Origin: an uncultured Dehalococcoidaceae bacterium
GTDB lineage: Bacteria > Chloroflexota > Dehalococcoidia > Dehalococcoidales > RBG-16-60-22
Assembly (NCBI GenBank): GCA_964409485.1
Contig: CAYPDM010000001.1
Span: 1,175 to 65,174, forward strand
Direction of reading: 5' to 3'
Length of the DNA: 64,000 nucleotides
Shown here: in pieces, positions 1 through 64,000 of the stretch
Layout of the letters: each line of letters begins with the position of its first letter
How positions within the stretch are numbered: the stretch's first letter is position 1
The notes under the pieces: model-generated
Database searches by the model: none
Seen by the model: the letters and a program-made list of their open reading frames with translations, nothing else
What the model was told of the DNA's origin: nothing
Program-made: the position numbers and the translations under genes

Positions 1-162
1 GCGGAGACCTACGAGCCGGATACGCCGGTGGGGGAAGATGCCGGAAAATGGCGTCAGAAACTGGAAAGCCGGGAAGATAAACTGAAATACCTTGAATCCG
101 GCGAACGATACTGGTACAGTGACGATTGGTTTGGCAGCGAAAAAAGGAAGAATCCGGCCTGA
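1..162 (+). CDS. 3' end of unidentified upstream ORF (partial, continues left of window)
   Basis: Frame 1 is open from base 1 to TGA 160-162 (...GERYWYSDDWFGSEKRKNPA*). It is co-directional with the acs genes. No family recognised. Confidence 0.3.
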   Translation, partial: AETYEPDTPVGEDAGKWRQKLESREDKLKYLESGERYWYSDDWFGSEKRKNPA

Positions 163-176
163 ACAAAGGAGGCAAA

Positions 177-1124
177 ATGGCATTTGAGATTCCAAAGACG
201 GCATACAGCGGTAAAATAAAGGAAATGGCCCTGGGAAAGGGCGACAAAGCGGTAACCGTGGGCGGTGAATCAGCCTATCCGTTCTATCTTTTCGAAGGCG
301 AAATGCCCAACCTGCCCAAGATAGCCATGGATATCTACGATTCTCCTCCCGACGAGTGGCCGGAAGCTATTTTAGAGCCTTTCGCCGGCGTTACCGACGA
401 CCCGGTAGCCTGGGCGCAGAAGTGCATCAACGACTATGGGGCAGAGATGATATGCCTGCAAATGGTCAGCACCGATCCTAACGGGATGAACCGCCCGGCT
501 GACGAAGCAGCTCAAATAGTTAAAAAAGTGGCCGACGCCATCGATGTCCCGCTGATTGTCTGGGGTACGGCCAATCACGATAAAGACACCGAGGTCTTGA
601 GAGCCGTCGCCGAGGCTATCCAGGACAAGAGCCTGATTCTGGGACCGCTCGAAGAGGGCGACTACAAGAAAATCGGCGCGGCCGCCATCGGCTACAAGCA
701 TACCGTGGTTGCCTCAACACCCATAGACATCAACCTGGCCAAGCAGCTTAATATCCTGCTGGGCAATCTCGGTGTTCCCGATAATTCGCTCATCATAGAC
801 CCCACCGTTAGCTGCATCGGCTACGGCATTGAGTACTGCTATTCAGTCATGGAAAGAATGAGGATGGCAGCGTTAACGCAACAGGATGAAAAGCTCCAGT
901 TCCCTATTATCTGCAACATAGCTAAGGAAGCCTGGAAGACCAAAGAGGCTAAAATATCCGAGGCGGAAGACCCCAGCATGGGAGACGCCAGGAAACGAGG
1001 TATCCTGCTGGAAGCCATGTCGGCCATGGTCCTGCTTCTGGCTGGAGGCGACGTATTAATTATGAGACACCCCGAAGCGATAAAACTGGTCAGAGAAATG
1101 ATGGCTGACCTGACTGCTAAATAA
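177..1124 (+). CDS. acsD: corrinoid iron-sulfur protein small subunit (AcsD/CdhD-type delta subunit of CODH/ACS)
   Basis: ORF 126..1124. I moved the start to ATG 177 (MAFEIPKTAYSGKIKEM...) because AAAGGAGG lies at 165-172 and the upstream ORF stops at 162. The product is about 315 aa and sits first in the acs cluster. Confidence 0.8.
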   Translation: MAFEIPKTAYSGKIKEMALGKGDKAVTVGGESAYPFYLFEGEMPNLPKIAMDIYDSPPDEWPEAILEPFAGVTDDPVAWAQKCINDYGAEMICLQMVSTDPNGMNRPADEAAQIVKKVADAIDVPLIVWGTANHDKDTEVLRAVAEAIQDKSLILGPLEEGDYKKIGAAAIGYKHTVVASTPIDINLAKQLNILLGNLGVPDNSLIIDPTVSCIGYGIEYCYSVMERMRMAALTQQDEKLQFPIICNIAKEAWKTKEAKISEAEDPSMGDARKRGILLEAMSAMVLLLAGGDVLIMRHPEAIKLVREMMADLTAK

Positions 1125-1139
1125 GTGAGGTGAAAATTA

Positions 1140-3110
1140 ATGGCAGAAGAAGAAAAGACAACTAAGAGCATCGATAAAGCAAGCCTGGAACTAATAGAGA
1201 AAGCAGCCAAAGACGGGGTTAATACCGTCTTTGACAGGGCTGACTCGATGAAGCCGTGTCCCATAGGTTCCGTGGGAAGCTGCTGTAAGAACTGCGGAAT
1301 GGGGCCCTGCCGGGTACCCCTGCCCAAAGGCAAGGAGGAAACCCCGGAGGAAAAATTGAAGAGACGGGGCGTCTGCGGCGCTACCGCCGAGACCATTGCC
1401 GCCCGTAACTTCATCCGTATGATTGCCGGCGGCGCCTCCGCCCACTCCGACCACGGCCGGGGCGTAGCCGAACTCTTCCTGGCGGTGGCCAAAGGAGAAG
1501 CACCGGGCTACGAGATAAAGGACGAACAGAAGCTGCTGCAGCTGGCCTTGGACTGGGGCATAGAAATCGGCGACCGCAGCAATAACGAAATAGCCGTCGA
1601 TATCGGTGAAAAGGCCCTGGCTGAATTCGGGAAGCAGGAGGGCGAGCTTATCACCTTGAGAAAGGCACCGCTAAAGCGCCAGGAACTATGGCGCGAGAGG
1701 GGCATCGCCCCGCGGGGCATAGACCGTGAAATAGTGGAGATAATGCACCGCACCCATATCGGGGTCGACCAGGACTATAAAAACCTGCTCAAGCAGGGTA
1801 TCCGGGCATCTATCGCGGATGGCTGGGGCGGCAGCATGATTGCCACCGAGCTTCAGGACATCCTCTTCGGCACCCCGGCGCCGATACTGGGTAAGGCAAA
1901 CCTGGGAGTGCTCAATGAAAAAGAGGTGAACATCATCATTCACGGCCATGAGCCGCTGCTATCCGAGATGATTGTCGCCGCCGCCCGGGAACCGGAGATG
2001 CTGGAGCTGGCCAAGTCCAAGGGGGCCGAAGGAATAAACCTGTCCGGCATGTGCTGCACCGCTAACGAGATATTAATGCGCCACGGAGTGGCTATCGCCG
2101 GGAATTTCCTCCAGCAGGAACTGGCCATAGTAACCGGAGTAGTCGACGCTATGGTAGTGGATGTGCAGTGCATCATGCAGTCCATCCAGACCGTAGCCGA
2201 GTGCTACCATACCAAGATTGTCACCACCGCCCCCAAGGCTAAAATCCCCGGGGCTACCCATATTGAGTTCGACGAGCACGACGCCATAAAGTCGGCACGG
2301 GAAATAGTCAAGACAGCCATCGAGAACTTCCCCAATCGCAAGGGAAATACTTACGTTCCCGATGAGAAATGCGACCAGATTGCCGGTTTCAGCCATGAGA
2401 CTATCAACTACCTGCTGGGCGGCATGTTCCGTGCCTCTTACCGCCCGCTGAACGATAATATCATCAACGGCAGGATTCGCGGCGTGGCCGGCGTCGTCGG
2501 CTGTAATAACGCCCGGGTCAAGCACAATGAGGGTCATGTCATCATGGTAAAGGAACTGATAAAGAATGACGTGCTGGTGATTACCACCGGCTGCAATGCC
2601 ATTGCCTGTGCCGAAGCCGGACTCATGGTCCCCGAAGCCGCTGCCAAATATTGCGGCGAGGGACTGGCTGAAGTCTGTGAGACCGTCGGCATTCCTCCGG
2701 TACTGCACATGGGCTCCTGTGTGGACAACAGCCGTATTCTGATTGCCGCCACCGCTATGGTTAAAGACGGCGGCCTGGGCGATGATATCAGCGACCTGCC
2801 CGTCGCGGGTGCGGCGCCGGAGTGGATGAGCGAGAAAGCCATCTCCATCGGCCAGTACTTTGTCGCTTCGGGCGTATACACCGTGTTCGGCGTGACCTGG
2901 CCTACCACAGGCAGCAAAGATGTAACCGATTACCTGTTCAAAGACATGGAAGAAATGCTGGGCGGTATGTGGGACTTTGAACCGGACCCGATTCAAGCCG
3001 CCCACAAGATGATTGCCCATATCGATAAGAAGCGCAAGGCGCTGGGCATCGATAAGGCCAGAGAAAGAGTACTCTACGATATGGAAATGAGGCGCGAGCT
3101 GGAAGGTTAG
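1140..3110 (+). CDS. cooS: Ni-dependent carbon monoxide dehydrogenase catalytic subunit (CooS/AcsA)
   Basis: 656 aa. N-terminal Cys cluster CPIGSVGSCCKNCGMGPCR, plus later conserved HGHEP, CCTANE and GSCVDNSR blocks typical of CooS. Adjacent to acsB. Confidence 0.9.
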   Translation: MAEEEKTTKSIDKASLELIEKAAKDGVNTVFDRADSMKPCPIGSVGSCCKNCGMGPCRVPLPKGKEETPEEKLKRRGVCGATAETIAARNFIRMIAGGASAHSDHGRGVAELFLAVAKGEAPGYEIKDEQKLLQLALDWGIEIGDRSNNEIAVDIGEKALAEFGKQEGELITLRKAPLKRQELWRERGIAPRGIDREIVEIMHRTHIGVDQDYKNLLKQGIRASIADGWGGSMIATELQDILFGTPAPILGKANLGVLNEKEVNIIIHGHEPLLSEMIVAAAREPEMLELAKSKGAEGINLSGMCCTANEILMRHGVAIAGNFLQQELAIVTGVVDAMVVDVQCIMQSIQTVAECYHTKIVTTAPKAKIPGATHIEFDEHDAIKSAREIVKTAIENFPNRKGNTYVPDEKCDQIAGFSHETINYLLGGMFRASYRPLNDNIINGRIRGVAGVVGCNNARVKHNEGHVIMVKELIKNDVLVITTGCNAIACAEAGLMVPEAAAKYCGEGLAEVCETVGIPPVLHMGSCVDNSRILIAATAMVKDGGLGDDISDLPVAGAAPEWMSEKAISIGQYFVASGVYTVFGVTWPTTGSKDVTDYLFKDMEEMLGGMWDFEPDPIQAAHKMIAHIDKKRKALGIDKARERVLYDMEMRRELEG

Positions 3111-3147
3111 GCTTCCGACGTCGCTAATATAAGGAGGTTATGAGGAT

Positions 3148-5355
3148 ATGTCCAAGATAATTGCATCAGCAGCCATCAGGGGTGCCCACAAGATTGTAGA
3201 CCAGGCTGAAAAGAAGTGGCAGGAGGCTATGGATAAATGGGGAGCCAAGGAACCGGTCGGCTTTCCCAACACCGCCTATTACCTGCCGATTATCTACGGG
3301 ATTTTAGGTATGAAGGTTGAAAAACTCGGTGACATGGAAGCAGTGCTGAAGAAATGCAAAGCCCTGCTGCCGCCACCGGTTAAGGCAGTACACCACCTGC
3401 CCTACCTGGGACCCGCTCTTGATGCCGGCATGATTACATTCTGGGCGGAAGAACTCATTGAAACCATAAAATACCTGGAGAACGCCGATAACTACGTCAG
3501 AGGAGAGGACGTTACCGACAGCAACATCTGGCTCGGCGCCGCTGATGATGTCATCATGAGGAAGAGAGGCGTGGAGTTTGTCGACGGCACCGCGCCCGGC
3601 TTTGCCGCCATACTGGGTGCCGCACCGACTCCGGAGATAGCCAAGGACATCGCCGAGGAACTCCAGAAGAAGAACCTCTACGTATTCATGGCCGGCAGCC
3701 ACAACGGCGAGAAGTTTGCCGAACAACTGGTAAAGGCCGGCGTCCAGATAGGCTGGGGGACCCGCCTGGTCTCCTTCGGCCCTGATACCAGTGCCGCGGT
3801 TTTTGCCCTGGGCTTTGCCACCAGGGCGGCCATGTCATTCGGCGGCATTGAGGCCGGTGATTACCGGAAAATCCTCATCTATAATAAAGACCGTATCTTC
3901 GCCTTCGCCATGACCATGGGCGATGTTACCGAAGAATGGTATGCCAACGGCGCCGGGGCGGTTAACTGGGGCTTCCCGGTGATTGCGGATACCCCGATAC
4001 CGGAAATTCTGCCCACGGGAGTCTGCACTTACGAACACGTCGTGGGCAATATCCCACACGATGAAATCGTATCAAAGGCAATTGAAGTTAGAGGGCTGAA
4101 AGTCACCGTTACCGAGGTGCCCATACCGGTCGCCTTCGGGCCTGCCTTCGAGGGTGAGAGAGTCCGCGGCGACGATATCTACCTGGAGGCCGGCGGCGGC
4201 CGCACCCACATGGTGGAATGGGTCACCAGCAAGCGCATGGAAGAGGTGGAAGACGGCAAGGTAGAGGTAATCGGCCCGGAACTGTCCGATATCGAAGCCG
4301 GTTCCAGACTGCCCATGGCTATAGCCGTAGAGGTAGCCGGCCGCGAGATGCAGGACGACTACGAGCCTATCCTGGAGCGGCAGATTCACCACCTCATCAA
4401 CTACGCCCAGGGTGTTATGCATATCGGCCAGAGAGATATAGCCTGGATCCGCGTGGCCAAACAGGCCGTGGAAAAAGGCTTTAAGCTTGAGGATATCGGC
4501 AAGCTTCTCCACGCCAAGCTGCACCAGGACTTCGGCCGTATCTTCGATAAGATACAGGTGAAAATCTACACTAAAGACGAGGACGTCAACAATATATTGG
4601 AGAAGGCAAGGGAAGTTTACCATACCAGAGATATCCGCATCGAAGGTATGACCGACGAGACCACGGAAACTTACTACTCCTGCACGCTTTGCCAGTCCTT
4701 TGCTCCCAGCCATGTCTGCGTCATCAGCCCGGAAAGAACCGGACTGTGCGGCTCCTACAACTGGATGGACTGCAAGGCGGCCTACGAAATTAACCCCACC
4801 GGCCCCAACCAGCCGGTGCCCAAGGGTGATACTATAGACGCCAAGCTGGGACAGTGGAAGGGCGTTAACGAGTTCGTCCTCCAGGCTTCCCGCGGCAAGA
4901 TAGACCACTATAACTTCTACAGCATCGTCAACGACCCTATGACTACCTGCGGCTGCTGCGAGGCAATCGCCGCCGTTCTGCCCATGTGCAATGGCGTCAT
5001 GACGGTAAACCGCGATTACATCGGCGAGACGCCCTGCGGCATGAAATTCACCACCCTGGCCGGGACCATCGGGGGAGGCTTAAGCACCCCCGGCTTCGTG
5101 GGACACGGCAAGTACAACATCACCCAGAGAAAGTTCCTCGCCGCCGAGGGCGGTTTATTGAGGATGGTCTGGATGCCCAAGATACTCAAGGAGGAGATAG
5201 CGGAACGGTTCAATAAAAGGGCTGAAGAACTCGGCGTGCCCGACCTGCTCGATAAGATAGCCGATGAGACGGTTGGAATAACCGAGGACGCGATTCTTCC
5301 CTTCCTGCAGGAAAAAGGACATCCCGCCCTGACCATGGACCCGATATTGGGCTAG
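3148..5355 (+). CDS. acsB: CO-methylating acetyl-CoA synthase (AcsB, A-cluster subunit)
   Basis: 735 aa. Cys motifs CTLCQSFAPSHVCVISPERTGLCG and TTCGCCEA match the A-cluster ligand pattern. RBS AAGGAGG lies upstream. Confidence 0.9.
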   Translation: MSKIIASAAIRGAHKIVDQAEKKWQEAMDKWGAKEPVGFPNTAYYLPIIYGILGMKVEKLGDMEAVLKKCKALLPPPVKAVHHLPYLGPALDAGMITFWAEELIETIKYLENADNYVRGEDVTDSNIWLGAADDVIMRKRGVEFVDGTAPGFAAILGAAPTPEIAKDIAEELQKKNLYVFMAGSHNGEKFAEQLVKAGVQIGWGTRLVSFGPDTSAAVFALGFATRAAMSFGGIEAGDYRKILIYNKDRIFAFAMTMGDVTEEWYANGAGAVNWGFPVIADTPIPEILPTGVCTYEHVVGNIPHDEIVSKAIEVRGLKVTVTEVPIPVAFGPAFEGERVRGDDIYLEAGGGRTHMVEWVTSKRMEEVEDGKVEVIGPELSDIEAGSRLPMAIAVEVAGREMQDDYEPILERQIHHLINYAQGVMHIGQRDIAWIRVAKQAVEKGFKLEDIGKLLHAKLHQDFGRIFDKIQVKIYTKDEDVNNILEKAREVYHTRDIRIEGMTDETTETYYSCTLCQSFAPSHVCVISPERTGLCGSYNWMDCKAAYEINPTGPNQPVPKGDTIDAKLGQWKGVNEFVLQASRGKIDHYNFYSIVNDPMTTCGCCEAIAAVLPMCNGVMTVNRDYIGETPCGMKFTTLAGTIGGGLSTPGFVGHGKYNITQRKFLAAEGGLLRMVWMPKILKEEIAERFNKRAEELGVPDLLDKIADETVGITEDAILPFLQEKGHPALTMDPILG

Positions 5356-5442
5356 GAAAAGAATAATAAATTCTCTATGACCTGTAAATACGGGAGTAAT
5401 GACCGCTAACTCCGTAACGGGTCAGGAAAGGGGAAAAGAGAT

Positions 5443-6789
5443 ATGGCACTAACCGGAATAGAAATCTTCAAACTGCTGCCCAAGACCAACTGCGGAGACT
5501 GCGGCGTACCTACCTGTCTTGCCTTTGCCATGAACCTCGCCGCCGGCAAAGCAGAGCTAAGCGCCTGCCCCCATGTCTCCGATGAGGCCAAAGAGAAACT
5601 ATCGGAGGCTTCGGCACCACCCATCTTACCGGTTACCATCGGCACCGGCGATAAAGCCCTGAAAATCGGCGGCGAAACGGTCATGTTCCGCCACGAAAAG
5701 AGGTTTGAAAACCCGGCGGGTATCGCTATTCTCATCAGTGACACCATGCCCGATGCCGAGGTGAACGCCCGTCTGAAGAAATCAAAGGAACTCATTTATG
5801 AAAGGGTCGGCCTCTCGCTGGAAACCAACCTCGTCGCTCTTAAGGCAGAATCGGGGGATGCCGCCAAGTTTGCCGCCCTGGCGGGTAAGGTAAAGGCCAA
5901 CAGCGATGCCAACATCATCCTGATAAGCGATAAACCCGATGTCCTTGCCGAGGGTTTGAAGGCATGCGCCGACAGGAAGCCGCTGCTTTACGCAGCCACC
6001 AAAGACAACGCTGATGCCGTGGCCGCCCTGGCCAAGGAGAACGGTTGCGCGGTAACCGCCAAAGCCGAGGGACTGGAAGAGCTTGTCGCCCTGACCGAGA
6101 AACTGACCGCGGCCGGACTTAAAAATATCGTGATTGATTCCGGCTCCAGGGCAGTGCGCCAATCGCTGGAAGACCAGATAGTCATCCGGAGCGCCGCCCT
6201 CAATAAGAAGTTCCGCCCCCTGGGCTACCCCACCATCGTCTTCCCCTGCGAGATGACCGATAATCCCATGAAAGAAGCCATGCTTGCTTCCATGTTCATC
6301 GCCAAGTACGCCGGCATCATCGTCCTATCCGATTTCAGCGGAGAAAGCCTGTTCCCGCTGCTGGTGGAAAGGCTGAACATCTACACCGACCCGCAGCGAC
6401 CGCTGGCTACTACCGAGGGGATTTACGAGATCAACAACCCGGATGAAAATTCGCCGTTAATGGTTACCTCCAACTTCTCGCTGACCTACTTCATCGTCTC
6501 CGGTGAAATAGAAAACAGCAAAGTGCCCAGCTACCTGTACGTAAAGGATACCGAGGGACTCTCGGTCATGACTTCCTGGGCAGCCGGCAAGTTCTCCGCG
6601 GATATCATCGGCCCGGCTATCAAGAAGAGCGCCATCGAGGATAAGATCAAGCACCACAAGCTCATCATCCCGGGGTACATCGCCGCCGAGAGCGGCGGCC
6701 TGGAAGAAGAACTGCCCGGCTGGGAAATATTGGTCGGTCCCAGAGAAGGGTCCCACATCCCGGGTTATCTTAAAGATTGGAAGCCCTAA
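5443..6789 (+). CDS. acsC: corrinoid iron-sulfur protein large subunit (AcsC/CdhE-type gamma subunit)
   Basis: 448 aa. N-terminal 4Fe-4S motif CGDCGVPTCLAFAMNLAAGKAELSACP. Located between acsB and acsE. Confidence 0.85.
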   Translation: MALTGIEIFKLLPKTNCGDCGVPTCLAFAMNLAAGKAELSACPHVSDEAKEKLSEASAPPILPVTIGTGDKALKIGGETVMFRHEKRFENPAGIAILISDTMPDAEVNARLKKSKELIYERVGLSLETNLVALKAESGDAAKFAALAGKVKANSDANIILISDKPDVLAEGLKACADRKPLLYAATKDNADAVAALAKENGCAVTAKAEGLEELVALTEKLTAAGLKNIVIDSGSRAVRQSLEDQIVIRSAALNKKFRPLGYPTIVFPCEMTDNPMKEAMLASMFIAKYAGIIVLSDFSGESLFPLLVERLNIYTDPQRPLATTEGIYEINNPDENSPLMVTSNFSLTYFIVSGEIENSKVPSYLYVKDTEGLSVMTSWAAGKFSADIIGPAIKKSAIEDKIKHHKLIIPGYIAAESGGLEEELPGWEILVGPREGSHIPGYLKDWKP

Positions 6790-6810
6790 GGACAAAATTA
6801 AGGAGGCAAG

Positions 6811-7689
6811 ATGATCCTTATCGGGGAAAACTTAAACGTTATATCACAAACCCTCGGCCCGGCCCTGAAGGACAAGAATGCAGGCCCGATTGAAGAGATG
6901 GCCAGGGCGGAAACAGCGGCCGGCATAGACCTGATTGACCTTAATATCGGCCCCGCCCGCAGGGGCGGCGACGAGCTTATGTCATGGGTGGTAAATACGG
7001 TACAGGCGGTCACCGATAAGATGCTTTCCCTGGACACCACCAATCTGGATGCCATGGAAGCCGGACTGGGTGTCCGCAAGGGCCCGGTGTTAATCAACTC
7101 GGTCTCGCTGCAGACCAGCCGTATCGATAGAGGGCTGGAACTGGCCAATAAGTTTAATGCCGATGTTATCGGCCTGCTGTGGAGTAACGATGGCATGCCG
7201 CGCGACGTTAACGAGAGGGCAATGCATACCGTCGACTTTGTTTATAAAGCCAACGAGGCGGGCGTACCCAACGAAAGGATATGGATTGACCCCATTGCCA
7301 GCCCGGTATCGGTGGAAATCAACCAGGTCAAGGCCTGCGTGGAGTTCATGGCCATGCTGGGAGAAATAGCCCCCGGCTGCAAGTCCACGGTTGGTCTTTC
7401 CAATATTTCCAACGGCGCGCCCGATAAGCTAAGATGCTGGCTGAACCGCACCTACCTGATAATGCTGATGCGCTACGGCCTTTACTCGGCCATCGTAGAT
7501 GCGTTCGATAAAGACCTCATGGCCATAGCCCGCGGTGAAAGACAGGATATCGTAGAGCTGGTGCACAAAATGATGGACGGGGAGCAGCCTGATATCTCCT
7601 CCCTGCCTCAAGAGATGGCAAATTACGCCAAGTCAGCCAGGGTATTGATGGGAGAGTCACTCTATTCCGCATCGTGGCTTGAAGTATAG
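6811..7689 (+). CDS. acsE: methyltetrahydrofolate:corrinoid/iron-sulfur protein methyltransferase (pterin-binding domain)
   Basis: 292 aa. N-terminus MILIGENLNVISQ...IDLIDLNIGPA resembles the pterin-binding (DHPS-like) fold of AcsE/MeTr. RBS AAGGAGG at 6800-6806. Cluster context supports the call. Confidence 0.75.
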   Translation: MILIGENLNVISQTLGPALKDKNAGPIEEMARAETAAGIDLIDLNIGPARRGGDELMSWVVNTVQAVTDKMLSLDTTNLDAMEAGLGVRKGPVLINSVSLQTSRIDRGLELANKFNADVIGLLWSNDGMPRDVNERAMHTVDFVYKANEAGVPNERIWIDPIASPVSVEINQVKACVEFMAMLGEIAPGCKSTVGLSNISNGAPDKLRCWLNRTYLIMLMRYGLYSAIVDAFDKDLMAIARGERQDIVELVHKMMDGEQPDISSLPQEMANYAKSARVLMGESLYSASWLEV

Positions 7690-7763
7690 GTTCCCGCTGC
7701 TCGTCAACAGCTAACCGGAAAAACGGAATAAGGCGGCTCTATCAATAAAAGAAACGTGCAGAT

Positions 7764-8441
7764 ATGACAAGGGAACGCCTGACAGTACCGGAACAGAATG
7801 TACGTGAATATGCTCATGAGCTAGCTTACAAGCTCGCCTGCGAGCAACTGGCTGGTATTACCGACATTGAAGAGCAGTGCCGGAAAGCCGGCGCCGAATA
7901 CATATCCTCCCAAAAAGCCGCCATCATCGAGCATCTACGGACGTATTATCGAATCGGCTCCCCCCAAGGCGATGTAGCACTCGTTAATAGCGAGGACGCC
8001 GTACCTATAAAAGATAAAATCCTGATACTTGACTATTTTACGCGTGCCGGGGGAACCCCGCTAACCGGTAAGTTGATAACCTACAAAGAGCTGCACGACG
8101 GCATCAACTACTTTCCCACGTTTTCCAAGAGGACCATCCAGCCGCTGGTGACTTATTTCGGTGATGCTCCCGAGCAGCTGTTGAAAACCGCCGCAAGCCT
8201 GGGCGGGCGTAAGGCCGATTGCGGTGATGCCGCCGTAACGTTCGATGCCTTTCCCCGCGTAACAGTAACTCTCGCCCTGTGGAAGGGCGACCAAGAGTTC
8301 CCGCCGGAAGGCAGCATACTGTTCGACAGCACCGTTTCCGACTACCTTACCAACGACGATATACACACGCTCTGCGAAAAAATTATCTGGAGATTGGTCA
8401 GACTTCTTAAAACTGGAGGTGATACCCCTGGCAAAAGATAA
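7764..8441 (+). CDS. conserved hypothetical protein inside the acs cluster (possibly DUF3786-like; not verified)
   Basis: 225-aa ORF co-directional with the cluster, between acsE and the NuoE-like gene. I can point to no catalytic motif. Confidence 0.35.
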   Translation: MTRERLTVPEQNVREYAHELAYKLACEQLAGITDIEEQCRKAGAEYISSQKAAIIEHLRTYYRIGSPQGDVALVNSEDAVPIKDKILILDYFTRAGGTPLTGKLITYKELHDGINYFPTFSKRTIQPLVTYFGDAPEQLLKTAASLGGRKADCGDAAVTFDAFPRVTVTLALWKGDQEFPPEGSILFDSTVSDYLTNDDIHTLCEKIIWRLVRLLKTGGDTPGKR

Positions 8442-8916
8442 TTTAACCAAAGCGGACGTCCAGGATAAATTAGAGGAAATCTTCTCGCGTTATAAAGGAG
8501 AGAAGCAGGAGCTTATACCCATCCTGCAGGAAACACAGGCGCAATTCCGCTATCTGCCGGCGGCGGCCATGCGGGAAATCGCCAGATTTTTACGCATGGC
8601 GGAAAGCACCATATACGGAGTCAGCACCTTCTACGCGCAGTTTAAACTGACGCCTCTGGGCAAAAAGGTAATTAGGGTCTGCCGCGGCACGGCCTGTCAC
8701 GTACGCGGCTCCGCCAAGGTCCTGGCTGAAATTGAAAAACAGCTCGGACTCAAAGCCGGGGAGACTACGGAAGACTTAGAATACACACTGGAGACTGTCG
8801 CCTGCATCGGCGCCTGCGCCCTGGCGCCGACGATGACGATAGATAGTGAGACTTACGGCAAGATGACGACCAAGAAAGTTGCGGAGGTTTTAGGTGTCAG
8901 AAGCAAAGCCGAGTAA
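8419..8916 (+). CDS. NuoE/HydC-type [2Fe-2S] thioredoxin-like subunit of NAD(H)-linked flavoprotein complex
   Basis: 165 aa. CRGTACHVRG...CIGACALAP matches the NuoE 2Fe-2S pattern. GTG start overlaps the previous ORF by 23 nt; the exact start is uncertain. Confidence 0.8.
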   Translation: MIPLAKDNLTKADVQDKLEEIFSRYKGEKQELIPILQETQAQFRYLPAAAMREIARFLRMAESTIYGVSTFYAQFKLTPLGKKVIRVCRGTACHVRGSAKVLAEIEKQLGLKAGETTEDLEYTLETVACIGACALAPTMTIDSETYGKMTTKKVAEVLGVRSKAE

Positions 8917-10792
8917 TGGAAATAAGCAGCGAACGATATTTATCTGCCAGGGAACGGGCTGCGTATCAGGCAAGTCATTTGAATTAACGGAAGCCCTGAA
9001 GAAAGCCATCGAGGAGCTGGGTTTGCAGGGCGTAAATGTAGATTTTACGGGCTGCCACGGTTTCTGCGAGCAGGGGCCGGTGGCTATCGTCGAGCCGGAA
9101 GGCATCTTCTATGCCCAGGTTACCGTGGCCGACGCCCGGGAAATAGTAGAGTCCCACCTGCGGGACGGTAAACCGGTCGAACGTCTTTTCTATAAAGACC
9201 CGGTAAGCGGCGAGGCCATCCCCTATCATAAAGACATTAAATTTTACAGCATGCAGCAGCGCATCATCCTGCGCAACTGCGGGCGACTTAACCCTGAAAG
9301 AATCGAGGACTACATGGCCACCGGAGGCTATGAGTCTCTGAAAAAGTGCCTGAAAGAAATGACCCCGGAGGAGGTCATCGACGAGATAAAGCGCTCCGGC
9401 CTGCGGGGACGCGGCGGCGCCGGCTTCCCCACCGGAATGAAATGGGAGTTCTGCCGCAATGCCACCGGCGAACCGAAATACATGATATGCAACGCCGACG
9501 AAGGCGACCCCGGGGCTTTCATGGACCGCAGCACTATGGAAGGCGACCCCCATACCGTCATCGAGGGTATGACCATAGCCGCCTACGCCATCGGCGCCTC
9601 GGAGGGCTATATCTATATCCGTGCGGAATACCCGCTGGCCGTTAAACGCGTACGTCTGGCCATCCGGCAGGCCGAGGAAAAAGGATTTCTCGGCGATAAT
9701 ATACATGGTTCCGATTTCAGCCTGCATATGCATGTCAAGGAAGGCGCCGGCGCTTTCGTCTGCGGTGAAGAGACAGCGCTTATGGCGTCTATCGAAGGCA
9801 AGCGGGGCATGCCCCGCTCCCGTCCACCCTTCCCGGCAACCTCCGGACTATGGGGAAAACCAAGCAATATCAATAATGTGAAATCGCTGGCCACCGTGCC
9901 GGTTATTATAGCCAAAGGCGCCGACTGGTATGCCGCCACCGGCACCGAGAGAAGTAAAGGGACGTGCGTCTTCGCCCTAACAGGCAAAATCGCCAACAGC
10001 GGTCTTATCGAAGTGCCTATGGGTATTCCCCTCCGTAAAATCATCTATGAAATCGGCGGGGGCATCCCCGGAGGCAAGAAATTCAAAGCCGTCCAGACCG
10101 GCGGGCCCTCCGGCGGCTGCCTGCCGGAAAGCTACCTCGACCAGCCGGTCGACTACGAATCACTGGCCGCCGCCGGCTCTATGATGGGCTCCGGCGGCAT
10201 GGTCGTCATGGACGAGGAGACCTGCATGGTAGATGTCGCCCGCTATTTCCTTTCATTCACCCAGGCAGAGTCCTGCGGCAAGTGCGTCCCCTGCCGTATC
10301 GGCACCAAGCAGATGCTGGATATCCTGGAGAGAATCTGCCGGGGCGAGGGTAAACCGGACGACATCGACCTGCTCCAGCAACTGGGCGAGAACATTAAAG
10401 CCGGGTCACTCTGTCAGCTGGGACAGACGGCTCCCAATCCCGTCCTGACCACCCTGCGCTATTTCCGCGAGGAATATGAAGCACATATCAACGAGAAACG
10501 GTGCCCGGCGCTATCCTGTACCAAACTGATTTCATTTTATATACTGCCGGATAAATGCCAGGGTTGCGGCATCTGCGCGCGTAACTGCCCGTCGGAATGC
10601 ATTATCGGCGATAAGAGAATGGTGCACGTCATCGACCAGGATAAATGCGTCAGGTGCGGCACCTGCCTTGAAGTCTGCCCGGAGAGATTCGGCGCCGTGG
10701 TCAAGGTATCCGCGGAAGAGGTGGACGTACCGAGCGAGCCGATACCGGTAAAGGAGAAACCGAAAGCCGCGGCAGCATCCCCGGGAGAGTAA
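8894..10792 (+). CDS. NuoF/HydB-type FMN- and NAD(H)-binding subunit with extra N-terminal 2Fe-2S and C-terminal 2x[4Fe-4S] domains
   Basis: 632 aa. Motifs GLRGRGGAGFPTG, ESCGKCVPCR, N-terminal CQGTGC...CHGFCEQGP, and C-terminal CQGCGICARNCP and CVRCGTCLEVCP. Overlaps the NuoE-like gene by 23 nt. Confidence 0.85.
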   Translation: MSEAKPSNGNKQRTIFICQGTGCVSGKSFELTEALKKAIEELGLQGVNVDFTGCHGFCEQGPVAIVEPEGIFYAQVTVADAREIVESHLRDGKPVERLFYKDPVSGEAIPYHKDIKFYSMQQRIILRNCGRLNPERIEDYMATGGYESLKKCLKEMTPEEVIDEIKRSGLRGRGGAGFPTGMKWEFCRNATGEPKYMICNADEGDPGAFMDRSTMEGDPHTVIEGMTIAAYAIGASEGYIYIRAEYPLAVKRVRLAIRQAEEKGFLGDNIHGSDFSLHMHVKEGAGAFVCGEETALMASIEGKRGMPRSRPPFPATSGLWGKPSNINNVKSLATVPVIIAKGADWYAATGTERSKGTCVFALTGKIANSGLIEVPMGIPLRKIIYEIGGGIPGGKKFKAVQTGGPSGGCLPESYLDQPVDYESLAAAGSMMGSGGMVVMDEETCMVDVARYFLSFTQAESCGKCVPCRIGTKQMLDILERICRGEGKPDDIDLLQQLGENIKAGSLCQLGQTAPNPVLTTLRYFREEYEAHINEKRCPALSCTKLISFYILPDKCQGCGICARNCPSECIIGDKRMVHVIDQDKCVRCGTCLEVCPERFGAVVKVSAEEVDVPSEPIPVKEKPKAAAASPGE

Positions 10793-10799
10793 ACTCATA

Positions 10800-13562
10800 A
10801 TGGATAAAATTACTCTAACCATCAACGGGCAGGAAGTCAAAGCGACCAGAGGCATGACCGTGCTCGAAGCCGCGCAGTCGGCTGATATCTATATCCCCAC
10901 CCTCTGCCACTATCCCGACCTCGACCCGTACGGGGGCTGCCGACTCTGCATCGTAGAGATTGAAAAAATGCGAGGTCTGCCCACGTCCTGCACGACCCCC
11001 GCCACCGATGGGATGGTCGTCACTACGGAATCGGAGGCCATCAACGAAGTACGCCGCGCCTCTCTGGAGCTAATACTCTCCACCCACCCCTGCGACTGCC
11101 TGGAGTGCCACCGACGGGAGCGCTGCGGCCCGTACGATATCTGCCTGCGGCATGTCGCCGTGACCGACCGCTGTGTCGTCTGTCCATCCAATAACAACTG
11201 CGAATTGCAGAATGTGGTCGACTACATCGGCGTCCACGAGCTGCGCATCCCCCGGGATACCGAACCCCGGACTATTGATACCAGCAACCCGTTCTTCGAC
11301 CTCGACCGCAACCGCTGCATTCTCTGCGCCCGCTGCGTGCGCGCCTGCCAGGAGATAACCGGCGTCGGCGCTATCGATATGGCCCATCGCGGGTACAGTA
11401 TGAAAGTAGCCACCTTCGGCGATATGCCCCTGATGGAATCGATTTGCCGTTCCTGCGGCGAGTGCATGGTACGCTGTCCGGTGGGCGCTATCACACCCAA
11501 GGAAACCGCGAGACCGGAACGCGAGGTCAAGACCGTCTGCCCTTACTGCGGCGTCGGCTGCTCGATGTACCTGGGCGTCAAAGATAACGCCATTACCGGC
11601 GTCCGCGGTGACGAATACGGCCCGGCCAATCAGGGTCGACTCTGCGTGAAGGGCCGCTTCGGCATTGCCGAGTTCGTCAATCACCGCGAACGGCTGACCG
11701 CGCCCCTTATCAGGAAGAATGGCCGGCTGGTAGAAGCTTCCTGGGACGAGGCACTCGAACTGGTCGCCGGTAAGCTGAAAAATTACCGCGGCGACGAAGT
11801 GGCGGTAATATCCTCCGCCAAGAGCACCAACGAGGACAACTATGTCATGCAGAAGTTCGCCCGGGCGGTGCTGCGCACCAACAACATAGACCACTGCGCC
11901 CGCCTCTGACATGCCCCCACCGTGGCCGGTCTGGTCACAACCTTCGGAAGCGGGGCCTCGACCAATTCCCTGAAAGACCTCAACGACGCCGGGTGCATCA
12001 TAGCCATCGGCACCAACACCACCGAAGCCCACCCGATAATCGGTATGAATATCCGCAGGGCGGTCCGCAAAGGCACCAGACTAATCGTGGCCAATCCCCT
12101 GGAAATCCCTCTGGCGCGCGACGCCGATGTCTGGCTGCAACACCGCGCCGGCACGGACGTAGTCCTGCTGATGGGCATGATGAAAGTAATCGTAGATGAA
12201 GGCCTGATGGACACCACTTTCATCGAGGAAAGGTGTGAGAACTACGATTTCTTCAAGGACTCGCTCAATAATTACCCGCTGAACCTCGTAGAGAACATCA
12301 CCGGCGTGCCCGGCGAGAAAGTAGCCGGGGCCGCCCGCCTTTACGCCGGCAACAGCCCGGCATCCATCCTTTACACGATGGGCATCACCCAGCATACTCA
12401 CGGCACGGATAATGTTATCGCCGTCGCCAACCTGGCCATGCTTACCGGCAATATCGGCAAGCCCGGCGCCGGCGTCAACCCGCTGCGGGGACAAAATAAC
12501 GTACAGGGTGCCTGCGACGTCGGAGCCCTGCCCAATGTCTTCCCCGGCTACCAGGCCGTAGGCAACGAAATCCTCAAGGAGAAATTCGAGGCGGCCTGGG
12601 GCGTCAGTCTTAACCCGACGCCCGGCAAGACTCTTACCGAGATTATGCCGCTGGCCCACGAAGGCAAGGTCAAGGCAATGTACCTCATGGGCGAGAACCC
12701 TTCTTTAAGCGACCCGGATGCCAGCCATGTCCGGGAGGCGATGCAGCGGCTGGAATTCTTCGTGGTGCAGGATATCTTCCTCAATGAGACCGCCTTGCTG
12801 GCCGATGTCGTCCTGCCGGCCTGCAGTTTTGCGGAAAAGGACGGCACCTTCACCAACACCGAGCGCCGCGTCCAGCGGGTAAGGAAAGCCATCGAACCCG
12901 TGGGTGACAGCCGTCCCGACTGGTGGATTACCTGCCGGATTGCTCAAAGCATGGGAGGCGCCGGGTTCGACTTTACACATCCGTCGCAGATTATGGAGGA
13001 GATTGCCGAAGTCACACCGAGCTACGGCGGCATCACCTACGAGCGACTTGAAAAGGAAGGCCTGCAGTGGCCCTGCCCTACCGAAGACCACCCGGGGACG
13101 GCGATACTCCACACCGAACTCTTCTCGCGCGGCAGAGGGCATTTCGTCCCGCTTGAATACCGGCCGTCCGACGAACTGCCGGACGAGGAATACCCGCTGG
13201 TGCTTACCACCAACCGCAGCCTGTTCCACTTTCATACCGGCACAATGACCCGCAAGGTCAGGGGCCTCAATACCTTCATGGGCGAGGGGCTGGTGGCGAT
13301 AAATCCTAAAGACGCCGCAGACCTGGGCATTGAAGACGGCGAAATGGTGCGGGTGAGTTCACGCCGCGGCGAAGTAACCGCCAAAGCCAGCGTGACGGAG
13401 TCCGTGCCGCCCGGAACGGTCGCCATGACCTTCCATTTTGCGGAAACCCCCACCAACGAGCTGACCAACCCCGCCCTCGACCCCATATCCAAGATACCGG
13501 AGTATAAAGTAGCCGCGATAAGAGTAAAAAAAATAGGGCGGGCGGCGGTAAAGGCGGTCTGA
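10800..13562 (+). CDS. fdhA: selenocysteine-containing molybdopterin formate dehydrogenase alpha subunit with NuoG-like N-terminal Fe-S domains
   Basis: Track ORFs 10800..11909 and 11922..13562 share a frame (11922-10800=1122). The only interruption is TGA 11907-11909, inside ...[26 protein letters not shown], the classic FDH active-site context. The N-terminus has 2Fe-2S and 4Fe-4S Cys motifs. Confidence 0.85.
11922..11938 (+). promoter_or_regulatory. putative bacterial SECIS hairpin apex downstream of the fdhA UGA
   Basis: GTGGCC(11922-27) GGTCT(11928-32) GGTCAC(11933-38) forms a 6-bp stem (one G-U pair) with a GGUCU loop. It starts 13 nt after the UGA and lies on the A-G-L codons, the place where the E. 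coli fdhF SECIS apex (GCA GGU CUG) lies. Confidence 0.55.
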
Positions 13563-13568
13563 TAGAGA

Positions 13569-14489
13569 TTATCCCTCCTCCTGTAAGAGCCTCTGCGCCG
13601 TGATGGCGGCGATGGCGCCATCGCCGACCGCCGTGACGACCTGCCGCGGCGAGCCGCTCCTGATGTCCCCCGCCGCCATGATGTAAGGAGCTTCCGTCTG
13701 CATCCTCCCGTTGACGATTATCTGGCCGTGGTCGTCCAGCGGTATGATGCCGTCGAGGTAGTCCGTATTAGGCTCCAGGCCAATGTGTACCAGGACGCCG
13801 TCCACACTAAGAGTCTCTTTCTTGCCTTCAGCACCCTTTAGTTCTATCGCCTCTACCCTATCTTTGCCAGTAATAGCCTCGACGGTCATGCCGCAGCGTA
13901 CTTCTATTTTGGGGTCGGCGTTGAGCCTGTCGCAGAGCACCGCCGTGGCGGTGAGTTCCGGCATGGCTTCGATGATAATCACCTTCGAGGCGATTTTCGC
14001 CATGTAAAGGGCCTCGGTAACGCCGGCATCCCCTCCACCGCACACCGCCACCACCCGGTCGGCGTAATGACCGCCGTCGCAGAAGGCGCATTCAAAGACA
14101 CCCTTTCCCGCCAGTTCCGCCTCGCCGGGGACGCCAAGCTTTTTATTCTTAGAACCCCCGGTAAAAATCACGACATTGGTGGTATACCCCTGGCCGTTGG
14201 CGCACCCTACCCAGCGGGTGCCGGAGAAAAGCTCCAGGCCGGTGACATCCCCGGACTCCGTTTCCAGTCCGTACTTCTTAGCCTGTTCGACCATCTCCGC
14301 AGCTAACTTAGCGCCGGAAACACCTTCGGTAAAGCCGGGGTAGTTCTCGATAAGCTCAATATTGCGTATGTAACCGCCGACGGTCTCTTTTTCCAGCAGG
14401 AGCGTCCGCCGGTTGGCCCTGCTTAAGTAAAGTCCGGCCGTCAGCCCCGCCGGCCCACCCCCTGCGATGACGACATCCCAGTCAAACAT
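13569..14489 (-). CDS. trxB: thioredoxin reductase-like FAD/NAD(P)H disulfide oxidoreductase
   Basis: 306 aa. N-terminal VVIAGGGPAGLTAG dinucleotide motif, redox-active CAFCDG, and a second GGGDAG motif. Confidence 0.8.
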   Translation of the reverse strand: MFDWDVVIAGGGPAGLTAGLYLSRANRRTLLLEKETVGGYIRNIELIENYPGFTEGVSGAKLAAEMVEQAKKYGLETESGDVTGLELFSGTRWVGCANGQGYTTNVVIFTGGSKNKKLGVPGEAELAGKGVFECAFCDGGHYADRVVAVCGGGDAGVTEALYMAKIASKVIIIEAMPELTATAVLCDRLNADPKIEVRCGMTVEAITGKDRVEAIELKGAEGKKETLSVDGVLVHIGLEPNTDYLDGIIPLDDHGQIIVNGRMQTEAPYIMAAGDIRSGSPRQVVTAVGDGAIAAITAQRLLQEEG

Positions 14490-14532
14490 ACAAAATATCC
14501 CCTAAAAGTATCTTTATAGAGCCGGATTAAAA

Positions 14533-15435
14533 TCAGGGCAGCCCGGTGCCGGGAACCTCCACCTCAACCATCTCTATGCGACCGCTCATTCTGGCTCTGG
14601 CCTCATCGGGATAGCTCGTTCCCGCCGTCATAATAAACAGCGTGCGGCGTTCCGGGCCGCCGAGCATGCAGGCATAAGCCACGTCGGAAGTCTCTATGCG
14701 GTCCGTCACCTCGCCGCCCTCGCGCACGCGGAGGACCTGGCTGGCGGACGAGTCCGCGACCCATACGGCATTTTCAGCGTCGAGGCAAATCCCGTCGGGC
14801 ATTACATTCGCGGCAGTCCAGCTGGCGTGGTCGGCCGGCGAGATAATTCCGGCAGGATACGCCTCGCCGAGCTTTGCCCAGACCCGCCGTCCCGTGAGAG
14901 AGCCGTCGGCCTCGATATCGAAGGCCGTAAGACGGGAGCCCATTGATTCAGCGACTATCAGCGTGCGTCCGTCAGGGGTTATGACAGACCCGTTCGGGAA
15001 ATACATATCATCGGCAGCGACATTCGTCTCTCCGTCCGGCGTTACCATGATTATGCAGGCCGGCACAAAGGACTGCCCTTCAAATATATTGAAGCCAAAA
15101 TGTCCGATATATGCCCGCCCGGAATTATCCACTACCATGTCGTTGCAGTAGCCGGAGGCAAGCCCGCTCAAGTCAACCACTTCATTCAGTCCGCCGGCGT
15201 CTAGTCTCAACAGGCGCCGGTCGGTCATCGAGACCACCAGCAAACGCCCGTCGGGGAGCCACCCCAGCCCCGAAGGCATGCCCGGCACTTCTGCAATTGT
15301 GTCGGCCTTGCCATCGAGGTCGACGGTCATCACCCGATTTGTATGGAAATCAGAAAACCAGAGTTTACTATCGTGCCAGCGCGGGCCTTCCCCGAACGTT
15401 AACCCCTCCAGGAGCACTTTCGTCTTAAGCGTCAT
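14533..15435 (-). CDS. SMP-30/gluconolactonase/LRE-like beta-propeller protein
   Basis: ORF 14533..15522. I moved the start to ATG 15435 (MTLKTKVLLEGLTFGEGPRWHD...) to avoid overlap with the upstream gene. The EGPRW motif and repeated propeller-like blocks support the call. Confidence 0.6.
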   Translation of the reverse strand: MTLKTKVLLEGLTFGEGPRWHDSKLWFSDFHTNRVMTVDLDGKADTIAEVPGMPSGLGWLPDGRLLVVSMTDRRLLRLDAGGLNEVVDLSGLASGYCNDMVVDNSGRAYIGHFGFNIFEGQSFVPACIIMVTPDGETNVAADDMYFPNGSVITPDGRTLIVAESMGSRLTAFDIEADGSLTGRRVWAKLGEAYPAGIISPADHASWTAANVMPDGICLDAENAVWVADSSASQVLRVREGGEVTDRIETSDVAYACMLGGPERRTLFIMTAGTSYPDEARARMSGRIEMVEVEVPGTGLP

Positions 15436-15467
15436 GAAAATTCCCTCTTTCCGGCGGGGTGTCTTTA

Positions 15468-18287
15468 TTATTCCACTGTAATTTCCGCCAGCCTCTGGAG
15501 CACTTCTTCCATGGCGTCCCACTCCTCGCCGAACCCGGCCCAGTCGCCCAACTTGAGGTTTTCCCGGGCTTTCTCATAGTGCTGGCGCGCTTCCGCCACC
15601 AGTGAAGCAATTTCCGCATCTGCCGGTGTTTCCGGTTCTACCGGCTCCGGCGGTGCAGTCGGCTCCGTTGGTTCTGAAGGCACCGGCGGCCCGGGAACAG
15701 GTTCCGGCAGCGGCGCCTCCGCGCCGAAGACAGCCTCGATGCTTTTCATCAAGTTAGTCTCCATGGCTATCTTCTCCCCGACCGCCACGATGACGCGTTT
15801 CAGCTCGGGGAGTCCCCCGGCATCCGCCTGAAGGAAGACCGGCTCCACATACAGTATGGACTTGCCTAAAGGAATCAGTAGCAGGTTGCCCCGGAGAACC
15901 CGGGAGCCACCCCGCCCCCACAGGGCCAGCTGCTCGGTGATGACGGTATCCTGTCCAATTCGGTTCTCAATCTGGCTCGGACCATCCACCCACTCACCCT
16001 TAGGGAAATAATAGGCCAGCAGCTTGCCGTAGTTATCGCCGTCGCAGTGGGCCGCCAGCCAGCCGATGGTATTGTTCTTGTTAACCGGGGTATAGGGAAG
16101 CATGAGCAGAAACTCCTCCCGCTCCCCTTCGGGCAGGCGCATGATAACATAGTAAGGCTCCATGGCCTGTTCCTGTCCGGCGTAGACCTCCTTGGGCACC
16201 GTCCAGAGGTCTTCCTTGTTATAGAATACGCGGGCATCGCGCATATGATAGCTGCGGTACATGACCGATTGTATACTGAACATGTCCTCGGGATAACGCA
16301 CGTGGACGCGGAAAGCCTCCGGCATGCGGTCGGCGGAAACAAAGAGGTCGGGGAAAATGGCCTGGTAGGTGCGTATCAGGGCGTCATCCGGCTCCGTAAC
16401 ATAGAAGGTAACATCGCCGTTGTAGGCATCGATAACGGCTTTTACGCTATTACGGATATAGTTCAATCCGCCGCCGACCGGCTCGGAATATGGATAGCGG
16501 TCGGTGGTGGTATAGGCATCCTGAATCCAGAACAACCGGCCGTCGATAATGACCATGTAGGGGTCGCTGTCCAGCTCTAAAAACGGTGCCAGATGATGCA
16601 CCCTTACGCCAATGTTGCGATAGTACAGTACCCGGCTCTCCGGCGTCAGCTCGCTGCTTAATAGTATATTAAGGTCGCCGAACTGCCAGGCATAGACAAG
16701 TCGGCGGAAGAAACCGTTCAGGCTTACGTCGCCCTCACCCTCGTAACGCCCGTAGACATTTTCGTCCCCGCGGGGATAGTCGAACTCCTGCGTGTTCGTC
16801 TTTACGATAACATAGTCGTTCGTCTTCTCCCCAAAGTATATCTGGGGACGCTCTATCTCAAAGGCGCCGACGGGCGGTATGTCTTTCAAAAAGAGACTCG
16901 GCAGTCCCTGGGTGGTTATTTCGTTGACGGGACTTAACACGACGCCGTAGCCGTGGGTAAACTGGAGCTTGCGGTTGACCCAGGTCTGCGCCTCACCGGC
17001 CAGCTTCTCGGCGGAAAGCTCGCGGGCGGAAAGCATTACCTGGCGATAGTCGCCATCGATAACGTAGCGGTCGACATCAACATCATAGAAATCGTAGTAG
17101 AGACGGATAGACTGTATCTGGTTATAGGTGTCCTTCAACGGGCGGTGGTCCCAGAGCCTGATGTTATTAATCGTCGCCTTGTTATTGGCGATATCCTGTG
17201 CGGTCAGGGACGACTCGGCGGGAAAGGCCTGCTCTTCGATACGGTTCAGGGCGTAGGCCTCGCGGGTGAACTCGATATTATATTCGATATAAGGGCCCTC
17301 CCGGACAAGCTCGCTGGGCTGCACCTGAAAGCGCTGGATTATGGCAGGGTAGATTGCCCCCACGATGATAGCCATTAATATCCATCCGGCGATTCCGTAG
17401 AGAGGCCAGCGGAATTTGCGCTTGATTACGGAGGCAAGGATAATCCCCATGACAACAACAACTACCACCAGGAGTATCCACTGGGCGGGCAGCCTGGCAT
17501 GCACATCCGCGTAGCCGGGGCCAAAAACCGCGCCGTGCGCCGAGTAGACCATCTCCCAGATGCCGAGCCAGTAACCCCAGGCAAAAAGACCCAGTATAGC
17601 CATTACCAGCCCGCCGATGTGGCCCAGCACCGGACGGGAATAATCGAACTTTAACCGCTGCGCGGCAAAGTTAAAAAAGTAGGTGGCCATTACGGCCAGG
17701 AAAATAACAATCAATGCCCCCAGGAACCACCCCTTGATGAAGTTCATGTAGGGCAGGGAGAATACGTAGAAGCCGATTTCCTTATGGAAAACGGGGTCGG
17801 TGATGCCGAAGGGCTGCCAGTTAACGAATTTCAGAATAGTCTGCCAGTTCCCCTGCGCTACCATGCCGAATATCAGGGAGAGAACGGCCGTGCCGAGAAT
17901 AACGTTCCACCGGATGATGCGCTGGAGTCGACTTACAATAGCCCAGGGCCAGAAATGCGCCTCCTTCTGGGGGGTAAGCCGGGTAGCCAGCACCAGGTTC
18001 CCCATGAACAGGAGGCAGAAGATTATAGCAGCTAAAAAGAAGACCAGTAACCTTGTCTTGAGGATGGTGGAGTAGACGCTGCCGTAACCCAGGCTGCTGT
18101 ACCAGAGCCACTCCGTATAAAAATCCTTGGCTATGCCGGCTAGGATAAAGAGTATTATAACACCGGCCACGGCCATGATTACCCTGCCGGCTATTTTACC
18201 GCGCCGTGACGGAGGCTTATCTTCCCCGGGTTTATCCTCCGGGAACCATCGCTGCCAGTCTCTCGTAAATGAATCCAATCCAATCAC
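15468..18287 (-). CDS. UPF0182-family large integral membrane protein (function unknown)
   Basis: 939 aa. Multi-span N-terminal third, a large extracytoplasmic region, and a Pro/Glu-rich C-terminal tail. The overall organisation recalls the UPF0182/COG1615 family. Confidence 0.6.
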   Translation of the reverse strand: MIGLDSFTRDWQRWFPEDKPGEDKPPSRRGKIAGRVIMAVAGVIILFILAGIAKDFYTEWLWYSSLGYGSVYSTILKTRLLVFFLAAIIFCLLFMGNLVLATRLTPQKEAHFWPWAIVSRLQRIIRWNVILGTAVLSLIFGMVAQGNWQTILKFVNWQPFGITDPVFHKEIGFYVFSLPYMNFIKGWFLGALIVIFLAVMATYFFNFAAQRLKFDYSRPVLGHIGGLVMAILGLFAWGYWLGIWEMVYSAHGAVFGPGYADVHARLPAQWILLVVVVVVMGIILASVIKRKFRWPLYGIAGWILMAIIVGAIYPAIIQRFQVQPSELVREGPYIEYNIEFTREAYALNRIEEQAFPAESSLTAQDIANNKATINNIRLWDHRPLKDTYNQIQSIRLYYDFYDVDVDRYVIDGDYRQVMLSARELSAEKLAGEAQTWVNRKLQFTHGYGVVLSPVNEITTQGLPSLFLKDIPPVGAFEIERPQIYFGEKTNDYVIVKTNTQEFDYPRGDENVYGRYEGEGDVSLNGFFRRLVYAWQFGDLNILLSSELTPESRVLYYRNIGVRVHHLAPFLELDSDPYMVIIDGRLFWIQDAYTTTDRYPYSEPVGGGLNYIRNSVKAVIDAYNGDVTFYVTEPDDALIRTYQAIFPDLFVSADRMPEAFRVHVRYPEDMFSIQSVMYRSYHMRDARVFYNKEDLWTVPKEVYAGQEQAMEPYYVIMRLPEGEREEFLLMLPYTPVNKNNTIGWLAAHCDGDNYGKLLAYYFPKGEWVDGPSQIENRIGQDTVITEQLALWGRGGSRVLRGNLLLIPLGKSILYVEPVFLQADAGGLPELKRVIVAVGEKIAMETNLMKSIEAVFGAEAPLPEPVPGPPVPSEPTEPTAPPEPVEPETPADAEIASLVAEARQHYEKARENLKLGDWAGFGEEWDAMEEVLQRLAEITVE

Positions 18288-18411
18288 CCCCCTGCTTCTA
18301 TTATACCTGTCATTAACAGGATAACAGACACTTACACGACGGTCAATTTCTTGACAATGCCAAAACCGTCGTTGATAATTGGCAGGTAATTATCTTTTGC
18401 GACGAGGAGAT

Positions 18412-18774
18412 ATGATGAAAGTACAGAACTACCGTGAGGTGGCGGGGAACAAGGTCGTGCCGGGGGTCGTCATGCACGTGGTGGCCGGACCCGCCGAGGG
18501 CGCCCCGACCTTCGTGATGAGGGTTTTCGAGATAGAGCCGGGGAGCGCCACCCCCCACCATACCCACCCCTGGGAACACGAAGTCTTCGTGGTGGAGGGG
18601 CGGGGCACGCTGAAAAGCGGCGATACGGAAAAACCGCTGCAACAGGGCGACGCCGTCACGGTGCTACCCGGTGAACCGCACAGCTTCCTCAACTCCGGTA
18701 AAGACATGCTGCGCGTGATATGCGTGGTGCCGCTGGTGGACGGCAGGATGCCGGGGATGCTGGCAGGTGACTAG
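18412..18774 (+). CDS. cupin domain protein
   Basis: ORF 18379..18774; the likely start is ATG 18412 after GAGGAG. The cupin metal motif is HHTHPWEHEVFVVEG...GEPHSF. Confidence 0.7.
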   Translation: MMKVQNYREVAGNKVVPGVVMHVVAGPAEGAPTFVMRVFEIEPGSATPHHTHPWEHEVFVVEGRGTLKSGDTEKPLQQGDAVTVLPGEPHSFLNSGKDMLRVICVVPLVDGRMPGMLAGD

Positions 18775-18777
18775 ACT

Positions 18778-19338
18778 ATGTGTTCCGTAAATCCGGTATA
18801 TCGCCCCTTTTCTTCCTGGAAAACCGAAGAAATCGTCAAACATGCCTACGATGCCGCCGCTAAAGGCGACCTTGAGGCTTTTAGCTACTGCCTGGCAGAA
18901 CTATCGCCGAAGCACCGGAATATAGATTTAACATCATGGCTGAATATAACTGAGTTTGCATATAAGCTGGGACTGGAACCGATTGACTGGCTGGAAAGAG
19001 CGGCAGAAATTACCGGTCGGTTTACTCCACAAACGACCGGAAAGCATAATCTGTATATAATTTTACTTTATGAGCTAAAAGGGAAAAACCCCGGGTACGG
19101 TTTATACGTTGGGGAAACCTCAAAATCGCCGGTCGCCAGGTATAAAGAGCATGCTCAAAGAAAACGGAATAAAAAAGGCCCTCTGTTTTCCCGCATAGTA
19201 TTTAAACATCAGAAATGCTTATTGTCGACTCTGTATAATCACCTGAATCCGCTTTCCCGGGAAGAAGCTAAGGAACTCGAAGGGAAAATAGCCGAAGCGT
19301 TAAGATTGGGAGGAATTCCTGTCTACGGAGGGCACTAA
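18778..19338 (+). CDS. hypothetical protein with C-terminal GIY-YIG-like motif
   Basis: 186 aa. NLYIILLYELKGKNPGYGLYVGETSKSPVARYKEH resembles GIY-(10-11 aa)-YVG...R..EH. The start lies 3 nt after the cupin stop. Confidence 0.35.
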   Translation: MCSVNPVYRPFSSWKTEEIVKHAYDAAAKGDLEAFSYCLAELSPKHRNIDLTSWLNITEFAYKLGLEPIDWLERAAEITGRFTPQTTGKHNLYIILLYELKGKNPGYGLYVGETSKSPVARYKEHAQRKRNKKGPLFSRIVFKHQKCLLSTLYNHLNPLSREEAKELEGKIAEALRLGGIPVYGGH

Positions 19339-19457
19339 TCCCTTAACCACCGGGGTGTTCAAGAGGGGATGAGGTAGATAAAATATCCCTTTACTTGGCA
19401 ACACATGCCACGCCCTGATAAACTATTACCGTATCCAAGTATATTCAGGAGGCACAC

Positions 19458-21368
19458 ATGCACGGCTGGATGGGTAAAATACTCCATGTTGATTTAAGCA
19501 GCTCTAAGATAAGCGAGATTACGACGCAGCCATACGCCGGGAAATACCTCGGGGGGCGGGGAGTGGCTTCCCTACTTTACCGGGAAAAAGTAACGCCCGG
19601 GGTCAAGGCTTTCGACCCCGGTAACAGACTCATCTTTATGACCGGTCCCCTGCTGGCGACCGGCACCCAGGGAGCCGCCAGAATGTCGGTCTCGGGAAAG
19701 TCGCCCATGGCCTACCCGGAAGGCTACTGCTACGGGAGTATCGGCGGGCTCCTGCCAGCCGAACTAAAACGGGCCGGATGGGACGGAATCGTCATCGACG
19801 GGCGCGCCCCGAAGCCCGTTTGCCTGTCCATCAATAATGATAAGGTGGAAATCCGCGATGCATCGCCGCTGTGGGGGCAGAACGCCTATAAGACCGAAGA
19901 ATTGCTCTACCGTGAATACGGCGATAAGATACGCTTCGTCACCACCGGCGTCGCCGGCGAAAACCTGGTGAGGACGGCTACCCTCTTCGGCTCGCAGCAG
20001 GCCGCGGTTACCGCCGGCTTCGGGGCGGTAATGGCCTCTAAAAACATGAAGGCCATGGTAGTAAGAGGCACGGGGAGTCCCACCGTGGCCGACCCTGCCG
20101 GGCTAAAAGAACTCAACCGGCACACCATAAAAATCAAGAATACCGTGAGTCTGGCCATAACCCCACGCCTAGGCATGACCAATCACGGCCACGTGCTCAA
20201 GGAAGTGGGACAGAGACACTGCTACCAGTGCGGGTTGACCTGCTCTAAATACATCTACCGGTTCGGCGACGACCCCGAACTGGAAGACCTGCGGGGCTGC
20301 CAGGCCATGGAATACTACCTGCCCTGGATGTTCGGGCAGGAAGGTGAGCCGATAAAAACCCTGTTCGATTCCCCTGCCCTCGCCAACGACTATTCAATCG
20401 GCACCTTCGAACTCCAACATATGGTAGAGTGGCTTTACGCCTGCTACAAGGCCGGGGCGCTTACCGAGGCCGAGACCGGCCTGCCGCTATCTAAAATAGG
20501 CACCCGTGAATTCCTGGAAAAACTGCTCCACGCCATAGCCCACCGCGAGGGGTTCGGGGACACCCTGGCCGAGGGTATGATGAGAGCGCGCGATAAATTG
20601 CCCCGGAAAGCGCGCGACCTGTACATGAATTCCGTCGCTCCCATCGGCGAGCATGACGGTGTTCCGCCCAGGGCCTTTATCGCCCACGCGCTGCTTTATC
20701 CGTTCGAAAACAGGATGCACCCCATCACCGTCCACGAAATGACCTACGTGCGTATGCCGTGGGCGATGTACCAGGAAGACCCAAAATCATCGCCGATTTC
20801 ACCGGAGGTCTTTCTCAAGATAGCCAGGCTCTTCTGGGGCAGCGAGGCCGCCGCCGACCAGACTACCTACGAAGGCAAGGCCATGGCCGCCAGGAATATA
20901 CAGAATCGTACCTACCTCCGCGATAGCCTGGGACTTTGCGACTTTATCTGGCCGATTACCTACTCGCTGACCACCCCGGACGGCATCGGCGACCCCGAAC
21001 TGGAGGGCAGGATATTCACCGCCGTGACGGGAATCCCAGCCTCCGAGCTCGATACCTACGCCGAGCGTATCTTCAACCTGCAGAGAATCATCAGTGTAGA
21101 GGAGGGGCATAGAGTGCCCGAGGACGATTATCCGCCGGAATTCAATTTTACCGAACCGCTGTTTGCCAGCGTCCACGGCGCCAAGATGATTATGCCCGGC
21201 CCCGGCGCCAAACCCGTGGACATGACCGGCAACGTTCTCAACAGGGATAAATTCAAAGGCATGCTGAAGGAATACTATCAGCTACGCGGCTGGGACGAGA
21301 AGACGGGACTGCCCACGAAAGAAACACTGGCAGCGCTGGGGATGGACGACATCGTTAAAGCCATCTGA
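19458..21368 (+). CDS. aor: aldehyde:ferredoxin oxidoreductase family (tungsto/molybdo-pterin) enzyme, copy 1
   Basis: 636 aa. N-terminus GKILHVDLSSSKISE...YLGGRGVAS and the 4Fe-4S motif HCYQCGLTC (CX2CX3C) are typical of the AOR family. RBS AGGAGG upstream. Confidence 0.85.
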   Translation: MHGWMGKILHVDLSSSKISEITTQPYAGKYLGGRGVASLLYREKVTPGVKAFDPGNRLIFMTGPLLATGTQGAARMSVSGKSPMAYPEGYCYGSIGGLLPAELKRAGWDGIVIDGRAPKPVCLSINNDKVEIRDASPLWGQNAYKTEELLYREYGDKIRFVTTGVAGENLVRTATLFGSQQAAVTAGFGAVMASKNMKAMVVRGTGSPTVADPAGLKELNRHTIKIKNTVSLAITPRLGMTNHGHVLKEVGQRHCYQCGLTCSKYIYRFGDDPELEDLRGCQAMEYYLPWMFGQEGEPIKTLFDSPALANDYSIGTFELQHMVEWLYACYKAGALTEAETGLPLSKIGTREFLEKLLHAIAHREGFGDTLAEGMMRARDKLPRKARDLYMNSVAPIGEHDGVPPRAFIAHALLYPFENRMHPITVHEMTYVRMPWAMYQEDPKSSPISPEVFLKIARLFWGSEAAADQTTYEGKAMAARNIQNRTYLRDSLGLCDFIWPITYSLTTPDGIGDPELEGRIFTAVTGIPASELDTYAERIFNLQRIISVEEGHRVPEDDYPPEFNFTEPLFASVHGAKMIMPGPGAKPVDMTGNVLNRDKFKGMLKEYYQLRGWDEKTGLPTKETLAALGMDDIVKAI

Positions 21369-21464
21369 ACGGAATAACGTGGAGTAAATTCACGGGCTAA
21401 GCCGCCGACGATACGAGGGCGGCCCGGGTGGGAATAGATATCAACGAGGGGGGTTGGGGTATTA

Positions 21465-22610
21465 TTACACCTTCATTCCAAGCCGCATCTTAATCCTGAT
21501 ATTCAACATGTTCCACCAGCCCACCCTGCCGGACAGGGCCTTCATATTGTAGGTATCTTTGTCTTTTACAGGCACCTTCTCCGTCTCTTTCTTCACCAAC
21601 GTGATAGCGCCCTGGGGGCAGAGAGCCACACAATTGCCGCAGCCGATACACCGGTCCAGGTTAACCCTGGCCTTACCGTTGACGGTGATGGCATTCAGCT
21701 GGCACTTCCCCGCGCATACGTTACAGCCCAGACACCACTCCTGGTCTACCTCTGCATAAAAGTTAGTCACGTACATATCCACTGGCCGGGGATATCTTTC
21801 AAGCATCTTCAGGAGGACACAGCAGTCCCCGCAGCAACAGCAGATGGCATCCGGGCGCTGCGAATTTTCCGGCTGGAGGACAAGTCCCGCCTTTTGAGCT
21901 TTATCCAGTATTTCAAAGGCCTCCTCCTTGGTGATATAGCGGCCGATACCCATATCGACATGGCGCCGGGCATGGTCCGGCCCTGTAATCAAACACGCCT
22001 CTAAAAGGTCGGTTTTTTCACATTTGCCCCCTTGAACCTCCGTGGCCAGCCGGCAGATGCAGTTTGCCACGGCGATTTTGCCCCCGGCGTTTTCAACCAG
22101 TTTCCGTACATTATCATAATCGCCGACCTGATATTTTTCCGGAACGGGGATGCTTTTCTCGACGGGAACGGTACGCAGCGGGAGACCACCGCCATTGCCG
22201 CGTCTCGCCTGCGCATGCCTTTCCGACTGATACTGACGATAATCGTCAAGCAGTTCTCTGGTGAGACGGTTTATTTGAAAATTATAAATACCCCCTGCGG
22301 TGAACTCCGCATTACAGTAATGCGTCTCGTCATAGTCTTCTTCGAATGTCAGTATGGCGCCTTTACGCATCATCCCGTCCAGCGCCTGCCGCAGCCCTTC
22401 CATTGACATACCGGAGTCCTTGACGCGCTGGTAAACGCGTTTCAACGGTTCCGGCCTCATGGAAAGCTGTACGGCTATTTCAGCTTCTTCAGGGGTAAAG
22501 AACCGCTTCAGCAGCTTGATATCCAGGCCCGATTCCACCTCCGGGAAGCCGCTTGGCATCCTGTCCAGGTGTCTTTGCAGGGCGCGATAAACCTGAATCT
22601 CGGCATCCAT
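21465..22610 (-). CDS. Cys-rich Fe-S protein with C-terminal 2x[4Fe-4S] ferredoxin domain
   Basis: 381 aa. C-terminal CLGCNVCAGKC and CIGCGNCVALCP, plus an unusual CCCCGDCC run. The N-terminal region has no recognised motif. Confidence 0.6.
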   Translation of the reverse strand: MDAEIQVYRALQRHLDRMPSGFPEVESGLDIKLLKRFFTPEEAEIAVQLSMRPEPLKRVYQRVKDSGMSMEGLRQALDGMMRKGAILTFEEDYDETHYCNAEFTAGGIYNFQINRLTRELLDDYRQYQSERHAQARRGNGGGLPLRTVPVEKSIPVPEKYQVGDYDNVRKLVENAGGKIAVANCICRLATEVQGGKCEKTDLLEACLITGPDHARRHVDMGIGRYITKEEAFEILDKAQKAGLVLQPENSQRPDAICCCCGDCCVLLKMLERYPRPVDMYVTNFYAEVDQEWCLGCNVCAGKCQLNAITVNGKARVNLDRCIGCGNCVALCPQGAITLVKKETEKVPVKDKDTYNMKALSGRVGWWNMLNIRIKMRLGMKV

Positions 22611-22726
22611 TTATCTTATCCTCCAGTTTTTCTACCTCTTATGGCCACAGCGCTGCGGTCGTTTCATCCCATAAGCATATCTCAATATTTTTATTATTGT
22701 CAAAATTTACGGAAACGTAAGAAAAG

Positions 22727-22751
22727 AGGCACAGCCTGATAGGCTGTGCCT
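22727..22751 (-). terminator. putative intrinsic terminator after the NuoE/NuoF/Fe-S operon
   Basis: AGGCACAGCCT-gat-AGGCTGTGCCT is a perfect 11-bp inverted repeat 26 nt past the stop of 22778..23500. On the minus strand it is followed by CTTTTCTT. Confidence 0.55.
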
Positions 22752-22777
22752 GTATAAAACTTACTATATTTTTTTAT

Positions 22778-23500
22778 TTACCCCTGGGATGCAGGTAGTT
22801 TTTCCCTGGACGTCATAGCTCCGATTTCGGCGTAAGGTATCTTTACCCGCGGTAAAACCGGCTTGCCGTTATCGCCCATGGTAATGGCCCCCGTGGGGCA
22901 GACGAAGGCACAATCGCCGCAGCCGATACAGCCTTCACCGAGTTCGTAGGCATAGAAGGGGGCGGCGACTTCCTTATATATACCCCGGTTAACCAGGCTT
23001 ATTGCCGATTTGCCGATTATCTCCTGACAGGCTCTTACGCATAATCCGCAGAGAATACAGTCCTGGTCGCCCACGGAGAAACGGGGTTTTTCCACTCCGT
23101 ATTCCGCGGCCAGTTCCTGAATTATCCTGGTATTGGGGCACCTGGCCAGCAGAAGCTCTATAATTCCCTTGCGCAGCTTTTTGACTTTCTCGGTACTGGT
23201 TTTAACTATGATGCCCTCTTTTACCGGGTAAAGACATGCGGCCACGAACTTAAAATTCTTGCCGCCGTCTTCGCTTGCCTCAACGGTACACAACCGGCAG
23301 GCGCCATAAGGCCGGACTGCGGGGTGGTAGCAGAGTGCCGGGATATTAGCAATACCGGACATACGCTGTACCGCTTCCAGTATAGACTGGCCGCCGGACA
23401 CCACAACATCTTTATCGTCAATAGTAAAGCTTACGCTATTAACGTCATCCGCTTCGCTTATATCTATTGCTTTCTCACCATCAATCCAATATTTAGTCAT
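22778..23500 (-). CDS. short NuoG/HydA-N-terminal-like Fe-S subunit ([2Fe-2S] plus 4Fe-4S motifs, no catalytic domain)
   Basis: 240 aa. Motifs CYHPAVRPYGACRLC, CILCGLCVRAC and CIGCGDCAFVCP. The protein ends without an H-cluster or molybdopterin domain. Confidence 0.7.
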   Translation of the reverse strand: MTKYWIDGEKAIDISEADDVNSVSFTIDDKDVVVSGGQSILEAVQRMSGIANIPALCYHPAVRPYGACRLCTVEASEDGGKNFKFVAACLYPVKEGIIVKTSTEKVKKLRKGIIELLLARCPNTRIIQELAAEYGVEKPRFSVGDQDCILCGLCVRACQEIIGKSAISLVNRGIYKEVAAPFYAYELGEGCIGCGDCAFVCPTGAITMGDNGKPVLPRVKIPYAEIGAMTSREKLPASQG

Positions 23501-23513
23501 CTACAGCCTCCTT

Positions 23514-25394
23514 CTACTGTTTTATTACCGCGCCGAATTTACAGGAGTCATAGCAGACCCCGCATTTGATACACATATTCTGGTTAACCACGTGAGGCTC
23601 TTTCTTTTCGCCGCTGATAGCGTTCATGGAGCAGGCACGCGCGCATAAGCCGCAGCCGGTGCATTTTTCGGGGTCGATACTGTACTGTATCAATTCCCGG
23701 CAAACACCGGCAGGGCATTTTTTCTCATTAATATGAGCCATATATTCGTCTTTAAAGTATTTCAGGGTGCTGATAACGGGGTTGGCGGCGGTGCGTCCCA
23801 GGGCGCACAGCGCCCCGGCATTCAGGATTTCCGCCAGGTCCATCATCGTATCCAGGTCTTCCGGTTTTCCCTCGCCGTGGGTAATCCTGTCCAAGATATC
23901 GCTCATCTTGGCCAGTCCTTCCCGGCAGGGAACGCACTTGCCGCAGGACTCTCCTTTAAGGAAATTGATGAAGTAGCGGGCGACATCCACCATGCAGGTA
24001 TCCTCGTCCATGACTATCATGCCGCCGGAACCCATCATGGAGCCCAGCTTGGGAAGCTCGTCGAAGTCCACGTGCGTATCCAGGAACTGCTCGGGTATGC
24101 AGCCGCCGGAGGGCCCGCCGGTCTGCACCGCTTTAAATTTCTTGCCTCCCAGGATACCACCGCCGATGTCATATATCATTTCACGCAGGGTGATACCCAT
24201 GGGTACTTCCACCAGGCCGGAGTTGTTTATCTTGCCGACCAAGGAGAATATCATGGTACCCTTGCTGCCGGCCGTGCCGATTTTTGAATACCAGTCGGCG
24301 CCTTTATTGATTATCAGCGGTACGTTGGCCCAGGTCTTGACGTTGTTCAGCAGGCTGGGCTTTTCCCAGAGGCCCTTCTCCGACATGTGGGTGTATTTGG
24401 ACTTCGGCTCTCCTATCTTGCCTTCCAGAGAGGCTATAAGGGCGCTCGATTCTCCGCAAACGAAGGCGCCGCCCCCTTTATTTATGGTTATCTTGAAACT
24501 AAACCCGGAGTCCAGAATATTTTCGCCGAGAAAACCGTAGTCCATCGCCTGTTCCAGGGCAATCCTGGCGTGCTCCACGGCCAGGGGGTATTCGTTGCGG
24601 ACATAGACAAATCCCTGGCTGGCACCGATGGCGTAGGCGCCGATAATCATGCCTTCGATAACGCTGTGGGGATTTCCTTCCAGGATACTGCGGTCCTGGT
24701 AGGCACCGGGGTCGCCCTCGTCGGCGTTACACAGGACGTATTTTACATCGCTCCTGGAGGTGCGGCATGATTGCCATTTACGCCCGGTAGGGAAGCCGCC
24801 GCCGCCCCTGCCGCGCAGCCCGGCGCTGGTAATTTCATTGACTATCTTATCCGGGTTAAGCTGGAAGAGGGCTTTGCTCAAGGCGGAATATCCGCCGGCG
24901 GCGATATATTGCTCGATATCGGTGGGGTCTATCTCACCGTTGGCGCCCAGGATAAGGCGCGTCTGCTTGTTATAAAACGGAACGTCCGATTCGTAGGTAA
25001 TTTCCTCGCCGGTGGCGGGGTCAACATAGAGCAGCCGCTTGACCGCTTTACCCTGAAGGACTGTCTCGTTAATAATTTCCTGGACATCTTCCGGCTGCAC
25101 GTGCTGGTAAAATATCTTCTTCGGGCCGATGACTACAACCGGGCCGCGCTCGCAGAAGCCGTGACATCCCGTTTCCTTAAAATCTATTTTTACCTGGAGC
25201 TCACGCTTTTCAATCTCCTCCGCAAAAGCCTCGACGACCGCCTCGGCGCCCGAGGCACGGCAGCCGGTACCGCCACAAACCGACACGGTGATGCGGCTGG
25301 TATCCCGGTTATCCAGTATAGTCTTACGAAGCTTCTCCAGCTCTTGGACGTTTTTTAGCTTTTTATCCAGTAATTTTCTAACCTGCTCTACCAT
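23514..25394 (-). CDS. NuoF/HydB-type FMN/NAD(H) subunit, second copy
   Basis: 626 aa. GLRGRGGGGFPTG, ESCGKCVPCREG, N-terminal CGGTGC...CHGFCERGP, and C-terminal CTGCGLCARAC and CIKCGVCYDSC. Colinear with 8894..10792. Confidence 0.85.
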   Translation of the reverse strand: MVEQVRKLLDKKLKNVQELEKLRKTILDNRDTSRITVSVCGGTGCRASGAEAVVEAFAEEIEKRELQVKIDFKETGCHGFCERGPVVVIGPKKIFYQHVQPEDVQEIINETVLQGKAVKRLLYVDPATGEEITYESDVPFYNKQTRLILGANGEIDPTDIEQYIAAGGYSALSKALFQLNPDKIVNEITSAGLRGRGGGGFPTGRKWQSCRTSRSDVKYVLCNADEGDPGAYQDRSILEGNPHSVIEGMIIGAYAIGASQGFVYVRNEYPLAVEHARIALEQAMDYGFLGENILDSGFSFKITINKGGGAFVCGESSALIASLEGKIGEPKSKYTHMSEKGLWEKPSLLNNVKTWANVPLIINKGADWYSKIGTAGSKGTMIFSLVGKINNSGLVEVPMGITLREMIYDIGGGILGGKKFKAVQTGGPSGGCIPEQFLDTHVDFDELPKLGSMMGSGGMIVMDEDTCMVDVARYFINFLKGESCGKCVPCREGLAKMSDILDRITHGEGKPEDLDTMMDLAEILNAGALCALGRTAANPVISTLKYFKDEYMAHINEKKCPAGVCRELIQYSIDPEKCTGCGLCARACSMNAISGEKKEPHVVNQNMCIKCGVCYDSCKFGAVIKQ

Positions 25395-25412
25395 ATTTCA
25401 GCCCCCTGTTGC

Positions 25413-25910
25413 CTATTTGTAATTTTTCAGAACTTTTTCGAGTTTTTCCGGATTCACCTGGCTCTCGTATTTCCCATCAACGACCACCACGGGACCGAGG
25501 GCGCAACAACCCAGGCAGTTGGCGGTCTCCAGAGTAAACCTTTCATCTTCCGTGGTTTCACCGGGCTTGAGTCCGAAGTCTCTCTCCATCTTATCGACGA
25601 GTCTCTGACCGCCTTTCACGTGGCACGCCGTGCCCAGGCAAACGGTAATGGTGTGACGTCCCCTTGGCTTGAGACTGAAGGCCTGGAAAAACGTGGCCAC
25701 GCTGAAAACCTGTGAGAGAGGAATATCCAGCTTCTGGCTGATTTTAATAAGGACATCCTGCGGGATATAATTATATTCAGACTGTATATCCTGTAATAAA
25801 GATATCAGCTGTTCCTTCTTATCGACGTAGCTGTCAATAAGGGACTCAACCTTATCGGCGTTTTTTTCTATAATAGTGCGTATGGTATCAAAATCCAGTT
25901 CAGTGTCCAC
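25413..25910 (-). CDS. NuoE/HydC-type [2Fe-2S] subunit, second copy
   Basis: 165 aa. CLGTACHVKG...CLGCCALGP. Same length as 8419..8916. Confidence 0.8.
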   Translation of the reverse strand: MDTELDFDTIRTIIEKNADKVESLIDSYVDKKEQLISLLQDIQSEYNYIPQDVLIKISQKLDIPLSQVFSVATFFQAFSLKPRGRHTITVCLGTACHVKGGQRLVDKMERDFGLKPGETTEDERFTLETANCLGCCALGPVVVVDGKYESQVNPEKLEKVLKNYK

Positions 25911-26170
25911 TTGTTTACCTCCTGAATGACCTTTCTACATTAAGATTAATACTTAATGCGTCGTGTTATCGCCCGTTATTACGCCTGTATCCTCTGCAGG
26001 TAACCCTTTATATGCAGGGTGTTTCTTGCTTCCTGTTGCGTAAGTGCACCGTTTTAAGCAAGTATAAAGTTCTAGGCCATTAGTCATACTTGTGTGCAAT
26101 AATGCGTTATTTTCCCCCAGGCTTGAGTACGGTTACTTAGTTTGATATGATATTATTGGGTTGGAGAGTC

Positions 26171-26836
26171 ATGAGTGAGATAAGTATTATACTCGGTGAA
26201 GACCACATGATAACTCGCCAGGGTATCCGCCGCCTGCTGGAAGATGAAAAGGGATTTACTATAGTCGGCGAGGGCAACAACGGCGAAGAAGTAGTGCGGC
26301 TGGTAAACGAGCTGAAACCGGACGTGGTTATCATGGATATCGCCATGCCCAAGCTTAACGGTATAGAAGCCACCCGGCAAATAAAGCTGTCCAATCCCCG
26401 CACCGGCGTATTGATACTTAGCGCCTATGACGACGATGAATACGTTTTCGCTTTGCTGAAAGCCGGCGCGGCCGGCTACCTCCTGAAGAGTGTCAGCGGC
26501 GACGAATTGATACGCGCGGTTAAAGCAATCAATAAGGGAGAGCCGGTCCTCGCACCCTCCATAGCGATGAAGGTAATGAACTATTTCAAACTTCCGGAAA
26601 AGGTACCAACGATGGAAGCAGACGCCGAGCACCTAAGCGGCCGGGAAATTGATGTTATCAGGCTGGCGGCAAAAGGCCTGACGAATAAAGAGATTGCGGA
26701 TAATCTGCACCTAAGCTATCGCACCATTGAAGGTCATTTGAGAGACATCTTCAACAAACTGGGAGTCGGCTCGCGTACCGAGGCGGTTCTTTACGGTTTA
26801 AAGAAGGGCTGGTTCACGCTTGAGGAGCTGGTATAA
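26171..26836 (+). CDS. NarL/FixJ-family response regulator (REC + LuxR-type HTH)
   Basis: ORF 26147..26836; start moved to ATG 26171 after GGAGAG. DVVIMDIAMPKLNG identifies the receiver domain. C-terminal LSGREIDVIRLAAKGLTNKEIADNLHLSYRTIEGH is the LuxR-type HTH. Confidence 0.85.
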   Translation: MSEISIILGEDHMITRQGIRRLLEDEKGFTIVGEGNNGEEVVRLVNELKPDVVIMDIAMPKLNGIEATRQIKLSNPRTGVLILSAYDDDEYVFALLKAGAAGYLLKSVSGDELIRAVKAINKGEPVLAPSIAMKVMNYFKLPEKVPTMEADAEHLSGREIDVIRLAAKGLTNKEIADNLHLSYRTIEGHLRDIFNKLGVGSRTEAVLYGLKKGWFTLEELV

Positions 26837-26880
26837 CCAGCTTTCAATAATGAATTTTAACAAACCGGCAAAGTATATAT

Positions 26881-27963
26881 ATGCCACTTAGTTCAAAAAC
26901 GCTTTCAAAAATTATCGACGGCTCGGCTATTCCTTCTTTTGTAATCAACAGAGACCACACTGTCACGCACTGGAACAGCGCTATCGAGGCTCTCACTTCA
27001 AGAAGAAGAGACGAGATAATCGGGAGCGATAGCCACTGGCGCGCATTTTATTCCGAAAAAAGACCCTGCATGGCGGATTTAATCGTGAGCGGTTCATCCG
27101 CTAAAGAAATCGAGGTCCATTACCGGGACAAATGCCGTAAATCCCCTCTTATCAAAGGCGCTTACGAGGCCGAAGATTTTTTCCCGGACCTCTCCAATCA
27201 GGGCAAATGGCTCCATTTCACGGCGAGTCCTATTAAGGACGACCGGGGAGAGATAATCGGCGCAATAGAGACCGTTATCGATGTCAGCGAACGTAAAATA
27301 CTTGAGAATAACCTGCGGTATTATTTACAGCAAATAACCAAGGCCCAGGAGGAGGAGCGTAAATATATCGCGCGGGAGCTCCATGATGACATGGCCCAGA
27401 TTCTGGGTTCTCTTTCACGGCGGGTGGATAACCTGCTCCGCAAGCAGCATAATTTCGGGCCACACGAGGTTGCCGCTTTGCAGGATATCCAGGCCCTTCT
27501 CAACCAGGGATTACAGTCCATGCAAAGTTTTATTCAGAATCTTCGCCCTTCATTATTAGACGACCTGGGTCTGGTCCCGGCTTTACGCTCTTTAACCAAC
27601 AGCCTTGAAAACACGGACGGTATAATTACCGACTTTTCCGTAAATGATGAGGAGAGGCGCTTTACGGGTGAAATAGAACTATCGCTATTCCGCATCGTCC
27701 AGGAAGGGCTAAACAACATCCGAAAGCACGCCCAGGCAACCAAGGCCAGGGTATCGGTAGAATTTACCGCCAACGGGATAAATCTCACCGTCAGCGATAA
27801 CGGCAGCGGCTTTGAACTGGAAGGCAACATGGATGACCTTCCCCGCAACGGCAAGCTCGGCCTGATGGGAATAAAGGAGCGGGTATGGTTACTGGGCGGA
27901 ACCATAGAGGTAAATTCTGAACCGGGACAAGGGACTACCCTGCATATCCATGTTCCGGCCTGA
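26881..27963 (+). CDS. cytoplasmic PAS-domain sensor histidine kinase (HisKA_3 / HATPase_c)
   Basis: 360 aa with no obvious TM segment. H-box ARELHDDMAQILGSL; ATPase blocks NNIRKHA, DNGSGF and GLMGIKER. Confidence 0.85.
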   Translation: MPLSSKTLSKIIDGSAIPSFVINRDHTVTHWNSAIEALTSRRRDEIIGSDSHWRAFYSEKRPCMADLIVSGSSAKEIEVHYRDKCRKSPLIKGAYEAEDFFPDLSNQGKWLHFTASPIKDDRGEIIGAIETVIDVSERKILENNLRYYLQQITKAQEEERKYIARELHDDMAQILGSLSRRVDNLLRKQHNFGPHEVAALQDIQALLNQGLQSMQSFIQNLRPSLLDDLGLVPALRSLTNSLENTDGIITDFSVNDEERRFTGEIELSLFRIVQEGLNNIRKHAQATKARVSVEFTANGINLTVSDNGSGFELEGNMDDLPRNGKLGLMGIKERVWLLGGTIEVNSEPGQGTTLHIHVPA

Positions 27964-28010
27964 TAATTGAACCCTCTCCCGCCGTGTAAGTTCTATATAG
28001 AGCTACTTTT

Positions 28011-28892
28011 CTACGAATATTTGCCGAGTTCAGCCAGACAGTCAACGATTCTCGGTACTGCGTAGCGGGTGGCATGAGGAGGGGCATTACAGCAGGTCTT
28101 AACGATCAGCCTGCCCTGGCAACAATCATCGGCGGCACGTTTTACAATTTCAGCCAACCTGGGATAAGCCCCTTCGGTTAACGCCGCAGTGCCGTAACTA
28201 TCCCGGTGAGTGTCCATGCCGCACAACCAGTAAATCATTTCCGGCTTAAATTCCCTGATTCTCTCCGGAACTTCTCTTTCAACATTGCTGATTTCTTCTT
28301 CATCGGAGGAGCCGTGGGGGAAACATAGCTTCGTTTTACTTTCCAGCCTATCTTCAGAGTCATACACCCAGGAAAAACTATCGCAGAAACAGATATGCAG
28401 GACATCCTCATCGTTTTGATACAGGTCCCTGACGCCATCGGCGTGATGGGTATCGGTATCCACTATGGCAAATCTCCTGCCCAGAGATTTTGCACGGGCG
28501 TGCGGAATACCGAGACCGATAACGTTGAAATAACACCCGCCCCAGGCATTATCACGGTGCGCGTGGTGACCGCCTACCCCGGCAATGACCAAGGCGTTAT
28601 CTATTTCTCCCTTTAAGACTTTTTCCGTGGCGCCTATCATACCGCCAACCGAGTAGAGCGAGACCCTCCACCATTGAGTCTTCCTCACCTCGTCTATCCA
28701 CTCCCGACTGTGGAGGCGGGCTATTTCTTCTTCCGTGGCCGGCTTCGACTCAAACCAGGTCACGTTCGGTTCATTGAAAAGCCCCTCATTTTTTATACTT
28801 TGAAACCCTTCTTCGACACCCATAGCCAGACTGTTATAGGCCTCTTTCCCGCAGACGTCGTGATAAAATACGCCGGTTCTTTTCATATTCAT
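28011..28892 (-). CDS. histone deacetylase/acetoin-utilisation (arginase-deacetylase superfamily) protein
   Basis: 293 aa. GGHHAHRDNAWGGCYFN and DTDTHHADGV match the HDAC-family zinc/active-site blocks. Confidence 0.75.
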   Translation of the reverse strand: MNMKRTGVFYHDVCGKEAYNSLAMGVEEGFQSIKNEGLFNEPNVTWFESKPATEEEIARLHSREWIDEVRKTQWWRVSLYSVGGMIGATEKVLKGEIDNALVIAGVGGHHAHRDNAWGGCYFNVIGLGIPHARAKSLGRRFAIVDTDTHHADGVRDLYQNDEDVLHICFCDSFSWVYDSEDRLESKTKLCFPHGSSDEEEISNVEREVPERIREFKPEMIYWLCGMDTHRDSYGTAALTEGAYPRLAEIVKRAADDCCQGRLIVKTCCNAPPHATRYAVPRIVDCLAELGKYS

Positions 28893-28931
28893 TCCTCCTC
28901 GTCAGGGAGACGGTATTATATATAGTCTCCA

Positions 28932-29951
28932 TTATATAATAAGCATCGCGTCGCCGAAGCTGTAAAAGCGGTAATTCTGCGCTATCGCCTCCTGATACGC
29001 TTTGACGATAAACTTACTGCCGCCGAAGGCCGTAACCAGCATCAGCAGAGTCGACTTCGGGAGGTGAAAGTTCGTGACCATCGCATCGACCGTACGGAAG
29101 CGGTGCCCCGGCAGTATAAACAGGTCCGCCCAGTCCTGAAAAGGCTCGAGGTCTCCGGACCGGCTGACCTGCGCCGCCTGCTCCAGGAGCCTTACCGAGG
29201 TAGTGCCGACGCAGATAATACGGCGCCCCTCCCGCTTTGCCCGCGATAGCTCGTCGGCGGTCTCTTCATCGATGACGCCATATTCTCTATAGATAGTATG
29301 CTCGCGCGGGTTATCTTCAGCGACCGGCCGGAACGTATCCAGTCCCACGTGCAGTGTAACAAACAGACATCTTATGCCCCTCCCCTCGATTTTAGCCAGC
29401 AGCTCCGGCGTGAAGTGCAGGCCGGCCGTCGGCGCGGCTACGCTGCCGACTACCCGGGCATAGATAGTCTGGTATCGCTCCGGGGTTTCCAGCGGCGCAC
29501 GTATGTACGGCGGCAACGGCACTTCGCCCGCCGCCGACAGGAGTGATTCATCGGAGAAACGTATTGTCCTGATGCCGCCCGCCCCTTCACCGATAACCTC
29601 TGATAAAATTCCCACGCTGTTAATTTCTACCTCCGCCCCGATTTTCAGACGGCGGGCGGGCTTTACCAGCGCCTCCCATATATTGCGTTCCGTGCGCCGC
29701 AGCAGCAATATCTCCACTTTGCCGCCGCTGCCGACCCTCCTGCCTTTGAGTCGGGCGGGAATAACGCGGCTGTCATTGAATACCAGGACATCGCCGTCAG
29801 ACAGGTAATCTGTAATCTCAAAGAACCGCCGGTGCTCGATGGAACCTTCCTGCCGGTTCAGCACCATAAGACGGGAGTTGTCTCTCGGTTCGATGGGGGT
29901 CTGGGCGATAAGCCCGGCGGGAAGGGAATAATCAAAATCGCTTGTTTTCAT
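28932..29951 (-). CDS. queA: S-adenosylmethionine:tRNA ribosyltransferase-isomerase
   Basis: ORF 28932..30212. Start moved to ATG 29951 (MKTSDFDYSLPAGLIAQTPIEPRDNSRLMVL...), the canonical QueA N-terminus. The 87-aa upstream extension overlaps a gene on the opposite strand. Confidence 0.85.
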   Translation of the reverse strand: MKTSDFDYSLPAGLIAQTPIEPRDNSRLMVLNRQEGSIEHRRFFEITDYLSDGDVLVFNDSRVIPARLKGRRVGSGGKVEILLLRRTERNIWEALVKPARRLKIGAEVEINSVGILSEVIGEGAGGIRTIRFSDESLLSAAGEVPLPPYIRAPLETPERYQTIYARVVGSVAAPTAGLHFTPELLAKIEGRGIRCLFVTLHVGLDTFRPVAEDNPREHTIYREYGVIDEETADELSRAKREGRRIICVGTTSVRLLEQAAQVSRSGDLEPFQDWADLFILPGHRFRTVDAMVTNFHLPKSTLLMLVTAFGGSKFIVKAYQEAIAQNYRFYSFGDAMLII

Positions 29952-30036
29952 CGGCGTCACACGAATTTTTCCAATACCATGATACCGTGCGAGCGGTGGA
30001 AAGGCAATTATAGCTTCGGGATGGTATAATAGTAAT

Positions 30037-30246
30037 ATGGCAAAGCTCAATACAGATAAATTCGCCGCCTGCCCCCTGGGTCCGCCGGCCTGGCGATACG
30101 AGTGCCGGGAATGCGGCCACAAGTTTAATATGGCGGCGCCGAAGGGTCCTTCCGAGGAGAAAAAACGCGCCTGCCCCAAGTGCCAGAGCAAGGACATCAA
30201 GAGGTTAAACACGGTTAAGTCAGAGGCCTGCCCGCCCGGCGGCTGA
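30037..30246 (+). CDS. small zinc-ribbon protein (FmdB-like CxxC...CxxC)
   Basis: 69 aa. YECRECGHKF...ACPKCQS gives two CxxC pairs. The start codon is uncertain. Confidence 0.45.
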   Translation: MAKLNTDKFAACPLGPPAWRYECRECGHKFNMAAPKGPSEEKKRACPKCQSKDIKRLNTVKSEACPPGG

Positions 30247-30302
30247 TAAGTTTATAAATACCGGGCCGTGAGCCCTATTTTCCCCTCACCTCCCCCATAT
30301 TT

Positions 30303-31988
30303 TTATGGTGAACCTATCCCCCTGTGTCCCCCTTCCCTTGGGTATGGGGAAGTGATAATGAGCGCAGTCTCATTTCCTTCTTTATTCGTCTTGTCCAAGG
30401 TCTGTGTCGGTATTGTCCCCTTGATTTCGACACGCTCTGGATAAACGATTACTTTGACATTGAACCGTTGGAGTATAGTCCTCTGGTGATCCTTCATTGC
30501 TTCTTGCTTTTCACGGGGATCATCACCCTCCCGGTAATCCATCGTTGCCTCTATGGATCTCACTACCATGTCCGTCATCTCGAACCCGTATGTATCCGTG
30601 GGGCCGCGCGTGCCGCCCAAATCTCCGAAGATACCCGAGTCAGTAACGAGAAGCGAGCCCTTATTCAAGACCTCTTTGACCATGTCGATGCGTATACCGA
30701 GATTAATCATATCAGCCAATTCTCCGAGGTTTATGTTATAGTGGCACTTAAGGAGGTCCGATTCTTCCTTCTTCAGTCTTTTGAGCTTTAACTTGTAAGC
30801 GCTTTCACTTACCGCCCCGTCGGCAAAAGCCATGCCCAATCTTTCCTCCTTGGCCCTCACTGCCTCGAGCTTGCTTTCAGTGGCCATGCTCTCAGCCCCG
30901 ATTTCCCTCCTTCTCTCCTCCAGTTCGACAAGGGACCTATTAATACATTCAACCAACTTTCCGGAATCGTTTAATACCTCCTTAACCTTCTCCCATACTC
31001 CCTGCTCCAGCCAGTCCGCCCTGACGTACGGCAATTCACAGCGTTTCTCATCCCGGCTGTTCCGGCTCACGCGACCTCGACAGGCGTAATAGCGATTTTC
31101 ACTGGGTTTCTTACGAATGCACTTCAGGACGTGGCCGCACTCGCCGCAGAAACACATACCCTGAAGTAGCCAGCCCTTCGGGTCTGCCCGCACGCTACGG
31201 GCATTTTCCCGCCTCTGCTGCGCCTGCTGCCAGGTGCTCTCATCGATAATCGCCGGCATCGGTATGCCTATCCGGTGCCGACCTTTGTAACCGGGATGGA
31301 TCAGCATCTCATGTACTTTACTGTAGCGCCATTCGACCCCGTCACGGGTATGCACACTGTCCCTTTTAAGAACAGCTACGATAGAGTTGATACACATCCG
31401 GTTCTTGACATATAGGTCGTAAACGTGTCGGACTATTTCGGCCTCCTCCGGTACCACATTCCACTTCTTTTCTTTCCGCAACCAGTTGTAACCGTAAAGT
31501 GTGCGGCCTCCCGGCCAGATGCCCCCGCTGATAAGATACCGGCGGCTGTCCCTTACCCTCTCGCCGATTCTTCCACGCTCAAACTCGGCAATGACTCCCA
31601 TGATCTGCACCGCAAACTTACCGTAGGGTGTTGATGTGTCGAGTCCCTCCTGGGTGGACACGAACTTGATACCCATCTGTTCCAGGTTATGGAGATGGTT
31701 CAAGAGAAGCCTGAGATTACGGAAAAAGCGGTCCAGCTTGCACACCGCGACAATATTGAAGCTGCACCGACCCGCATCGATAAGTAGCCTCTTCAGCGCG
31801 GGTCTGTCATCAGTACCACCGCTGAAGCCTCCGTCGATGTACTCATCGGCAATCTCCCAGCTCTGACTCTTTGCATAGGCCTTGAGGGCAGCTATCTGGG
31901 CTTCGATTGAGACACCCTCCGTGGCCTGCTCCTGTGAACTTACCCGGGCATAAATAGCCACCCTTTGTTGTTTATTGTCCGTATTCAT
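30303..31988 (-). CDS. large serine recombinase (resolvase N-domain + recombinase domain + zinc ribbon)
   Basis: 561 aa. N-terminal VAIYARVSSQEQ (catalytic Ser), KLDRFFRN, and a central CGECGHVL...YACRG zinc ribbon, followed by a long coiled-coil-like C-terminal half. Confidence 0.85.
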   Translation of the reverse strand: MNTDNKQQRVAIYARVSSQEQATEGVSIEAQIAALKAYAKSQSWEIADEYIDGGFSGGTDDRPALKRLLIDAGRCSFNIVAVCKLDRFFRNLRLLLNHLHNLEQMGIKFVSTQEGLDTSTPYGKFAVQIMGVIAEFERGRIGERVRDSRRYLISGGIWPGGRTLYGYNWLRKEKKWNVVPEEAEIVRHVYDLYVKNRMCINSIVAVLKRDSVHTRDGVEWRYSKVHEMLIHPGYKGRHRIGIPMPAIIDESTWQQAQQRRENARSVRADPKGWLLQGMCFCGECGHVLKCIRKKPSENRYYACRGRVSRNSRDEKRCELPYVRADWLEQGVWEKVKEVLNDSGKLVECINRSLVELEERRREIGAESMATESKLEAVRAKEERLGMAFADGAVSESAYKLKLKRLKKEESDLLKCHYNINLGELADMINLGIRIDMVKEVLNKGSLLVTDSGIFGDLGGTRGPTDTYGFEMTDMVVRSIEATMDYREGDDPREKQEAMKDHQRTILQRFNVKVIVYPERVEIKGTIPTQTLDKTNKEGNETALIITSPYPREGGHRGIGSP

Positions 31989-32018
31989 ATTTCTGACCTC
32001 CCAAATATGGTTTTGTGG

Positions 32019-32447
32019 TTATTGTTGATTAATCTTTTCATTAGACTTATCCAGATAAATGTCCTTTAAACTATATGTGCCGTCTCCCAGATACCTGAAA
32101 TAATCCCTTTTTGAGCCGTAGTATCTCTGTGAGGGGTGGTTAGCCGCACTGGCAATAACATGAGATCCCCAGCTGTTACGCTTCAGAGTGGGGTATCTCT
32201 CCAGAGCGACACCGTAGAGTTGGGCGGCTGAAAACCGGTTCTCGCCGGTCATGATCACCATCTCCCTCGCTGTTTCGAGGACAACATCGAACAATGTTCT
32301 TCCCTTTTCCAGGGAGATGCGCTTCTGTTTCGTGTGTGCCGACTCAAAACTGATGGCGGTTTCCGCCCTGTTTATGGTGATGGTAATTGAGCCTTCATTG
32401 ATCCGAACCACCCCGGATACGGGGATACTGAAAGGTATTTCTTGCAT
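32019..32447 (-). CDS. hypothetical protein upstream of the serine recombinase
   Basis: 142-aa ORF, co-directional with the recombinase gene and 30 nt upstream of it. The C-terminal ...YFRYLGDGTYSLK resembles winged-helix tails. No firm family. Confidence 0.35.
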   Translation of the reverse strand: MQEIPFSIPVSGVVRINEGSITITINRAETAISFESAHTKQKRISLEKGRTLFDVVLETAREMVIMTGENRFSAAQLYGVALERYPTLKRNSWGSHVIASAANHPSQRYYGSKRDYFRYLGDGTYSLKDIYLDKSNEKINQQ

Positions 32448-32707
32448 TTAGCGCCTCCGTTACCTATTTTAAGCCTGCTAACGTATACTGTAATACTACT
32501 ACAGTTAATTGTCAAGTATATAGTAGCATTATGGTGAAATACAGTTAACTTGGACAGGTGGCTAATTTAGCCAGGTGTCTATATTAGCTCGTAGACCGAA
32601 CTCCAGCTTATTTTCCCCTTCTTGATCGCTCTATATTTCTAAGTAGTCCCAAACATTAGCTGCTTCCACAAATATCGTTCTGTGGCTTGCTTTGGAGCGG
32701 GTAGTAG

Positions 32708-33289
32708 CCGATTTCAGCGGAACATGAAGAGGGACTGGCACTGCGGAAGAAGCGGCGGAGAAAAGGCGCTGCGGGAGCAAGAGTCGTGATGCCATCGCCG
32801 CAGCGCACAAACGAGCGCTGGTCCATGGATTTCGTCACCGACAGCATCGTCACCGGGCGTCGCTTCCGCGCCCTGGCGATTATCGATGACTATTCCCGGG
32901 AGTGCCCCGCCATCGAAGTAGATACTTCTCTTGGTGGAGCGCGGGTGGTGCATGTACTGGAGAGACTAGCTGAGAGCAGGGGGCTACCGGAGGTCATAAC
33001 GATGGATAATGGGCCGGAGTTTGCCGGGCGTGCCCTGGACGAATGGGCTTACCGCAAGGGTGTGAAGCTGAATTTCATCAGGCCGGGTAAGCCGATAGAA
33101 AACGCCCTGGCTGAGAGCTTTAACGGCAGGCTCAGGGACGAGTGTTTGAACACGAACTGGTTTATGAATCTGAAACATGCCCGGGAAGTTATCGAAGACT
33201 GGCGAAGGGACTACAACGAGGTCAGACCACATAGCTCGTTGAAAGGAAGTACCCCGAAGGAGTATGCTGAAATAACGGCTGGACTCTAG
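32708..33289 (+). pseudogene. IS3-family transposase OrfB remnant (rve integrase core), 5'-truncated
   Basis: The frame is open only from 32708 (TAG at 32705-07). EEGLALRKKRRRK...ERWSMDFVTD...IIDDYSRECPAIEVD...TMDNGPEF...PGKPIENALAESFNGRLRDECLN...RPHSSL is a typical IS3 OrfB C-terminal two-thirds. There is no OrfA and no OrfB N-terminus. Confidence 0.75.
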
Positions 33290-33555
33290 ACAGTGGTGCT
33301 ACTAATTACGGGGTAAGGTCATATGAGATAAAAAAGACTTTTTGTTCTGGGTACATAGAAGTAGTATATCGATTTCAACTTATAAATGTGCGGGGATGTT
33401 ATTTTATCAATTACGCATCAAACCGCTAATGGTAGGAACCCCAGCACCAGACCCTGTATAATTCACACATGGTAGAGCCGGACCGCCTGGCAAACAATAT
33501 CACGATTTGACAGCTAACCCGACGGTTTGAATGCCTACAACGGTGTATCTAAATT

Positions 33556-34857
33556 TCATATCCTACTCATCATACTTGGTAGCCAAAGACTTATTTGAGG
33601 AAAGGCGATCAGCAGCCCTAAGAAGATTACTAACACGACCAGAAACGGTGCTACACCACGAATAATGTCGGTTACAGGCACACGAAAAGTACCACTCACC
33701 AGAAACAGATTCAGCGCTACTGGTGGTGTAATCAGCGCTATCTCAATGTTAACTGTTACCACTATTCCAAACCACACCGGATCGAAACCCAGGTTCGTGA
33801 TAATAGGAATAAAGAGAGGCATAGTCACCATAAGGATAGCAAGCCCATCCATAATACATCCTAAAATAAGAAGAGCGATGTTTATGCAGATTATTACCAG
33901 CATCGGCGGTAAACCTGAAGAAACGATAATATTACTCAGTTCCTGTGCCAGCCCGGATACTCCCACCACAAAGACAAAAATTGTGGTAGCAATAATCATC
34001 AAGCCAACCATTCCCGTTAATGTTGCCGCCTCAGTCATTGCCCGGCCTAAATTAGCAAGTCGAAAGCGGTAAAACACGATAGCGATAAGCAGGATGATAA
34101 GAACACCCGCTCCACCTGCCTCAGTAGCGGTCACTACTCCAAGGTAAATTCCGCCCAATACACCAACCAGCAAGGCAACTACAGGCCAGACCTTCTTGAG
34201 AGAAACAAGTCTCTCTTTCCAGATAACCGCCGCTGGACGAGGAGCAAGCTCAGGATGTCTCAAGCAAGTTATCATGGTATAAGTCGAAAGCATAATAACC
34301 AAGAGGATGCCGGGAATTATGCCGGCTATGAAGAGTTTACCTATGGATTGCTGTGACAATATTCCATAGACAATCAAAGGAATGCTGGGTGGTATCAGGG
34401 GGCCAAGAACGCCCCCGCTCAATAACGCACCCAGGCTAAATTTTTTATTACAGCCGAGCTTTTCCATCTCCGGTACCGCTACTGTTCCCACAGCAAGTAT
34501 GGTTGTTCCGCTCGCACCCATCGTCGCCGCCATAGCCCCTTCTGCCAAGATGCTAGAGACGACCAGCCCTCCGGGGATACGAGAAAGCCATTTATTTGCC
34601 GTGCTGAAAATATCTCGGCCTATGTCAGTTTCACTGATTATAAAAGCCATCAGTATGAACATTGGGAGTGGGAGCCAATTTAAGCCATGAAACACGGAAA
34701 ACGGGGTCAATCCCAGCTTCACAAGGGGAGCTCCACCTGAGCCAAAAAGGATACCAAATAATGCGCAAAACCCTAGAGCAAAGGCTATTGGTACGCCCAT
34801 GATAATCATGATTAACGATAAAGCAATGAATATGGCACTTACCGCAAGAATATCCAC
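33556..34857 (-). CDS. dctM: TRAP transporter large permease
   Basis: 433-aa polytopic membrane protein directly downstream of DctQ- and DctP-like genes. Length and hydrophobic pattern are typical of DctM. Confidence 0.85.
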   Translation of the reverse strand: MDILAVSAIFIALSLIMIIMGVPIAFALGFCALFGILFGSGGAPLVKLGLTPFSVFHGLNWLPLPMFILMAFIISETDIGRDIFSTANKWLSRIPGGLVVSSILAEGAMAATMGASGTTILAVGTVAVPEMEKLGCNKKFSLGALLSGGVLGPLIPPSIPLIVYGILSQQSIGKLFIAGIIPGILLVIMLSTYTMITCLRHPELAPRPAAVIWKERLVSLKKVWPVVALLVGVLGGIYLGVVTATEAGGAGVLIILLIAIVFYRFRLANLGRAMTEAATLTGMVGLMIIATTIFVFVVGVSGLAQELSNIIVSSGLPPMLVIICINIALLILGCIMDGLAILMVTMPLFIPIITNLGFDPVWFGIVVTVNIEIALITPPVALNLFLVSGTFRVPVTDIIRGVAPFLVVLVIFLGLLIAFPQISLWLPSMMSRI

Positions 34858-34914
34858 AATATTTTCCTAATTATTACCAAGCAGAAATACACGAAGATGC
34901 AAGGATATTTTAAC

Positions 34915-35463
34915 TTATTCTTTAATAGCTTGGTATGTACCTTTTGGCGAGGCAATATGACGCAAGATTTGAGCTAACAATACTACGCAAAGCAAGCTGA
35001 AACCAAATGGGACTATCATCCTTATCGGGAATGTGGGAATTACCCAGGTACCACGGGTGACCTCCCCGGTTTGTAGAGCGCTCCACGCAGTTTCCCAGGT
35101 TTTCCAGGTTAGGACAGCGCAAAAAATTAAACCTATCGTGGGATTGATAACGTTCAGCAAGATTAAACGTAACGTTTCTGGAAGAGAGCGATCCAACAGA
35201 TCAATCCTGAGGTGCCGGCCGAGCTTTTGGGTGTGAGCTATAGCGAAAACGACACACGCCAACATCAAGATAGAATCAATTTCATACGTATATGGATCAG
35301 GATTCCTTAAGACGTATCTCGTGAAAACCCCGTAACCAGTCACAAAAGCCATCAGGGTAATCAAAGCTCCAGCAAAGTACCAGAAGAAATGAACCACGCG
35401 GTCTAGCCATGAACTCAAAACCTGCAATACTCTTTTGGCCCTGTTCAATTTTAGCCCAATCAT
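34915..35463 (-). CDS. dctQ: TRAP transporter small permease
   Basis: 182 aa with four hydrophobic segments, located between dctP and dctM. Confidence 0.7.
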   Translation of the reverse strand: MIGLKLNRAKRVLQVLSSWLDRVVHFFWYFAGALITLMAFVTGYGVFTRYVLRNPDPYTYEIDSILMLACVVFAIAHTQKLGRHLRIDLLDRSLPETLRLILLNVINPTIGLIFCAVLTWKTWETAWSALQTGEVTRGTWVIPTFPIRMIVPFGFSLLCVVLLAQILRHIASPKGTYQAIKE

Positions 35464-35538
35464 TGGTTAATTATTCACTGGAGGAAGCGACAAAGCGGCC
35501 TACGCTTCCTCCAGTTGCGGTTGTGTTAGCAAACCAAG

Positions 35539-36573
35539 TTACTGGTTAGCCTTGCGAGCAGCCTCCTTGATTTTTTCAGCATCCGCGGCTCCAACCTGCT
35601 CATAGAATGCGTCTAAAACTGGCTTGCTTGTCTCAATCCATTTAGCTCTCTCCGCATCAGGCAGGTAATAGACCTGAACGCCAGCTTCTTCCAAACCGGC
35701 TAGCGCATCCTTGGTGTATTGCGAGAAGAACGTCTTCAACTCATCTTCGGTGCGTTGGCATTCTTCAAGTAGTATATCCTGGATATCTTTTGGCATAGAA
35801 TTCCACGTGTCCAGGTTTATGTCGTAATAACCCGAGGTGCCAAACGTGTTAGCGACTGTGATATAGCGAATCGCGTCGTACCATTTGAAATTCCATACCC
35901 CAGTTGGGTTCAGGCCTACACCGGCATCTACCGTTCCTTTCTGCAATGCCGGGTATCCATCGAAAAATGGAAGTGATACAGGTGAGGCTCCAAAGGCTTC
36001 TATGGTTTGTGCCTCGGCTGGATTCGCTACCCATACTAATAAGCCCTTCCAGTCCTCCAGAGTCTTTACGGGTTTTTTTGCGCCACAGTATTCATGTATA
36101 CCGGTAGTCCATACAACAAGTGGCTTGGCATTAAATTTTGTGCCGAGGATATCATTAAAAAGCGATTCGTTTATATTTTTTAAGAACTCTACGTTTGCTT
36201 CCAGGCTATCGACTAAAAAGGGTAACGTAATAGCTGAAAATCGGATGTCGCTGCCAGACAGGTATTCGATCGGGAATTCGGCCATTTGAATAGCTCCCGT
36301 TCTCAGCATTTCCATTTCTTCTTCCATAGTAGCCAGCGTGCCTCCAGGATAGACTTCGATTATATACCTGCCGTTAACTCGTTTGTTGAATCTTTCAGCT
36401 AATTCCTGGGCTTTGACTACAACAGGGTCTAAAGGGGGAAGTCCTGAGGCAAGCTTAATAGTCACCGGCTCGGCTGGAGTTGGAGTTGGCTCAGCGCATC
36501 CGGCCATAAAAAAGGAACTTAGTAATATTATACTAAAAAAGATTGCTAGTCCTAGATATAATCTCCTTTCCAT
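35539..36573 (-). CDS. dctP: TRAP transporter solute-binding protein, lipoprotein form
   Basis: 344 aa. Signal peptide with lipobox FFMAGC followed by AEPTPTPAEP. The body resembles the DctP family (YPGGTLATMEEEMEMLRTGAIQMAEF). Confidence 0.8.
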   Translation of the reverse strand: MERRLYLGLAIFFSIILLSSFFMAGCAEPTPTPAEPVTIKLASGLPPLDPVVVKAQELAERFNKRVNGRYIIEVYPGGTLATMEEEMEMLRTGAIQMAEFPIEYLSGSDIRFSAITLPFLVDSLEANVEFLKNINESLFNDILGTKFNAKPLVVWTTGIHEYCGAKKPVKTLEDWKGLLVWVANPAEAQTIEAFGASPVSLPFFDGYPALQKGTVDAGVGLNPTGVWNFKWYDAIRYITVANTFGTSGYYDINLDTWNSMPKDIQDILLEECQRTEDELKTFFSQYTKDALAGLEEAGVQVYYLPDAERAKWIETSKPVLDAFYEQVGAADAEKIKEAARKANQ

Positions 36574-36796
36574 TTGATACCTCCTTGATTTTCTTATTCT
36601 GTATGTAATCTTTGGTTTAAATAATAGCCTAGAGTTGACTATGGACTACATACACTAGTGATTATAATACCAGCCGTTTTTCATATCTGATACTAGATAA
36701 ACATGATTATATTCCCTCCTTTAATTTTAGTATTTCCACATTTTTGTTTAATAATTGGCTTCATATATTTTCATTGATAATTTCAATGTGATAATA

Positions 36797-36857
36797 ATAC
36801 GTATACGTACTATCATTAAATAAGGTAAATGATATAGGATTGTTTAACAAATGTCAA
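36797..36857 (-). promoter_or_regulatory. promoter-operator cassette A (upstream of dctPQM)
   Basis: Read on the minus strand: TTGACA 36857-36852, 17 nt, TATCAT 36834-36829, 18 nt, GTACGTATACGTAT 36810-36797. The last element contains the perfect palindrome TACGTATACGTA. Confidence 0.6.
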
Positions 36858-36973
36858 CCCCTGCGAAATCGAATTGATAATCTTTCTGCCGTGGAAGTAG
36901 ACCTTCTTCCGTTGCACTACCTGGGAGAAAATAGATACAAGAGTTTAGACCGTATCTAATCTGACAAGTTTGC

Positions 36974-37870
36974 TTAAATAACACCTCTTAACTGGGGGTC
37001 AAGGGCATCCCTCAGTCCATCTCCCACCATATTGAAGGCATATACCATCAACATGATTGCCAGCCCCGGGGCAAAAGAAAGAACGGGATTCGTCAGTAAA
37101 TATTGGCGGCCGTCATTGACCATATTTCCCCAGGTGGGAGTAGGCGCCTGTACCCCGATTCCGAGAAAACTAAGCCCGGCTTCAGCCAATATCGTTGTCC
37201 CCAGCATCATGGTCATCATTACTATTAGCGGTGGAAAACAGTTGGGGGCCAGATGGCGGAACATAATGCGTATGTGACTGGCTCCCATGGAGCGTCCCGC
37301 GAGTATATAATCGTTTTCCTTGACACTCATTACCTGACCGCACATTAACCTGGCGTATATAGGCACCATGGCAAAAGCGAGTGCCATGACGACATTATTC
37401 ATTCCTCCTCCAAGAAGAGACGCGATGAGCAAAGCTAATAATATCATCGGGAAGGCCATCAGCGTATCTATCAGCCTCATAACGACTGCACGTGTCCAAC
37501 CGCCAAAATAGCCCGCAATCAATCCCAGCGCCATTCCGACTATAGCGCTAAGGACAACCACAACCAGGCCGATTAACATAGAAACTCGCGTTCCGTAGAT
37601 AGTCCGGCTAAAAGTATCTCTCCCCAGCGAATCGGTACCCAGCCAGTGAGCTTTTCCGGGTTGAAGCAGCGAGTTGTTCATGTCAATTTTATCCGGGTTA
37701 TAAGGGGCCAGCCACGGGGCGAAAATGGCGGCTATTATAAACAATAGAATGATGACCATCCCAAACACCACCACCCCCCGGTTAAGAAATACCCGGAAAA
37801 AGAGACGTAATTCCTTAGCGTGGCGAACATTTTCGATTGTGGCCGGCCCAAGATTAGCTTCTTCTGACAT
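36974..37870 (-). CDS. ABC transporter permease (DppC/OppC-type)
   Basis: 298 aa, six hydrophobic segments, typical N-terminal extension, and an EAA-loop-like block (LAGRSMGASHIRIMFRHLAPN). Confidence 0.85.
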   Translation of the reverse strand: MSEEANLGPATIENVRHAKELRLFFRVFLNRGVVVFGMVIILLFIIAAIFAPWLAPYNPDKIDMNNSLLQPGKAHWLGTDSLGRDTFSRTIYGTRVSMLIGLVVVVLSAIVGMALGLIAGYFGGWTRAVVMRLIDTLMAFPMILLALLIASLLGGGMNNVVMALAFAMVPIYARLMCGQVMSVKENDYILAGRSMGASHIRIMFRHLAPNCFPPLIVMMTMMLGTTILAEAGLSFLGIGVQAPTPTWGNMVNDGRQYLLTNPVLSFAPGLAIMLMVYAFNMVGDGLRDALDPQLRGVI

Positions 37871-37883
37871 GTCTTATTCCTTA

Positions 37884-38840
37884 TTAGTCATAATGTACCC
37901 TGGGATCGAACCATCCATAGGAGATATCTACCAGAAGGTTAGAAAAAACAATACTTATCGCCATAATTAAAGCAACCGCCTGAACATAGGGGTAATCCTG
38001 GTTCATGACAGACGTCACTGCCAATCTACCCATCCCGGGGATATTGAATACCTGTTCAATTAGTACCGCCCCTCCCAGAATAGTTCCAACTCCCATGCCG
38101 GAAAGAGTAACCACAGGCATCATGCCGTTTTTCAGGGCGTGTTTCATTATTATCGCTCTCTCTCTCAAGCCCTTGGACCATGCTGTGCGGATATAGTCTT
38201 TGCGTATAACCTCAAGCATGCTGGAGCGAGCCTGACGGGCATTTCCGGCGATTGGTCCTAAAGCTAAACAAAAAACCGGCATGATGATTTGCTTGGTACT
38301 TAACCAAAAGTTTTCAAAAGGTGATGTATACCCCATCACCGGAAGCCACCTGAAATATAGAGCAAACACATATATTAATATAATACCCAACCAGAAAACA
38401 GGCACGGTTATCCCAATATTGGCTAAGGTGGTTACGAAGTTATCCAACCAGCCACCCCGTCTGACAGCGCACAGCACTCCTGCGGGGATGCCAATAACAA
38501 TAGCAATAATAAAAGCAAGTACACCAAGATGGAAAGTTATGGGCAAACGTCTGAGTATTTCTTGTATTACAGGAGAGCGATTAAGTATCGATCTTCCTAG
38601 GTCACCACGGAAAACGCCAGTAATCCAGTCGAAATATTGCATTGGTAGTGTTTTATCCAGTCCAAACTGATGCCTCACTTCATCAAGCTGCTCTTCGGTG
38701 ATTTCTTGTACGGAACTGGCCGACATATACATGAGCACCGGGTCACCCGGCAGAAGGCGCATTGCCAGAAAGACAAATAACGAGACCAGAAATAAGACTA
38801 TTACGGCCAGTATCAACCTTCGTATGATATATGTTGTCAT
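37884..38840 (-). CDS. ABC transporter permease (DppB/OppB-type)
   Basis: 318 aa. N-terminus MTTYIIRRLILAVIVLFLVSLFVFLAMRLLPGDP is characteristic of DppB/OppB. Confidence 0.85.
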   Translation of the reverse strand: MTTYIIRRLILAVIVLFLVSLFVFLAMRLLPGDPVLMYMSASSVQEITEEQLDEVRHQFGLDKTLPMQYFDWITGVFRGDLGRSILNRSPVIQEILRRLPITFHLGVLAFIIAIVIGIPAGVLCAVRRGGWLDNFVTTLANIGITVPVFWLGIILIYVFALYFRWLPVMGYTSPFENFWLSTKQIIMPVFCLALGPIAGNARQARSSMLEVIRKDYIRTAWSKGLRERAIIMKHALKNGMMPVVTLSGMGVGTILGGAVLIEQVFNIPGMGRLAVTSVMNQDYPYVQAVALIMAISIVFSNLLVDISYGWFDPRVHYD

Positions 38841-38885
38841 ATTAAGCCTTGGCCTTTATTCCAGAATGTTACCAAGTATAGGTTT

Positions 38886-40739
38886 TTAACGTGTTTTTAA
38901 GCCCAGTCCCTTCAGTTTGGAGGCGGTCGGTGTGCCGTTCTTATCCCAGCCGCGTTCGGCGTAGTACTCGTCGAGCATTTCATCGAGGTCCTTCTGGCTT
39001 ATAAGCTGCCCCTTGGATGCACCCGCCTTGATGGGTTCCGTCATGAGACGCTTGGGGAAGGTGTCGTCCTTGCGGGTGAAGCCCGCGCCGATATTGAACA
39101 GGCGGGCGACGTTATTCAACCTTTCCCCGATTTTCTCGATATCTCCGGCGGTGAAGTTCATTCCGGAGGCGGCGTTAACCAGGTCGGCGGTATTCTGGCA
39201 GGCTATCCCCGGCACCGCCATATCAAGCAGGAAGGCGCACATCGGGGCGCAGTCGCAGGTAACGCTGCGGATGTCTTGGTTCCACTTGGTCAGCCTTCCC
39301 TTACCTTCGATAGCCATTCTATCCACTTTTTCCGGCACGGGAATATCGAAGATTTCCTGGAAAGCGTAGCCCCGGTTGTGGTCAGCGCCGGTATAGGACG
39401 TGGCATAGTTAAGACCGTGCGCCTTGGCGCCCCGCACGTCGTAGGCTGGCAGTTCCAGTCCCTTAACGTGCATGGCGTAGAACTCGGAGCCCTTGCCGAT
39501 TATTTCGGCGGCTTTTCTGGTACCCTGACTAAGGATATCCCCGATGCCCTCGCGGTAGGTTATTTTACGCAGCATTTCCAGAAGGATGCTGTGGTTCCCG
39601 AACTTGAGTTCCAGTCCGTCAGTATCTTTTTTGGTGAGGATTCCCTTTTCGTAAAGCTCCATGGCGAACCCGATGGCCACACCTGCGGACATGGTATCCA
39701 GTCCATACTCGTCACAGAGACGATCGGCCGCGATTACCGCCGGTAAATAATCAATTCCCAGCGTGCTACCCAGCGAATAGGTTGTCTCATACTCGGGGCC
39801 TTCACTCATATAGCCTGCGTATGGCCCGGCTGTGACCAGTTTTATCTGGCTACAGCCTACCGGGCAGTCGTGACAGTGGGCTTTGTGGATAATCATCTTG
39901 GCTTGAGCCGCGTCACCGAGTCCCTTGACCATGTCGATTTCACCGGTAGCTGACCAGTTATTGATGGGATAGATGCCCATTGCCGAGGTAGCGTCTACGA
40001 CCATCGGCGTGCCCGATTTCGAAAACTGCGGATAGAGCACTGGACTTTCCTTCATGGCCTTGTTCATCGCCTGCCGGGCTTTCCTGAATTTCTCGGCATC
40101 GACCACATTAGGACGTTTAGTGCCTCGCACGGCGATGGCTTTGAGGTTCTTGGAGCCCATCACCGCCCCCAAACCCTTTCTTCCCGCAGCGCGGCGCTCG
40201 TTGACAATGCAGGCCATGGGACTCAGGTTCTCTCCGGCGGGGCCTATGCAGGCGATCCGGTAATTCTGGTCGCCGAGTTCATCCTTGATAACCAGCTGCG
40301 TATCGGTGGTCAACATGCCACTCACCTTATCGGCGTTGCGGAAACGCACCTTGCCGTCTTTGATGGCTACATAGGTGGGCTTTTCTGCTTTGCCTTCGAT
40401 GATTATCATGTCGTAGCCGGCCATTTTCATCTCGGCGGGGAACTGCCCACCGGCGAGGGCCATGCCGACGGCACCCGTCAGCGGCGACTTAGCCACCACG
40501 GCCATCCGGCTGGCACAGGCGGCTCCGGAAGCTGTCAGCGGCCCCACGGCAAAAATTAATTTATTCGCCGGGTCCAGCGCCGGTGTTTTCGGCTTCACTT
40601 CGTCGTAGAGGTATTTAATCGCAAACCCTGCCCCTCCCAGGTAATCCCGGACAAGCTCATCGGGGATTACTTCCTCCCGGCTGGTTTGGTCGGTGAGGTT
40701 TATTCTTAATATCTTGCCTGCATATCCACCTTTGTACAT
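38886..40739 (-). CDS. aor: aldehyde:ferredoxin oxidoreductase family enzyme, copy 2
   Basis: 617 aa. N-terminus GKILRINLTDQTSREE...YLGGAGFAIKY and CHDCPVGC (CX2CX3C). RBS AAGGAGG upstream. Confidence 0.85.
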   Translation of the reverse strand: MYKGGYAGKILRINLTDQTSREEVIPDELVRDYLGGAGFAIKYLYDEVKPKTPALDPANKLIFAVGPLTASGAACASRMAVVAKSPLTGAVGMALAGGQFPAEMKMAGYDMIIIEGKAEKPTYVAIKDGKVRFRNADKVSGMLTTDTQLVIKDELGDQNYRIACIGPAGENLSPMACIVNERRAAGRKGLGAVMGSKNLKAIAVRGTKRPNVVDAEKFRKARQAMNKAMKESPVLYPQFSKSGTPMVVDATSAMGIYPINNWSATGEIDMVKGLGDAAQAKMIIHKAHCHDCPVGCSQIKLVTAGPYAGYMSEGPEYETTYSLGSTLGIDYLPAVIAADRLCDEYGLDTMSAGVAIGFAMELYEKGILTKKDTDGLELKFGNHSILLEMLRKITYREGIGDILSQGTRKAAEIIGKGSEFYAMHVKGLELPAYDVRGAKAHGLNYATSYTGADHNRGYAFQEIFDIPVPEKVDRMAIEGKGRLTKWNQDIRSVTCDCAPMCAFLLDMAVPGIACQNTADLVNAASGMNFTAGDIEKIGERLNNVARLFNIGAGFTRKDDTFPKRLMTEPIKAGASKGQLISQKDLDEMLDEYYAERGWDKNGTPTASKLKGLGLKTR

Positions 40740-40804
40740 CGGATTACCTCCTTTTAGTATATGGTAATCATACTTACTATGGTCAGATCAATCCCAAACA
40801 AATC

Positions 40805-42019
40805 TTATTCAAAAATCCCTTCTAGTAGATACTTATCATACTCTTCCTCGGACATGCCTAACAGGTCTCGACAGATGTATTCTGTATGTTCACCGAGGCA
40901 GGGAGCGACGTTATACAGCCTCGCAGGTGTCTTTGATAATCGGGATGGTTGTCCCAGGTGCGAAAATCTCCCGAGCTCCTTATGGTTCTCAACCCAGAAA
41001 CACTCTCTTTCTTTCAGTTGCACATTGTTATACAGATCCTCTGCATTCTGAACAACGCCCGCAGCCACCCCCACTTTTTGAAGCATTCTCATAATTTCCT
41101 CAGCCTCATGTTGAGATGTCCACTGCTCTATCGACCGGTTAAGCTGCGCTTCGTTTTTCTTTCTGTCCGTAGCGGTACGGAATTCTGGCTTTTTCAGCCA
41201 GTCTGGTTCTCCAATTGCATTACAAAATGCCTGCCACTCCGTATCAGTAAGTACGCTGATAGCACACCAGCGGTCATCTCCTTTACACCGATAGACGCCA
41301 TGTGGCACTGCGTAATCGCTTGAATTTCCCCTTGCCTTCTCTTCTTTCTTGTTCACTAAATAATTGATCAGGGACGGGGCTAGAAGCTGGAGGCCGACCT
41401 CGAATTGAGAGACATCTATCAACTGCCCCTTGCCGGTTTTTCTCCGGTAATCTAACGCACCTATCAGGGCGGTAGCTGCGAAATGCGGTACTAAATAATC
41501 GGTATAAGCAACCATTAAAGATATTGGTTCTTGCTCCGGCCAACCAACGAGATTAACGATCCCGGCTAAACCGTTAATATGGTTGCCAAGCCCCGGATGG
41601 GTAGCCGCTGGGCCCGTCAAACCCTGGTTTGAATTACGTATCATGATGATGTCCGTTTTAATTTTTACCAGGTCATCGTAGCCCAATTTCCAACGCTCCA
41701 TCACCCCGGGTCTATGGCTATCCGCAACGACATCTGCGCTAGAAACTAATTTTCTGGCGATCTTCAAACCATTAGGTTTGTTCAGGTTAAGACTGATGCT
41801 GTATTTATTTGCGGCAAAATAGGCAAAGTAGCCGGCCCGATCAACTCCGGCAACCTCGTCTTTATATGGTGTGGATGTCCGCAGGAGGTCAGGCCGCTGG
41901 AAAGATTCTATACAGATCACCGTGGCGCCGTAGTCAGCCAGATATTTCAGGGTCAACGGACCGGCAATCGCCCAGCCAAAGTCGACGACTATTATCCCAT
42001 TAAAAACACTCTTATCCAT
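40805..42019 (-). CDS. family III (CaiB/BaiF-type) CoA-transferase, subunit/paralogue 2
   Basis: 404 aa. N-terminus GIIVVDFGWAIAGPLTLKYLADYGATVICIES fits the family III signature. Confidence 0.8.
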   Translation of the reverse strand: MDKSVFNGIIVVDFGWAIAGPLTLKYLADYGATVICIESFQRPDLLRTSTPYKDEVAGVDRAGYFAYFAANKYSISLNLNKPNGLKIARKLVSSADVVADSHRPGVMERWKLGYDDLVKIKTDIIMIRNSNQGLTGPAATHPGLGNHINGLAGIVNLVGWPEQEPISLMVAYTDYLVPHFAATALIGALDYRRKTGKGQLIDVSQFEVGLQLLAPSLINYLVNKKEEKARGNSSDYAVPHGVYRCKGDDRWCAISVLTDTEWQAFCNAIGEPDWLKKPEFRTATDRKKNEAQLNRSIEQWTSQHEAEEIMRMLQKVGVAAGVVQNAEDLYNNVQLKERECFWVENHKELGRFSHLGQPSRLSKTPARLYNVAPCLGEHTEYICRDLLGMSEEEYDKYLLEGIFE

Positions 42020-42062
42020 GTGTTTTTCTATTCGCTTTCAGTTTCCCAGGATTCGCCATGTT

Positions 42063-43316
42063 CTATATCACCCCCCTTTGCTGCAGAGCGGTCAGCTTGG
42101 AATGAGATAGACCCAGTTCACCCTGGTAAATATCGAGGTTATGTTCGCCAATTAAAGGAGCCCTGTGCTTAATCGTTAGCGGCGTTTGAGACAGCTTGGC
42201 GAAAGCACCGGGGTATGTAATGCTGGTTGATAGCTCGGGATGGTTGACCTCCACCCAGAAGTCCCTGGATTTCAACTGGGTATTTTCTAATATATCTTTA
42301 CTGGTGCAAACAGGGCATAACATTATTCCCCTTTTTTGAGCCTCATTGTAAAGTTCTTCTTTTGTATATTTCATGAACAGGCCGGCAATTGGAGCTTCTA
42401 TTAAGTCCTGCATCTCTTGAGTTTGATTCGCCATATCAAAAACTTCCCAGTCAAAGTCCTTCAAGTATTCGGGAACCATATTCTCCTCTTCCATCCACTC
42501 GACAATTGCCTTGTTAGTCTTGGCTCCGAAGGCACCACCCAAGATGTAAAATAGCACATATCCGTCCTGACATTTCCACAACAGACGTTGCTTGGTACCC
42601 GTCCACCGGCCAGTCATATAGGAGCCTGCTCGCCTCAAGACATTCTGGTTTAACTCCCAAAGAGGAATTGCGTTAGCAATCTCCCACAGCACACACTCCT
42701 GGGCTGATACATCGACGTGCTGCCCCTCCCCGCTGGTTTCACGATAGAAATGGGCCACCATTGAAGCGGCCGCGCTATGAGCCGAGGCGAGTAGAAAAAC
42801 CTGGGGCAGGCTGATCCTCAAAGGAGGTTGGTCTGGATTTCCCGTGATATACATCAGGCCACCCATAGCCATGACTACAATATCCGTCGCTTTATAATTC
42901 TTATACGGTCCATTAAGTCCAAAAGGTGTAATAGATGTCATTATCAAACGAGGATTTATCTTGCTTAGAGTCGTATAGCCAAGGCCAAGCTTGTCCAAAT
43001 AATCGGGCGTGAAAGATTCAATTACGAAGTCAGCTGTCTTGATTAATTTCTTGAAAATCTGCTGCCCATCTCTGGACTCGATATCTAGGGTAATACCTCG
43101 TTTGTTGAGATTATAGGCAAACCAATAAAGGCTTTTCTCGGGATTGGGGATATCATGATAAAAAGGTCCGAGGTTACGTGACTCGTCTCCTCCCGGGCTC
43201 TCGATCTTTATGACATCGGCTCCCAGGTCAGCGAGTATTTTACCGCAGAGAAAGCCTTTTTCGTTAGTTAAATCTAGCACACGATAAGAGTCCAGGAGCC
43301 CTTTTTGCTGTTCCAT
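42063..43316 (-). CDS. family III (CaiB/BaiF-type) CoA-transferase, subunit/paralogue 1
   Basis: 417 aa. YRVLDLTNEKGFLCGKILADLGADVIKIESPGGDESR fits the family III signature. Confidence 0.8.
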   Translation of the reverse strand: MEQQKGLLDSYRVLDLTNEKGFLCGKILADLGADVIKIESPGGDESRNLGPFYHDIPNPEKSLYWFAYNLNKRGITLDIESRDGQQIFKKLIKTADFVIESFTPDYLDKLGLGYTTLSKINPRLIMTSITPFGLNGPYKNYKATDIVVMAMGGLMYITGNPDQPPLRISLPQVFLLASAHSAAASMVAHFYRETSGEGQHVDVSAQECVLWEIANAIPLWELNQNVLRRAGSYMTGRWTGTKQRLLWKCQDGYVLFYILGGAFGAKTNKAIVEWMEEENMVPEYLKDFDWEVFDMANQTQEMQDLIEAPIAGLFMKYTKEELYNEAQKRGIMLCPVCTSKDILENTQLKSRDFWVEVNHPELSTSITYPGAFAKLSQTPLTIKHRAPLIGEHNLDIYQGELGLSHSKLTALQQRGVI

Positions 43317-43398
43317 ATACTAAAAACTTTCTTCTTAAACATCATTCGCATTACCAGCGTGAAAATTCTTTTAGAAATGGCGTTCAAAAAATATGAAC

Positions 43399-44607
43399 TC
43401 ATCCCGTTTTTGGGCGGGTCGGCTTTTTAATCTTACTCTGCAAACGCGTATTAAGGGGTGTAATTTGATTTTCTCTAGACGGTAGAGCTACGATGGCAAT
43501 GCCGGGCATTACATCTTCTCCCCTCTGGTTAACCGCATGGCGTTCAATCTCCACACAGTAATCCCCATCATCATCGACATATTTTTTGATAACTCTGCCT
43601 TTAAGCCAGACTACGTCTGATAGATAAACGAATTTTCTGTATTCGGCATAGCTCCTCTTCAACCATGCGTCATCTCCCATCCAGTTGGTAATTAGATGAA
43701 TTCCCCAACAGTGCCTCTGCAGACCGACATCATACGCCTGTGGAAGTCCCATAGCATTAGCGGCCTGTTTGTTGTAGTGAACGGCAAAGATCGGCTCAAG
43801 AGCATTTGTATTTGGATCCCTGAAAGCCCATGCTGGATGCTTGCGGTAAGTTCTTAATGACACACCATGTGCCGCTATCCTTGGTATGGGCACTCCCCCA
43901 CCGATAATGTAAGCGACCTCATCAGTAGTTCCTAATGGACCCTTGACGACTGGCTTTAGCTCTTCGCCAATGTCAACGTCCTCCCAGTAACGGGGGACAG
44001 CTCCTCTAATTTCTTCGGAGAGGATTTCATTCTCAATTTCTTTTAGCTGCTTTTCTGTCCAAGGATGAGGGAGCTTAATGCTTTTTTGGGTGCCTTTCTG
44101 CTGGGCTTTACCTCTGGCAAAGCGTACCACCCACCAATGATACCTGGCTACCAAATCACCTCTCTGGTTCCAGTACTGGTTATCGAAATGGTCGATGACA
44201 GTCTCCTCGGCAAAGCTGCTCTTCTTCGGCCCATCAAAGCTTTTAAAAACACACTCTGCGGTTATTTTATCACCGAGATATATTGGCTTTAGGAACTCAA
44301 CGTCACAGCCGGCATGAAAACCACCAAGCCCCCGCCATCCAAACTGCACCTGGGCAAAACATGCCCAGATAAAGGAGGGAGGAGCAATAATGCTCTTATA
44401 TCGTGTATTTTCGGCATAATCGGCATCAACCCATAATCTATTCGGGTCACCGATACCTGCTGCGAATTTTAATATGGCCATCCTAGTAGCATATTCATTA
44501 TGCGTAGAGTCATCGATACGGAGTTTTGTCCCCAGCTTTGCTCGCATTCCATCTATCATCTCTCGAGTAATCGAGGCAGTTTCCATTTTTATTTTCTCTT
44601 CTTTCAT
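43399..44607 (-). CDS. double hot-dog fold (FAS1-like dehydratase N-domain + MaoC-like) enoyl-CoA hydratase/dehydratase
   Basis: 402 aa. N-half ILKFAAGIGDPNRLWVDADYAENTRYKSIIAPPSF; C-half ends in a MaoC-like beta sheet (VVWLKGRVIKKYVDDDGDYCVEIERHAVNQRGEDV). The start could be the second ATG (44586). Confidence 0.55.
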   Translation of the reverse strand: MKEEKIKMETASITREMIDGMRAKLGTKLRIDDSTHNEYATRMAILKFAAGIGDPNRLWVDADYAENTRYKSIIAPPSFIWACFAQVQFGWRGLGGFHAGCDVEFLKPIYLGDKITAECVFKSFDGPKKSSFAEETVIDHFDNQYWNQRGDLVARYHWWVVRFARGKAQQKGTQKSIKLPHPWTEKQLKEIENEILSEEIRGAVPRYWEDVDIGEELKPVVKGPLGTTDEVAYIIGGGVPIPRIAAHGVSLRTYRKHPAWAFRDPNTNALEPIFAVHYNKQAANAMGLPQAYDVGLQRHCWGIHLITNWMGDDAWLKRSYAEYRKFVYLSDVVWLKGRVIKKYVDDDGDYCVEIERHAVNQRGEDVMPGIAIVALPSRENQITPLNTRLQSKIKKPTRPKTG

Positions 44608-44743
44608 AAAGCACTTCTTATATTAGAATATTTAGGTAATGAACCAGAATAAGTTACTATTTTATAAGGACTTGACCAATTGTGTATTTATATCACGAAA
44701 AGAACTCTAGTTTTACAAAATAAGAATATTTAGCTCCTTAAAA

Positions 44744-44804
44744 AATAATACGTGTACGTACATCATTTGTGATATAATATATCTTATAGGTTAATGATTG
44801 TCAA
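44744..44804. promoter_or_regulatory. promoter-operator cassette B in the divergent hydratase-operon / MarR intergenic region
   Basis: Minus strand: TTGACA 44804-44799, 17 nt, TATATT 44781-44776, 14 nt, GTACGTACACGTAT 44761-44748. Plus strand: extended -10 TGATATAAT 44770-44778. The flank AATAATACGTGTACGTAC (44744-44761) matches site A at 17 of 18 positions. Confidence 0.55.
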
Positions 44805-44920
44805 TTATTCAATGGAGCTTAAAGAAGATGCTCTTGATTTCACTGTTTAATTATTTTAAATTATATTAAGTCGTAAATTATGAAATAAAGAGGTAATGAA
44901 ATAAGGAAGGACTGAAAACG

Positions 44921-45427
44921 ATGAGTAAAGTCGAAGACAAAGAATATGACTTATGGATATTGTTAAGCCGGGTATATCACCTGATCGCTAAACTAAGAAA
45001 CTTAGAGCTTTTAAAATATAATATTCTACCGGTGCAATCTTATATTTTATTCATTATCAAAGCTCTCGGAAACGAAACTACCCCTACAGAAATATCCGGA
45101 TACGTGTATCAACAGAGAAGTTCAATCTCGGACATCCTCAATAGGATGGTAAAGCAAGGTCTAATAGTAAAAAGAAATCAATCGGGTGGGAATAGACGCG
45201 TAATAGTCACCTTAACTAACAATGGAGAAAGGGCTCTCGCCCTTTCCGCTGATAGAGAATATCTTCACAAAGTGATGTCCTCATTAACTGAGGGTAAAAA
45301 GCGGCAATTGGAATCATCCCTAGAAATGTTACGCGATGCCGCCATCAATGAACTTTCTGTAACCCAGAAGACAGTCATGCGGCCTTCTCTAATATCGGAG
45401 TATTATAGGAAGAAAAACCAATTGTAG
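44921..45427 (+). CDS. MarR-family winged-helix transcriptional regulator
   Basis: 168 aa. LLSRVYHLIAKLRNLELLKYNILPVQSYILFII...TPTEISGYVYQQRSSISDILNRMVKQGLIVKR shows the MarR wHTH pattern. RBS AAGGAAGG upstream. Confidence 0.8.
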   Translation: MSKVEDKEYDLWILLSRVYHLIAKLRNLELLKYNILPVQSYILFIIKALGNETTPTEISGYVYQQRSSISDILNRMVKQGLIVKRNQSGGNRRVIVTLTNNGERALALSADREYLHKVMSSLTEGKKRQLESSLEMLRDAAINELSVTQKTVMRPSLISEYYRKKNQL

Positions 45428-45664
45428 TTAGCGGCAGTTTTGATAATCAATTATTCACTATGAAACATCTGCAGTCGAAAAAAGTAAAAAACGTCGATAT
45501 ATTCTTTCCGAAAGTCGGATTAAGATTCCCGTTGTGGCAACTTTTATATACAGATAGTTGCTATAACTTTGATCTGCCCCCAGCGGTGGTAGTTTATGGT
45601 TAGGGAGAGGAGTGGTAAGTAACACGCATTCAGGGTAAGGTCGGCTCTTTAAAGGAGGCGGAAT

Positions 45665-48157
45665 ATGTCAACCGTACACAGCGATAAAAAAGTCAAAGAT
45701 GCAGGCAACTGGCAGGAGTCCTTTACTCCAACCTGTTCCGAGCGCGTTCACAGAGTGAAAAATCGTGTTCTCAGACCGATGGAGATTTGTCTGGAACGTG
45801 CTCGTGCCGAGATGAAGGCTTTAGAACAATACAAGAACGAACCCAGAGTCATTCAGCGGGCACGCATCTTTGAGACCTATCTTAAAGAGAAAACCATCTA
45901 TATTCTGGAAGATGAGCTCATCGCAGGCAATATCACCAGCAAAATACGCGGTGCTTCATTCTCCAGTGAAATGTCTCGTTTTGTAGATGAAGAGCTTGGC
46001 GACCCGGTAAAGGACTTTGAGATTCGCCCGTACGAAAAGATTATAATTACCCCCCAAGAGAGGAAAGAGATTCGGGAAGTGCTTATTCCCTACTTCAAGG
46101 GGAAGACCCTTGGCGATTATATTCTGGAAATAGCTGACGAAGAAGTTAAGGAAAAGGCTTTCTCGATAACCTCTTCCTGCTCTCACATTCCGGTCATCGC
46201 TGATCTATCATTAGACAAAGACGTTGGCCATCAGATGGCCAACTACGAAAAGGTGCTCCATAAAGGTCTCAAAGGCATCAGAGAAGAGGTCGAGTGGTAT
46301 CTGGCCCAGCTCGACCAGCCGTATCAGCACTTTGGGCTTCAGGAGAAGCGTGACTTCTACAAGGCGGTACTGATTGCACTTGATGCGGCTATGGCCTACG
46401 CCAGGAGGTATGCTGACCTGGCTCGGGAAATGGCAGCCAAAGAAGCTGACCCCAAGCTCAAGCAGGAACTTGGGCACATCGCAGAGGTTTGCCAGTGGGT
46501 GCCGGCAAACCCTGCTAGGGACTGGTGGGAAGCCTTACAGTCCGTATGGATGATACACGTCCTCATCCACTGCGATGTTTACAACCTTGCCAACTCCCTG
46601 GGCCGCTTCGACCAGTATATGTATCCCTTCTACAAGAAATCAGTAATTGACGAGAAAACGATGAGCCGTGACGAGGCTCTGGAGCTGCTGGAATGTTTCT
46701 GGATAAAGTTTAATGAGTGGGCCATACTACTTAGCTATGACGTTGCCAGTTACCAGCCAGGGCAGGGGCTAAGTCAGACGATAACTATCGGGGGCCAGAC
46801 CCACGACGGCAGAGACGCCTGCAACGAAGTTACTATGCTCTGTCTGGAAGCCGAGGAACAATTAGCCCGGCCCCAGCCAGAATTCGCCATGAGAATATGG
46901 GAAGGGACACCTGATAGTTACCTAAAGAAAGCCACCGAGCTCATCCGTCTGGGCTGGGGTAAGCCGAAATTTATTGGCGACCGGAAAGCTATTCAAATGA
47001 CGGCTAAGGCCTATCCCGATAGAACCATCGAGGACTGGCGACAGTGTGTGATGATGGGGTGCTCGGAGCTTTGTTTGCCTCACATAACCATGCAGCATAG
47101 CTGGGAAGGAGTTTGCATTCTACCCAAGATACTGGAACTGGCGCTGAACAACGGAAAGTGTGCCCTCTGCGGCCGACAGATAGGACCCCTGACCGGTGAT
47201 CCCAGGAATTTTGAGTCTATGGCAGCAGTGAGGCGGGCGCTTCAGGAGCAGGTGTTTTACTGGATGAAGCACATGGCCAGGGGCATAAAATTAGTGAAGG
47301 AGGAACAGGCTGAGAGGATGATGGCTCCGTTTTGCTCTTCCCTCTCGGAGGGCCCGTTGCAGAAGGGGCTTGACCTTGCTCGGGGTGGTGCCTGGTACAC
47401 TACCTACGGTGTATATCTCGCCGGCCTCGCCGACACCGCTGACTCTCTAGCCGTGATTGACAAGCTAATCTATAACGACAAAAAGATAACATGGGACCAA
47501 ATGCTTGAGGCTATCAAGGCCAATTGGGAGGGCCACGAAAATCTTCGCCAACTTTGCATTAACGGCGTACCTAAATATGGTAATGATAATGATTTTGCCG
47601 ATAGCTGGGCGTCCTGGGTCATGGACACCTGGTACGATAACGTGGACTGGATTAACACCCAGAAGGATCTGCTGCCGTACTACGGTGGTTTATACATTGG
47701 TGCCGGGATTATCGGTCAGAACAATGTAACCTTCGGGCCCTGGCCTGGTGCTCTACCCAATGGACGCATCTATCCAAGACCTCTGGCTGACTGTATATCT
47801 CCGTCTCCAGGCGTCGACAAGAATGGCCCCACGGCTGTAGTCAAGTCAGTTAGTAAACTGCCAACACATCGGTTTGCCATGGGTGGTCCCCTGAATCTGA
47901 GGCTGAGTCGTCAACTCCTGGCCACTGACCGCGATCTGGACAACTTCGTATCCTTCCTCAGAGCCATTGAAGAACTGGGGATATATCACACACAGTTCAA
48001 TGTGATTTCATCGGAGCTCCTGCGCAAGGCGATGAAAGAACCAGAAAATTATCGGGACCTGCTGGTCAGGGTAGCCAGCTACTGTGCCTACTTTTGCGAG
48101 CTTACCGAGGAGCAACAGCTCGATATTATTAATCGCACCGAGCAGCAAGCCTGGTAA
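45665..48157 (+). CDS. glycyl radical enzyme family protein (PFL-like fold), radical-site motif reads RVASY
   Basis: 830 aa. C-terminal fingerprint YRDLLVRVASYCAYFCELTEEQQLDIINRTEQ. Cys loop VMMGCSELC (Cys466 at 47060-62, Glu468). RBS AAAGGAGG. An activase gene follows. Confidence 0.85.
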   Translation: MSTVHSDKKVKDAGNWQESFTPTCSERVHRVKNRVLRPMEICLERARAEMKALEQYKNEPRVIQRARIFETYLKEKTIYILEDELIAGNITSKIRGASFSSEMSRFVDEELGDPVKDFEIRPYEKIIITPQERKEIREVLIPYFKGKTLGDYILEIADEEVKEKAFSITSSCSHIPVIADLSLDKDVGHQMANYEKVLHKGLKGIREEVEWYLAQLDQPYQHFGLQEKRDFYKAVLIALDAAMAYARRYADLAREMAAKEADPKLKQELGHIAEVCQWVPANPARDWWEALQSVWMIHVLIHCDVYNLANSLGRFDQYMYPFYKKSVIDEKTMSRDEALELLECFWIKFNEWAILLSYDVASYQPGQGLSQTITIGGQTHDGRDACNEVTMLCLEAEEQLARPQPEFAMRIWEGTPDSYLKKATELIRLGWGKPKFIGDRKAIQMTAKAYPDRTIEDWRQCVMMGCSELCLPHITMQHSWEGVCILPKILELALNNGKCALCGRQIGPLTGDPRNFESMAAVRRALQEQVFYWMKHMARGIKLVKEEQAERMMAPFCSSLSEGPLQKGLDLARGGAWYTTYGVYLAGLADTADSLAVIDKLIYNDKKITWDQMLEAIKANWEGHENLRQLCINGVPKYGNDNDFADSWASWVMDTWYDNVDWINTQKDLLPYYGGLYIGAGIIGQNNVTFGPWPGALPNGRIYPRPLADCISPSPGVDKNGPTAVVKSVSKLPTHRFAMGGPLNLRLSRQLLATDRDLDNFVSFLRAIEELGIYHTQFNVISSELLRKAMKEPENYRDLLVRVASYCAYFCELTEEQQLDIINRTEQQAW

Positions 48158-48257
48158 AAACCTCTGCTTCTGAGAACTGAGGGCCATCTATGTAAGCAGA
48201 CGTTATCCCAGGGATTTCAGTGTCAAGATAGATGACGCAAAGGGAGCATCAAAAGAC

Positions 48258-49187
48258 TTGGCAAAAAATTCAGAGACGACCACCGCAAAGCGACTCGTTC
48301 TAAGCATTACCAGAATGACCATTCACAATGGCCCGGGAATACGTACCTTAATTCTGTTCAAAGGGTGCCCGTTACGTTGCCTATGGTGTTCGACGCCGGA
48401 GGCTCAGAAGGACGAAGCTGAGATTGCTCTTTACCCGGATAGATGCATCCATTGTGAACAGTGTGTCCCGGTCTGCTCCACGAACGCTATAAACTTAACG
48501 GGCGAGACGGTGAGCATTAATCGTGCTATATGCAACAATTGCGGCAAATGTGCTCAGGTTTGCTACACAGAAGCCATAAAACTTCTAGGACAGGAGATGA
48601 CTATCGAAGAACTGCTTACGGAGGTGAAAAAGGACGCCATTGTCTACAAACACTCCCGTGGCGGAGTCACCATCTCAGGAGGAGAGCCCCTGTTGAATCC
48701 TGAATTCACTCAGGAATTGCTTCGGGCATTCAAAGAAGAGAACATCAGTGTTGGAGTTGATACCTGCGGTCATGTGCCCTGGAAGAACATTGAGAAAGTG
48801 TTACCCTATATTGATTTTTTTCTCTGGGATATAAAGCATATGAATGGCAAAGAACACAGGAAATTCACCGGTGTCTCTAACAAGCTTATTCTAAGTAATG
48901 CTCGTTCTGTTTCCGAGAGAAATATACCTCTTTATATCAGGGTGCCCATAATCCCGGGCTACAACGATTCAGAAGAGAATATCAGGGCTATCTGTGAGTT
49001 CGCCCGTGATTTATCTTCACTGGTAAATATAGACCTTTTACCATTACACCATCTGGGGAAGGCAAGGTACGATAGCCTGAACCTTGCCTATCAGATAGCT
49101 GATATTCCTCTTATTCCAGATAGTGTCTTGCATAACATAAAAAGGCTGGTAGAATCTTACCAGTTGAATTGCAGTATTGTCGGCTAA
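48258..49187 (+). CDS. glycyl radical enzyme activating enzyme (radical SAM, with two auxiliary ferredoxin-type clusters)
   Basis: 309 aa. HNGPGIRTLILFKGCPLRCLWCSTPE (CX3CX2C), CIHCEQCVPVC, CNNCGKCAQVC and GGVTISGGEPLL. TTG start 48258 after AGGGAG; the alternative ATG would cut into the conserved N-terminus. Confidence 0.85.
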   Translation: MAKNSETTTAKRLVLSITRMTIHNGPGIRTLILFKGCPLRCLWCSTPEAQKDEAEIALYPDRCIHCEQCVPVCSTNAINLTGETVSINRAICNNCGKCAQVCYTEAIKLLGQEMTIEELLTEVKKDAIVYKHSRGGVTISGGEPLLNPEFTQELLRAFKEENISVGVDTCGHVPWKNIEKVLPYIDFFLWDIKHMNGKEHRKFTGVSNKLILSNARSVSERNIPLYIRVPIIPGYNDSEENIRAICEFARDLSSLVNIDLLPLHHLGKARYDSLNLAYQIADIPLIPDSVLHNIKRLVESYQLNCSIVG

Positions 49188-49201
49188 AAAGGAGAAGCGA
49201 A

Positions 49202-50089
49202 ATGATAAATATTGATATTGATGAGCTACTCAGTGGCTCAATTGACATGCATATGCATCCGGGCCCTGCCGGAGGTCCTTGCCGTCTCGATGCTCTTGAA
49301 GCAGCCGAGCAGGCAAAGCAGGCCAGAATGAGGGGCATTGTCCTTAAGAGCCATAGTTATACTGCCTCTGCAGTGGCAATCATCGTGAATCAATTAGTAC
49401 CTGACATACACGTTTTCGGAAGTGTCTGCCTCGATTATGAAATCGGGGGGCTTAATTCTCACGCCGTGGAAAACGCAGCCTATCTCGGGGCTAAAGTAGT
49501 CTGGATGCCTACCTTCTCTTCCGCCAATTCAATCAATAAGATGAGGGCGTTGGGACTTCCCCTTAAAGGTGAAGGACTCTCACTAATAGATGATGCGGGC
49601 AAACTAGTACCGGAAATGGAACCCATACTCACACTTATAAAAGAACATGATATGATATTAGCTACTGGTCATATTTCTCCGCAGGAAACGTTAATTCTCC
49701 TAAATGAGGCGCAGAGAATCGGGATAAAAAAATACATCATCACCCATCCTACGGATAAAGAATTTTCAGAAAAACTTTTAAGTATTGATGAGCTGCAGCA
49801 ACTGGCCAAGATAGGGGCGTTTATTGAGTTCACTCTGGTTGGAATGTTACCAAATGAGTTTTGTCATGACCCAGCACAAATCGCGCGGACAATCAAGACT
49901 ATCGGCGCGGAACACTGTATCATCAGTACCGATCTTGGTCAACCCCAAAATCCGCTCCCGGTCGAGGGTATGAGGTTACTTATGGCCACCCTGCTTCATC
50001 ACGGAATATCACAGGAAGAAGTTGAGTTGATGGCTAAAATAAATCCGGCAACTCTTTTGGACCTAGATAAAAACTCTGAAATTCATTAA
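49202..50089 (+). CDS. amidohydrolase-superfamily (metal-dependent TIM-barrel hydrolase-like) protein
   Basis: ORF 49169..50089; start moved to ATG 49202 after AAAGGAGAAG. HxH (DMHMHPG), later ATGHIS, ITHP and ISTDLG give the His/His/Asp order of the amidohydrolase fold. Substrate unknown. Confidence 0.5.
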   Translation: MINIDIDELLSGSIDMHMHPGPAGGPCRLDALEAAEQAKQARMRGIVLKSHSYTASAVAIIVNQLVPDIHVFGSVCLDYEIGGLNSHAVENAAYLGAKVVWMPTFSSANSINKMRALGLPLKGEGLSLIDDAGKLVPEMEPILTLIKEHDMILATGHISPQETLILLNEAQRIGIKKYIITHPTDKEFSEKLLSIDELQQLAKIGAFIEFTLVGMLPNEFCHDPAQIARTIKTIGAEHCIISTDLGQPQNPLPVEGMRLLMATLLHHGISQEEVELMAKINPATLLDLDKNSEIH

Positions 50090-50165
50090 CAAAAGGAGTC
50101 TTTTTTACAGATACCACAGACTTGATTTCAGGAAAAATGAAAAATTAAGGAGTATACAGATTTAC

Positions 50166-51947
50166 ATGACAAGTAAAAAAATAGCAGTTTTGAGACCGCA
50201 AGGCAAAGCCTCTCCAATACAATTGGAGCCTATGGCACCTCGGCTTGATACCCTCGAGGGCAAAACAGTATACATCGTAGACATGAATTTTCCGCGAACG
50301 CATCAATTCTGGGAAGAGATGCAAAAAATGCTCGCCAACAGATACCCCGAGACGACCTGGGTACTCAGGATTAAGGTAGGCACTTACTTTCATAATGACC
50401 CAGAGCTATGGGCTGAAATTAAGGAAAAAGGCGATGGAGTGATAATGGGTATCGGTCAGTTAGATACCTGTACGCCGTCGGTCATCATCTTTTGCTCGAT
50501 ATTAGAAAAATTAGGGCTGCCTACAGCACCCGTTGTTACTGAGGCATTTCCAAGAATCGCAAAGAGCTTTGCGTATAAGAAGGGAATGCCCGAACTACGA
50601 TTTACTTTTGTTCCCCATCCTTTCGCAAATAGACCACTCGAGGTACACCGGAAATATCTAGAGGGTAACGACCCAATAAACGGCAAGCCAGTTTTAGATG
50701 AAATTGTTGAGGCATTGACCAAACCGATAACTGATAAGGAAACGAAGACAGGGACTATAGATAGGTCAATGCCGAGGCTGTTAGAGCCTGATACCCCGGA
50801 GAATCTGGAGCGCCTCTTTATTGAAAAAGGATGGACTGATTATCTTCCGATAGTGCTTCCTACGGAAGAAAGAGTAGCCGAGATGCTCGAAGGAACGAGC
50901 CATAAACCTGATGAAGTAGTTGGCATAATGCAACCCATCCCTCCCAACGAGGTCTGGGACAACCTCACCAAGCGGCTTGGTTCCGGTGGACTGAGAAGAG
51001 GAGCTGAAAGAGAGCATTTCCCGGTAGTTATGCAACCCTCCCCTCCTCATGAGGCCTGGGAGTATACCGTAGAGCATATCGCCATTAACGCCGTGATGGC
51101 AGGAGCCAAACCAGAGCATTTCCCGGTAATATTGGCCATAGCATCGACAGGGGCAACCTCGCTGTTCAGTTCCGCGACTTCTATGACGAGGATGGTCGTC
51201 GCTAATGGGCCTATACGAAAAGAGATAAATATGAATTGTGGTCTGAGTGCACTGGGCCCGTTTAATCAGGCTAACGCTGTCATTGGAAGGGCCTGGACAC
51301 TCATATCCAAGAATCTAGGAGGATCGATACCGGGTGAAACTTATCTGGGAGATTTAGGTAATAATACCAACTACAATAATAATTGTTTCGCAGAGAACGA
51401 GGAGGTACTGCCCGAAGGATGGAGTCCTTTACATGTACAAAAGGGTTATAAGTCAGATGAAAGCGTTGTTAGTATTTTAGGTGGTTGGAGTATGCTTAAC
51501 TACGCTGCTTATAAACCACATCCACATCACGAAATAATGAAACGGCAGCTGCAAAGTTTTGAAACCAGTGGAGCCGGCACACACCACACTCCTGGAATAA
51601 ACCCCGGAACTCAAGCTACTTTTTTGTTAAGCCCGATAACGTCAAGGGATCTTAAGAATGAAGGCTTCAATAGCAAGGAGCAGTTAAGCCAATGGCTCAA
51701 GGAAAATACCTATATGACTCTTTGGAACTATTGGGCAGCTATGCCTGATGACCTTGAATCTGGCAAGGCAGGTGTCGAGCCATTTGCGTCTTTGTTGAAA
51801 CTTCCACCGGAAGCGAACTCGCCGCGACCACTTATCCTGCGCGATATACCGGTTGAGATAGTGGTAGTTGGAGGGGGAACCGATGCATTTTGGATGGCTG
51901 GTGATCTTTCTTGTATGGCGTCAGCATCAATAGATACATGGAGGTAA
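50166..51947 (+). CDS. unassigned 593-aa protein, paralogue P1 (two-domain, function unknown)
   Basis: Long ORF, last gene of the GRE transcription unit. Clearly homologous to 53700..55487 (blocks LPIVLPTEERV, IAINAVMAGAKPEHFPVILA, GPIRKEINMN). No named family recognised. Confidence 0.7.
   Translation: MTSKKIAVLRPQGKASPIQLEPMAPRLDTLEGKTVYIVDMNFPRTHQFWEEMQKMLANRYPETTWVLRIKVGTYFHNDPELWAEIKEKGDGVIMGIGQLDTCTPSVIIFCSILEKLGLPTAPVVTEAFPRIAKSFAYKKGMPELRFTFVPHPFANRPLEVHRKYLEGNDPINGKPVLDEIVEALTKPITDKETKTGTIDRSMPRLLEPDTPENLERLFIEKGWTDYLPIVLPTEERVAEMLEGTSHKPDEVVGIMQPIPPNEVWDNLTKRLGSGGLRRGAEREHFPVVMQPSPPHEAWEYTVEHIAINAVMAGAKPEHFPVILAIASTGATSLFSSATSMTRMVVANGPIRKEINMNCGLSALGPFNQANAVIGRAWTLISKNLGGSIPGETYLGDLGNNTNYNNNCFAENEEVLPEGWSPLHVQKGYKSDESVVSILGGWSMLNYAAYKPHPHHEIMKRQLQSFETSGAGTHHTPGINPGTQATFLLSPITSRDLKNEGFNSKEQLSQWLKENTYMTLWNYWAAMPDDLESGKAGVEPFASLLKLPPEANSPRPLILRDIPVEIVVVGGGTDAFWMAGDLSCMASASIDTWR
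50928..51131 (+). repeat. in-frame 2 x 102-bp tandem duplication inside P1
   Basis: Copy 1 (50928-51029) and copy 2 (51030-51131) share their ends (ATGCAACCC..CC.CC at the 5' end, GAGCATTTCCCGGTA at the 3' end) but have diverged centres. The peptides are MQPIPPNEVW...EREHFPVV and MQPSPPHEAW...KPEHFPVI. Confidence 0.75.
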
Positions 51948-52243
51948 AAACGCAACGAATTCCCTCCCTGTTTGTTACAGGTTCTGTTGCGGAATAATAT
52001 TCATACCGATATTAACATTCGGCTAACGCTGACCCTACCCCAATAGAGTGATTAGGGGCTGGAGTTTTTAAAACCTCCGGCCCTCTCGCATTGACTGAGC
52101 AAAGGAACATAAAAAAGACATGGGATCGGGTAAGATTCCTCGGACTAAACTGCGCATAGAAACTCAAGAAAAGTAGCACTAACAAATGAAGTCTCCTTTC
52201 CGGTCGGCAAATTATTTGGTACCAGTTCATGTTGTGAAGAGCA

Positions 52244-53671
52244 CTATGGTGAAGTTTGCTTCACTACTTTCGAGAAGCTGGTTCGTATTTCGCACCGGTC
52301 ACAGACATTCAGGTACTGGTCCGTGTTTACCGAATAATCGAGCCAGTCAGGAACCCCCCGTGCCCAAGGTTTACCGGTCTTTGCGAAGCTAGCCCACAAG
52401 CCCATCATGGCCTCCGAAACATTTCTGTCAATCGCACTCAGGCCGGGATTGGCCGTTTTGGCGCCGGCCTGTTGCGCTAGCATATACACGGAGGTCCACC
52501 AACCGGTGGAATTATCCCAATCGCCGAAGACGTAAGGAAGCTCCATCGAATGTACGGAGACGCAGCCTTCATTCCTCCATACTGCGGGTACCTGGTCGAA
52601 GATGCAAGCATATCCGTTACATCCCTGCTTATTCACAGATTCCAGCATCTCGATGTAGGCCGGAATAATATAAGGCATGACTAGTGGACCAGGCCCGGTC
52701 AACTCGCCTAGGTTAGCAGAAACTATGAGGGGCACAGCATTGCAGGAACCGGACTTAAACGTATTCTCGGGACTCTCCGGCAGCACCCAGCCATCCACGG
52801 CTGCATCCCAAACAAAGGCCGGGCGGTTGGTAGGAGTGCTCGGCCCTTCTATTGCCTGACTGGCTTTGATGATTTCTATAAAGGGTATCGCGCGCGCCTG
52901 CTCCAGTGGGTCAACAGCCGAGTCTATCCCCAGCTTTTCAAAAAGCGTTTTTCCACTGTTTTCGATATTCACCAGTGGTTTGCTGAGTAAGATGGCCATA
53001 GCCGTGCCGCTTTCGCAGATGGCTCGGTGGAACAGCCCCTTTGCAAGAGGTGACGACATCATAATGGACACCTTGGCTCCGCCGCCGGACTCTCCGAAGA
53101 TGGTGACATTGTCTGGGTCGCCGCCGAATGCCGCGATGTTGTCTCGCACCCACTGAAGGGAGGCGATGAGGTCAAGGAACAAGTAATTACCCGACACGCC
53201 CATCGGCGATTCTTCCGAAAGCGCGGAATGGGCTAACAGTCCAATCGGTCCAAGTCTGTGATTCAGAGTAACAACCACGACGCCATATTGAGGCAGGCGG
53301 TAGTTGTTCCATATTCTGTCATTACCACATCCCATCGAGTATCCTCCGCCATGCATCCAGACCATGACCGGTAGTTTCTCATCTGGTTCGCGTGCTGGTG
53401 TAACCACGTTCAGATAAAGGCAGTCTTCACTTTGGGGCATTTCACCTGATATACCGGGCATGAGAGGCTGGGGTGAGATATGACTGAATTGGGTACATTC
53501 GCGGATTCCTTCCCAGGGCACAACAGGCTGCGGTGGTTTCCAGCGCAAGTCTCCCACCGGAGGAGCTGCAAACGGGATTCCACGGAAGATAGATACTTCT
53601 TTCCCCGGCTCACCAATTAGAGTACCTGAAACGTAGCCCTTATCGGTTCTGACAATCTGCATATCATACAC
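52244..53671 (-). CDS. type-B carboxylesterase/lipase family serine hydrolase
   Basis: 475 aa. FRGIPFAAPPVGDLRWKPPQP, EDCLYLNV and the nucleophile elbow GESGGG. Confidence 0.85.
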   Translation of the reverse strand: MYDMQIVRTDKGYVSGTLIGEPGKEVSIFRGIPFAAPPVGDLRWKPPQPVVPWEGIRECTQFSHISPQPLMPGISGEMPQSEDCLYLNVVTPAREPDEKLPVMVWMHGGGYSMGCGNDRIWNNYRLPQYGVVVVTLNHRLGPIGLLAHSALSEESPMGVSGNYLFLDLIASLQWVRDNIAAFGGDPDNVTIFGESGGGAKVSIMMSSPLAKGLFHRAICESGTAMAILLSKPLVNIENSGKTLFEKLGIDSAVDPLEQARAIPFIEIIKASQAIEGPSTPTNRPAFVWDAAVDGWVLPESPENTFKSGSCNAVPLIVSANLGELTGPGPLVMPYIIPAYIEMLESVNKQGCNGYACIFDQVPAVWRNEGCVSVHSMELPYVFGDWDNSTGWWTSVYMLAQQAGAKTANPGLSAIDRNVSEAMMGLWASFAKTGKPWARGVPDWLDYSVNTDQYLNVCDRCEIRTSFSKVVKQTSP

Positions 53672-53699
53672 CTAATTTATAAAAATTCCGTAGCTTTTA

Positions 53700-55487
53700 T
53701 TAGCAGCCTGATTCGGTCAATGTGGCTCCTCTTATCAACTTTGTCTTGTGTGCCGTACGGAAATATGACATTCCAAAAGAATAACCCGGTATACTACCGG
53801 ACACGACGATATGAATGTCTTCCGGGTTTACGACAGGGACCTTTCCTCCTGGTTTGAGGGATTCTTTAATCACCGGTAAGCGGTCTTCAGGAATGGCATC
53901 GTGTGGATAGAATATGTCTATATCGGGGGGTTTGGTGTTAATCCTGTCATGTATACCCTGGATTTCCTGTTCACTGAGCTCTTCGTACGGTACAAGTGTA
54001 CTTTCATAGAGATAATCTCGCAGGCTTCGCTTGCTATTATAACCGATACGCTGCAGCATGATAGCCATTTCGGGATGAATGACGAGTATGTGTTTTCTGA
54101 GATGAGCCATGGGGTTAGCCACCCCAACTTTATATTGAGCAAACGTGCCGCGGTCAGCAGCTATATCTTTCACCATGCTGTCGAGGACCGGCTTTACATC
54201 CCAGGGCTCAACCACTCCTCCGCCATATATCCTCATACCTAAACCACCCATGACGGTGTCCACGGTCACGCAACTATCTTCCGGCTTGTAACCCAGGCCC
54301 TCATTAAACGTTTCCCAGGGGCTCTGCTCTATATTTTCGGCGAAAGTGTAGAAGGTATGCGGGGACGGGCGGCCGATCAGCGCCATATCGATCTCTCCCG
54401 GCCACAGGTAACCGATATTGATCAGGCTCAATCTTACGGCGCGGCCGATGGTATTGTTGGCTCGCCAGCCGTGACCTAATAAGCCTACTCCGGAATTCAT
54501 GTTAATTTCTTTGCCAAGAGGCCCGCTTACCATTATCATAAGAGTGAAGGAGCCTTCTGAACTCATCATGTGAGTGTAAGTACCCTCTTCAGTCAGGCAT
54601 TCCATGGCTGCAATTATCACCGGCAGATACTCAGGCCTTGCCCCCGCCATCACCGCGTTAATAGCTATCTTTTCAACAGTGGCGATACCGTTTCGATAAG
54701 GTACCCGGCCTATAACTTCATTGGGAGAACGCTTGGTCCCTGTTAGCATCCACTTAACGGCCTGTTCCGTGGGAGGTATCAGGGGCAACCCATCGCCCCA
54801 GTGGTTATCAAGGTACAGCCGGTTGAATGATTCAAGGGCGGACTCATAACTCTCCGCAGTAACCTCAACTGTTTCAGCAGTCTTTTTTAAGGCCTTTAGC
54901 TCCGGGTTTTTCTCCTCCGGTGCCAGGGGCCGGTTTAGGGCGTCGATAATAAGGTCAATGGACGCTTCGGCAACAGGCCTAATACTTTCCACGGTCAACC
55001 GGTTCGGGTAATAATCTATTGAAGGCAGGCTTACGATACGTAACGCGGGCATTCCCGCGTCCTCGGCTGACATCTTGGCGGTGTGAGTAGCGTTATCACC
55101 GACCACGAAAACGCCGGGTTTGCCAAGTTTTTCTAATGCGACTACCTGCAAGCACTGAATCCAGCCTCCCATGCCGTTATCGCCGACGCCGTAGATAAAA
55201 GTATCCATTTCTTTTTTTGCCTTCTCCGCCGCCTCGGCATCTCCCCAGACAAGCCGAATGGTCGTCGCTGTTGGATACCTTTCTTTCAGCAGTTCCTCGA
55301 CTGCGATACAGAAATTATCCCCACCTTTCTTACCGTCCCAGATTATTCCGATCTTCTTACCTGCCAGATCCTTTATGCGAGGGTTGATGAGCCCCGAAGG
55401 CACCGGAACTTCAAGCACACCCTGAGGATTTAAACACAACAATGAGACTTTTTCTTTCAATTTTTTCACCCCTTCTTGAAATAACAT
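53700..55487 (-). CDS. unassigned 595-aa protein, paralogue P2 (two-domain, function unknown)
   Basis: Homologous along its length to P1 (HWGDGLPLIPPTEQAV, IAINAVMAGARPEYLPVIIA, GPLGKEINMN, NNTIGRAV). Lies between the UROD-like and esterase genes. Confidence 0.7.
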   Translation of the reverse strand: MLFQEGVKKLKEKVSLLCLNPQGVLEVPVPSGLINPRIKDLAGKKIGIIWDGKKGGDNFCIAVEELLKERYPTATTIRLVWGDAEAAEKAKKEMDTFIYGVGDNGMGGWIQCLQVVALEKLGKPGVFVVGDNATHTAKMSAEDAGMPALRIVSLPSIDYYPNRLTVESIRPVAEASIDLIIDALNRPLAPEEKNPELKALKKTAETVEVTAESYESALESFNRLYLDNHWGDGLPLIPPTEQAVKWMLTGTKRSPNEVIGRVPYRNGIATVEKIAINAVMAGARPEYLPVIIAAMECLTEEGTYTHMMSSEGSFTLMIMVSGPLGKEINMNSGVGLLGHGWRANNTIGRAVRLSLINIGYLWPGEIDMALIGRPSPHTFYTFAENIEQSPWETFNEGLGYKPEDSCVTVDTVMGGLGMRIYGGGVVEPWDVKPVLDSMVKDIAADRGTFAQYKVGVANPMAHLRKHILVIHPEMAIMLQRIGYNSKRSLRDYLYESTLVPYEELSEQEIQGIHDRINTKPPDIDIFYPHDAIPEDRLPVIKESLKPGGKVPVVNPEDIHIVVSGSIPGYSFGMSYFRTAHKTKLIRGATLTESGC

Positions 55488-55543
55488 TTATTTATCAAGG
55501 CAAAAGCCATGCTTCTATACATTAGACTTCTTTGTTTTATTAA

Positions 55544-56881
55544 TTAATGATAAACACCATATTCCCTGGCCGCCTCCATAAAGGCACGAAGATTTTCAGG
55601 CTTGGCTTCTGTGACTGCGGTTCCGCCGGTTAGGACGTAGCCACCGCCGGGAGCACAAGCTTCGATAAGTTTACGGCAACATTCTTTGACATCTTTAACC
55701 TCTCCGAAAGCTAACAATGAAGCTGGCACGTTGCCAACGACACAACAAGTATCCCCGATCATTCGTTTAGCTTTAGCCATGTCAGTCTGATCAAACTGCC
55801 ATGTTACCCAGCCTTTAGGGAAATCCCCGATATACTCTAGCCTATTATTGTAGCGACCCTCACAAAATAGCGAGACCATGATACCTTCGTCGATAAGGGC
55901 AAGGATTAATTTTCTCAGACTCGGCCAGTAGAATTTTTCAAACTGTTTATTAGACATAAAGGTATCATCTCCTTTATGTAAGGGGAAATTAACGGTAAAA
56001 ACGCCCATCGCGTTAACACTGTCTATAGTACGCCGTATCATCTGTTCCAGAATCATATCGGTAGCTTCCAGGATCTTCTCCGGGTTGCGAAACATGTCTA
56101 TGGCGCTCCCCTGTGTCCCGCGTAGATGATCGGCGATCACGTCGAAGGGGGCCATGGCGAGGCCGCCCATGCTCATCGGAAAACCAGCCGCAATTGCGTC
56201 TCTATTAACAATCATAAGTTGTTTCTGGAACTTTTCTAACTCTTCACCGGCTTCCATTAGTTTTTGAAACGCTCTCCGCATTTCCGGTCTGGTAAAAGGA
56301 TAAGCAAGCACCATAGGCATGCCCGTCAAAGAGCTAAGTGGAGGGAAATTCTTCAATGCCTCCAGGGCACCCAAGACCCGCGGCGTCACGACTCTGAACC
56401 CAAAATCGGAAGGGTCTTTAAGTAAGTCATCATATTCATCTTCACTCATCAATATTGTCTCTACATATTGATGGTATCCCGCATCTTCGGGCAGCCCATG
56501 CCCCGGCCACATAAATGTTTTCATATCTAAAATATCAAGCATCTGCCCGCAAATGATACCCTCCGGTCCGAGAAAATCATCCATATCATCGTAAAAATCA
56601 TTCATAAATTTAGTCCAGGTTGGGCGGATAAGCGTGGGATCATACATTAATTGCTTTAGAATCAACCCGGAATAAAGAATGGGAAAGTTACCCGCCGGTA
56701 CCATTACCGGTACACGGTCTGGTTCCATACACAGAAACGCCTTCATGAACCGGGTGACCCTCTCCTTGTACTCTTGTTCAGCTCTGGCATCGCGAAAGGT
56801 TACCCCTGGTGGTGAAAGCCATCTTTGTAACCTCTGTTCACGTTTTTGTTCTTTGGTCATTTCAGATTGGTGTTTTTCCAT
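55544..56881 (-). CDS. uroporphyrinogen-decarboxylase-fold (UROD/MtaA-like) family protein, long form
   Basis: 445 aa. CMEPDRVPVMVPAG near the N-terminus and an overall TIM-barrel-like pattern recall UROD-family proteins. The position that is H-x-C in MT2-type methyltransferases reads LFCEG here. Assignment is tentative. Confidence 0.4.
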   Translation of the reverse strand: MEKHQSEMTKEQKREQRLQRWLSPPGVTFRDARAEQEYKERVTRFMKAFLCMEPDRVPVMVPAGNFPILYSGLILKQLMYDPTLIRPTWTKFMNDFYDDMDDFLGPEGIICGQMLDILDMKTFMWPGHGLPEDAGYHQYVETILMSEDEYDDLLKDPSDFGFRVVTPRVLGALEALKNFPPLSSLTGMPMVLAYPFTRPEMRRAFQKLMEAGEELEKFQKQLMIVNRDAIAAGFPMSMGGLAMAPFDVIADHLRGTQGSAIDMFRNPEKILEATDMILEQMIRRTIDSVNAMGVFTVNFPLHKGDDTFMSNKQFEKFYWPSLRKLILALIDEGIMVSLFCEGRYNNRLEYIGDFPKGWVTWQFDQTDMAKAKRMIGDTCCVVGNVPASLLAFGEVKDVKECCRKLIEACAPGGGYVLTGGTAVTEAKPENLRAFMEAAREYGVYH

Positions 56882-57005
56882 AAATAATTACTCCTAATTG
56901 TTTCAAAGTACTGTAAACTCTCGAAATAATTTACCTATATTTACTAATTTACAGATATATTTTGTTAGATAATGGGCGTAAAGAGTTTGACAACGGACGG
57001 GGGGC

Positions 57006-57066
57006 TTGACATTCATGAAAGCATATTATATCATTGGGTAACAAAAAATCAAGTACGTATACGTAT
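57006..57066 (+). promoter_or_regulatory. promoter-operator cassette C (upstream of the aldolase/SBP array)
   Basis: TTGACA 57006-57011, 17 nt, TATCAT 57029-57034, 18 nt, GTACGTATACGTAT 57053-57066. The hexamers, spacings and 14-mer are identical to cassette A. Confidence 0.6.
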
Positions 57067-57276
57067 ATGTATCCAAATAATTATCATAAACTACTCAATT
57101 TGAACTACTTTTATAACGTTGACCAACGATAAAAACATGTTAACGTATACCTTTGAATAAATTTTTAAGATAAAAGATAAAGGCCCTATTACTTTCGAAC
57201 CGGATATAGTGAACTGCTAAGGAGTTATTAGTTTACCCGCGAAGATACACGATAAGTTATCAAAGGGGAGGCCGAA

Positions 57277-58332
57277 ATGGCTATAGAATACACCAAGTCA
57301 GAAGCGAAAAAGTGGTCTAAAAAGAATCTTAAGGGGTTGGAGGTACCTATTTTCCCTTCTTTTAACCCGGATCTGCAGGAACTGGATGAAGAAGGTATCA
57401 GGTATGATGTCAATCATATTATAGCTAATGGCTTTACCTCTGCCCTGATCGCGCCTGAAGCCTGTGGAATGACATTTGAAGAACGAAAAAGATTTGTGGA
57501 AATAGTAGTTGATGAAGCGAGGGGTAAAATACATACTTCGGTATCGGTAATGCAGGACACGGTCGAACAGGATATCGAGATGCTTCAACACATGGAAAAA
57601 GTTGGCGGCACTTTCGCCACGCTTGGTCACCCCGTACAATACTACCCTAGGTCGGTAGAGGACATCTTCCAGATGTATAAATACATGTGCGATTCTACCA
57701 ACCTGGCAATAGTTTTCTACACTGGCAGGCTCCATACCAGACAATTCCACCCGAGTTATTTTCCCCCGGAACTCCTCCCCAGAATAGCCGATATTCCAAA
57801 TGTTGTGGCTATGAAGGTTGGCGGCGGTAGTTCCATGGCGATTACCGTAATGTCCTTCCGACTCTGCGGTGATAAAATCCTGGTCAATGACCCCATCCCT
57901 GATAGATGGTTTATTACCGTCCCGGTGTACGGCCAGCAGTGGTCCGGTGCCGGGCCTTTTTACGGGATGCAGACTCCTGAAAAACCTCGCATGGTCGAAA
58001 TTTTCGACCTGTTAACGAAGGGTGAAATTGATAAAGCAATGGACATTTATTGGGAACTGGGGGCTTTAAGAGATGGTGCGGGCGGATTGGCAGATTCATA
58101 TTTTCACACAGGCATTGTCACCGCACTCAGTGATAAATATGCCCACTGGTGTAACGGCGGCAACGGTGGCACCGTAAGACAGCCCACCGGCAGGCTGTTC
58201 GATTACCAGAAAGAGAGAATCAGAGCAGGTCTTAGAGCACTAGGACTGACTCCGCGTGAACCTGAAGAGGAATTCTATGTGGGTAGAGTAAATTACGCCA
58301 AAGGGGCTAGACTTAAAAAATTCGAGGTATGA
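57277..58332 (+). CDS. DapA/N-acetylneuraminate-lyase-family (class I aldolase fold) protein, copy 1
   Basis: 351 aa. LDEEGIRYDV...GMTFEERKRFVEIVVDEARGKI...LAIVFY...IPNVVAMKVGG gives a putative Schiff-base Lys in the usual strand position. The GTTGE block is replaced by PEACGMT. Confidence 0.65.
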   Translation: MAIEYTKSEAKKWSKKNLKGLEVPIFPSFNPDLQELDEEGIRYDVNHIIANGFTSALIAPEACGMTFEERKRFVEIVVDEARGKIHTSVSVMQDTVEQDIEMLQHMEKVGGTFATLGHPVQYYPRSVEDIFQMYKYMCDSTNLAIVFYTGRLHTRQFHPSYFPPELLPRIADIPNVVAMKVGGGSSMAITVMSFRLCGDKILVNDPIPDRWFITVPVYGQQWSGAGPFYGMQTPEKPRMVEIFDLLTKGEIDKAMDIYWELGALRDGAGGLADSYFHTGIVTALSDKYAHWCNGGNGGTVRQPTGRLFDYQKERIRAGLRALGLTPREPEEEFYVGRVNYAKGARLKKFEV

Positions 58333-58398
58333 AAAGCCTCTGAAACCTATTTATATCCGCGTAAGGTGAAAGCGAAATAAAAAATAAGGAGTGAAAAA

Positions 58399-60039
58399 AT
58401 GAAAAAGTTATACATCCCATTAGCCATCTTGCTGGTCTGCATCATGTTGATGATCGGTTGTGCCGAACCAGAAACAACACCCACGCCAGCTCCTGCGCCA
58501 GCGCCTGAACCGACTCCTACGCCAACACCTGAACCGACTCCTACGCCAACACCTGAACCGACTCCTACGCTAACACCTGAACCCGCTCCATCCGAGGCTC
58601 CCAAGTACGGCGGCACCCTGAAGCAAATCCTATGGGCCAGCCCATCCGGAACAGGTGGTTTACCATGGGAGCTTTTCGGCAACGATTTCCTGTCTTCCTT
58701 TCACATCATAGAACCTCTATTCCATGCTGACGCTAAGGGTAATCTAATCCCATGTCTAGCAGAAAGCTATCAGATTGCCGATGATCTGATGTCTATCACC
58801 TTTAATCTAAGAAAAGGCGTCAAATTCCATGACGGAACGGATTTTAATGCTGAAGCAGCTAAATGGAATCTGGACAACTTCATGGCCAATCCGATGTCGG
58901 CTTCACCTTACTGGAAATCGGTAGATATCATTGATGACTATACTATTCGGCTCAATCTAAATAAATGGGTTAACACCATTTTAACCAGTCTAGCTGGTGG
59001 TGGTACCTTTATGGTCTCGCCGTCGGCTTTTGAAAAGAATGGTGCTGATTGGATGAGAGAGAACCCCGTGGGAACCGGCCCGTTCAAGTTCGAAAGCTTT
59101 CAACGTGATGTCAGTTATAAGGCCGTGAAAAATCCTGACTATTGGAAAGAGGGTATACCCTATCTGGACGCAGTTGAAATCCTTTATGTGGCTGACCCGC
59201 TGACGCAGAAAGCAGCACTGGAGGCTGGAGAAGCGGACGTTTTACAGATCGAGCCGGCCAAAATGGCTGCTGACCTCAAAGCCGCGGGTTTTAACATGGA
59301 TGTTAGTGTAACCTCAACATTTATACTGATGCCCGACACTGCCCATCCAGACTCACCTTTTGCTATCAAGAAAGTGCGTGAGGCCGTGGAATACGCCCTT
59401 GACCGCGAGGCTATAGCCAATGCTTTTAGCTACGGCTTCTGGGAGGCTCCTTACCAGATTCCCGCGCCGTCCAGCGCGGCTTACAATCCCGACTTTGCTC
59501 TTACACGCAAATATAACGTTGACAAAGCAAAACAACTCATGGCCGAGGCGGGATATCCTGACGGCTTTCCCGCTACTCTCCTGGTAATACCCGTCGGCAT
59601 CGACCGGAACATCCCGGTCGCGATACAGAATAACCTTGCCGAAATAGGCATTACTCTGGAGTTGAATATTCCTGCCGCTATACCGAAGTTTTTACAGGAC
59701 TCCAATACTGTTGAAAACGCCCTGATTCTGCAGCCTATCTTTGGCGGAGCAAACTGGAATAGCGCCTTATCATTAGCATTACGCCCCGATTTAATGATGA
59801 TGAATTCTGTATGGTTGAGAACTCCGGAATTTATAGACCTATATAACGCGACTTTATCTTCACCAACCATGGATGTTGCGCTTATTCGTGCTGTAACTGA
59901 TTATCTGTCTGAAGAGGCCCAGCTTATCCCTGTTTTTAGCGGCGGTAGCGGTTATGCCTTTCTATCTTATGTCATAGATGCGGATTGGAATGACAGGGAG
60001 GCTGGCTGGAATCCGGAGGAAATTTGGTTAAATAAGTAA
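58399..60039 (+). CDS. ABC transporter family-5 (peptide/opine/oligosaccharide-type) solute-binding lipoprotein, copy 1
   Basis: 546 aa. Signal peptide with lipobox MLMIGC, a roughly 45-aa Pro/Thr/Glu linker, then KYGGTLK...LRKGVKFHDGTDFNAEAAKWNLDN, typical of SBP family 5. Confidence 0.85.
   Translation: MKKLYIPLAILLVCIMLMIGCAEPETTPTPAPAPAPEPTPTPTPEPTPTPTPEPTPTLTPEPAPSEAPKYGGTLKQILWASPSGTGGLPWELFGNDFLSSFHIIEPLFHADAKGNLIPCLAESYQIADDLMSITFNLRKGVKFHDGTDFNAEAAKWNLDNFMANPMSASPYWKSVDIIDDYTIRLNLNKWVNTILTSLAGGGTFMVSPSAFEKNGADWMRENPVGTGPFKFESFQRDVSYKAVKNPDYWKEGIPYLDAVEILYVADPLTQKAALEAGEADVLQIEPAKMAADLKAAGFNMDVSVTSTFILMPDTAHPDSPFAIKKVREAVEYALDREAIANAFSYGFWEAPYQIPAPSSAAYNPDFALTRKYNVDKAKQLMAEAGYPDGFPATLLVIPVGIDRNIPVAIQNNLAEIGITLELNIPAAIPKFLQDSNTVENALILQPIFGGANWNSALSLALRPDLMMMNSVWLRTPEFIDLYNATLSSPTMDVALIRAVTDYLSEEAQLIPVFSGGSGYAFLSYVIDADWNDREAGWNPEEIWLNK
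58504..58583 (+). repeat. 24-bp tandem repeat (3.3 copies) encoding the PEPTPTPT linker of SBP copy 1
   Basis: CCTGAACCGACTCCTACGCCAACA at 58504-58527 and 58528-58551. The copy at 58552-58575 has one C->T change. A partial fourth copy spans 58576-58583. Confidence 0.9.
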
Positions 60040-60104
60040 CATAACAACCATCACGATAAAAGTTGAATTAACAAGGAAAAACTACATTGTAGTAATAAAG
60101 GAGT

Positions 60105-61139
60105 ATGTCTATGGAATTTACCAAATCGGAAGCTAAGCAATGGGCTAAAGAGCACTATAAAGGATTAGATGGTAATGTAAGTCCCTCTTTTACCCCAGAC
60201 CTGGAGCAACTGGATGAAGAAGGTATTCGGTATGATGTCCAGCTTAACATCAGCAGAGGTTTTTTCAGTGTCTTTTGTCAGACAGAAGTGTGCGCCATGA
60301 CCTTAGAAGAGCGCAAGAAATTCGTGGAGATAGTCTGTGATGAGGCTAAAGGCAAGGTTTTAGTCTCGATGTTTACAGGCATCGATACAATTGAGAAAGA
60401 CATTGAATTGCTCAAGCACTTTGAGAAGATAGGCGGCACACATACCCTACTGGGCTGGCCCGGAATGTTTTACGCGAAATCGGAGGAGGATATTTACCGC
60501 GCAACCAAAGCAGTATGTGATGCTACCAAGGTGTGCATAGACATCTGGCCCAAGCCCAAGTTCGACTTCGTCCGGTTTCACCCCAGCCATTTCAATCCAC
60601 AGCTAATAGAAAGAATAACCGACATACCTAATGTGGTATCTGTCAAAGCTTACTTAAATGACGGGTTTGGCAAATGGGCCGAGGTTCAACACCGCATCGG
60701 CGATAAGATATTACTTCAATCCGCCGAGATAGAAGAGTGGCCCATAACCGTGGCTAAATACAAGCAGCAATGGGCGGGACCGGCCGATTACTTTATATTC
60801 GATGCGACCAGTGGAAATACTCGCATTGTAAGAATGTTTAACCTGTTCTTGGAAGGGGATTTCCTCAAGGCCATGGATTTATACTGGGAGCTTGCCCCGA
60901 TAACTATTGGCGCCCGAAACGCCATGTTTCAATCAGGTATGATGGGAGTGAAATATATGCAGTGGTTGACCGGTGGCAATGGTGGCATGTACCGGCAGCC
61001 AGCTATGCCGATGTTTCAACACCAGAAAGATGCGATGAGGGCAGGCCTCAAAGCTGCGGGGATAACTCCGCGTGAACCTGAAGAAGAGTTTTACATCGGC
61101 CGGTTGAACTACGCCAAAGGCGCCAGACCCAAATATTAA
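60105..61139 (+). CDS. DapA/NAL-family aldolase-like protein, copy 2 (most divergent)
   Basis: 344 aa. LDEEGIRYDV...AMTLEERKKFVEIVCDEAKGKV...IPNVVSVKAYL. Colinear with copies 1 and 3. Confidence 0.65.
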   Translation: MSMEFTKSEAKQWAKEHYKGLDGNVSPSFTPDLEQLDEEGIRYDVQLNISRGFFSVFCQTEVCAMTLEERKKFVEIVCDEAKGKVLVSMFTGIDTIEKDIELLKHFEKIGGTHTLLGWPGMFYAKSEEDIYRATKAVCDATKVCIDIWPKPKFDFVRFHPSHFNPQLIERITDIPNVVSVKAYLNDGFGKWAEVQHRIGDKILLQSAEIEEWPITVAKYKQQWAGPADYFIFDATSGNTRIVRMFNLFLEGDFLKAMDLYWELAPITIGARNAMFQSGMMGVKYMQWLTGGNGGMYRQPAMPMFQHQKDAMRAGLKAAGITPREPEEEFYIGRLNYAKGARPKY

Positions 61140-61232
61140 GTACTAGGTAGGAAAGTATTTAGGCTTGGCATTGATATAACTGTTATACCGTAACAAAAGT
61201 ACAACCGAAGAAAGAAAAGGAGGGGAAAACAA

Positions 61233-62876
61233 ATGAAGAAGTTCCTTATCATCTTGGTGGTGCTTATAGCTAGTGTCTCAATGCTTATCGGTTGCGCCGA
61301 ACCGACACCTGCTCCAACGCCAACACCGACACCAACTCCTACACCAGCACCAGCGCCTGAACCAGAACCGACACCGGCACCAGAACCGGCACCAGAACCT
61401 GAACCAGAACCTGTACCAACTCCAGACGAAACTTCCAAGTACGGCGGAACCCTGAAAATCATGCTCATCGCCGGTCCGCAGACCCCCGGCGGCTGGCCGG
61501 TAGAAATATTCGGCCCCGATGCAACCTCCTATCAGTTCTGTATGGAACCACTTCTTCGAGGGGATAGCAAGGGGGGTGTATCACCCTGGCTGGCAGAATC
61601 TTATGAAGTCGCCGAGGACCTGACATCTATCACCTTCAAGCTGCGGAAAGGTGTAAAATTTCATGACGGGACTGATTTCGACGCTGAAGCTGCTAAGTGG
61701 AACCTGGACAACCATATTACCGCGAAGTCATCTTATTCAATGTATTGGGCTTCAGTAGATATCATCGATGACTATGCCATTAAAGTCAACTTTACTATGT
61801 GGACAAATACTAATGTAAACACATTTGCTGGACCCGGCGCCTGGATGGTCTCGCCTGCAGCTTTTGAGAAGAATGGTGTTGACTGGATGAGAGATAACCC
61901 GGTGGGAACCGGCCCGTTTAAATTCGTCAGCTTTCAACGTGATGTTGGTTATAAAGTCGCTAAGAACCCGGATTATTGGATAGAAGGCAAGCCTTATCTG
62001 GACGGCATAGAAATCATGTATGTAGCTGACCCGATGACACAGAAAGCTGCCATGCAAGCCGGAGAGGCAGACATGCTGGAACTTGAGCCTGGCAAGATGG
62101 CAAAGGACCTGCAAGAGCTGGGACTCAAGGTAGGTTTTCAGATTATCACCGTTTACTGCTTCCTGCCTGATTCAGCTCATCCAGAGTCTCCTTACGCTAA
62201 CCAGAAAGTTCGTGAGGCGGTAGAGTACGCCCTTGACCGTGAATCTATGGCTAATAACTTCAGTTATGGTTATTGGGAAGCCCCTTACCAGATACCACCG
62301 TCTTCAAATGCTGCCTATAATCCCGACTTCGCACTCGCTCGCAAATACAACCCTGAAAAGGCGAAGCAGCTTTTAATCGAGGCAGGATATCCGGATGGAT
62401 TCACGACAACTATTCTCGTGAACCCCGCAATAATAGAGCGCAATATTGCCGTGGCCCTGCAGAGTAATCTTGCGGATATAGGAATCACCGCAGAATTGTC
62501 TTTCCCTGCTAACATGGGTGCATTTATCGTTGATTCAAATTCCCTGAACAACGTGTTAGTTATCCAGCCTATCATGTCAAGCCCGAACTTCAATAGTACT
62601 TGGATGTTTTTCATGGGCCCACAATTTATGTGGAACAAAAACTTCCTGCCATCACCTGAATTTTTAGAGTTGAGGGAAGCGAGTCTGGTTTCACCTACCA
62701 TGGACGTCGATCTGATACGGGCTACTGTCGAACAGCTTTCGAAAGAGGCGGCGGCTATCCCCATCATGCAAGCAGGAATGGGCTGGGTTATGCAACCTTA
62801 TGTCATGGATGGCGGCTTTTTTGAGGGAAGCAGTAGTTCTATGTTTAATTCCGAAGATGTGTGGCTTAAAAAGTAA
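61233..62876 (+). CDS. ABC transporter family-5 solute-binding lipoprotein, copy 2
   Basis: 547 aa. Lipobox SMLIGC, a Pro/Thr/Ala/Glu linker, KYGGTLK, and LRKGVKFHDGTDFDAEAAKWNLDN. Long identical runs shared with copy 1. Confidence 0.85.
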   Translation: MKKFLIILVVLIASVSMLIGCAEPTPAPTPTPTPTPTPAPAPEPEPTPAPEPAPEPEPEPVPTPDETSKYGGTLKIMLIAGPQTPGGWPVEIFGPDATSYQFCMEPLLRGDSKGGVSPWLAESYEVAEDLTSITFKLRKGVKFHDGTDFDAEAAKWNLDNHITAKSSYSMYWASVDIIDDYAIKVNFTMWTNTNVNTFAGPGAWMVSPAAFEKNGVDWMRDNPVGTGPFKFVSFQRDVGYKVAKNPDYWIEGKPYLDGIEIMYVADPMTQKAAMQAGEADMLELEPGKMAKDLQELGLKVGFQIITVYCFLPDSAHPESPYANQKVREAVEYALDRESMANNFSYGYWEAPYQIPPSSNAAYNPDFALARKYNPEKAKQLLIEAGYPDGFTTTILVNPAIIERNIAVALQSNLADIGITAELSFPANMGAFIVDSNSLNNVLVIQPIMSSPNFNSTWMFFMGPQFMWNKNFLPSPEFLELREASLVSPTMDVDLIRATVEQLSKEAAAIPIMQAGMGWVMQPYVMDGGFFEGSSSSMFNSEDVWLKK

Positions 62877-62964
62877 CGTGGTCTTTTGTCACTAGCCGAG
62901 AGAGAAAATCTAAAGGTTTTCCGACTGGGACAAGGATAGCCATCTTTAGAGGGATTAGTTTACC

Positions 62965-62992
62965 GGGGAGGGAGGCCTCCTTCTCCCTCCCC
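62965..62992 (+). terminator. putative intrinsic terminator after SBP copy 2
   Basis: GGGGAGGGAG (62965-74), an 8-nt loop, then CTCCCTCCCC (62983-92) form a perfect 10-bp GC-rich stem followed by GAAGTTTATT. A TTGACA at 63001-06 follows immediately. Confidence 0.6.
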
Positions 62993-63134
62993 GAAGTTTA
63001 TTGACAATGTCCTTTATGGAGCAATAATAATAATATCGGTTTTAGAATCAGGTTGTATTGTACTTCATAGTTACTGCCGAATTTATCATCATATAAGCGA
63101 CGTGGCTATGAAGTCGCACTATTCATGGATAGGA

Positions 63135-64000
63135 GGAAATTAACATGGAGTTCACAAAATCGGAGGCAAAGCAATGGGCCAAGGAGAACTTGAAAGGGTT
63201 AGAGGCAGTTATTTTCCCATCTTTTTCCCCTGATTTACAAGAACTAGACGAGGAAGGCATTAGATATGACGTTCAACATCTCTTAGAAAATGGCTTTGTC
63301 TCCATACTTTGTGCGCCTGAAGCCTGCGGAATGACCTTTGAAGAACGTAAAAAATTCGTAGAGATAGTATGTGACGAGGCTAAGGGTAAAATACATACCT
63401 CCGTTGCCGTATTGCAGGACACTGTTGAGCAGGACATAGAGATGCTCCAACATTACGAAAAAGCGGGTGGCTTGATCGCAATGCTCGGTCATCCCGTCCA
63501 GTATTACCCCAGGTCGGTAGAGGACATATACCGAATGTATAAGTATATGTGTGATTCTACTAACCTGGCCATAGTATTTTATCCCGGAAGGCTTCATACG
63601 AGGAAGTTTCACCCAAGTTACTGGCCAATGCCACTCCTTCCCCGGATAGCTGATATACCGAATGTAGTAGCCATGAAGATTGGAGGAGGTAGCTCCCTTG
63701 CCTTTACTGCTCAGAGCTTCCATCTTGTTGGAAATGAAATATTAGTTAACGATCCTTTACCCGACAGATGGCCCATAACAGTACCTAAGTGCGGTCAGCA
63801 ATGGGCAGGTGCTGGTCCTTTTACTCTGTATCAAACTCCTGAAAAACCGCGTATGGTAATGATGTTTGACCTGCTCCTGAATGGCGAAATTGACAAAGCA
63901 ATGGATATTTATTGGGAGCTTTCCCCTATTATCGAAATCGCCGGATCAGTACTAGCCCAGGTCTCCTATTTTGATACGGGGATAGTTACTGCGCTTGTCG
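63135..64000 (+). CDS. DapA/NAL-family aldolase-like protein, copy 3 (partial, runs off window end)
   Basis: Absent from the ORF track because no stop lies inside the window. ATG 63135 follows AGGAGGAAA. My translation MEFTKSEAKQWAKENLKGLEAVIFPSFSPDLQELDEEGIRYDV...APEACGMTFEERKKFVEIVCDEAKGKIHTSV...IPNVVAMKIGG is very close to copy 1. Confidence 0.75.

Follow-up and report, generated by a model that had tools for sequence, protein, structure and literature searches.

The window, the whole 64-kb stretch of DNA analyzed here, contains an island of transcription units for enzymes and two uptake systems, together with a marR gene (Table 1). The genes of the unit behind site B are separated by gaps of 13-82 nt, and a 12-pair terminator at 62964-62993 closes the unit behind site C; the promoter of a third DHDPS-like gene, at 63147, is without operator. 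The GRE (glycyl radical enzyme), DUF6282, UGSC and URO-D-like proteins, the DHDPS-like aldolases, the CoA-transferases and the aldehyde:ferredoxin oxidoreductase (AOR) all score below every curated equivalog cutoff, and no reductive dehalogenase domain was found in any scanned ORF of the window. Domain searches of the window ORFs found no regulator gene in the island other than marR, which agrees with the view in an earlier note on this DNA that MarR is the only one.

Table 1. Coordinates of the cassettes, promoters and transcription units of the island
Feature	Position	Strand	Details
Site A cassette	36797..36857	-	TTGACA 36857-36852, 17 nt, TATCAT 36834-36829, 18 nt, GTACGTATACGTAT 36810-36797
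Site A operator core	36809-36798	-	~+14 to +25 from inferred start; upstream of dctPQM
Site B cassette	44748..44804	-	TTGACA 44804-44799, 17 nt, TATATT 44781-44776, 14 nt, GTACGTACACGTAT 44761-44748
Site B operator core			~+10 to +21 from inferred start; upstream of MaoC-like hydratase operon
Site C cassette	57006..57071	+	TTGACA 57006-57011, 17 nt, TATCAT 57029-57034, 18 nt, GTACGTATACGTAT 57053-57066
Site C third degenerate hexamer	57066-57071	+	TATGTA, after operator; site C upstream of DHDPS-like/SBP5 operon
Divergent promoter over site C	57025..57052	-	TTGATT 57052-57047, 16 nt, TATAAT 57030-57025, TG before -10
Candidate marR promoter	44834..44862	+	TTGATT 44834-44839, 17 nt, TAAATT 44857-44862
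marR	44921..45427	+	168 aa, proposed regulator, Pfam MarR_2
Unit behind site A	33556..36573	-	TRAP transporter dctP, dctQ, dctM; 223-nt leader
Unit behind site B	36974..44607	-	MaoC/FAS1_DH hydratase, two family III CoA-transferases, aldehyde:ferredoxin oxidoreductase, two Opp/Dpp-type ABC permeases
Unit behind site C	57277..62993	+	DHDPS-like, SBP_bac_5, DHDPS-like, SBP_bac_5
URO-D-like operon	52244..56881	-	URO-D-like, UGSC-domain protein, carboxylesterase
GRE gene group	45665..51947	+	Glycyl radical enzyme, activase, DUF6282, UGSC protein; without operator in window

The three promoter-operator cassettes described in the earlier note are all present in the window, at the positions and on the strands of Table 1. 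The arrangement TTGACA-17-TATnnT followed 14-18 nt on by GTACGTAYACGTAT occurs only at sites A, B and C (three matches versus 0.00 expected), and the composite pattern TTGACA N16-18 TANNNT N11-20 TACGTAYACGTA likewise has three matches in the window versus 0.00 in 100 shuffles. With one mismatch at most, TACGTATACGTA is found at the three sites and as an overlapping copy at 57060 and nowhere else in the window; with up to two mismatches there are seven matches against 1.35 expected. Sites A and B are the best two sigma-70-like matches between 32 and 52 kb (11/12), and site C is the joint best between 52 and 64 kb. The flank common to sites A and B, AATAATACGTRTACGTAC, had been read correctly, and the 12-bp palindrome extends to approximately 18 bp with the form WWR-TACGTA-TACGTA-YWW. 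Each TACGTA is a palindrome in its own right. The 12-mer can therefore be read as a direct as well as an inverted repeat, which leaves the mode of binding ambiguous. The statement that the cassettes head most genes from 33.5 kb to the window end was too strong, the count being 13 of 22 genes. The possible half-sites TAACGTATAC lie at 32479-32488 and 57141-57150, a correction of the positions first given; orthologues do not conserve the 57141 copy.

Operator C abuts the -35 hexamer of a divergent promoter and is centered at about -41.5 from its inferred start. This promoter, which the earlier note had overlooked, matches the consensus at 10/12 positions in the window, with a TG-extended -10. 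Its elements are kept in the DHDPS-class alignment (21 orthologous loci and the window, 22 sequences), where 20 of the 22 aligned sequences keep a site C block of 75 bp, from the -35 through the operator, at about 90% conservation between flanks that are unalignable. Among the matches listed, the divergent neighbor of the 22 DHDPS-like cassettes is a URO-D-like gene in 11 cases, a UGSC gene in four and a DUF6282 gene in one. The divergent promoter would drive the three genes of the URO-D-like operon, and judging from this promoter arrangement the operon is probably under the same operator C.

The marR product contains a winged helix-turn-helix (Pfam MarR_2, 34.2 bits at a cutoff of 27; HTH_27, 27.2 at a cutoff of 22.2), and all 17 matches at E <= 0.01 in a PDB sequence search are MarR-family regulators or MarR-type proteins such as OhrR and HpaR. 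The closest PDB entry by both sequence and fold is 5e1w, RdhR-CbdbA1625 (E 2.8e-10, 25% identity over 161 columns), whose target length of 168 is the same as that of the window protein. In the AF2 model (mean pLDDT 69.9), helices at 6-31, 37-49, 55-59 and 69-78 precede a wing at 82-98, which is followed by helices at 100-148 and an extra helix at 155-167. As modeled, the protein adopts the MarR fold, in which helices 1, 5 and 6 serve dimerization and helices 3-4 with a beta wing bind DNA: the top 50 Foldseek matches in the PDB are all MarR-family or MarR-type, each with probability 1.00. Homologues of marR form more than 120 clusters at >=68% identity. Homologues of >=70% identity all share one recognition-helix region, SxxVYQQRSSISDILNRM, and the clades of 57-64% identity retain S-ISDIL-RM, an invariance that parallels that of the operator core.

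The site B promoter and the candidate marR promoter are back-to-back, and the latter is 82 bp away from the operator center and has no operator of its own. Its block CTTGATTT...TTATATT is conserved in the hydratase-marR intergenic alignment (A2), in which the operator and the hexamers of both promoters stand out as invariant blocks. In this clade the palindrome of the marR-hydratase intergenic region overlaps the divergent promoter and not that of marR, and the marR-GRE operon of five genes has a conserved promoter of its own that is operator-free in this lineage. Many MarR proteins autoregulate, and an operator-free marR promoter counts against a model of repression by MarR. The GRE, activase, DUF6282 and UGSC genes are likely read from the marR promoter or from one of their own. 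The gap between marR and the GRE gene is just 47-50 nt in loci L011 and L013, and in L012 the GRE gene lies directly downstream of SBP5, DHDPS-like and UGSC genes on the same strand; the gene group is functionally linked to the regulon.

Genome loci were picked by MarR similarity alone, giving 15 species-level MAG loci with homologues of 57-82% identity and flanks of up to 10 kb. In these 243,370 bp there are 24 sites with at most one mismatch to TACGTAYACGTA, compared with 0.61 in shuffles (maximum four), and almost all are intergenic, either beside marR or before the same gene families. At 10 Dehalococcoidia loci a site is present in the intergenic region directly upstream of marR. The Dehalococcoidia sites lie 12-19 nt downstream of promoters with 10-12/12 consensus matches, a geometry that was not imposed by the search. 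The clade L021-L024 has a single operator with a promoter on each side; the two promoters face each other, and one is directed into marR. Neighbors with homologues in the window at the 15 loci are the hydratase, CoA-transferases, GRE and UGSC proteins. In MAGs of the Acidobacteriota, marR, the palindrome and CoA-transferase/hydratase genes are found together (at most one mismatch in L018 and L020, two in L017 and L019), with no recognizable sigma-70 promoter at these sites; the co-occurrence of regulator, sites and targets in this phylum suggests that the regulator gene travels with its sites.

A metagenome scan by the DNA cassette yielded at least 132 cassettes on at least 117 stretches; the scan demanded promoter and palindrome, and the counts cover promoter-linked palindromes only. 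The gene set recurs in many metagenomic assemblies. Among the matches listed, the first downstream gene is usually a homologue of a window gene: it is DHDPS-like in 22, hydratase in 13, DctP in seven, CoA-transferase in six, UGSC in six, SBP5 in five and URO-D-like in one, and nine more listed cassettes precede a flavoprotein family whose members adjoin marR in L014-L016. In the same listed matches marR is the divergent neighbor of 12 of the 13 hydratase cassettes and four of the six CoA-transferase cassettes. Throughout, the operator is conserved 12/12 across 57-100% protein identity and two phyla. The same core, with a promoter, is also found ahead of unrelated genes (ParA-like genes, a family of 357-366 aa and an unrelated MarR clade), so the 12-mer is not exclusive to this regulator.

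It is likely, on comparative sequence evidence, that the palindrome is the operator of the MarR protein and that this protein is a repressor blocking the three promoters. A MarR dimer would sit at approximately +10 to +25 of three strong sigma-70-type promoters and stop RNA polymerase from forming the open complex or clearing the promoter, so that the hydratase/CoA-transferase/AOR/permease, TRAP transporter and DHDPS-like/SBP5 units would be kept off. At site C the dimer would also cover the upstream edge of the -35 of the divergent URO-D-like/UGSC/esterase promoter. A pathway metabolite would release the repressor and, by analogy with catabolic MarR proteins, it may be an organic acid or a CoA thioester. 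Regulators of the CouR, FerC and HcaR type are released from DNA by the acyl-CoA intermediate of the pathway that they control. The first of the predicted target operons carries genes for two family III CoA-transferases and an enoyl-CoA-hydratase-like protein, which is circumstantial support for a CoA thioester. The recurrence of the site, its conserved geometry, its co-inheritance with marR and the target families, and the MarR fold are the observations on which the model is built; the model in turn predicts physical binding by MarR, repression as the direction of control, the positions of the transcription starts and the kind of ligand. The proposal of the earlier note, with one operator at several operon heads and an adjacent MarR that would act just past the transcription start, is thus supported by the comparison of loci.

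It is improbable that the palindrome is a genuine operator bound by a factor encoded elsewhere in the genome, with marR a mere neighbor. The site-free promoter of marR in this lineage would fit such a factor, as would the occurrence of the core before genes of unrelated elements and before the unrelated MarR clade, and the data span the 64-kb window and flanks of up to 10 kb. Nevertheless, marR adjoins the site in the 10 Dehalococcoidia loci and in 16 of the 19 listed hydratase/CoA-transferase cassettes, and regulator, sites and targets stay together in the Acidobacteriota as well. No second regulator was found in the island, and none recurs among the unlabeled ORFs listed for seven related loci, whose N-terminal sequences were compared by eye; in L021-L024 the single operator lies between two facing promoters, of which one drives marR. 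Equally unlikely is a MarR protein that binds the palindrome but activates the divergent promoter at site C, which would place two operons under reciprocal control. The operator does abut the -35 of the conserved TTGATT-16-TATAAT promoter, activators exist among MarR-family members (PMC4737184), and the 75-bp block is conserved beyond the needs of two promoters and one operator. Against this, a divergent promoter of such consensus quality with an extended -10 needs no activator, the URO-D-like operon is part of the same co-inherited gene set, pointing to coregulation and not to opposite regulation, and a CouR box over a -35 represses (PMC4737184).

In each of the three cassettes the operator falls within the predicted transcribed leader, which is long (approximately 140-225 nt), as would be expected if the motif worked in the transcript as a 5'-leader hairpin or a protein-binding RNA site, but we regard this as highly improbable. 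An Rfam search of the whole window gave no family above threshold, and for six DctP leaders RNAalifold predicted nothing beyond the trivial 5-pair stem that the palindrome itself forms (-2.1 kcal/mol), without covariation. It is the bases that are conserved and not the pairs, the sole variation being a single central base; moreover, site C is upstream of the divergent promoter and the L021-L024 site serves both strands. The chance that the cassettes are duplicated promoter DNA or a small dispersed repeat without a dedicated regulator is just as slight. The -35/-10 spacers of the three sites are alike above chance (9-10/17 in a manual pairwise count), and TTGACATTyAT and an AT-rich run before the -10 are common to the site classes. 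Yet the classes differ in the sequence and length of the spacer from -10 to operator (14 or 18 nt) and have unrelated flanks, whereas within a class the promoter-operator block alone is conserved across 57-94% protein identity. The sites are also confined to intergenic regions before one gene set.

Repression by the ligand-released MarR protein remains our preferred explanation, and a broader reading can tentatively be added to it, although we hold it to be less probable than not. It is conceivable that marR and the invariant 12-bp operator form a self-contained, horizontally moving module that wires at least four units of an uncharacterized anaerobic pathway. Such a pathway might comprise an eliminase-type GRE, AOR, paired CoA-transferases, a MaoC-like hydratase, DHDPS-like aldolases, UGSC proteins and the two uptake systems. 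The module would span uncultured Dehalococcoidia and Acidobacteriota, and the two overlapping divergent promoters at site C may respond differently to a single bound dimer. The operator would then be a sequence tag for every gene of the pathway in metagenomes, and the regulator a sensor for its substrate. Regulation in uncultured Dehalococcoidia is almost unknown outside dehalogenase genes, and here the sequence itself yields a regulator, its exact predicted operator and its predicted target genes. Conservation of the operator would group the enzymes into one coregulated pathway, and ligands that release MarR from a 20-bp duplex would offer a route to the substrate of that pathway.

The proposed mechanism is well supported and follows the standard MarR pattern, a conventional bacterial gene switch that holds little conceptual surprise. 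In that pattern palindromic boxes in marR-proximal promoters hinder RNA polymerase when occupied by a ligand-released repressor (PMC5487221). The window system shares with generic MarR/SlyA proteins the winged-helix homodimer family, the palindromic site and the regulator divergent from a catabolic operon, but HucR exemplifies a single site (PMC5487221), whereas in the window at least three promoters of a single island each carry a copy. The generic site lies over the -35/-10, and the present one lies downstream of the -10 and is fully conserved in two phyla. In the literature that could be searched, the window operator sequence is not described as a binding site of a regulator.

The CouR regulon of Rhodococcus jostii RHA1, in which a MarR-family protein represses p-hydroxycinnamate catabolism and one box is found at four promoters of one catabolic cluster (PMC4737184), is similar in several respects. 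The marR gene is inside the catabolic cluster, the same inverted repeat recurs at several cluster promoters with canonical -35/-10 boxes, a single box serves a divergent promoter pair, and CoA-dependent enzymes are among the targets. The CouR ligand is p-coumaroyl-CoA. In contrast, the CouR box, cATTGA-N5-TCAATg, overlaps the -35, whereas the window operator consists of contiguous hexamers 14-18 nt downstream of the -10, and couR is itself regulated, unlike the operator-free marR of the window. CouR is not among the PDB sequence matches of the window protein at E <= 0.01.

The closest solved relative is RdhR/Rdh2R of Dehalococcoides mccartyi, from the same bacterial class (Krasper et al. 2016, cited in PMC12961961). 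MarR-type regulators of the RdhR subgroup control organohalide respiration and are encoded beside their rdhAB targets. A role of the RdhR type is not supported: the scanned window ORFs lack a reductive dehalogenase domain, and the neighbors with window homologues at the 15 loci belong to the hydratase, CoA-transferase, GRE and UGSC families. Rdh2R reportedly binds a repeat over the transcription start and represses neighboring promoters but not its own. The position of the repeat and the sparing of its own promoter would parallel the situation in the window. RdhR is the best PDB match, yet its 25% identity makes it a relative and not an orthologue; its targets are rdhAB, whereas those of the window protein would be the GRE/AOR/CoA-transferase gene set, behind a different operator sequence.

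The three promoter-operator cassettes of the earlier note, which head the dctPQM operon (site A), the MaoC-like hydratase operon (site B) and the DHDPS-like/SBP5 operon (site C), were found exactly where it had placed them when the three regions were read again. Its judgement that chance recurrence is very unlikely also stands: the composite promoter-palindrome pattern has 3 matches in the window vs 0.00 in 100 dinucleotide-preserving shuffles. With up to one mismatch, the 12-mer TACGTATACGTA occurs in the 64 kb only at sites A, B and C, plus an overlapping register at 57060. The best two sigma-70-like matches within 32-52 kb are those of sites A and B, and site C is the joint best within 52-64 kb. 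The -35/-10 spacers of the three sites are moderately similar (9-10/17 by our own pairwise count), and the DNA from the -10 to the palindrome shows no relatedness among them.

Promoter-operator cassettes and neighboring features of the window
Feature	Position	Strand	Basis
Site A	TTGACA 36857-36852, 17 nt, TATCAT 36834-36829, 18 nt, GTACGTATACGTAT 36810-36797	minus	sequence read
Site B	TTGACA 44804-44799, 17 nt, TATATT 44781-44776, 14 nt, GTACGTACACGTAT 44761-44748	minus	sequence read
Site C	TTGACA 57006-57011, 17 nt, TATCAT 57029-57034, 18 nt, GTACGTATACGTAT 57053-57066	plus	sequence read
Divergent promoter at site C, towards URO-D-like operon	TTGATT 57052-57047, 16 nt, TATAAT 57030-57025	minus	
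marR promoter block (predicted)	44834-44862		
CODH/ACS operon	126-7689		
Formate dehydrogenase alpha	10800-13562	plus	
Second AOR gene	19458-21368	plus	
Serine recombinase	30303-31988		
rve transposase fragment	32786-33289		
dctMQP	33556-36573	minus	
dctP leader, 223 nt	36574-36796	minus	
Two Opp-type permeases, AOR, two family III CoA-transferases, MaoC-like hydratase	36974-44607	minus	
marR	44921-45427	plus	
Glycyl radical enzyme, activase, DUF6282, UGSC protein	45665-51947	plus	
Carboxylesterase, UGSC protein, URO-D-like protein	52244-56881	minus	
DHDPS-like, SBP5, DHDPS-like, SBP5	57277-62876	plus	
Promoter of third DHDPS-like gene, TTGACA-16-AATAAT	63001-63028	plus	
Third DHDPS-like gene	63147 to window end	plus	

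Evidence for a regulon comes from loci that were picked independently of the motif. An alignment of MarR homologues, scanned over one genome per species, gave 15 loci, 11 in Dehalococcoidia/Chloroflexi MAGs and 4 in Acidobacteriota MAGs; more than 120 homologue clusters exist at ≥68% identity, and the exact window protein is found in metagenome contigs only. These loci hold 24 copies of the palindrome with ≤1 mismatch in 243,370 bp, vs 0.61 (maximum 4) in shuffles. An intergenic copy lies directly upstream of marR in ten Dehalococcoidia loci, and the eleventh, L011, ends 126 bp before marR; other copies precede UGSC, flavoprotein, DHDPS-like and URO-D-like genes. An upstream promoter was not a condition of the search, and every copy in the Dehalococcoidia loci has one on one strand, 12-19 nt upstream and with 10-12 of the 12 consensus positions. 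In the Acidobacteriota the palindrome (≤1 mismatch in L018 and L020, 2 mismatches in L017 and L019) stands ~45 bp ahead of a CoA-transferase gene in a same-strand cluster whose far end adjoins marR. The clade L021-L024 (57-59% identity) has a single palindrome between face-to-face promoters, one reading into marR and the other into CoA-transferase genes. Autoregulation of marR through an operator in its own promoter was rejected for the window's clade, where no such operator was found; one is present only in this distant clade.

Site and regulator are thus co-inherited, and a metagenome scan by DNA cassette (TTGACA N16-18 TANNNT N11-20 TACGTAYACGTA) extended the set to at least 132 cassettes in at least 117 stretches. 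Among the matches listed, the first downstream ORF is DHDPS-like in at least 22, a MaoC-like hydratase in at least 13, an OYE/thioredoxin-reductase-like flavoprotein in at least 9 (the family also adjoins marR in L014-L016), DctP in at least 7, a CoA-transferase and a UGSC protein in at least 6 each, SBP5 in at least 5 and a URO-D-like protein in at least 1. At least 28 have no usable downstream ORF, mostly at contig ends, and the remainder are singletons or small unrelated families. Among the same matches marR is the divergent neighbor of 12/13 hydratase and 4/6 CoA-transferase cassettes. Each of the window's three site types is therefore found again as an orthologous conserved cassette.

Cassettes of other kinds also occur. 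An unrelated MarR clade of 144-158 aa, whose recognition helix differs (L033, L075, L078, L098, L115, L140), has the same promoter and TACGTAYACGTA core 2-20 nt ahead of its own start codon, so several MarR lineages may use the palindrome. Cassettes ahead of ParA-like ATPase genes (Pfam AAA_31/CbiA/ParA; L042, L054, L103) and of a 357-366 aa family resembling tyrosine recombinases by eye (L079, L089, L126, L137) probably reflect use of the palindrome by mobile elements, unrelated to the regulon. In L038 (2747-2881; also L012 10673 and L070 13270-13404) two divergent cassettes ~120 bp apart lie within a 1-kb stretch lacking an ORF of ≥75 aa, between the stop codons of the GRE activase and marR genes; one reads antisense into marR, and the pair could be a rearrangement remnant or could produce an antisense transcript or small RNA. 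A (TACGTA)n microsatellite at L108 4728-4805 matched the pattern and is a false positive of the metagenome scan.

Conservation within each class bears on what kind of element this is. The columns that never vary in the alignment of hydratase-marR intergenic regions cover the operator (ATAATACGTRTACGTA), both hexamers (-10 and -35) of the hydratase promoter, and another block resembling a promoter (CTTGATTT, 17 nt, TAAATTATATT), assigned as the predicted marR promoter, which is 82 bp from the operator centre and lacks the palindrome. In the DHDPS class (21 loci and the window; protein identity to the window's copy, 71-94%) a 75-bp block running from the -35 to ~12 nt beyond the palindrome is ~90% conserved in 20/22 aligned sequences, and the surrounding DNA cannot be aligned. 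A dispersed repeat or plain duplication does not fit this class-specific conservation confined to the promoter-operator block. It is not supported that the operator acts as RNA. Sequence conservation in the 223-nt dctP leader extends to orthologues with 65-86% protein identity; despite this, RNAalifold shows neither structure nor covariation, which rejects a structured DctP leader RNA, and an Rfam scan of the whole window gave nothing at gathering thresholds. The leader does contain an SD-like AAAGGAGGG followed by a 3-codon mini-ORF (36704-36693, ATG TTT ATC TAG), kept in 3/6 orthologues. Binding of the site by some other regulator is unlikely, as marR co-occurs with the site in two phyla and no other regulator gene is present among the ORFs examined; MarR is the sole regulator found in the island, the genes from 33.5 kb to the window end.

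The operator itself is longer than the palindrome. Pooling 52 distinct regulon cassettes gives R at position 7 (G 56%, A 42%) and W at positions 8 and 9, symmetric about the hexamers, and core variation in the MarR loci affects the central base only (A/G or T/C). Symmetric flanks and a near-invariant core define an operator of ~18 bp, WWR-TACGTA-TACGTA-YWW. As TACGTA equals its own reverse complement, the core can be read as a direct repeat and as an inverted one; site C has a third, degenerate hexamer after the core. The window MarR scores above the Pfam MarR_2 cutoff, and its AF2 model (pLDDT 70) has MarR topology plus a C-terminal helix. Its recognition-helix region is invariant at ≥70% identity and retains its core in the 57-64% clades, a constancy that parallels that of the operator. 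In residues 150-168, all homologues down to 57% identity retain a C-terminal tail, (R/P)PSxxSxYY, and a predicted extra helix (155-167) that extends beyond the usual MarR core.

If transcription starts ~7 nt after each -10, as we assumed, the cores lie at ~+14 to +25 (A, C) and ~+10 to +21 (B), within the RNA polymerase footprint, and a MarR dimer on the operator would keep the polymerase from forming an open complex or from escaping the promoter. At site A the dimer would also stop transcription running on from the preceding operon, as the stretch that separates the upstream permease gene from site A has no terminator-like site listed. At site C, the -35 of the divergent promoter directly adjoins the palindrome and points at the URO-D-like operon, so that a single operator probably serves both promoters; among the 22 DHDPS-like cassettes listed the divergent neighbor is URO-D-like in 11, UGSC in 4 and DUF6282 in 1. 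This second promoter accounts for part of the extra conservation of the 75-bp block. The -35/-10 spacer of the class (TTCATGAAAGCATATTA; window 57006-57071 and 21 orthologous loci) is also ~90% conserved, beyond the needs of two overlapping promoters and one operator, and another factor may bind there or the start site may be under constraint. Relative to the divergent promoter the operator is centred at ~-41.5 and overlaps the edge of the -35. Repression is the simpler reading there, and MarR might instead activate. Release of MarR by a pathway metabolite would follow the family pattern (PMC5487221) and CouR.

The earlier note went too far in stating that the cassettes head most genes of the island: only 13/22 are behind them, with 3 more probably reached through the divergent promoter of site C. 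No operator accompanies the promoters of the five-gene marR-GRE unit and of the third DHDPS-like gene, and in the window none was found before the GRE or third DHDPS-like gene when as many as 4 mismatches to the 14-mer were allowed. The half-sites TAACGTATAC occur twice in the window (0.06 expected), at 32479-32488 and 57141-57150, correcting the coordinates first reported; neither was retained as an operator element, the former overlapping the -10 of a DUF7669 gene that is unrelated and lies beyond the island, and the latter varying even among the closest orthologues. The promoter of the third DHDPS-like gene is near-consensus and directly follows a 12-pair terminator (terminator and gene, 62964-64000); the gene continues past the window end, and a 146-aa minus-strand ORF (63283-63723) is its antisense shadow. 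Elsewhere the GRE gene comes directly after marR (L011, L013) or, in L012, immediately follows DHDPS-like, SBP5 and UGSC genes in the same orientation; these positions place it functionally in the regulon set despite its lack of an operator in the window.

Homologous loci are in Dehalococcoidia or Dehalococcoidales MAGs, and neighbor proteins in the window are 82-95% identical to those of the Dehalococcoidia MAG locus L011. The first 13.5 kb carry the CODH/ACS operon and a selenocysteine formate dehydrogenase, whose alpha subunit appears as two ORFs divided by an in-frame TGA (11907-11909; HCARL-TGA-HAPTVAGL), a classic selenocysteine site, and is thus one selenoprotein gene. The second AOR gene is outside the island with no palindrome nearby. 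At the island boundary (30303-33289) are a large serine recombinase, the DUF7669 gene and an rve transposase fragment, after which G+C falls from ~0.55-0.60 to 0.44-0.51, consistent with acquisition of the regulon by horizontal transfer. The GRE falls in the PFL2/dehydratase/choline-lyase group and scores below every equivalog cutoff; the other enzymes and both binding proteins likewise have no NCBIfam assignment, so no substrate can be named. A chain of uptake, GRE-type elimination to an aldehyde, AOR oxidation to the acid, CoA transfer and hydration is plausible from domain content. The cassette regulon is a handle on this uncharacterised, recurrent anaerobic gene set.

No report of the 12-mer as the binding site of a regulator was found in the literature that could be searched, and the regulon is well supported as a MarR-family switch of established type. 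The window regulator is a member of this family, closest in ancestry to RdhR of Dehalococcoides: RdhR-CbdbA1625 (5e1w), which senses organohalides, is the closest solved relative by sequence (E 2.8e-10, 25% identity) and by fold, with matching length. It is not RdhR in the functional sense, because no reductive dehalogenase gene is present in the window. Closest in architecture is the CouR regulon, in which four promoters of a single catabolic cluster share one box and one MarR (PMC4737184).

Follow-up and report, generated by a model that had tools for sequence, protein, structure and literature searches.

The window (ie the whole 64-kb stretch of DNA analysed) encodes a radical enzyme of 830 amino acids at 45665-48157 (+ strand), and the question it raises is which reaction this enzyme catalyses and what becomes of the product. 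The original prediction took it for a glycyl radical enzyme (GRE). The protein does consist of a PFL-like barrel and a 'Gly_radical' domain (Pfam PF02901 and PF01228), but the GRE label has to be withdrawn. Where GREs have the radical glycine there is a serine, Ser805 (codon AGC, 48077-48079, + strand), and the C-terminal motif reads RVASY as against the GRE fingerprint RVxG[FWY].

Serine was found at the radical position in all 119 aligned full-length homologues (63-100% identity), and the nearest relatives without it are at most 39% identical and carry glycine. By its sequence the protein is therefore a serinyl radical enzyme (SRE) of the aminoacyl radical enzyme (AARE) class and not a glycyl radical enzyme, which changes what the finding is: a member of a published SRE clade. 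The class was described by Fu et al. (2024, JACS 146:29645, PMC11528403), who demonstrated a stable serinyl radical in DaSRE of Dethiosulfatibacter aminovorans, showed that the activase abstracts the C-alpha hydrogen of the serine, reported that this serine is coded by AGY, and placed the AAREs beside the eliminases. In the related loci that we looked at, the serine is likewise always coded by AGY (AGC 11, AGT 4). Three of our loci (L007, L013 and L015) come from MAGs given as SRE sources in Table S2 of Fu et al.; proteins from those Table S2 MAGs are 64-93% identical to the window SRE, and DaSRE itself is roughly 50-55% identical as measured on an OCR-damaged sequence. Serine-bearing homologues form at least 120 clusters at 90% identity, mostly from Dehalococcoidales MAGs and with several paralogues per genome. 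The window protein reaches none of the NCBIfam equivalog cut-offs, and according to a June 2026 review no function is known for the AARE class.

A single G-to-A change converts GGC to AGC, and databases annotate the window protein as a PFL-family glycyl radical enzyme, so the serine might be put down to a point mutation in a decayed, inactive GRE or to a sequencing error. We regard this as barely credible. The homologues with the invariant serine come from many samples, the loop Cys and Glu and the cognate activase are intact, and activase identity tracks SRE identity (rho 0.70). The invariance in 119 homologues, together with the radical observed in DaSRE, effectively refutes a decayed or misread GRE.

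The G-C466-S-E468 loop on which the original prediction was built is present. Cys466-Ser467-Glu468 (47060-47068, + strand) forms a CxE motif that would provide the thiyl radical site and the general base; Cys466 is kept in 119/119 SRE homologues and Glu468 in 109/119, and the middle residue is T in 86, S in 16 and V in 12 of them. His189 (46229-46231, + strand), kept in 111/119, aligns with CutC Asp216, a position which we take to be that of GD His164. The latter is proposed to protonate the hydroxyl as it leaves, and CxE is the defining motif of eliminases and isomerases (PMC13450708). Scored against PDB entries, the SRE gave 485 bits with CutC and 396-420 bits with the other eliminases HpzG (420), HpyG (417), HypD (398) and GD, followed by 353-359 bits with HplG, PflD and YbiW, 265-312 bits with the X-succinate synthases TutD and MasD, 168-257 bits with decarboxylases, and 64 bits with PFL. 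The NCBIfam ranking concurs (eliminase families about 500 bits, IAD family 320 bits). The best reading is that the SRE would act as a radical 1,2-eliminase using His189, Cys466 and Glu468, most likely a dehydratase.

Pfam domains confirmed every gene that had been assigned to the divergent operon on the - strand. These are a tungsten/molybdopterin aldehyde:ferredoxin oxidoreductase (AOR) of 617 aa (38886-40739; AFOR_N and AFOR_C), two family III CoA-transferases of 404 aa (40805-42019; PF02515, 338 bits) and 417 aa (42063-43316; PF02515, 290 bits), and a double hot-dog protein of 402 aa (43399-44607; FAS1_DH/MaoC). The last is a putative (R)-specific enoyl-CoA hydratase/dehydratase, and its identity tracks that of the SRE (rho 0.42, p 0.003). 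The AOR scores 465 bits against P. furiosus AOR (1aor) and 213 bits against BamB; a second AOR is found in the window at 19458-21368. The top NCBIfam matches of the 417-aa CoA-transferase are the formyl-CoA, succinyl-CoA:mesaconate and succinate-glutarate families, all far under their cut-offs. OppB/OppC-type ABC permeases (36974-38840, - strand) are co-directional with the AOR, with gaps of 13-45 bp, and a TRAP transporter of the carboxylate-uptake type (DctP/DctQ/DctM, 33556-36573, - strand) is also present. The TRAP binding protein reaches only about 90 bits against the best solved ones, and TRAP genes also adjoin the SREs of L004, L005, L010 and L011. As predicted, microcompartment shell genes and an acylating aldehyde dehydrogenase are missing: no Pfam Aldedh or BMC domain was found in about 60 non-nested window ORFs of at least 150 aa plus one small-ORF family, and a PduA query of the window gave no match.

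Between the two divergent units lies a gene for a MarR-family regulator (44921-45427, + strand; Pfam MarR_2/MarR). A 17-nt motif, TGAT(TG/AA)TCAATTATTCA, has just two copies in the 64 kb, against a chance expectation of 0.1: as TGATTGTCAATTATTCA at 44795-44811, in the divergent intergenic region between the hot-dog gene and marR, and as TGATAATCAATTATTCA at 45441-45457, between marR and the SRE gene. L008 has a copy with one mismatch upstream of marR. Because both regions flanking marR carry the motif, the common operator originally proposed for the two units is a plausible, if unproven, candidate, and MarR probably represses both units through the repeated site.

On the other side of the SRE gene, a gap of 100 bp without any ORF for a small GRE subunit, again as predicted, precedes the radical SAM activating enzyme (48258-49187, + strand; TIGR02494, 340 bits against a cut-off of 174), which has the motif CPLRCLWC (ie CX3CX2C) and two ferredoxin-type Cys motifs. 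The amidohydrolase-fold gene said to follow it proved to be a DUF6282 gene (49202-50089, + strand; PF19799, 2e-62) with HxH, H, H and D motifs. Its AF2 model (pLDDT 87) matches 2i5g, PHP 1bf6, NagA and TatD in Foldseek with TM around 0.6, as would suit a putative metal-dependent hydrolase with the TIM barrel of the amidohydrolase superfamily. DUF6282 lies directly 3' of the activase in the window and in L003, L008, L009, L019, L024 and L035, and its identity tracks that of the SRE. Next comes a 593-aa UGSC-domain protein (50166-51947, + strand; PF24696), the 'P1' of the original prediction, which is present in five SRE-orthologous loci and L035; its AF2 model (pLDDT 84) matched no PDB fold (TM < 0.2). 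An accessory set at 52244-62876 accompanies this SRE orthologue, rearranged in L006, L019 and L035. It consists, on the - strand, of a carboxylesterase (52244-53671), a second UGSC protein (53700-55487) and a URO-D-like protein (55544-56881), and, on the + strand, of two DHDPS-like genes (57277-58332 and 60105-61139) and two SBP5 binding proteins (58399-60039 and 61233-62876). The DHDPS-like aldolases of this island are a possible alternative source of aldehyde.

Neighbours were counted over 30 non-redundant SRE loci. The activase is present in 18, and the commonest neighbour after it is the double hot-dog hydratase (11/30). Family III CoA-transferases occur in 10 (21 genes in total), SBP5 binding proteins in nine, DUF6282 in eight, MarR and DHDPS-like genes in six each, and AMP-ligase in three. 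A tungsten-type AOR lies within 10 kb in 10/30, a raw count from genomes that appear rich in AORs and CoA-transferases. These AORs belong to four or five lineages with a mutual identity of only 33-40%, and five of the loci (L015, L016, L017, L020 and L033) have the AOR one to three genes from the SRE. The gene orders include AOR-hotdog-SRE in L016 and SRE-activase-AOR in L015. L024 retains a compact MarR-CoA-transferase-CoA-transferase-hotdog-SRE-activase-DUF6282 set at only 57% SRE identity, and L006 (92%) has the gene set of the window in altered order. In L004 and its near-duplicate L005 the place of the AOR, directly 3' of the SRE, is taken by a gene orthologous to that of the MOP aldehyde oxidoreductase from D. 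gigas (885 bits), with Zn-ADHs flanking it; Zn-ADHs are also found in L037 and L038. The proposed linkage of AOR and CoA-transferases thus recurs, together with the hot-dog gene, in paralogous loci of other genomes, but L019 and L035, with SREs 90-91% identical to that of the window, have neither of the two within 10 kb. The AOR link is recurrent and, since these orthologous loci lack it, not obligatory; nor does AOR identity track SRE identity (rho -0.22). Several SRE loci (L001 and L036) lack all such partners. The recurring neighbours suggest that the SRE product is an aldehyde which is oxidised and then enters CoA-dependent breakdown.

By analogy with DaSRE, the activase would take the C-alpha hydrogen from Ser805 and the radical would then move to Cys466. 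The Cys466 thiyl radical would take a hydrogen from the carbinol carbon of the substrate, Glu468 would deprotonate the carbinol hydroxyl, and His189 would protonate what leaves the vicinal position, most likely a hydroxyl; overall this would be a 1,2-elimination to an aldehyde. The tungsten-type AOR could oxidise this to the carboxylate and reduce ferredoxin; in paralogous modules the MOP-type molybdenum enzyme may do so, or Zn-ADHs may reduce the aldehyde. The CoA-transferase pair (AMP-ligases in some paralogues) would activate the acid, and the hot-dog hydratase would process the resulting CoA ester. The DUF6282 protein and the carboxylesterase, together with transporters that use binding proteins (SBP5/Opp type and TRAP), suggest that the substrate is an imported hydroxy compound that bears a carboxylate and is masked as an ester, lactone or amide. 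The serine substitution, the clade, the gene content and the recurring neighbourhoods are read from sequence; the type of reaction, the sequence of steps and the regulation are inferred. The gene inventory and general logic of the predicted eliminase-to-hydratase chain hold, with an SRE in place of the GRE, and to the chain as a whole we give about even confidence.

Isomerase-type GREs, which give ketones, also carry CxE, and the SRE might be an isomerase or another ketone-forming enzyme (like HplG, YbiW/PflD, or HpsG giving hydroxyacetone), with the AOR oxidising an aldehyde from the DHDPS-like aldolases or serving other pathways in an AOR-rich genome. DHDPS-family aldolases are paired with AOR in archaeal non-phosphorylative Entner-Doudoroff pathways, and DHDPS-like genes lie twice in the island and in six of the SRE loci. 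The AOR-free orthologous loci and the lack of co-variation between AOR and SRE point the same way, as does a 2-oxoacid:ferredoxin oxidoreductase within the same operon in L006, which hints at an oxo-acid intermediate. We nevertheless consider a ketone-forming enzyme unlikely: HplG, PflD and YbiW score below CutC, HpzG and HpyG (417-485), and an aldehyde-oxidising gene accompanies the SRE in L004/L005, L015 and L016, where no DHDPS-like gene is found.

The other two alternatives fare worse against the same scores. The decarboxylase option of the original prediction recalls HPAD, whose loop is also CxE with a middle Ser (G-C-S-E); in addition, the catabolism of aromatic acids is often under MarR regulators, and uptake by a TRAP system points to a carboxylate as the substrate. 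A radical decarboxylase of the arylacetate type is quite improbable, however. The scores are 168 bits for HPAD, 257 for another entry with the annotation hydroxyphenylacetic acid decarboxylase and 320 for the IAD family, as against 396-485 bits for the eliminases and about 500 for their families; the middle loop residue differs across the clade and is therefore not diagnostic; and toluene, cresol or skatole would have no need for AOR, MOP, CoA-transferases or hydratase. To our knowledge, X-succinate synthases lack the Cys-loop Glu, which is conserved among the SREs, and this, with the low TutD and MasD scores and the lack of small subunits, makes a fumarate-adding enzyme followed by beta-oxidation very improbable. 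The CoA-transferase pair and hydratase do resemble the heteromeric family III CoA-transferase BbsEF and BbsH of the benzylsuccinate pathway (cf. Leutwein & Heider), and some SRE loci (L014 and L029) have ACAD, ECH and SDR genes. The CoA-transferases, however, match no Bbs-type model, and fumarate addition leaves no role for AOR or MOP.

The SREs of Fu et al. share with the window protein the GRE fold, the AGY-coded serine and the conserved Cys, and likewise have a dedicated activase encoded next to them. The 21 that were catalogued have varied contexts, with the rSAM enzyme as sole common partner and no function assigned (PMC11528403), whereas the loci described here show recurrent hot-dog, family III CoA-transferase, AOR, SBP5 and DUF6282 partners. 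The GRE 1,2-eliminases (glycerol and propanediol dehydratases, HypD/HpyG/HpzG, CutC and IslA/HpsG) are the best matches of the window SRE and have, like it, a CxE loop and no small subunits. They differ in the glycine radical and in identity (at most 39%), and the SRE falls short of all their equivalog cut-offs by roughly half; in the pocket, it has Ser where CutC has Phe395 and Val where CutC has Tyr506. The GRM1-6 microcompartment pathways (Cut, Pdu-like) follow the same logic, from radical eliminase to aldehyde to acyl-CoA and often also alcohol. Unlike them, the window has neither shell proteins nor a CoA-acylating aldehyde dehydrogenase, and the aldehyde would go to the free acid by tungsten AOR (or MOP), with the CoA-transferases acting afterwards. 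The AOR is a full-length match, over both AFOR domains, to the Pyrococcus furiosus type, in a different gene context, and we know of no characterised AOR that serves a GRE-family eliminase as its dedicated partner. Desulfovibrio gigas MOP, of the unrelated Mo-hydroxylase family, is absent from the window; its full-length orthologue fills the aldehyde-oxidising slot in L004/L005. Lastly, the CoA genes presumably resemble the CoA module of the Chloroflexus 3-hydroxypropionate bi-cycle (SmtAB, Mct, Mch/Meh) in that a double hot-dog hydratase accompanies two neighbouring family III CoA-transferases, here too in a member of the Chloroflexota. Their top NCBIfam matches include succinyl-CoA:mesaconate CoA-transferase and mesaconyl-CoA isomerase, at 172-185 against a cut-off of 700, and they are therefore not orthologues of that module; the resemblance only suggests substrates of the dicarboxylate type.

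The PFL-like enzyme encoded at 45665-48157 (+), 830 residues in length, had been predicted to be a glycyl radical enzyme (GRE), a label which fails on the radical residue itself. The GRE fingerprint RVxG[FWY], with its radical glycine, is absent; the C-terminal motif is L-V-R-V-A-S805-Y, Ser805 being specified by the AGC codon at 48077-48079. Serine occupies the radical position in all 120 of the nearest database clusters (63-100% identity), both Ser805 and Cys466 are invariant in an alignment of full-length homologues (119/119), and only AGY serine codons were seen in the related loci inspected, so Ser805 is not an error. The substitution might be taken as the mark of an inactive pseudoenzyme, a reading that was rejected. 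Glu468 and His189 are present in 109/119 and 111/119, respectively, of the aligned homologues.

In other respects the protein has the expected parts. The PFL-like barrel domain is recognised by Pfam at the sequence level (PF02901, 571 bits; PF01228, 86 bits), the invariant Cys466 lies in a loop, G-C466-S-E468, that is exactly as originally predicted, and a radical SAM activase adjoins the gene at 48258-49187 (+). The activase contains CPLRCLWC (CX3CX2C) and two ferredoxin motifs, and scores 340 bits against TIGR02494, for which the cut-off is 174. Serine in place of the radical glycine, with the catalytic cysteine retained, is the feature of the serinyl radical enzymes (SREs). Without the residue that defines a GRE but with the testable features of an SRE, the protein is therefore an SRE of the aminoacyl radical enzyme (AARE) class. 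Proteins of this kind are annotated publicly as PFL-family GREs; Fu et al. 2024 (PMC11528403) describe them as AAREs.

Pairwise identities also appear to place the protein in the SRE clade. Table S2 of Fu et al. 2024 (PMC11528403) lists SREs from 'Deltaproteobacteria isolate Zod_Metabat.1351', 'Clostridiales isolate AS06rmzACSIP_159' and 'Dehalococcoidia bacterium isolate W403', and the SREs at the loci from these three metagenome-assembled genomes (MAGs) are 64-93% identical to the one in the window (L007 93%, L013 67%, L015 64%). Identity to the SRE of Dethiosulfatibacter aminovorans (DaSRE) is about 50-55%, an approximate figure, since the comparison used an OCR-damaged text of the DaSRE gene. 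The clade has a sharp edge. When 50%-identity representatives were searched exhaustively, matches came at 74% and 51%, both with serine, and next at 39% with glycine; threonine- and alanine-bearing relatives occur among the matches at 33-39%. A stable radical was observed by EPR after treatment of DaSRE with its own activase, the only SRE for which this has been shown, and the 21 SREs catalogued had no genomic partner in common except the activase (Fu et al. 2024, PMC11528403). A review of June 2026 states that the function of no AARE is known (PMC13450708), and the later papers mentioning AAREs add none. The window enzyme adds a member to a class already known, though described only very recently.

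The gene lies in one of two divergent strings. On the plus strand are a MarR regulator (44921-45427), the SRE, its activase, a DUF6282 protein (49202-50089) and a 593-residue UGSC-domain protein (50166-51947). On the minus strand are a double hot-dog protein of 402 residues, MaoC/FAS1_DH-like (43399-44607), two family III CoA-transferases (42063-43316 and 40805-42019), an aldehyde:ferredoxin oxidoreductase (AOR, 38886-40739), OppB/OppC-type permeases (37884-38840 and 36974-37870) and a TRAP transporter DctPQM (35539-36573, 34915-35463 and 33556-34857), separated by 13-82 bp except for a single gap of 400 bp before DctP. The AOR is of the Pyrococcus furiosus type, with AFOR_N and AFOR_C domains and scores of 465 bits to 1aor, 326 to FOR and 213 to BamB; it does not reach the NCBIfam equivalog cut-off. 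The predicted structure of the DUF6282 protein (pLDDT 87) resembles amidohydrolase-superfamily barrels at a TM-score of about 0.6. No aldehyde dehydrogenase (Aldedh) or microcompartment (BMC) Pfam domain was found in about 60 non-nested window ORFs of at least 150 residues, and a PduA query matched nothing in the window or in 34 related loci. The gene inventory of the original prediction (AOR, CoA-transferase pair, double hot-dog hydratase, activase, an amidohydrolase-fold gene and the unassigned P1, with neither BMC genes nor a CoA-acylating aldehyde dehydrogenase) is thus correct. The window contains just two copies of a 17-nt motif, one in either promoter region beside marR, against 0.1 expected in the window. 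L008, another SRE locus, has a near-copy upstream of its marR; the exact pattern was not found in the other loci, only degenerate copies of it.

To measure linkage, 38 SRE loci were collected and the neighbours clustered for 30 non-redundant ones, counting genes within 10 kb. The source is in most cases a Dehalococcoidales or Dehalococcoidia MAG, and a single MAG often encodes several SRE paralogues. The activase is the most frequent neighbour (18/30), followed by the double hot-dog protein (11/30), family III CoA-transferases (10/30, 21 genes), AOR (10/30), binding proteins of the SBP5 family (9/30), DUF6282 (8/30), SDR (7/30), DHDPS-like proteins and MarR (6/30 each), the UGSC protein (5/30) and a carboxylesterase (4/30); ACAD, AMP-ligase, ECH, PTE and URO-D-like genes occur at three loci each. 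L006, whose SRE is 92% identical, holds the window's gene set reordered. L024 (57%) reads MarR-CoAT-CoAT-hotdog-SRE-AE-DUF6282, where CoAT is a family III CoA-transferase and AE the activase; L016 reads AOR-hotdog-SRE-AE, L015 SBP5-SRE-AE-AOR-ECH-CoATx3, and L017 and L020 PTE...SBP5-SRE-DUF1801-AOR-SDR. At L004/L005 (62%) the order is CoAT-hotdog-AMP ligase-AE-TRAP-DUF6282-ZnADH-SRE, followed by an orthologue of the Desulfovibrio gigas molybdenum aldehyde oxidoreductase (MOP) and another Zn-ADH. The SREs of L001 and L036 stand alone, and elsewhere the context includes Zn-ADH, OYE, aconitase-like dehydratases, ICL/PEP-mutase, Amidohydro_2, dienelactone hydrolase or patatin. Between the CoA-transferases and the AOR of L006 (18816-20973) there is a two-subunit 2-oxoacid:ferredoxin oxidoreductase, a hint that this form of the pathway passes through a 2-oxo acid. 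Two tandem SRE genes sharing one activase are seen at L022, L025 and L037, an arrangement typical of threonyl radical enzymes and not of SREs (Fu et al. 2024, PMC11528403).

The original observation is real and is judged to be well above chance. A caveat on the linkage is that AOR and CoA-transferase genes are probably abundant in these genomes. The predicted association of the enzyme with AOR and CoA-transferases does recur in other genomes, at 10 of the 30 loci for each, but it is missing from the orthologous loci L019 and L035 (90-91%). These keep hotdog-MarR-SRE-AE-DUF6282-UGSC and have other genes upstream in place of the CoA-transferases and AOR, in L035 two PrpD-family genes. In a mirror-tree test pairwise identity tracked that of the SRE for the activase (rho 0.70), the hot-dog protein (0.42) and DUF6282 (0.46). 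From the contents of the orthologous loci and this tracking, it follows that SRE, activase, DUF6282 and hot-dog protein form the conserved core, with or without MarR. Enzymes for aldehyde handling and for CoA activation are often added to this core, but one can take the place of another.

The comparison with enzymes of known structure favours one type of chemistry. The best scores are to 1,2-eliminases: 485 bits for CutC and 396-420 for HpzG (420), HpyG (417), HypD (398) and glycerol dehydratase (GD). Isomerases follow at 353-359 bits, with X-succinate synthases at 265-312, decarboxylases at 168-257 and PFL at 64, and the NCBIfam families rank in the same way. None of the NCBIfam equivalog cut-offs was attained, including those for CutC (505 vs 1050), HypD (498 vs 1100), HpsG (496 vs 1000) and HpfG (494 vs 1000). 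The CxE motif is a hallmark of eliminases and isomerases (PMC13450708), and here it is C466-S-E468, with the glutamate in 109/119 homologues. The eliminase-like character proposed originally is upheld by both the scores and the motif. A decarboxylase, with scores of 168-257 bits against 396-485 for the eliminases, was rejected. So was addition to fumarate, for which the X-succinate synthases TutD and MasD score 265-312 bits: the small beta and gamma subunits were not found, and the 100-bp gap between the SRE and activase genes has no ORF for a small subunit. Dehydratase-type 1,2-elimination is the preferred, though inferred, reading.

The pocket was compared with that of CutC by sequence alignment at what we take to be Tyr208, Asp216, Phe395, Thr502 and Tyr506 of CutC, the residues being placed by spacing. 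His189 aligns with Asp216, and serine, Ser479 and Val483 align with Phe395, Thr502 and Tyr506, respectively. Asp216 presumably corresponds to the position of His164 in GD. That histidine is the proposed acid which protonates the leaving hydroxyl (PMC13450708). Across the 119 sequences the His/Cys/Glu triad is conserved, while the presumed pocket positions 306-312, 364-375, 467-485 and 676-693 vary, a pattern that would fit a family of paralogues with differing substrates.

The strongest argument that the product of the SRE is an aldehyde is that several AOR lineages are linked to SREs, and that the same slot is occupied at one paralogous locus by an aldehyde oxidoreductase of unrelated type. 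The SRE-linked AORs fall into 4-5 lineages which are 33-40% identical to one another, and the gene following the SRE in L004/L005 encodes a full-length orthologue of the D. gigas MOP (885 bits). AOR identity did not track that of the SRE in the mirror-tree test (rho -0.22), which weakens the case for a strict SRE-AOR partnership. Of the original interpretation, the eliminase-like enzyme, the BMC-free setting and the recurrent AOR link stand, but it was mislabelled on the key point, the radical residue. A second AOR-family gene, 27% identical to that of the operon and unlinked to the SRE, lies at 19458-21368. Next to it, the opposite strand encodes a NuoF-like/2Fe-2S/4Fe-4S set (21465-25910), with which it could form a separate AOR electron-transfer module.

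A working model may be proposed. The substrate would be taken up by the SBP5/Opp system, the TRAP system or both, and might be unmasked by a carboxylesterase or the DUF6282 protein. The activase would activate Ser805, as shown only for the homologue DaSRE, and the radical would pass to Cys466 for a 1,2-elimination, aided by Glu468 and His189, that yields an aldehyde. The AOR, judging by its family and context, would oxidise the aldehyde to the acid and reduce ferredoxin; the CoA-transferase pair would then transfer CoA and the hot-dog enzyme would hydrate or dehydrate the product. MarR could regulate both strings through the 17-nt motif, the candidate sites lying on either side of marR. The TRAP genes, and CoA-transferases that are nearest to dicarboxylate-type transferases, hint at a carboxylated substrate. 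The binding proteins themselves are uninformative as to ligand: DctP scores at best about 90 bits, to proteins with mixed ligands including isethionate, and SBP5 about 150 bits to AgaA and YliB. More generally, and quite tentatively, the SREs may be radical 1,2-eliminases whose family has expanded in non-dehalogenating Dehalococcoidales, so that each genome has several paralogues acting on imported carboxylate-bearing hydroxy compounds freed by esterases or amidohydrolases, each feeding an aldehyde to a ferredoxin-reducing tungsten AOR (or MOP) and then to the CoA-transferase/hot-dog module.

Some other features of the window touch on the locus. A complete CODH/acetyl-CoA synthase cluster at 126-7689 (CdhD-like, Prismane/CODH, ACS beta, CdhD/FeS and a pterin-binding methyltransferase) indicates a Wood-Ljungdahl-capable host, and ferredoxin reduced by the AOR could feed that pathway. 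The host is likely one of the Dehalococcoidales, as MAGs of that order supply the closest relatives of the SRE. The formate dehydrogenase alpha subunit (10800-13562) is split by an in-frame TGA (11907-11909) within HCARL-U-HAPTV; the codon probably specifies selenocysteine, whose use by the organism is therefore likely, and this is of interest as the UGSC family carries the annotation '(seleno)protein'. The two UGSC proteins, at 50166-51947 (+) and 53700-55487 (-), are paralogues of about 593 residues, 31% identical, with the UGSC domain N-terminal. The AF2 model is predicted with confidence (pLDDT 84, pTM 0.86) and had no PDB fold match (TM < 0.2); there are hundreds of unnamed homologues, and the family travels with the SRE in L006, L007, L008, L019 and L035. 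At 55544-62876 a URO-D-like protein (445 residues) is followed by DHDPS-like, SBP5, DHDPS-like and SBP5 genes, the DHDPS likeness being weak. The block is conserved in L006, L019 and L035, and binding protein and DHDPS-like gene are paired repeatedly. Just upstream of the catabolic cluster are genes for a serine recombinase of the large type (30303-31988) and for a fragment of an IS integrase core (32786-33289). Beyond these two the GC content is lower, at 40-52% against 53-60% before them, and the block from 33.5 to 63 kb may be mobile or an island of recent acquisition.

The SRE class was already known, and near-identical relatives of the window enzyme come from MAGs listed in the discovery paper. 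The novelty lies in the recurrent neighbourhood and in the evidence of a large environmental expansion in Dehalococcoidales, where in our survey SREs are far more numerous (peat, fen and sediment MAGs) than the 21 catalogued. As they are labelled PFL-family GREs in public databases, metabolic reconstructions of these organisms probably misread them. Searches of the literature on DUF6282, on GREs with AOR and CoA-transferases and on Dehalococcoidia GREs returned nothing relevant. The window and about 30 related loci turn 'function unknown' into a testable hypothesis, that of an aldehyde-forming eliminase acting with AOR or MOP, CoA-transferases, a hot-dog hydratase and a DUF6282 hydrolase, and the locus supplies candidate binding proteins for ligand screening. 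If true, this would be the first physiological function of any AARE, and would represent a BMC-free, ferredoxin-yielding handling of eliminase aldehydes that could couple to the Wood-Ljungdahl machinery in the same window. GRE-associated microcompartment (GRM) loci, in contrast, encode BMC shell proteins and, close to the enzyme, a CoA-acylating aldehyde dehydrogenase, neither of which was found in the scanned window ORFs.

Follow-up and report, generated by a model that had tools for sequence, protein, structure and literature searches.

Aminoacyl radical enzymes (AAREs), which include the serinyl radical enzymes (SREs), were described by Fu et al. (2024, JACS 146:29645; PMC11528403). With its activating enzyme (AE), DaSRE-AE, the SRE of Dethiosulfatibacter aminovorans DSM 17477 (DaSRE, WP_073048690) forms a stable Cα radical on a serine, detected by EPR as a four-line signal at 13% spin and with two β-protons having Aiso values of about 60 and 30 MHz (PMC11528403). 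The S801G variant of DaSRE gives a glycyl doublet in EPR, the partner AE is needed for the radical, and the evidence for thiyl formation is indirect only, coming from a Gly variant of a threonyl enzyme (PMC11528403). The SREs first listed comprised 21 sequences, and in all published SREs the Ser codon is AGY, one transition away from GGY; 1,2-eliminase chemistry was suggested for AAREs by the same authors (PMC11528403). A function or substrate is reported for no AARE in the literature. Ser in place of Gly seemed to run counter to the rule central to glycyl radical enzymes (GREs), and before October 2024 such a finding would have come as a great surprise.

Results

The radical site

A 64,000-nucleotide stretch of DNA from an uncultured Dehalococcoidaceae bacterium, here referred to as the window, was found to carry a gene at positions 45665..48157 (+ strand) that is predicted to encode an 830 aa protein made up of a PFL-like barrel and a C-terminal radical domain. 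Pfam assigned residues 26-667 to the PFL-like family (PF02901, 6.5e-171) and residues 708-811 to the Gly_radical family (PF01228, 2.2e-24), and more than 30 solved GREs aligned end-to-end with the protein (HMMER), in agreement with the original prediction of a PFL-fold radical enzyme.

Bases 48068-48082 read AGG GTA GCC AGC TAC, corresponding to R802 V803 A804 S805 Y806, such that the predicted radical-storing residue is Ser805 (codon AGC, 48077..48079, + strand) in place of the radical Gly of GREs. The GRE fingerprint RVxG[FWY]x6-8[FL]x4Qx2[IV]x2R (PMC13450708) was located by a regular expression at 48068..48136 (+ strand, residues 802-824, RVASYCAYFCELTEEQQLDIINR); all positions match save for the change of G to S, and the Gly version of the expression gave no match. 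Full-length HMMER alignments placed S805 under the Gly of RVAGY in 8iof ('llvrvaGYtaff') and in CutC 5a0u ('livrvaGYsayf'), which confirms the earlier assignment of the Ser to the radical column. An alternative radical Gly was sought in the last 69 residues, where the sole Gly is G772, and thus no other Gly can occupy this column.

The Cys loop VMMGC466SE468LCLP is encoded at 47048..47080 (+ strand), with the codon of Cys466, the presumed thiyl radical site, at 47060-47062, and Glu468 is the putative acid/base residue of the GCxE motif. G465 and C466 were invariant in an alignment of 12 sequences (A1), Cys occupied the 466 column in 166/166 aligned superfamily members, and the GCxE motif was retained by most members of the Ser clade described below. 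An AF2 model of the SRE, calculated from the A1 alignment, had a mean pLDDT of 43.6 and was discarded.

Conservation of the serine

The same Ser was present in all relatives down to 49% identity. Homologues drawn from NCBI, JGI, ENA and Logan were grouped into clusters at 90% identity, and the Ser was found in 120/120 of the best-matching clusters, which share 63-100% identity with the window protein and comprise 1,103 sequences. Ten 90% clusters, among them that of the window protein, were looked up, and the checked members that include a C-terminus all have the Ser (36/36), as do 45/45 motif-bearing loci of GTDB genomes at 49-95% identity. Across these 45 loci the Ser codon was AGC in 28 and AGT in 17, with neither GGN nor TCN occurring. 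Loci at 39% identity or less had GGN at the radical codon, with a single exception, ACA (Thr). When clustering was performed at 50%, the Ser clade was reduced to 2 representatives, and the next similarity, at 39% identity, carries Gly. On these alignments, the sharing of the Ser is far beyond chance.

One possibility raised originally was that AGC arose by an error in base calling or assembly, in which case the gene would really read GGC and encode an ordinary glycyl radical enzyme. A single transition does separate AGC from GGC, but the Ser occurs in all of the independent assemblies examined, namely the 36 members, the best 120 clusters and the 45 loci from different MAGs, and both synonymous AGY codons are found, never GGN. 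The search of homologues and related genomes thus recovered the Ser throughout and GGC in no sister genome, and the error was discarded, its probability being considered vanishingly small. For the first AAREs, the raw reads were inspected by Fu et al. (PMC11528403).

Placement among the serinyl radical enzymes

In a neighbour-joining (NJ) tree from which the radical column had been left out, the Ser clade was monophyletic with 100/100 bootstrap support; the test was by NJ only, and the DaSRE sequence in the tree is approximate, having been rebuilt from an OCR-damaged supplement. The clade includes the window protein, the approximate DaSRE, MBN1831961.1 (L008), MCL5959289.1 (P0120), HEY95974.1 (L017, the W403 SRE) and the SRE of Oscillospiraceae MAG C.6_5; Table S2 of Fu et al. 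includes this MAG by name. The sister of the Ser clade is a Thr-dominated clade, which agrees with the published tree (PMC11528403).

Several SREs from the same Table S2 are close to the window protein. MBN1831961.1 (MAG Zod_Metabat.1351) is 93% identical and is grouped with the window protein at 90%, MCL5959289.1 is 64% identical, and HEY95974.1 and MBN2077277.1 both belong to a 64% cluster. In the subclade of the window protein, clustering at 90% identity yields no fewer than 120 clusters, and a single genome often carries several paralogues. On the tree and these identities, the window gene is one further member of the already-described SRE class. The suggestion that the Ser represents a real variant was therefore correct in that a genuine Ser-radical variant class exists, but the variant is not new, as the class was reported by Fu et al. 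in 2024 and includes MBN1831961.1 from the same 90% cluster.

Two further observations concern the membership of these groups. One member of the window protein's 90% cluster is annotated as coming from a Dehalococcoidales bacterium MAG. An Ala-bearing paralogue (L020) is nested within the Ser clade, and the radical residue may then have switched more than once, which would contradict a picture of single origin.

The activating enzyme and selection on the gene

Separated from the SRE gene by 100 nt is a gene for a radical SAM activating enzyme (SRE-AE; 48258..49187, + strand) with Pfam Radical_SAM and Fer4 domains, which scored 340 bits with TIGR02494 against a cutoff of 174. Motif scans located the CX3CX2C motif (CPLRCLWC) at 48366-48389, two ferredoxin-type CX2CX2CX3C clusters at 48444-48476 and 48531-48563, and GGEPLL at 48678-48695, all on the + strand. 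With all cluster motifs and GGEPLL present and the TIGR02494 cutoff passed, the activase is intact as had been proposed. It is approximately 42% identical to DaSRE-AE.

Within 8-kb flanks, an AE was found in 29/45 dereplicated Ser-clade loci, mostly adjoining the SRE. About one third of the loci have no adjacent activase, so some paralogues either rely on an AE encoded far away or are possibly inactive. In a 73% identical relative (P0032/L004), the gap of approximately 900 bp downstream holds neither an activase nor an activase-like ORF.

The dN/dS values were 0.08-0.16 for the whole gene and 0-0.085 for the radical domain. It had also been suggested that the protein is a decaying or non-radical pseudo-enzyme. 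A non-radical form would no longer be capable of radical chemistry and would have been retained in a binding, regulatory or structural role. Replacement of the radical Gly is generally known to kill the activity of canonical GREs, and the loci that have no adjacent activase would fit such a role. Against this stand the strong purifying selection, tightest in the radical domain, the invariance of the Ser, of Cys466 and of the rest of the fingerprint, the co-conservation of an intact activase in the 29 loci, and the stable radical formed by DaSRE of the same clade (PMC11528403). From the dN/dS values, the invariant Cys466 and the co-conserved activase, the gene is judged not to be decaying, and the pseudo-enzyme possibility was rejected as very improbable.

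A different role for the activase would be to turn Ser805 into a modified residue, for example formylglycine or dehydroalanine, leaving no persistent radical. Radical SAM enzymes with auxiliary clusters are generally known to convert Ser or Cys of sulfatases to formylglycine. The window activase, however, scores as a member of the GRE-AE family with TIGR02494 and not as an anSME/SPASM protein, and the EPR of DaSRE indicates a Cα radical with two β-protons, meaning that the side chain is intact (PMC11528403). Such a modification is regarded as extremely improbable.

Proposed mechanism

In all likelihood the gene encodes a functional SRE, in which the adjacent activase sets a Cα serinyl radical on Ser805 that is relayed to Cys466; at approximately 48% identity to DaSRE, the window protein is inferred to act like it. 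Reductive cleavage of SAM by the activase would generate a 5'-deoxyadenosyl radical, which would take the Cα hydrogen of Ser805 to leave a stable Cα-centred serinyl radical. In an L-residue, this hydrogen occupies the position that is pro-R in Gly. This radical would still be of the backbone Cα type, residing on Ser and not on Gly. During turnover, the Ser805 radical would pass to Cys466, and the resulting thiyl radical would attack the substrate by hydrogen-atom abstraction, the route taken by canonical GREs.

Gene neighbourhood

Downstream of the activase, and in the SRE operon, is a gene (49202..50089, + strand) for a DUF6282 protein (Pfam 2e-62), an amidohydrolase-fold metal-dependent TIM barrel. 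Its invariant residues are D15, H17, H19, K49, H157, H182 and D244, and its AF2 model (pLDDT 87) gave Foldseek matches to amidohydrolases and decarboxylases. Of the Ser loci, 16/45 carry DUF6282, as against 0/37 of the Gly loci. As a candidate SRE-specific partner it was rejected, since it also occurs without an SRE, beside UGSC and URO-D genes. Further downstream lies a gene for a UGSC-family protein of 593 aa (50166..51947, + strand; Pfam UGSC 8.9e-24), a family with members in 12/45 of the Ser loci and in none (0/37) of the Gly loci. A PDB sequence search with the DUF6282 and UGSC-family proteins returned zero matches, as did a relaxed Pfam scan of UGSC C-terminal regions, and no functional information on DUF6282 and UGSC was found in the literature.

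Directly upstream of the SRE gene is a MarR-family regulator (44921..45427, + strand; Pfam MarR_2), which is kept in close orthologous loci. It is preceded by a divergent gene (43399..44607, - strand; Pfam FAS1_DH_region/MaoC) for a MaoC-like double hot-dog (enoyl-CoA) hydratase. This hydratase is the commonest neighbour other than the AE (19/45 Ser loci, 0/37 Gly loci), and in Ser loci it is often co-directional and just 5' of the SRE. Next is a pair of family III CoA-transferase genes (40805..43316, - strand; Pfam CoA_transf_3), a pair that recurs in 17/45 of the Ser loci and in none (0/37) of the Gly loci. The best PDB matches of the two products are 9fn0_A for 42063-43316 (2.8e-69) and 9fn0_B for 40805-42019 (1.9e-78), such that the pair resembles two different subunits of benzylsuccinate CoA-transferase (BbsEF-like). 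An aldehyde:ferredoxin oxidoreductase (AOR) gene follows at 38886..40739 (- strand; Pfam AFOR_N/AFOR_C), and AOR occurs in 9/45 Ser loci and 2/37 Gly loci. Across the Chloroflexota-type SRE loci, DHDPS-like proteins are also recurrent, with none in Gly-type loci. Genes for acyl-CoA dehydrogenase (ACAD), enoyl-CoA hydratase (ECH)/MaoC and short-chain dehydrogenase (SDR) are likewise seen repeatedly in Ser-clade loci, and Gly-type loci lack them. No recurrence of thiolase was seen across Ser-clade loci, and the annotations of the genes near the window SRE revealed no component of a microcompartment shell.

The conserved neighbours, namely the MaoC-like hydratase, the BbsEF-like pair, AOR and DUF6282, weakly suggest that the enzyme may feed or start a CoA-dependent organic-acid catabolic route. 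A more specific and quite speculative proposal, for which the chances appear low, is that the Chloroflexota-type SRE subclade performs the key radical step of a not yet described pathway of CoA-dependent catabolism that would operate in anoxic soils and sediments. At its core, the operon would then consist of the MaoC-like hydratase, in some cases a DHDPS-like protein, the SRE, the AE and the DUF6282 amidohydrolase, with the BbsEF-like CoA-transferase pair, AOR and UGSC-family proteins encoded nearby.

The resemblance of the CoA-transferases to both of the different benzylsuccinate CoA-transferase subunits also brings up a hydroalkylating enzyme similar to the X-succinate synthases and not a 1,2-eliminase, the substituted succinate passing to the BbsEF-like CoA-transferases and hydratases. 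The recurrence of CoA-transferase pairs, ACAD, ECH/MaoC and SDR genes in Ser loci and their absence from Gly-type loci would suit this chemistry. However, the SRE scores 485 bits with CutC, versus 264.8 with TutD (BSS) and 312.4 with MasD, the GCxE motif is retained, Fu et al. regard the closest clades as eliminase-like (PMC11528403), and thiolase is not recurrent in the loci. The small β/γ subunit genes do not flank the SRE either: no BSS-like β/γ gene was found beside it, and in the 238-nt spacer upstream of it there are only two ORFs, of 47-55 aa and poor in Cys. A hydroalkylating SRE is therefore considered unlikely.

Discussion

The Chloroflexota-type SRE neighbourhood is a modest addition to a published class and hints at CoA-dependent acid catabolism. 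Fu et al. did not find this recurrent neighbourhood, which reduces the range of substrates to be considered. SREs are much commoner in environmental metagenomes than the sequences first listed would indicate, given the number of clusters in this subclade alone, and the window locus has many relatives in Dehalococcoidia and other anaerobes, which show the recurrent neighbourhood. Should the proposed CoA-dependent pathway prove true, it would provide the first function for any AARE and might account for the replacement of Gly by Ser; the chemistry could resemble hydroalkylation or be a new type of elimination.

Among the canonical enzymes of the superfamily, CutC, HypD, glycerol/propanediol dehydratase and HpsG/IslA share with the window protein the fold, the domain order, the GCxE loop and the activase family, and CutC is among its best solved-structure matches (3.8e-144). 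The canonical PFL2-type eliminases differ in having Gly at the radical site, in being at most 39% identical, and in their gene neighbourhoods. The window protein scored 600.4 bits with TIGR01774, below the cutoff of 678.2, and was far under all cutoffs of the equivalog models (CutC, HypD, HpsG, etc.).

The CoA-transferase pair, with its best matches to BbsE/BbsF-type subunits, and the ACAD, ECH and SDR genes that recur in the clade loci may point to a likeness with the benzylsuccinate (Bbs) β-oxidation system. That system differs in that the catalytic subunit of the window is not BSS-like by its TutD score and is accompanied by no β/γ subunits, and the window hydratase is of the MaoC type, whereas BbsH is of the crotonase type.

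The threonyl (FpTRE1/2) and alanyl (DgARE) radical enzymes belong to the same superfamily and likewise have a Cα radical on a residue other than Gly and a dedicated AE; their radical residue is a different one, they are 32-36% identical to the window protein, and TREs usually have two enzymes per AE.

The locus of MBN1831961.1 likewise has SRE-AE-UGSC, and the window copy comes from a different MAG. DaSRE is of like architecture and length class, with S801 there corresponding to S805 here. A frameshift-tolerant dynamic-programming alignment gave the identity of about 48%, which is probably somewhat below the true value as the DaSRE sequence is OCR-damaged; a value of approximately 31% from plain tblastn was discarded because of roughly 26 OCR frameshifts in the supplement DNA, and the D. 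aminovorans genome was absent among the best 80 loci of the genome-contig search. DaSRE falls in a Firmicutes subclade, and the window protein in a large Chloroflexota-dominated subclade. Both have the GC[ST]E..LPHITM Cys loop and an adjacent activase with ferredoxin domains, and both belong to one clade with 100% bootstrap support.

Serine in the radical column

The 830-aa ORF at 45665-48157 (+) is matched by the Pfam families PFL-like (residues 26-667, 6.5e-171) and Gly_radical (residues 708-811, 2.2e-24), and in a phmmer search of PDB sequences it aligns over its full length with over 30 glycyl radical enzymes (GREs) of solved structure. Codons 48068-48082 read AGG GTA GCC AGC TAC, giving R802-V803-A804-S805-Y806, and in the phmmer alignments S805 lies directly beneath the Gly of 'RVAGY' in 8iof and in CutC (5a0u). 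Residues 802-824 fit the GRE fingerprint RVxG[FWY]x6-8[FL]x4Qx2[IV]x2R (PMC13450708) throughout, with G->S as the sole mismatch. As the last 69 residues contain one Gly only, G772, there is no alternative Gly for the radical column. The Cys loop VMMGC466SE468LCLP is encoded at 47048-47080, and the ORF next to the enzyme gene (48258-49187) encodes an activase with CPLRCLWC, two CX2CX2CX3C motifs and GGEPLL. TIGR02494, the model for GRE activases, gives it 340 bits (cutoff 174). The original prediction of a Ser codon at the radical site, beside an intact-looking activase, was thus borne out in every detail, including the assignment of the column.

Conservation and selection

Three readings of this Ser had been considered: a base-call or assembly error, a decaying or non-radical pseudo-GRE, or a real variant. 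Among homologues from NCBI, JGI, ENA and Logan, Ser occupies the radical column in all of the best 120 clusters (90% clustering, 63-100% identity; 1,103 member sequences). When 40 members of ten 90% clusters, including that of the window protein, were checked, all 36 reaching the C-terminus had Ser. The motif in the best 120 clusters is mostly RVAS[YF], with RVGS[YF] in three, RAGSY in two and RVAS[S/T/N] in four. The aromatic residue at +1 is replaced in the RVAS[S/T/N] proteins (cluster proteins P0029, P0033, P0036 and P0114, and genomic loci L016 and L017), and RAGSY in place of RVxSY (P0037, P0046) is a further departure from the GRE fingerprint.

To the 80 best loci from GTDB genomes, scanned at one per species, six further loci were added. 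In the 45 of these where the motif can be read and identity to the window protein is 49-95%, the residue is always Ser, with AGC (28) or AGT (17) as its codon and never TCN or GGN; loci at 39% identity or less all have a GGN Gly codon, save one with Thr (ACA). In a 50%-identity search of 1.84 billion representatives the Ser clade comprised two representatives (74% and 51% identity), beyond which identity dropped sharply to 39% (566 bits) and the residue was Gly. Four orthologues of 91-95% amino-acid identity gave pairwise dN/dS values of 0.08-0.16 over the whole gene and 0-0.085 within the radical domain, and Cys466 is invariant among aligned relatives. The occurrence of Ser across independent clusters and loci, always as AGC or AGT, refutes an assembly error, and its conservation, the low dN/dS and the invariant Cys466 refute a decaying pseudo-GRE.

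Relationship to serinyl radical enzymes

The real variant was the right reading, but it has already been published. Fu et al. 2024 (J Am Chem Soc 146:29645; PMC11528403) described homologues of GREs in which the radical Gly is replaced by Ala, Ser or Thr, named aminoacyl radical enzymes (AAREs), and listed 21 serinyl radical enzymes (SREs) with AGY codons throughout. Treating the SRE from Dethiosulfatibacter aminovorans (DaSRE, S801) with SAM, dithionite and its own activase gave a stable radical on about 13% of monomers; the four EPR lines fit a radical centred on the Cα of Ser and coupled to two inequivalent β-protons. S801G gave a glycyl doublet, and S801A and S801T no signal (PMC11528403). 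A 2026 review ranks AAREs as the seventh GRE class, none with known function (PMC13450708), and a literature search for a later functional assignment found none.

The listed SRE MBN1831961.1 is the protein of locus L008 (MAG Zod_Metabat.1351); it shares 93% identity and a 90%-identity cluster with the window protein. HEY95974.1 and MBN2077277.1, also in Table S2 of Fu et al., form the cluster of L017 (64% identity), and MCL5959289.1 of the same table is P0120 (64%). In a neighbour-joining tree of 166 superfamily members that left out the radical column, a single clade (100/100 bootstraps) unites the Ser-bearing sequences and one Ala-bearing paralogue, and a Thr-dominated group is its sister, as likewise reported by Fu et al. 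(PMC11528403). DaSRE, rebuilt from the OCR-damaged DNA in the paper supplement by frameshift-tolerant alignment, falls inside the Ser clade (100/100). The window protein scores 600 bits on TIGR01774, under the cutoff of 678, and since the defining Gly is also absent it is not a canonical GRE. It has all the sequence-level defining features of an SRE; judged by these, its Ser-for-Gly exchange is a known phenomenon and the protein a further member of the class.

Paralogues and an Ala variant

Several MAGs have multiple SRE paralogues. Only one of the four loci in fen_1014 has an adjacent activase, so that several SREs may share one activase, an arrangement reported for threonyl radical enzymes. 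In MAG MFD01231.bin.2.26 an SRE 73% identical to that of the window (L004/L015, 12494-13747) adjoins an MFS transporter. An activase is missing from its vicinity, and the downstream gap contains no ORF resembling one; a second SRE locus of this MAG (L044) has an activase, which may therefore be shared.

Locus L020 (MAG JAZDPP010000196.1, Pseudomonadota) contains an SRE and, 6.5 kb downstream, a GRE-type paralogue (8092-10690; 58% identical to the window SRE) with RVAAY and an Ala codon GCC at 10501. The Ala enzymes of Fu et al. form a separate clade (PMC11528403), and this paralogue is nested within the Ser clade (100/100); if real, it may mean that Ala enzymes arose a second time, independently, through a Ser->Ala switch.

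Gene neighbourhood

At the window locus one strand carries genes for MarR, the SRE, its activase, DUF6282 and a UGSC-family protein, and the divergent strand those for a MaoC-like hydratase, two family III CoA-transferases, an aldehyde:ferredoxin oxidoreductase (AOR) and ABC permeases. Clustering of all ORFs up to 8 kb from the enzyme covered 45 dereplicated Ser-clade and 37 Gly-type loci. Activases occurred at 29/45 and 19/37, respectively, short-chain dehydrogenases at 10/45 and 2/37, and AOR at 9/45 and 2/37. Absent from all 37 Gly-type loci were MaoC-like double hot-dog proteins (19/45 Ser-clade loci), family III CoA-transferases, usually a pair (17/45), DUF6282 (16/45), DHDPS-family proteins (15/45), UGSC-family proteins of ~590 aa and SBP_bac_5 binding proteins (12/45 each), carboxylesterase and enoyl-CoA hydratase (7/45 each) and acyl-CoA dehydrogenase (5/45). 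In a subclade of 56-63% identity the order MaoC-like - (DHDPS-like) - SRE - activase - DUF6282 recurs on one strand. Fu et al. found gene neighbourhoods too varied for interpretation (PMC11528403); the recurrent pattern is mainly limited to the Chloroflexota-type subclade.

These neighbours hint that the SRE takes part in the CoA-dependent breakdown of an organic acid. The best PDB matches of the two window CoA-transferases are the two different subunits of benzylsuccinate CoA-transferase (9fn0_A, 2.8e-69; 9fn0_B, 1.9e-78), with the next matches far behind, as would suit a hydroalkylase with Bbs-like handling of a substituted succinate. That role is improbable, as the catalytic subunit is much closer to eliminases than to the X-succinate synthases BSS or MasD, and no genes for β/γ subunits were found beside it. 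The conserved neighbourhood of the SRE provides a lead toward AARE function, and in this lies the remaining value of the finding.

The invariant residues of DUF6282 (D15, H17, H19, K49, H157, H182, D244) form an amidohydrolase metal-ligand pattern, and its AF2 model (pLDDT 87) resembles amidohydrolase-fold hydrolases/decarboxylases (TM about 0.55-0.6). DUF6282 is not an SRE-specific partner, since some loci have it next to UGSC and URO-D genes but lack an SRE.

In two ~590-aa proteins of the window (50166-51947 (+), 53700-55487 (-)), a UGSC (selenoprotein-family) domain at the N-terminus is followed by a large C-terminal portion that matches nothing in Pfam or PDB. Such proteins recur with DUF6282 and URO-D-like genes, with or without an SRE; at L088 (567-2321) the UGSC gene, called as pieces of 98 and 472 aa, may contain a Sec (TGA) codon. 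At 57277-62876 (+), a DHDPS-family (class I aldolase-like) gene and, behind it, a gene for an SBP_bac_5 solute-binding protein form a pair that occurs twice in tandem. The two AOR paralogues (19458-21368 (+), 38886-40739 (-)) share 28% identity. The SRE island is preceded, some 14 kb upstream, by a large serine recombinase (Resolvase, Recombinase and Zn ribbon; 30303-31988 (-)).

Host

Genes for CODH (Prismane family), ACS/CODH beta and CdhD (1140-6789 (+)) mark the host as a Wood-Ljungdahl-type anaerobe, in keeping with the Dehalococcoidales bacterium MAG to which one protein in the SRE's 90% cluster is assigned by annotation. A formate-dehydrogenase alpha-type gene (10800-13562 (+)) consists of two ORFs joined by an in-frame TGA (11907-11909) within HCARL-U-HAPT. 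An in-frame TGA in a motif of this type is a classic selenocysteine site, and the gene is thus read as a Sec-containing FdhA, not a broken gene.

Proposed mechanism and comparison with DaSRE

By homology with DaSRE, the activase would take the Cα hydrogen from Ser805; as the Cα-H of an L-residue has the position of the Gly pro-R hydrogen, Fu et al. infer that abstraction differs in its stereochemistry (PMC11528403). The captodatively stabilised Cα radical would be the resting radical store, most likely passed to Cys466 to give a thiyl radical that would attack the substrate. The Ser radical itself has been demonstrated for DaSRE only, and a thiyl radical in AAREs is supported indirectly, by a Gly variant of a threonyl enzyme (PMC11528403). 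Glu468 of the GCxE motif, kept in most Ser-clade members, is shared with eliminase and decarboxylase GREs.

The rebuilt DaSRE sequence is ~48% identical to the window SRE, a level that no Gly enzyme approaches beyond 39%. Ser stands in the same column of both, their Cys loops are almost the same (GCTESFLPHITM in DaSRE and GCSELCLPHITM in the window SRE), and the two activases are ~42% identical. DaSRE belongs to a Firmicutes subclade, whereas the window SRE belongs to the larger, Chloroflexota-dominated one.
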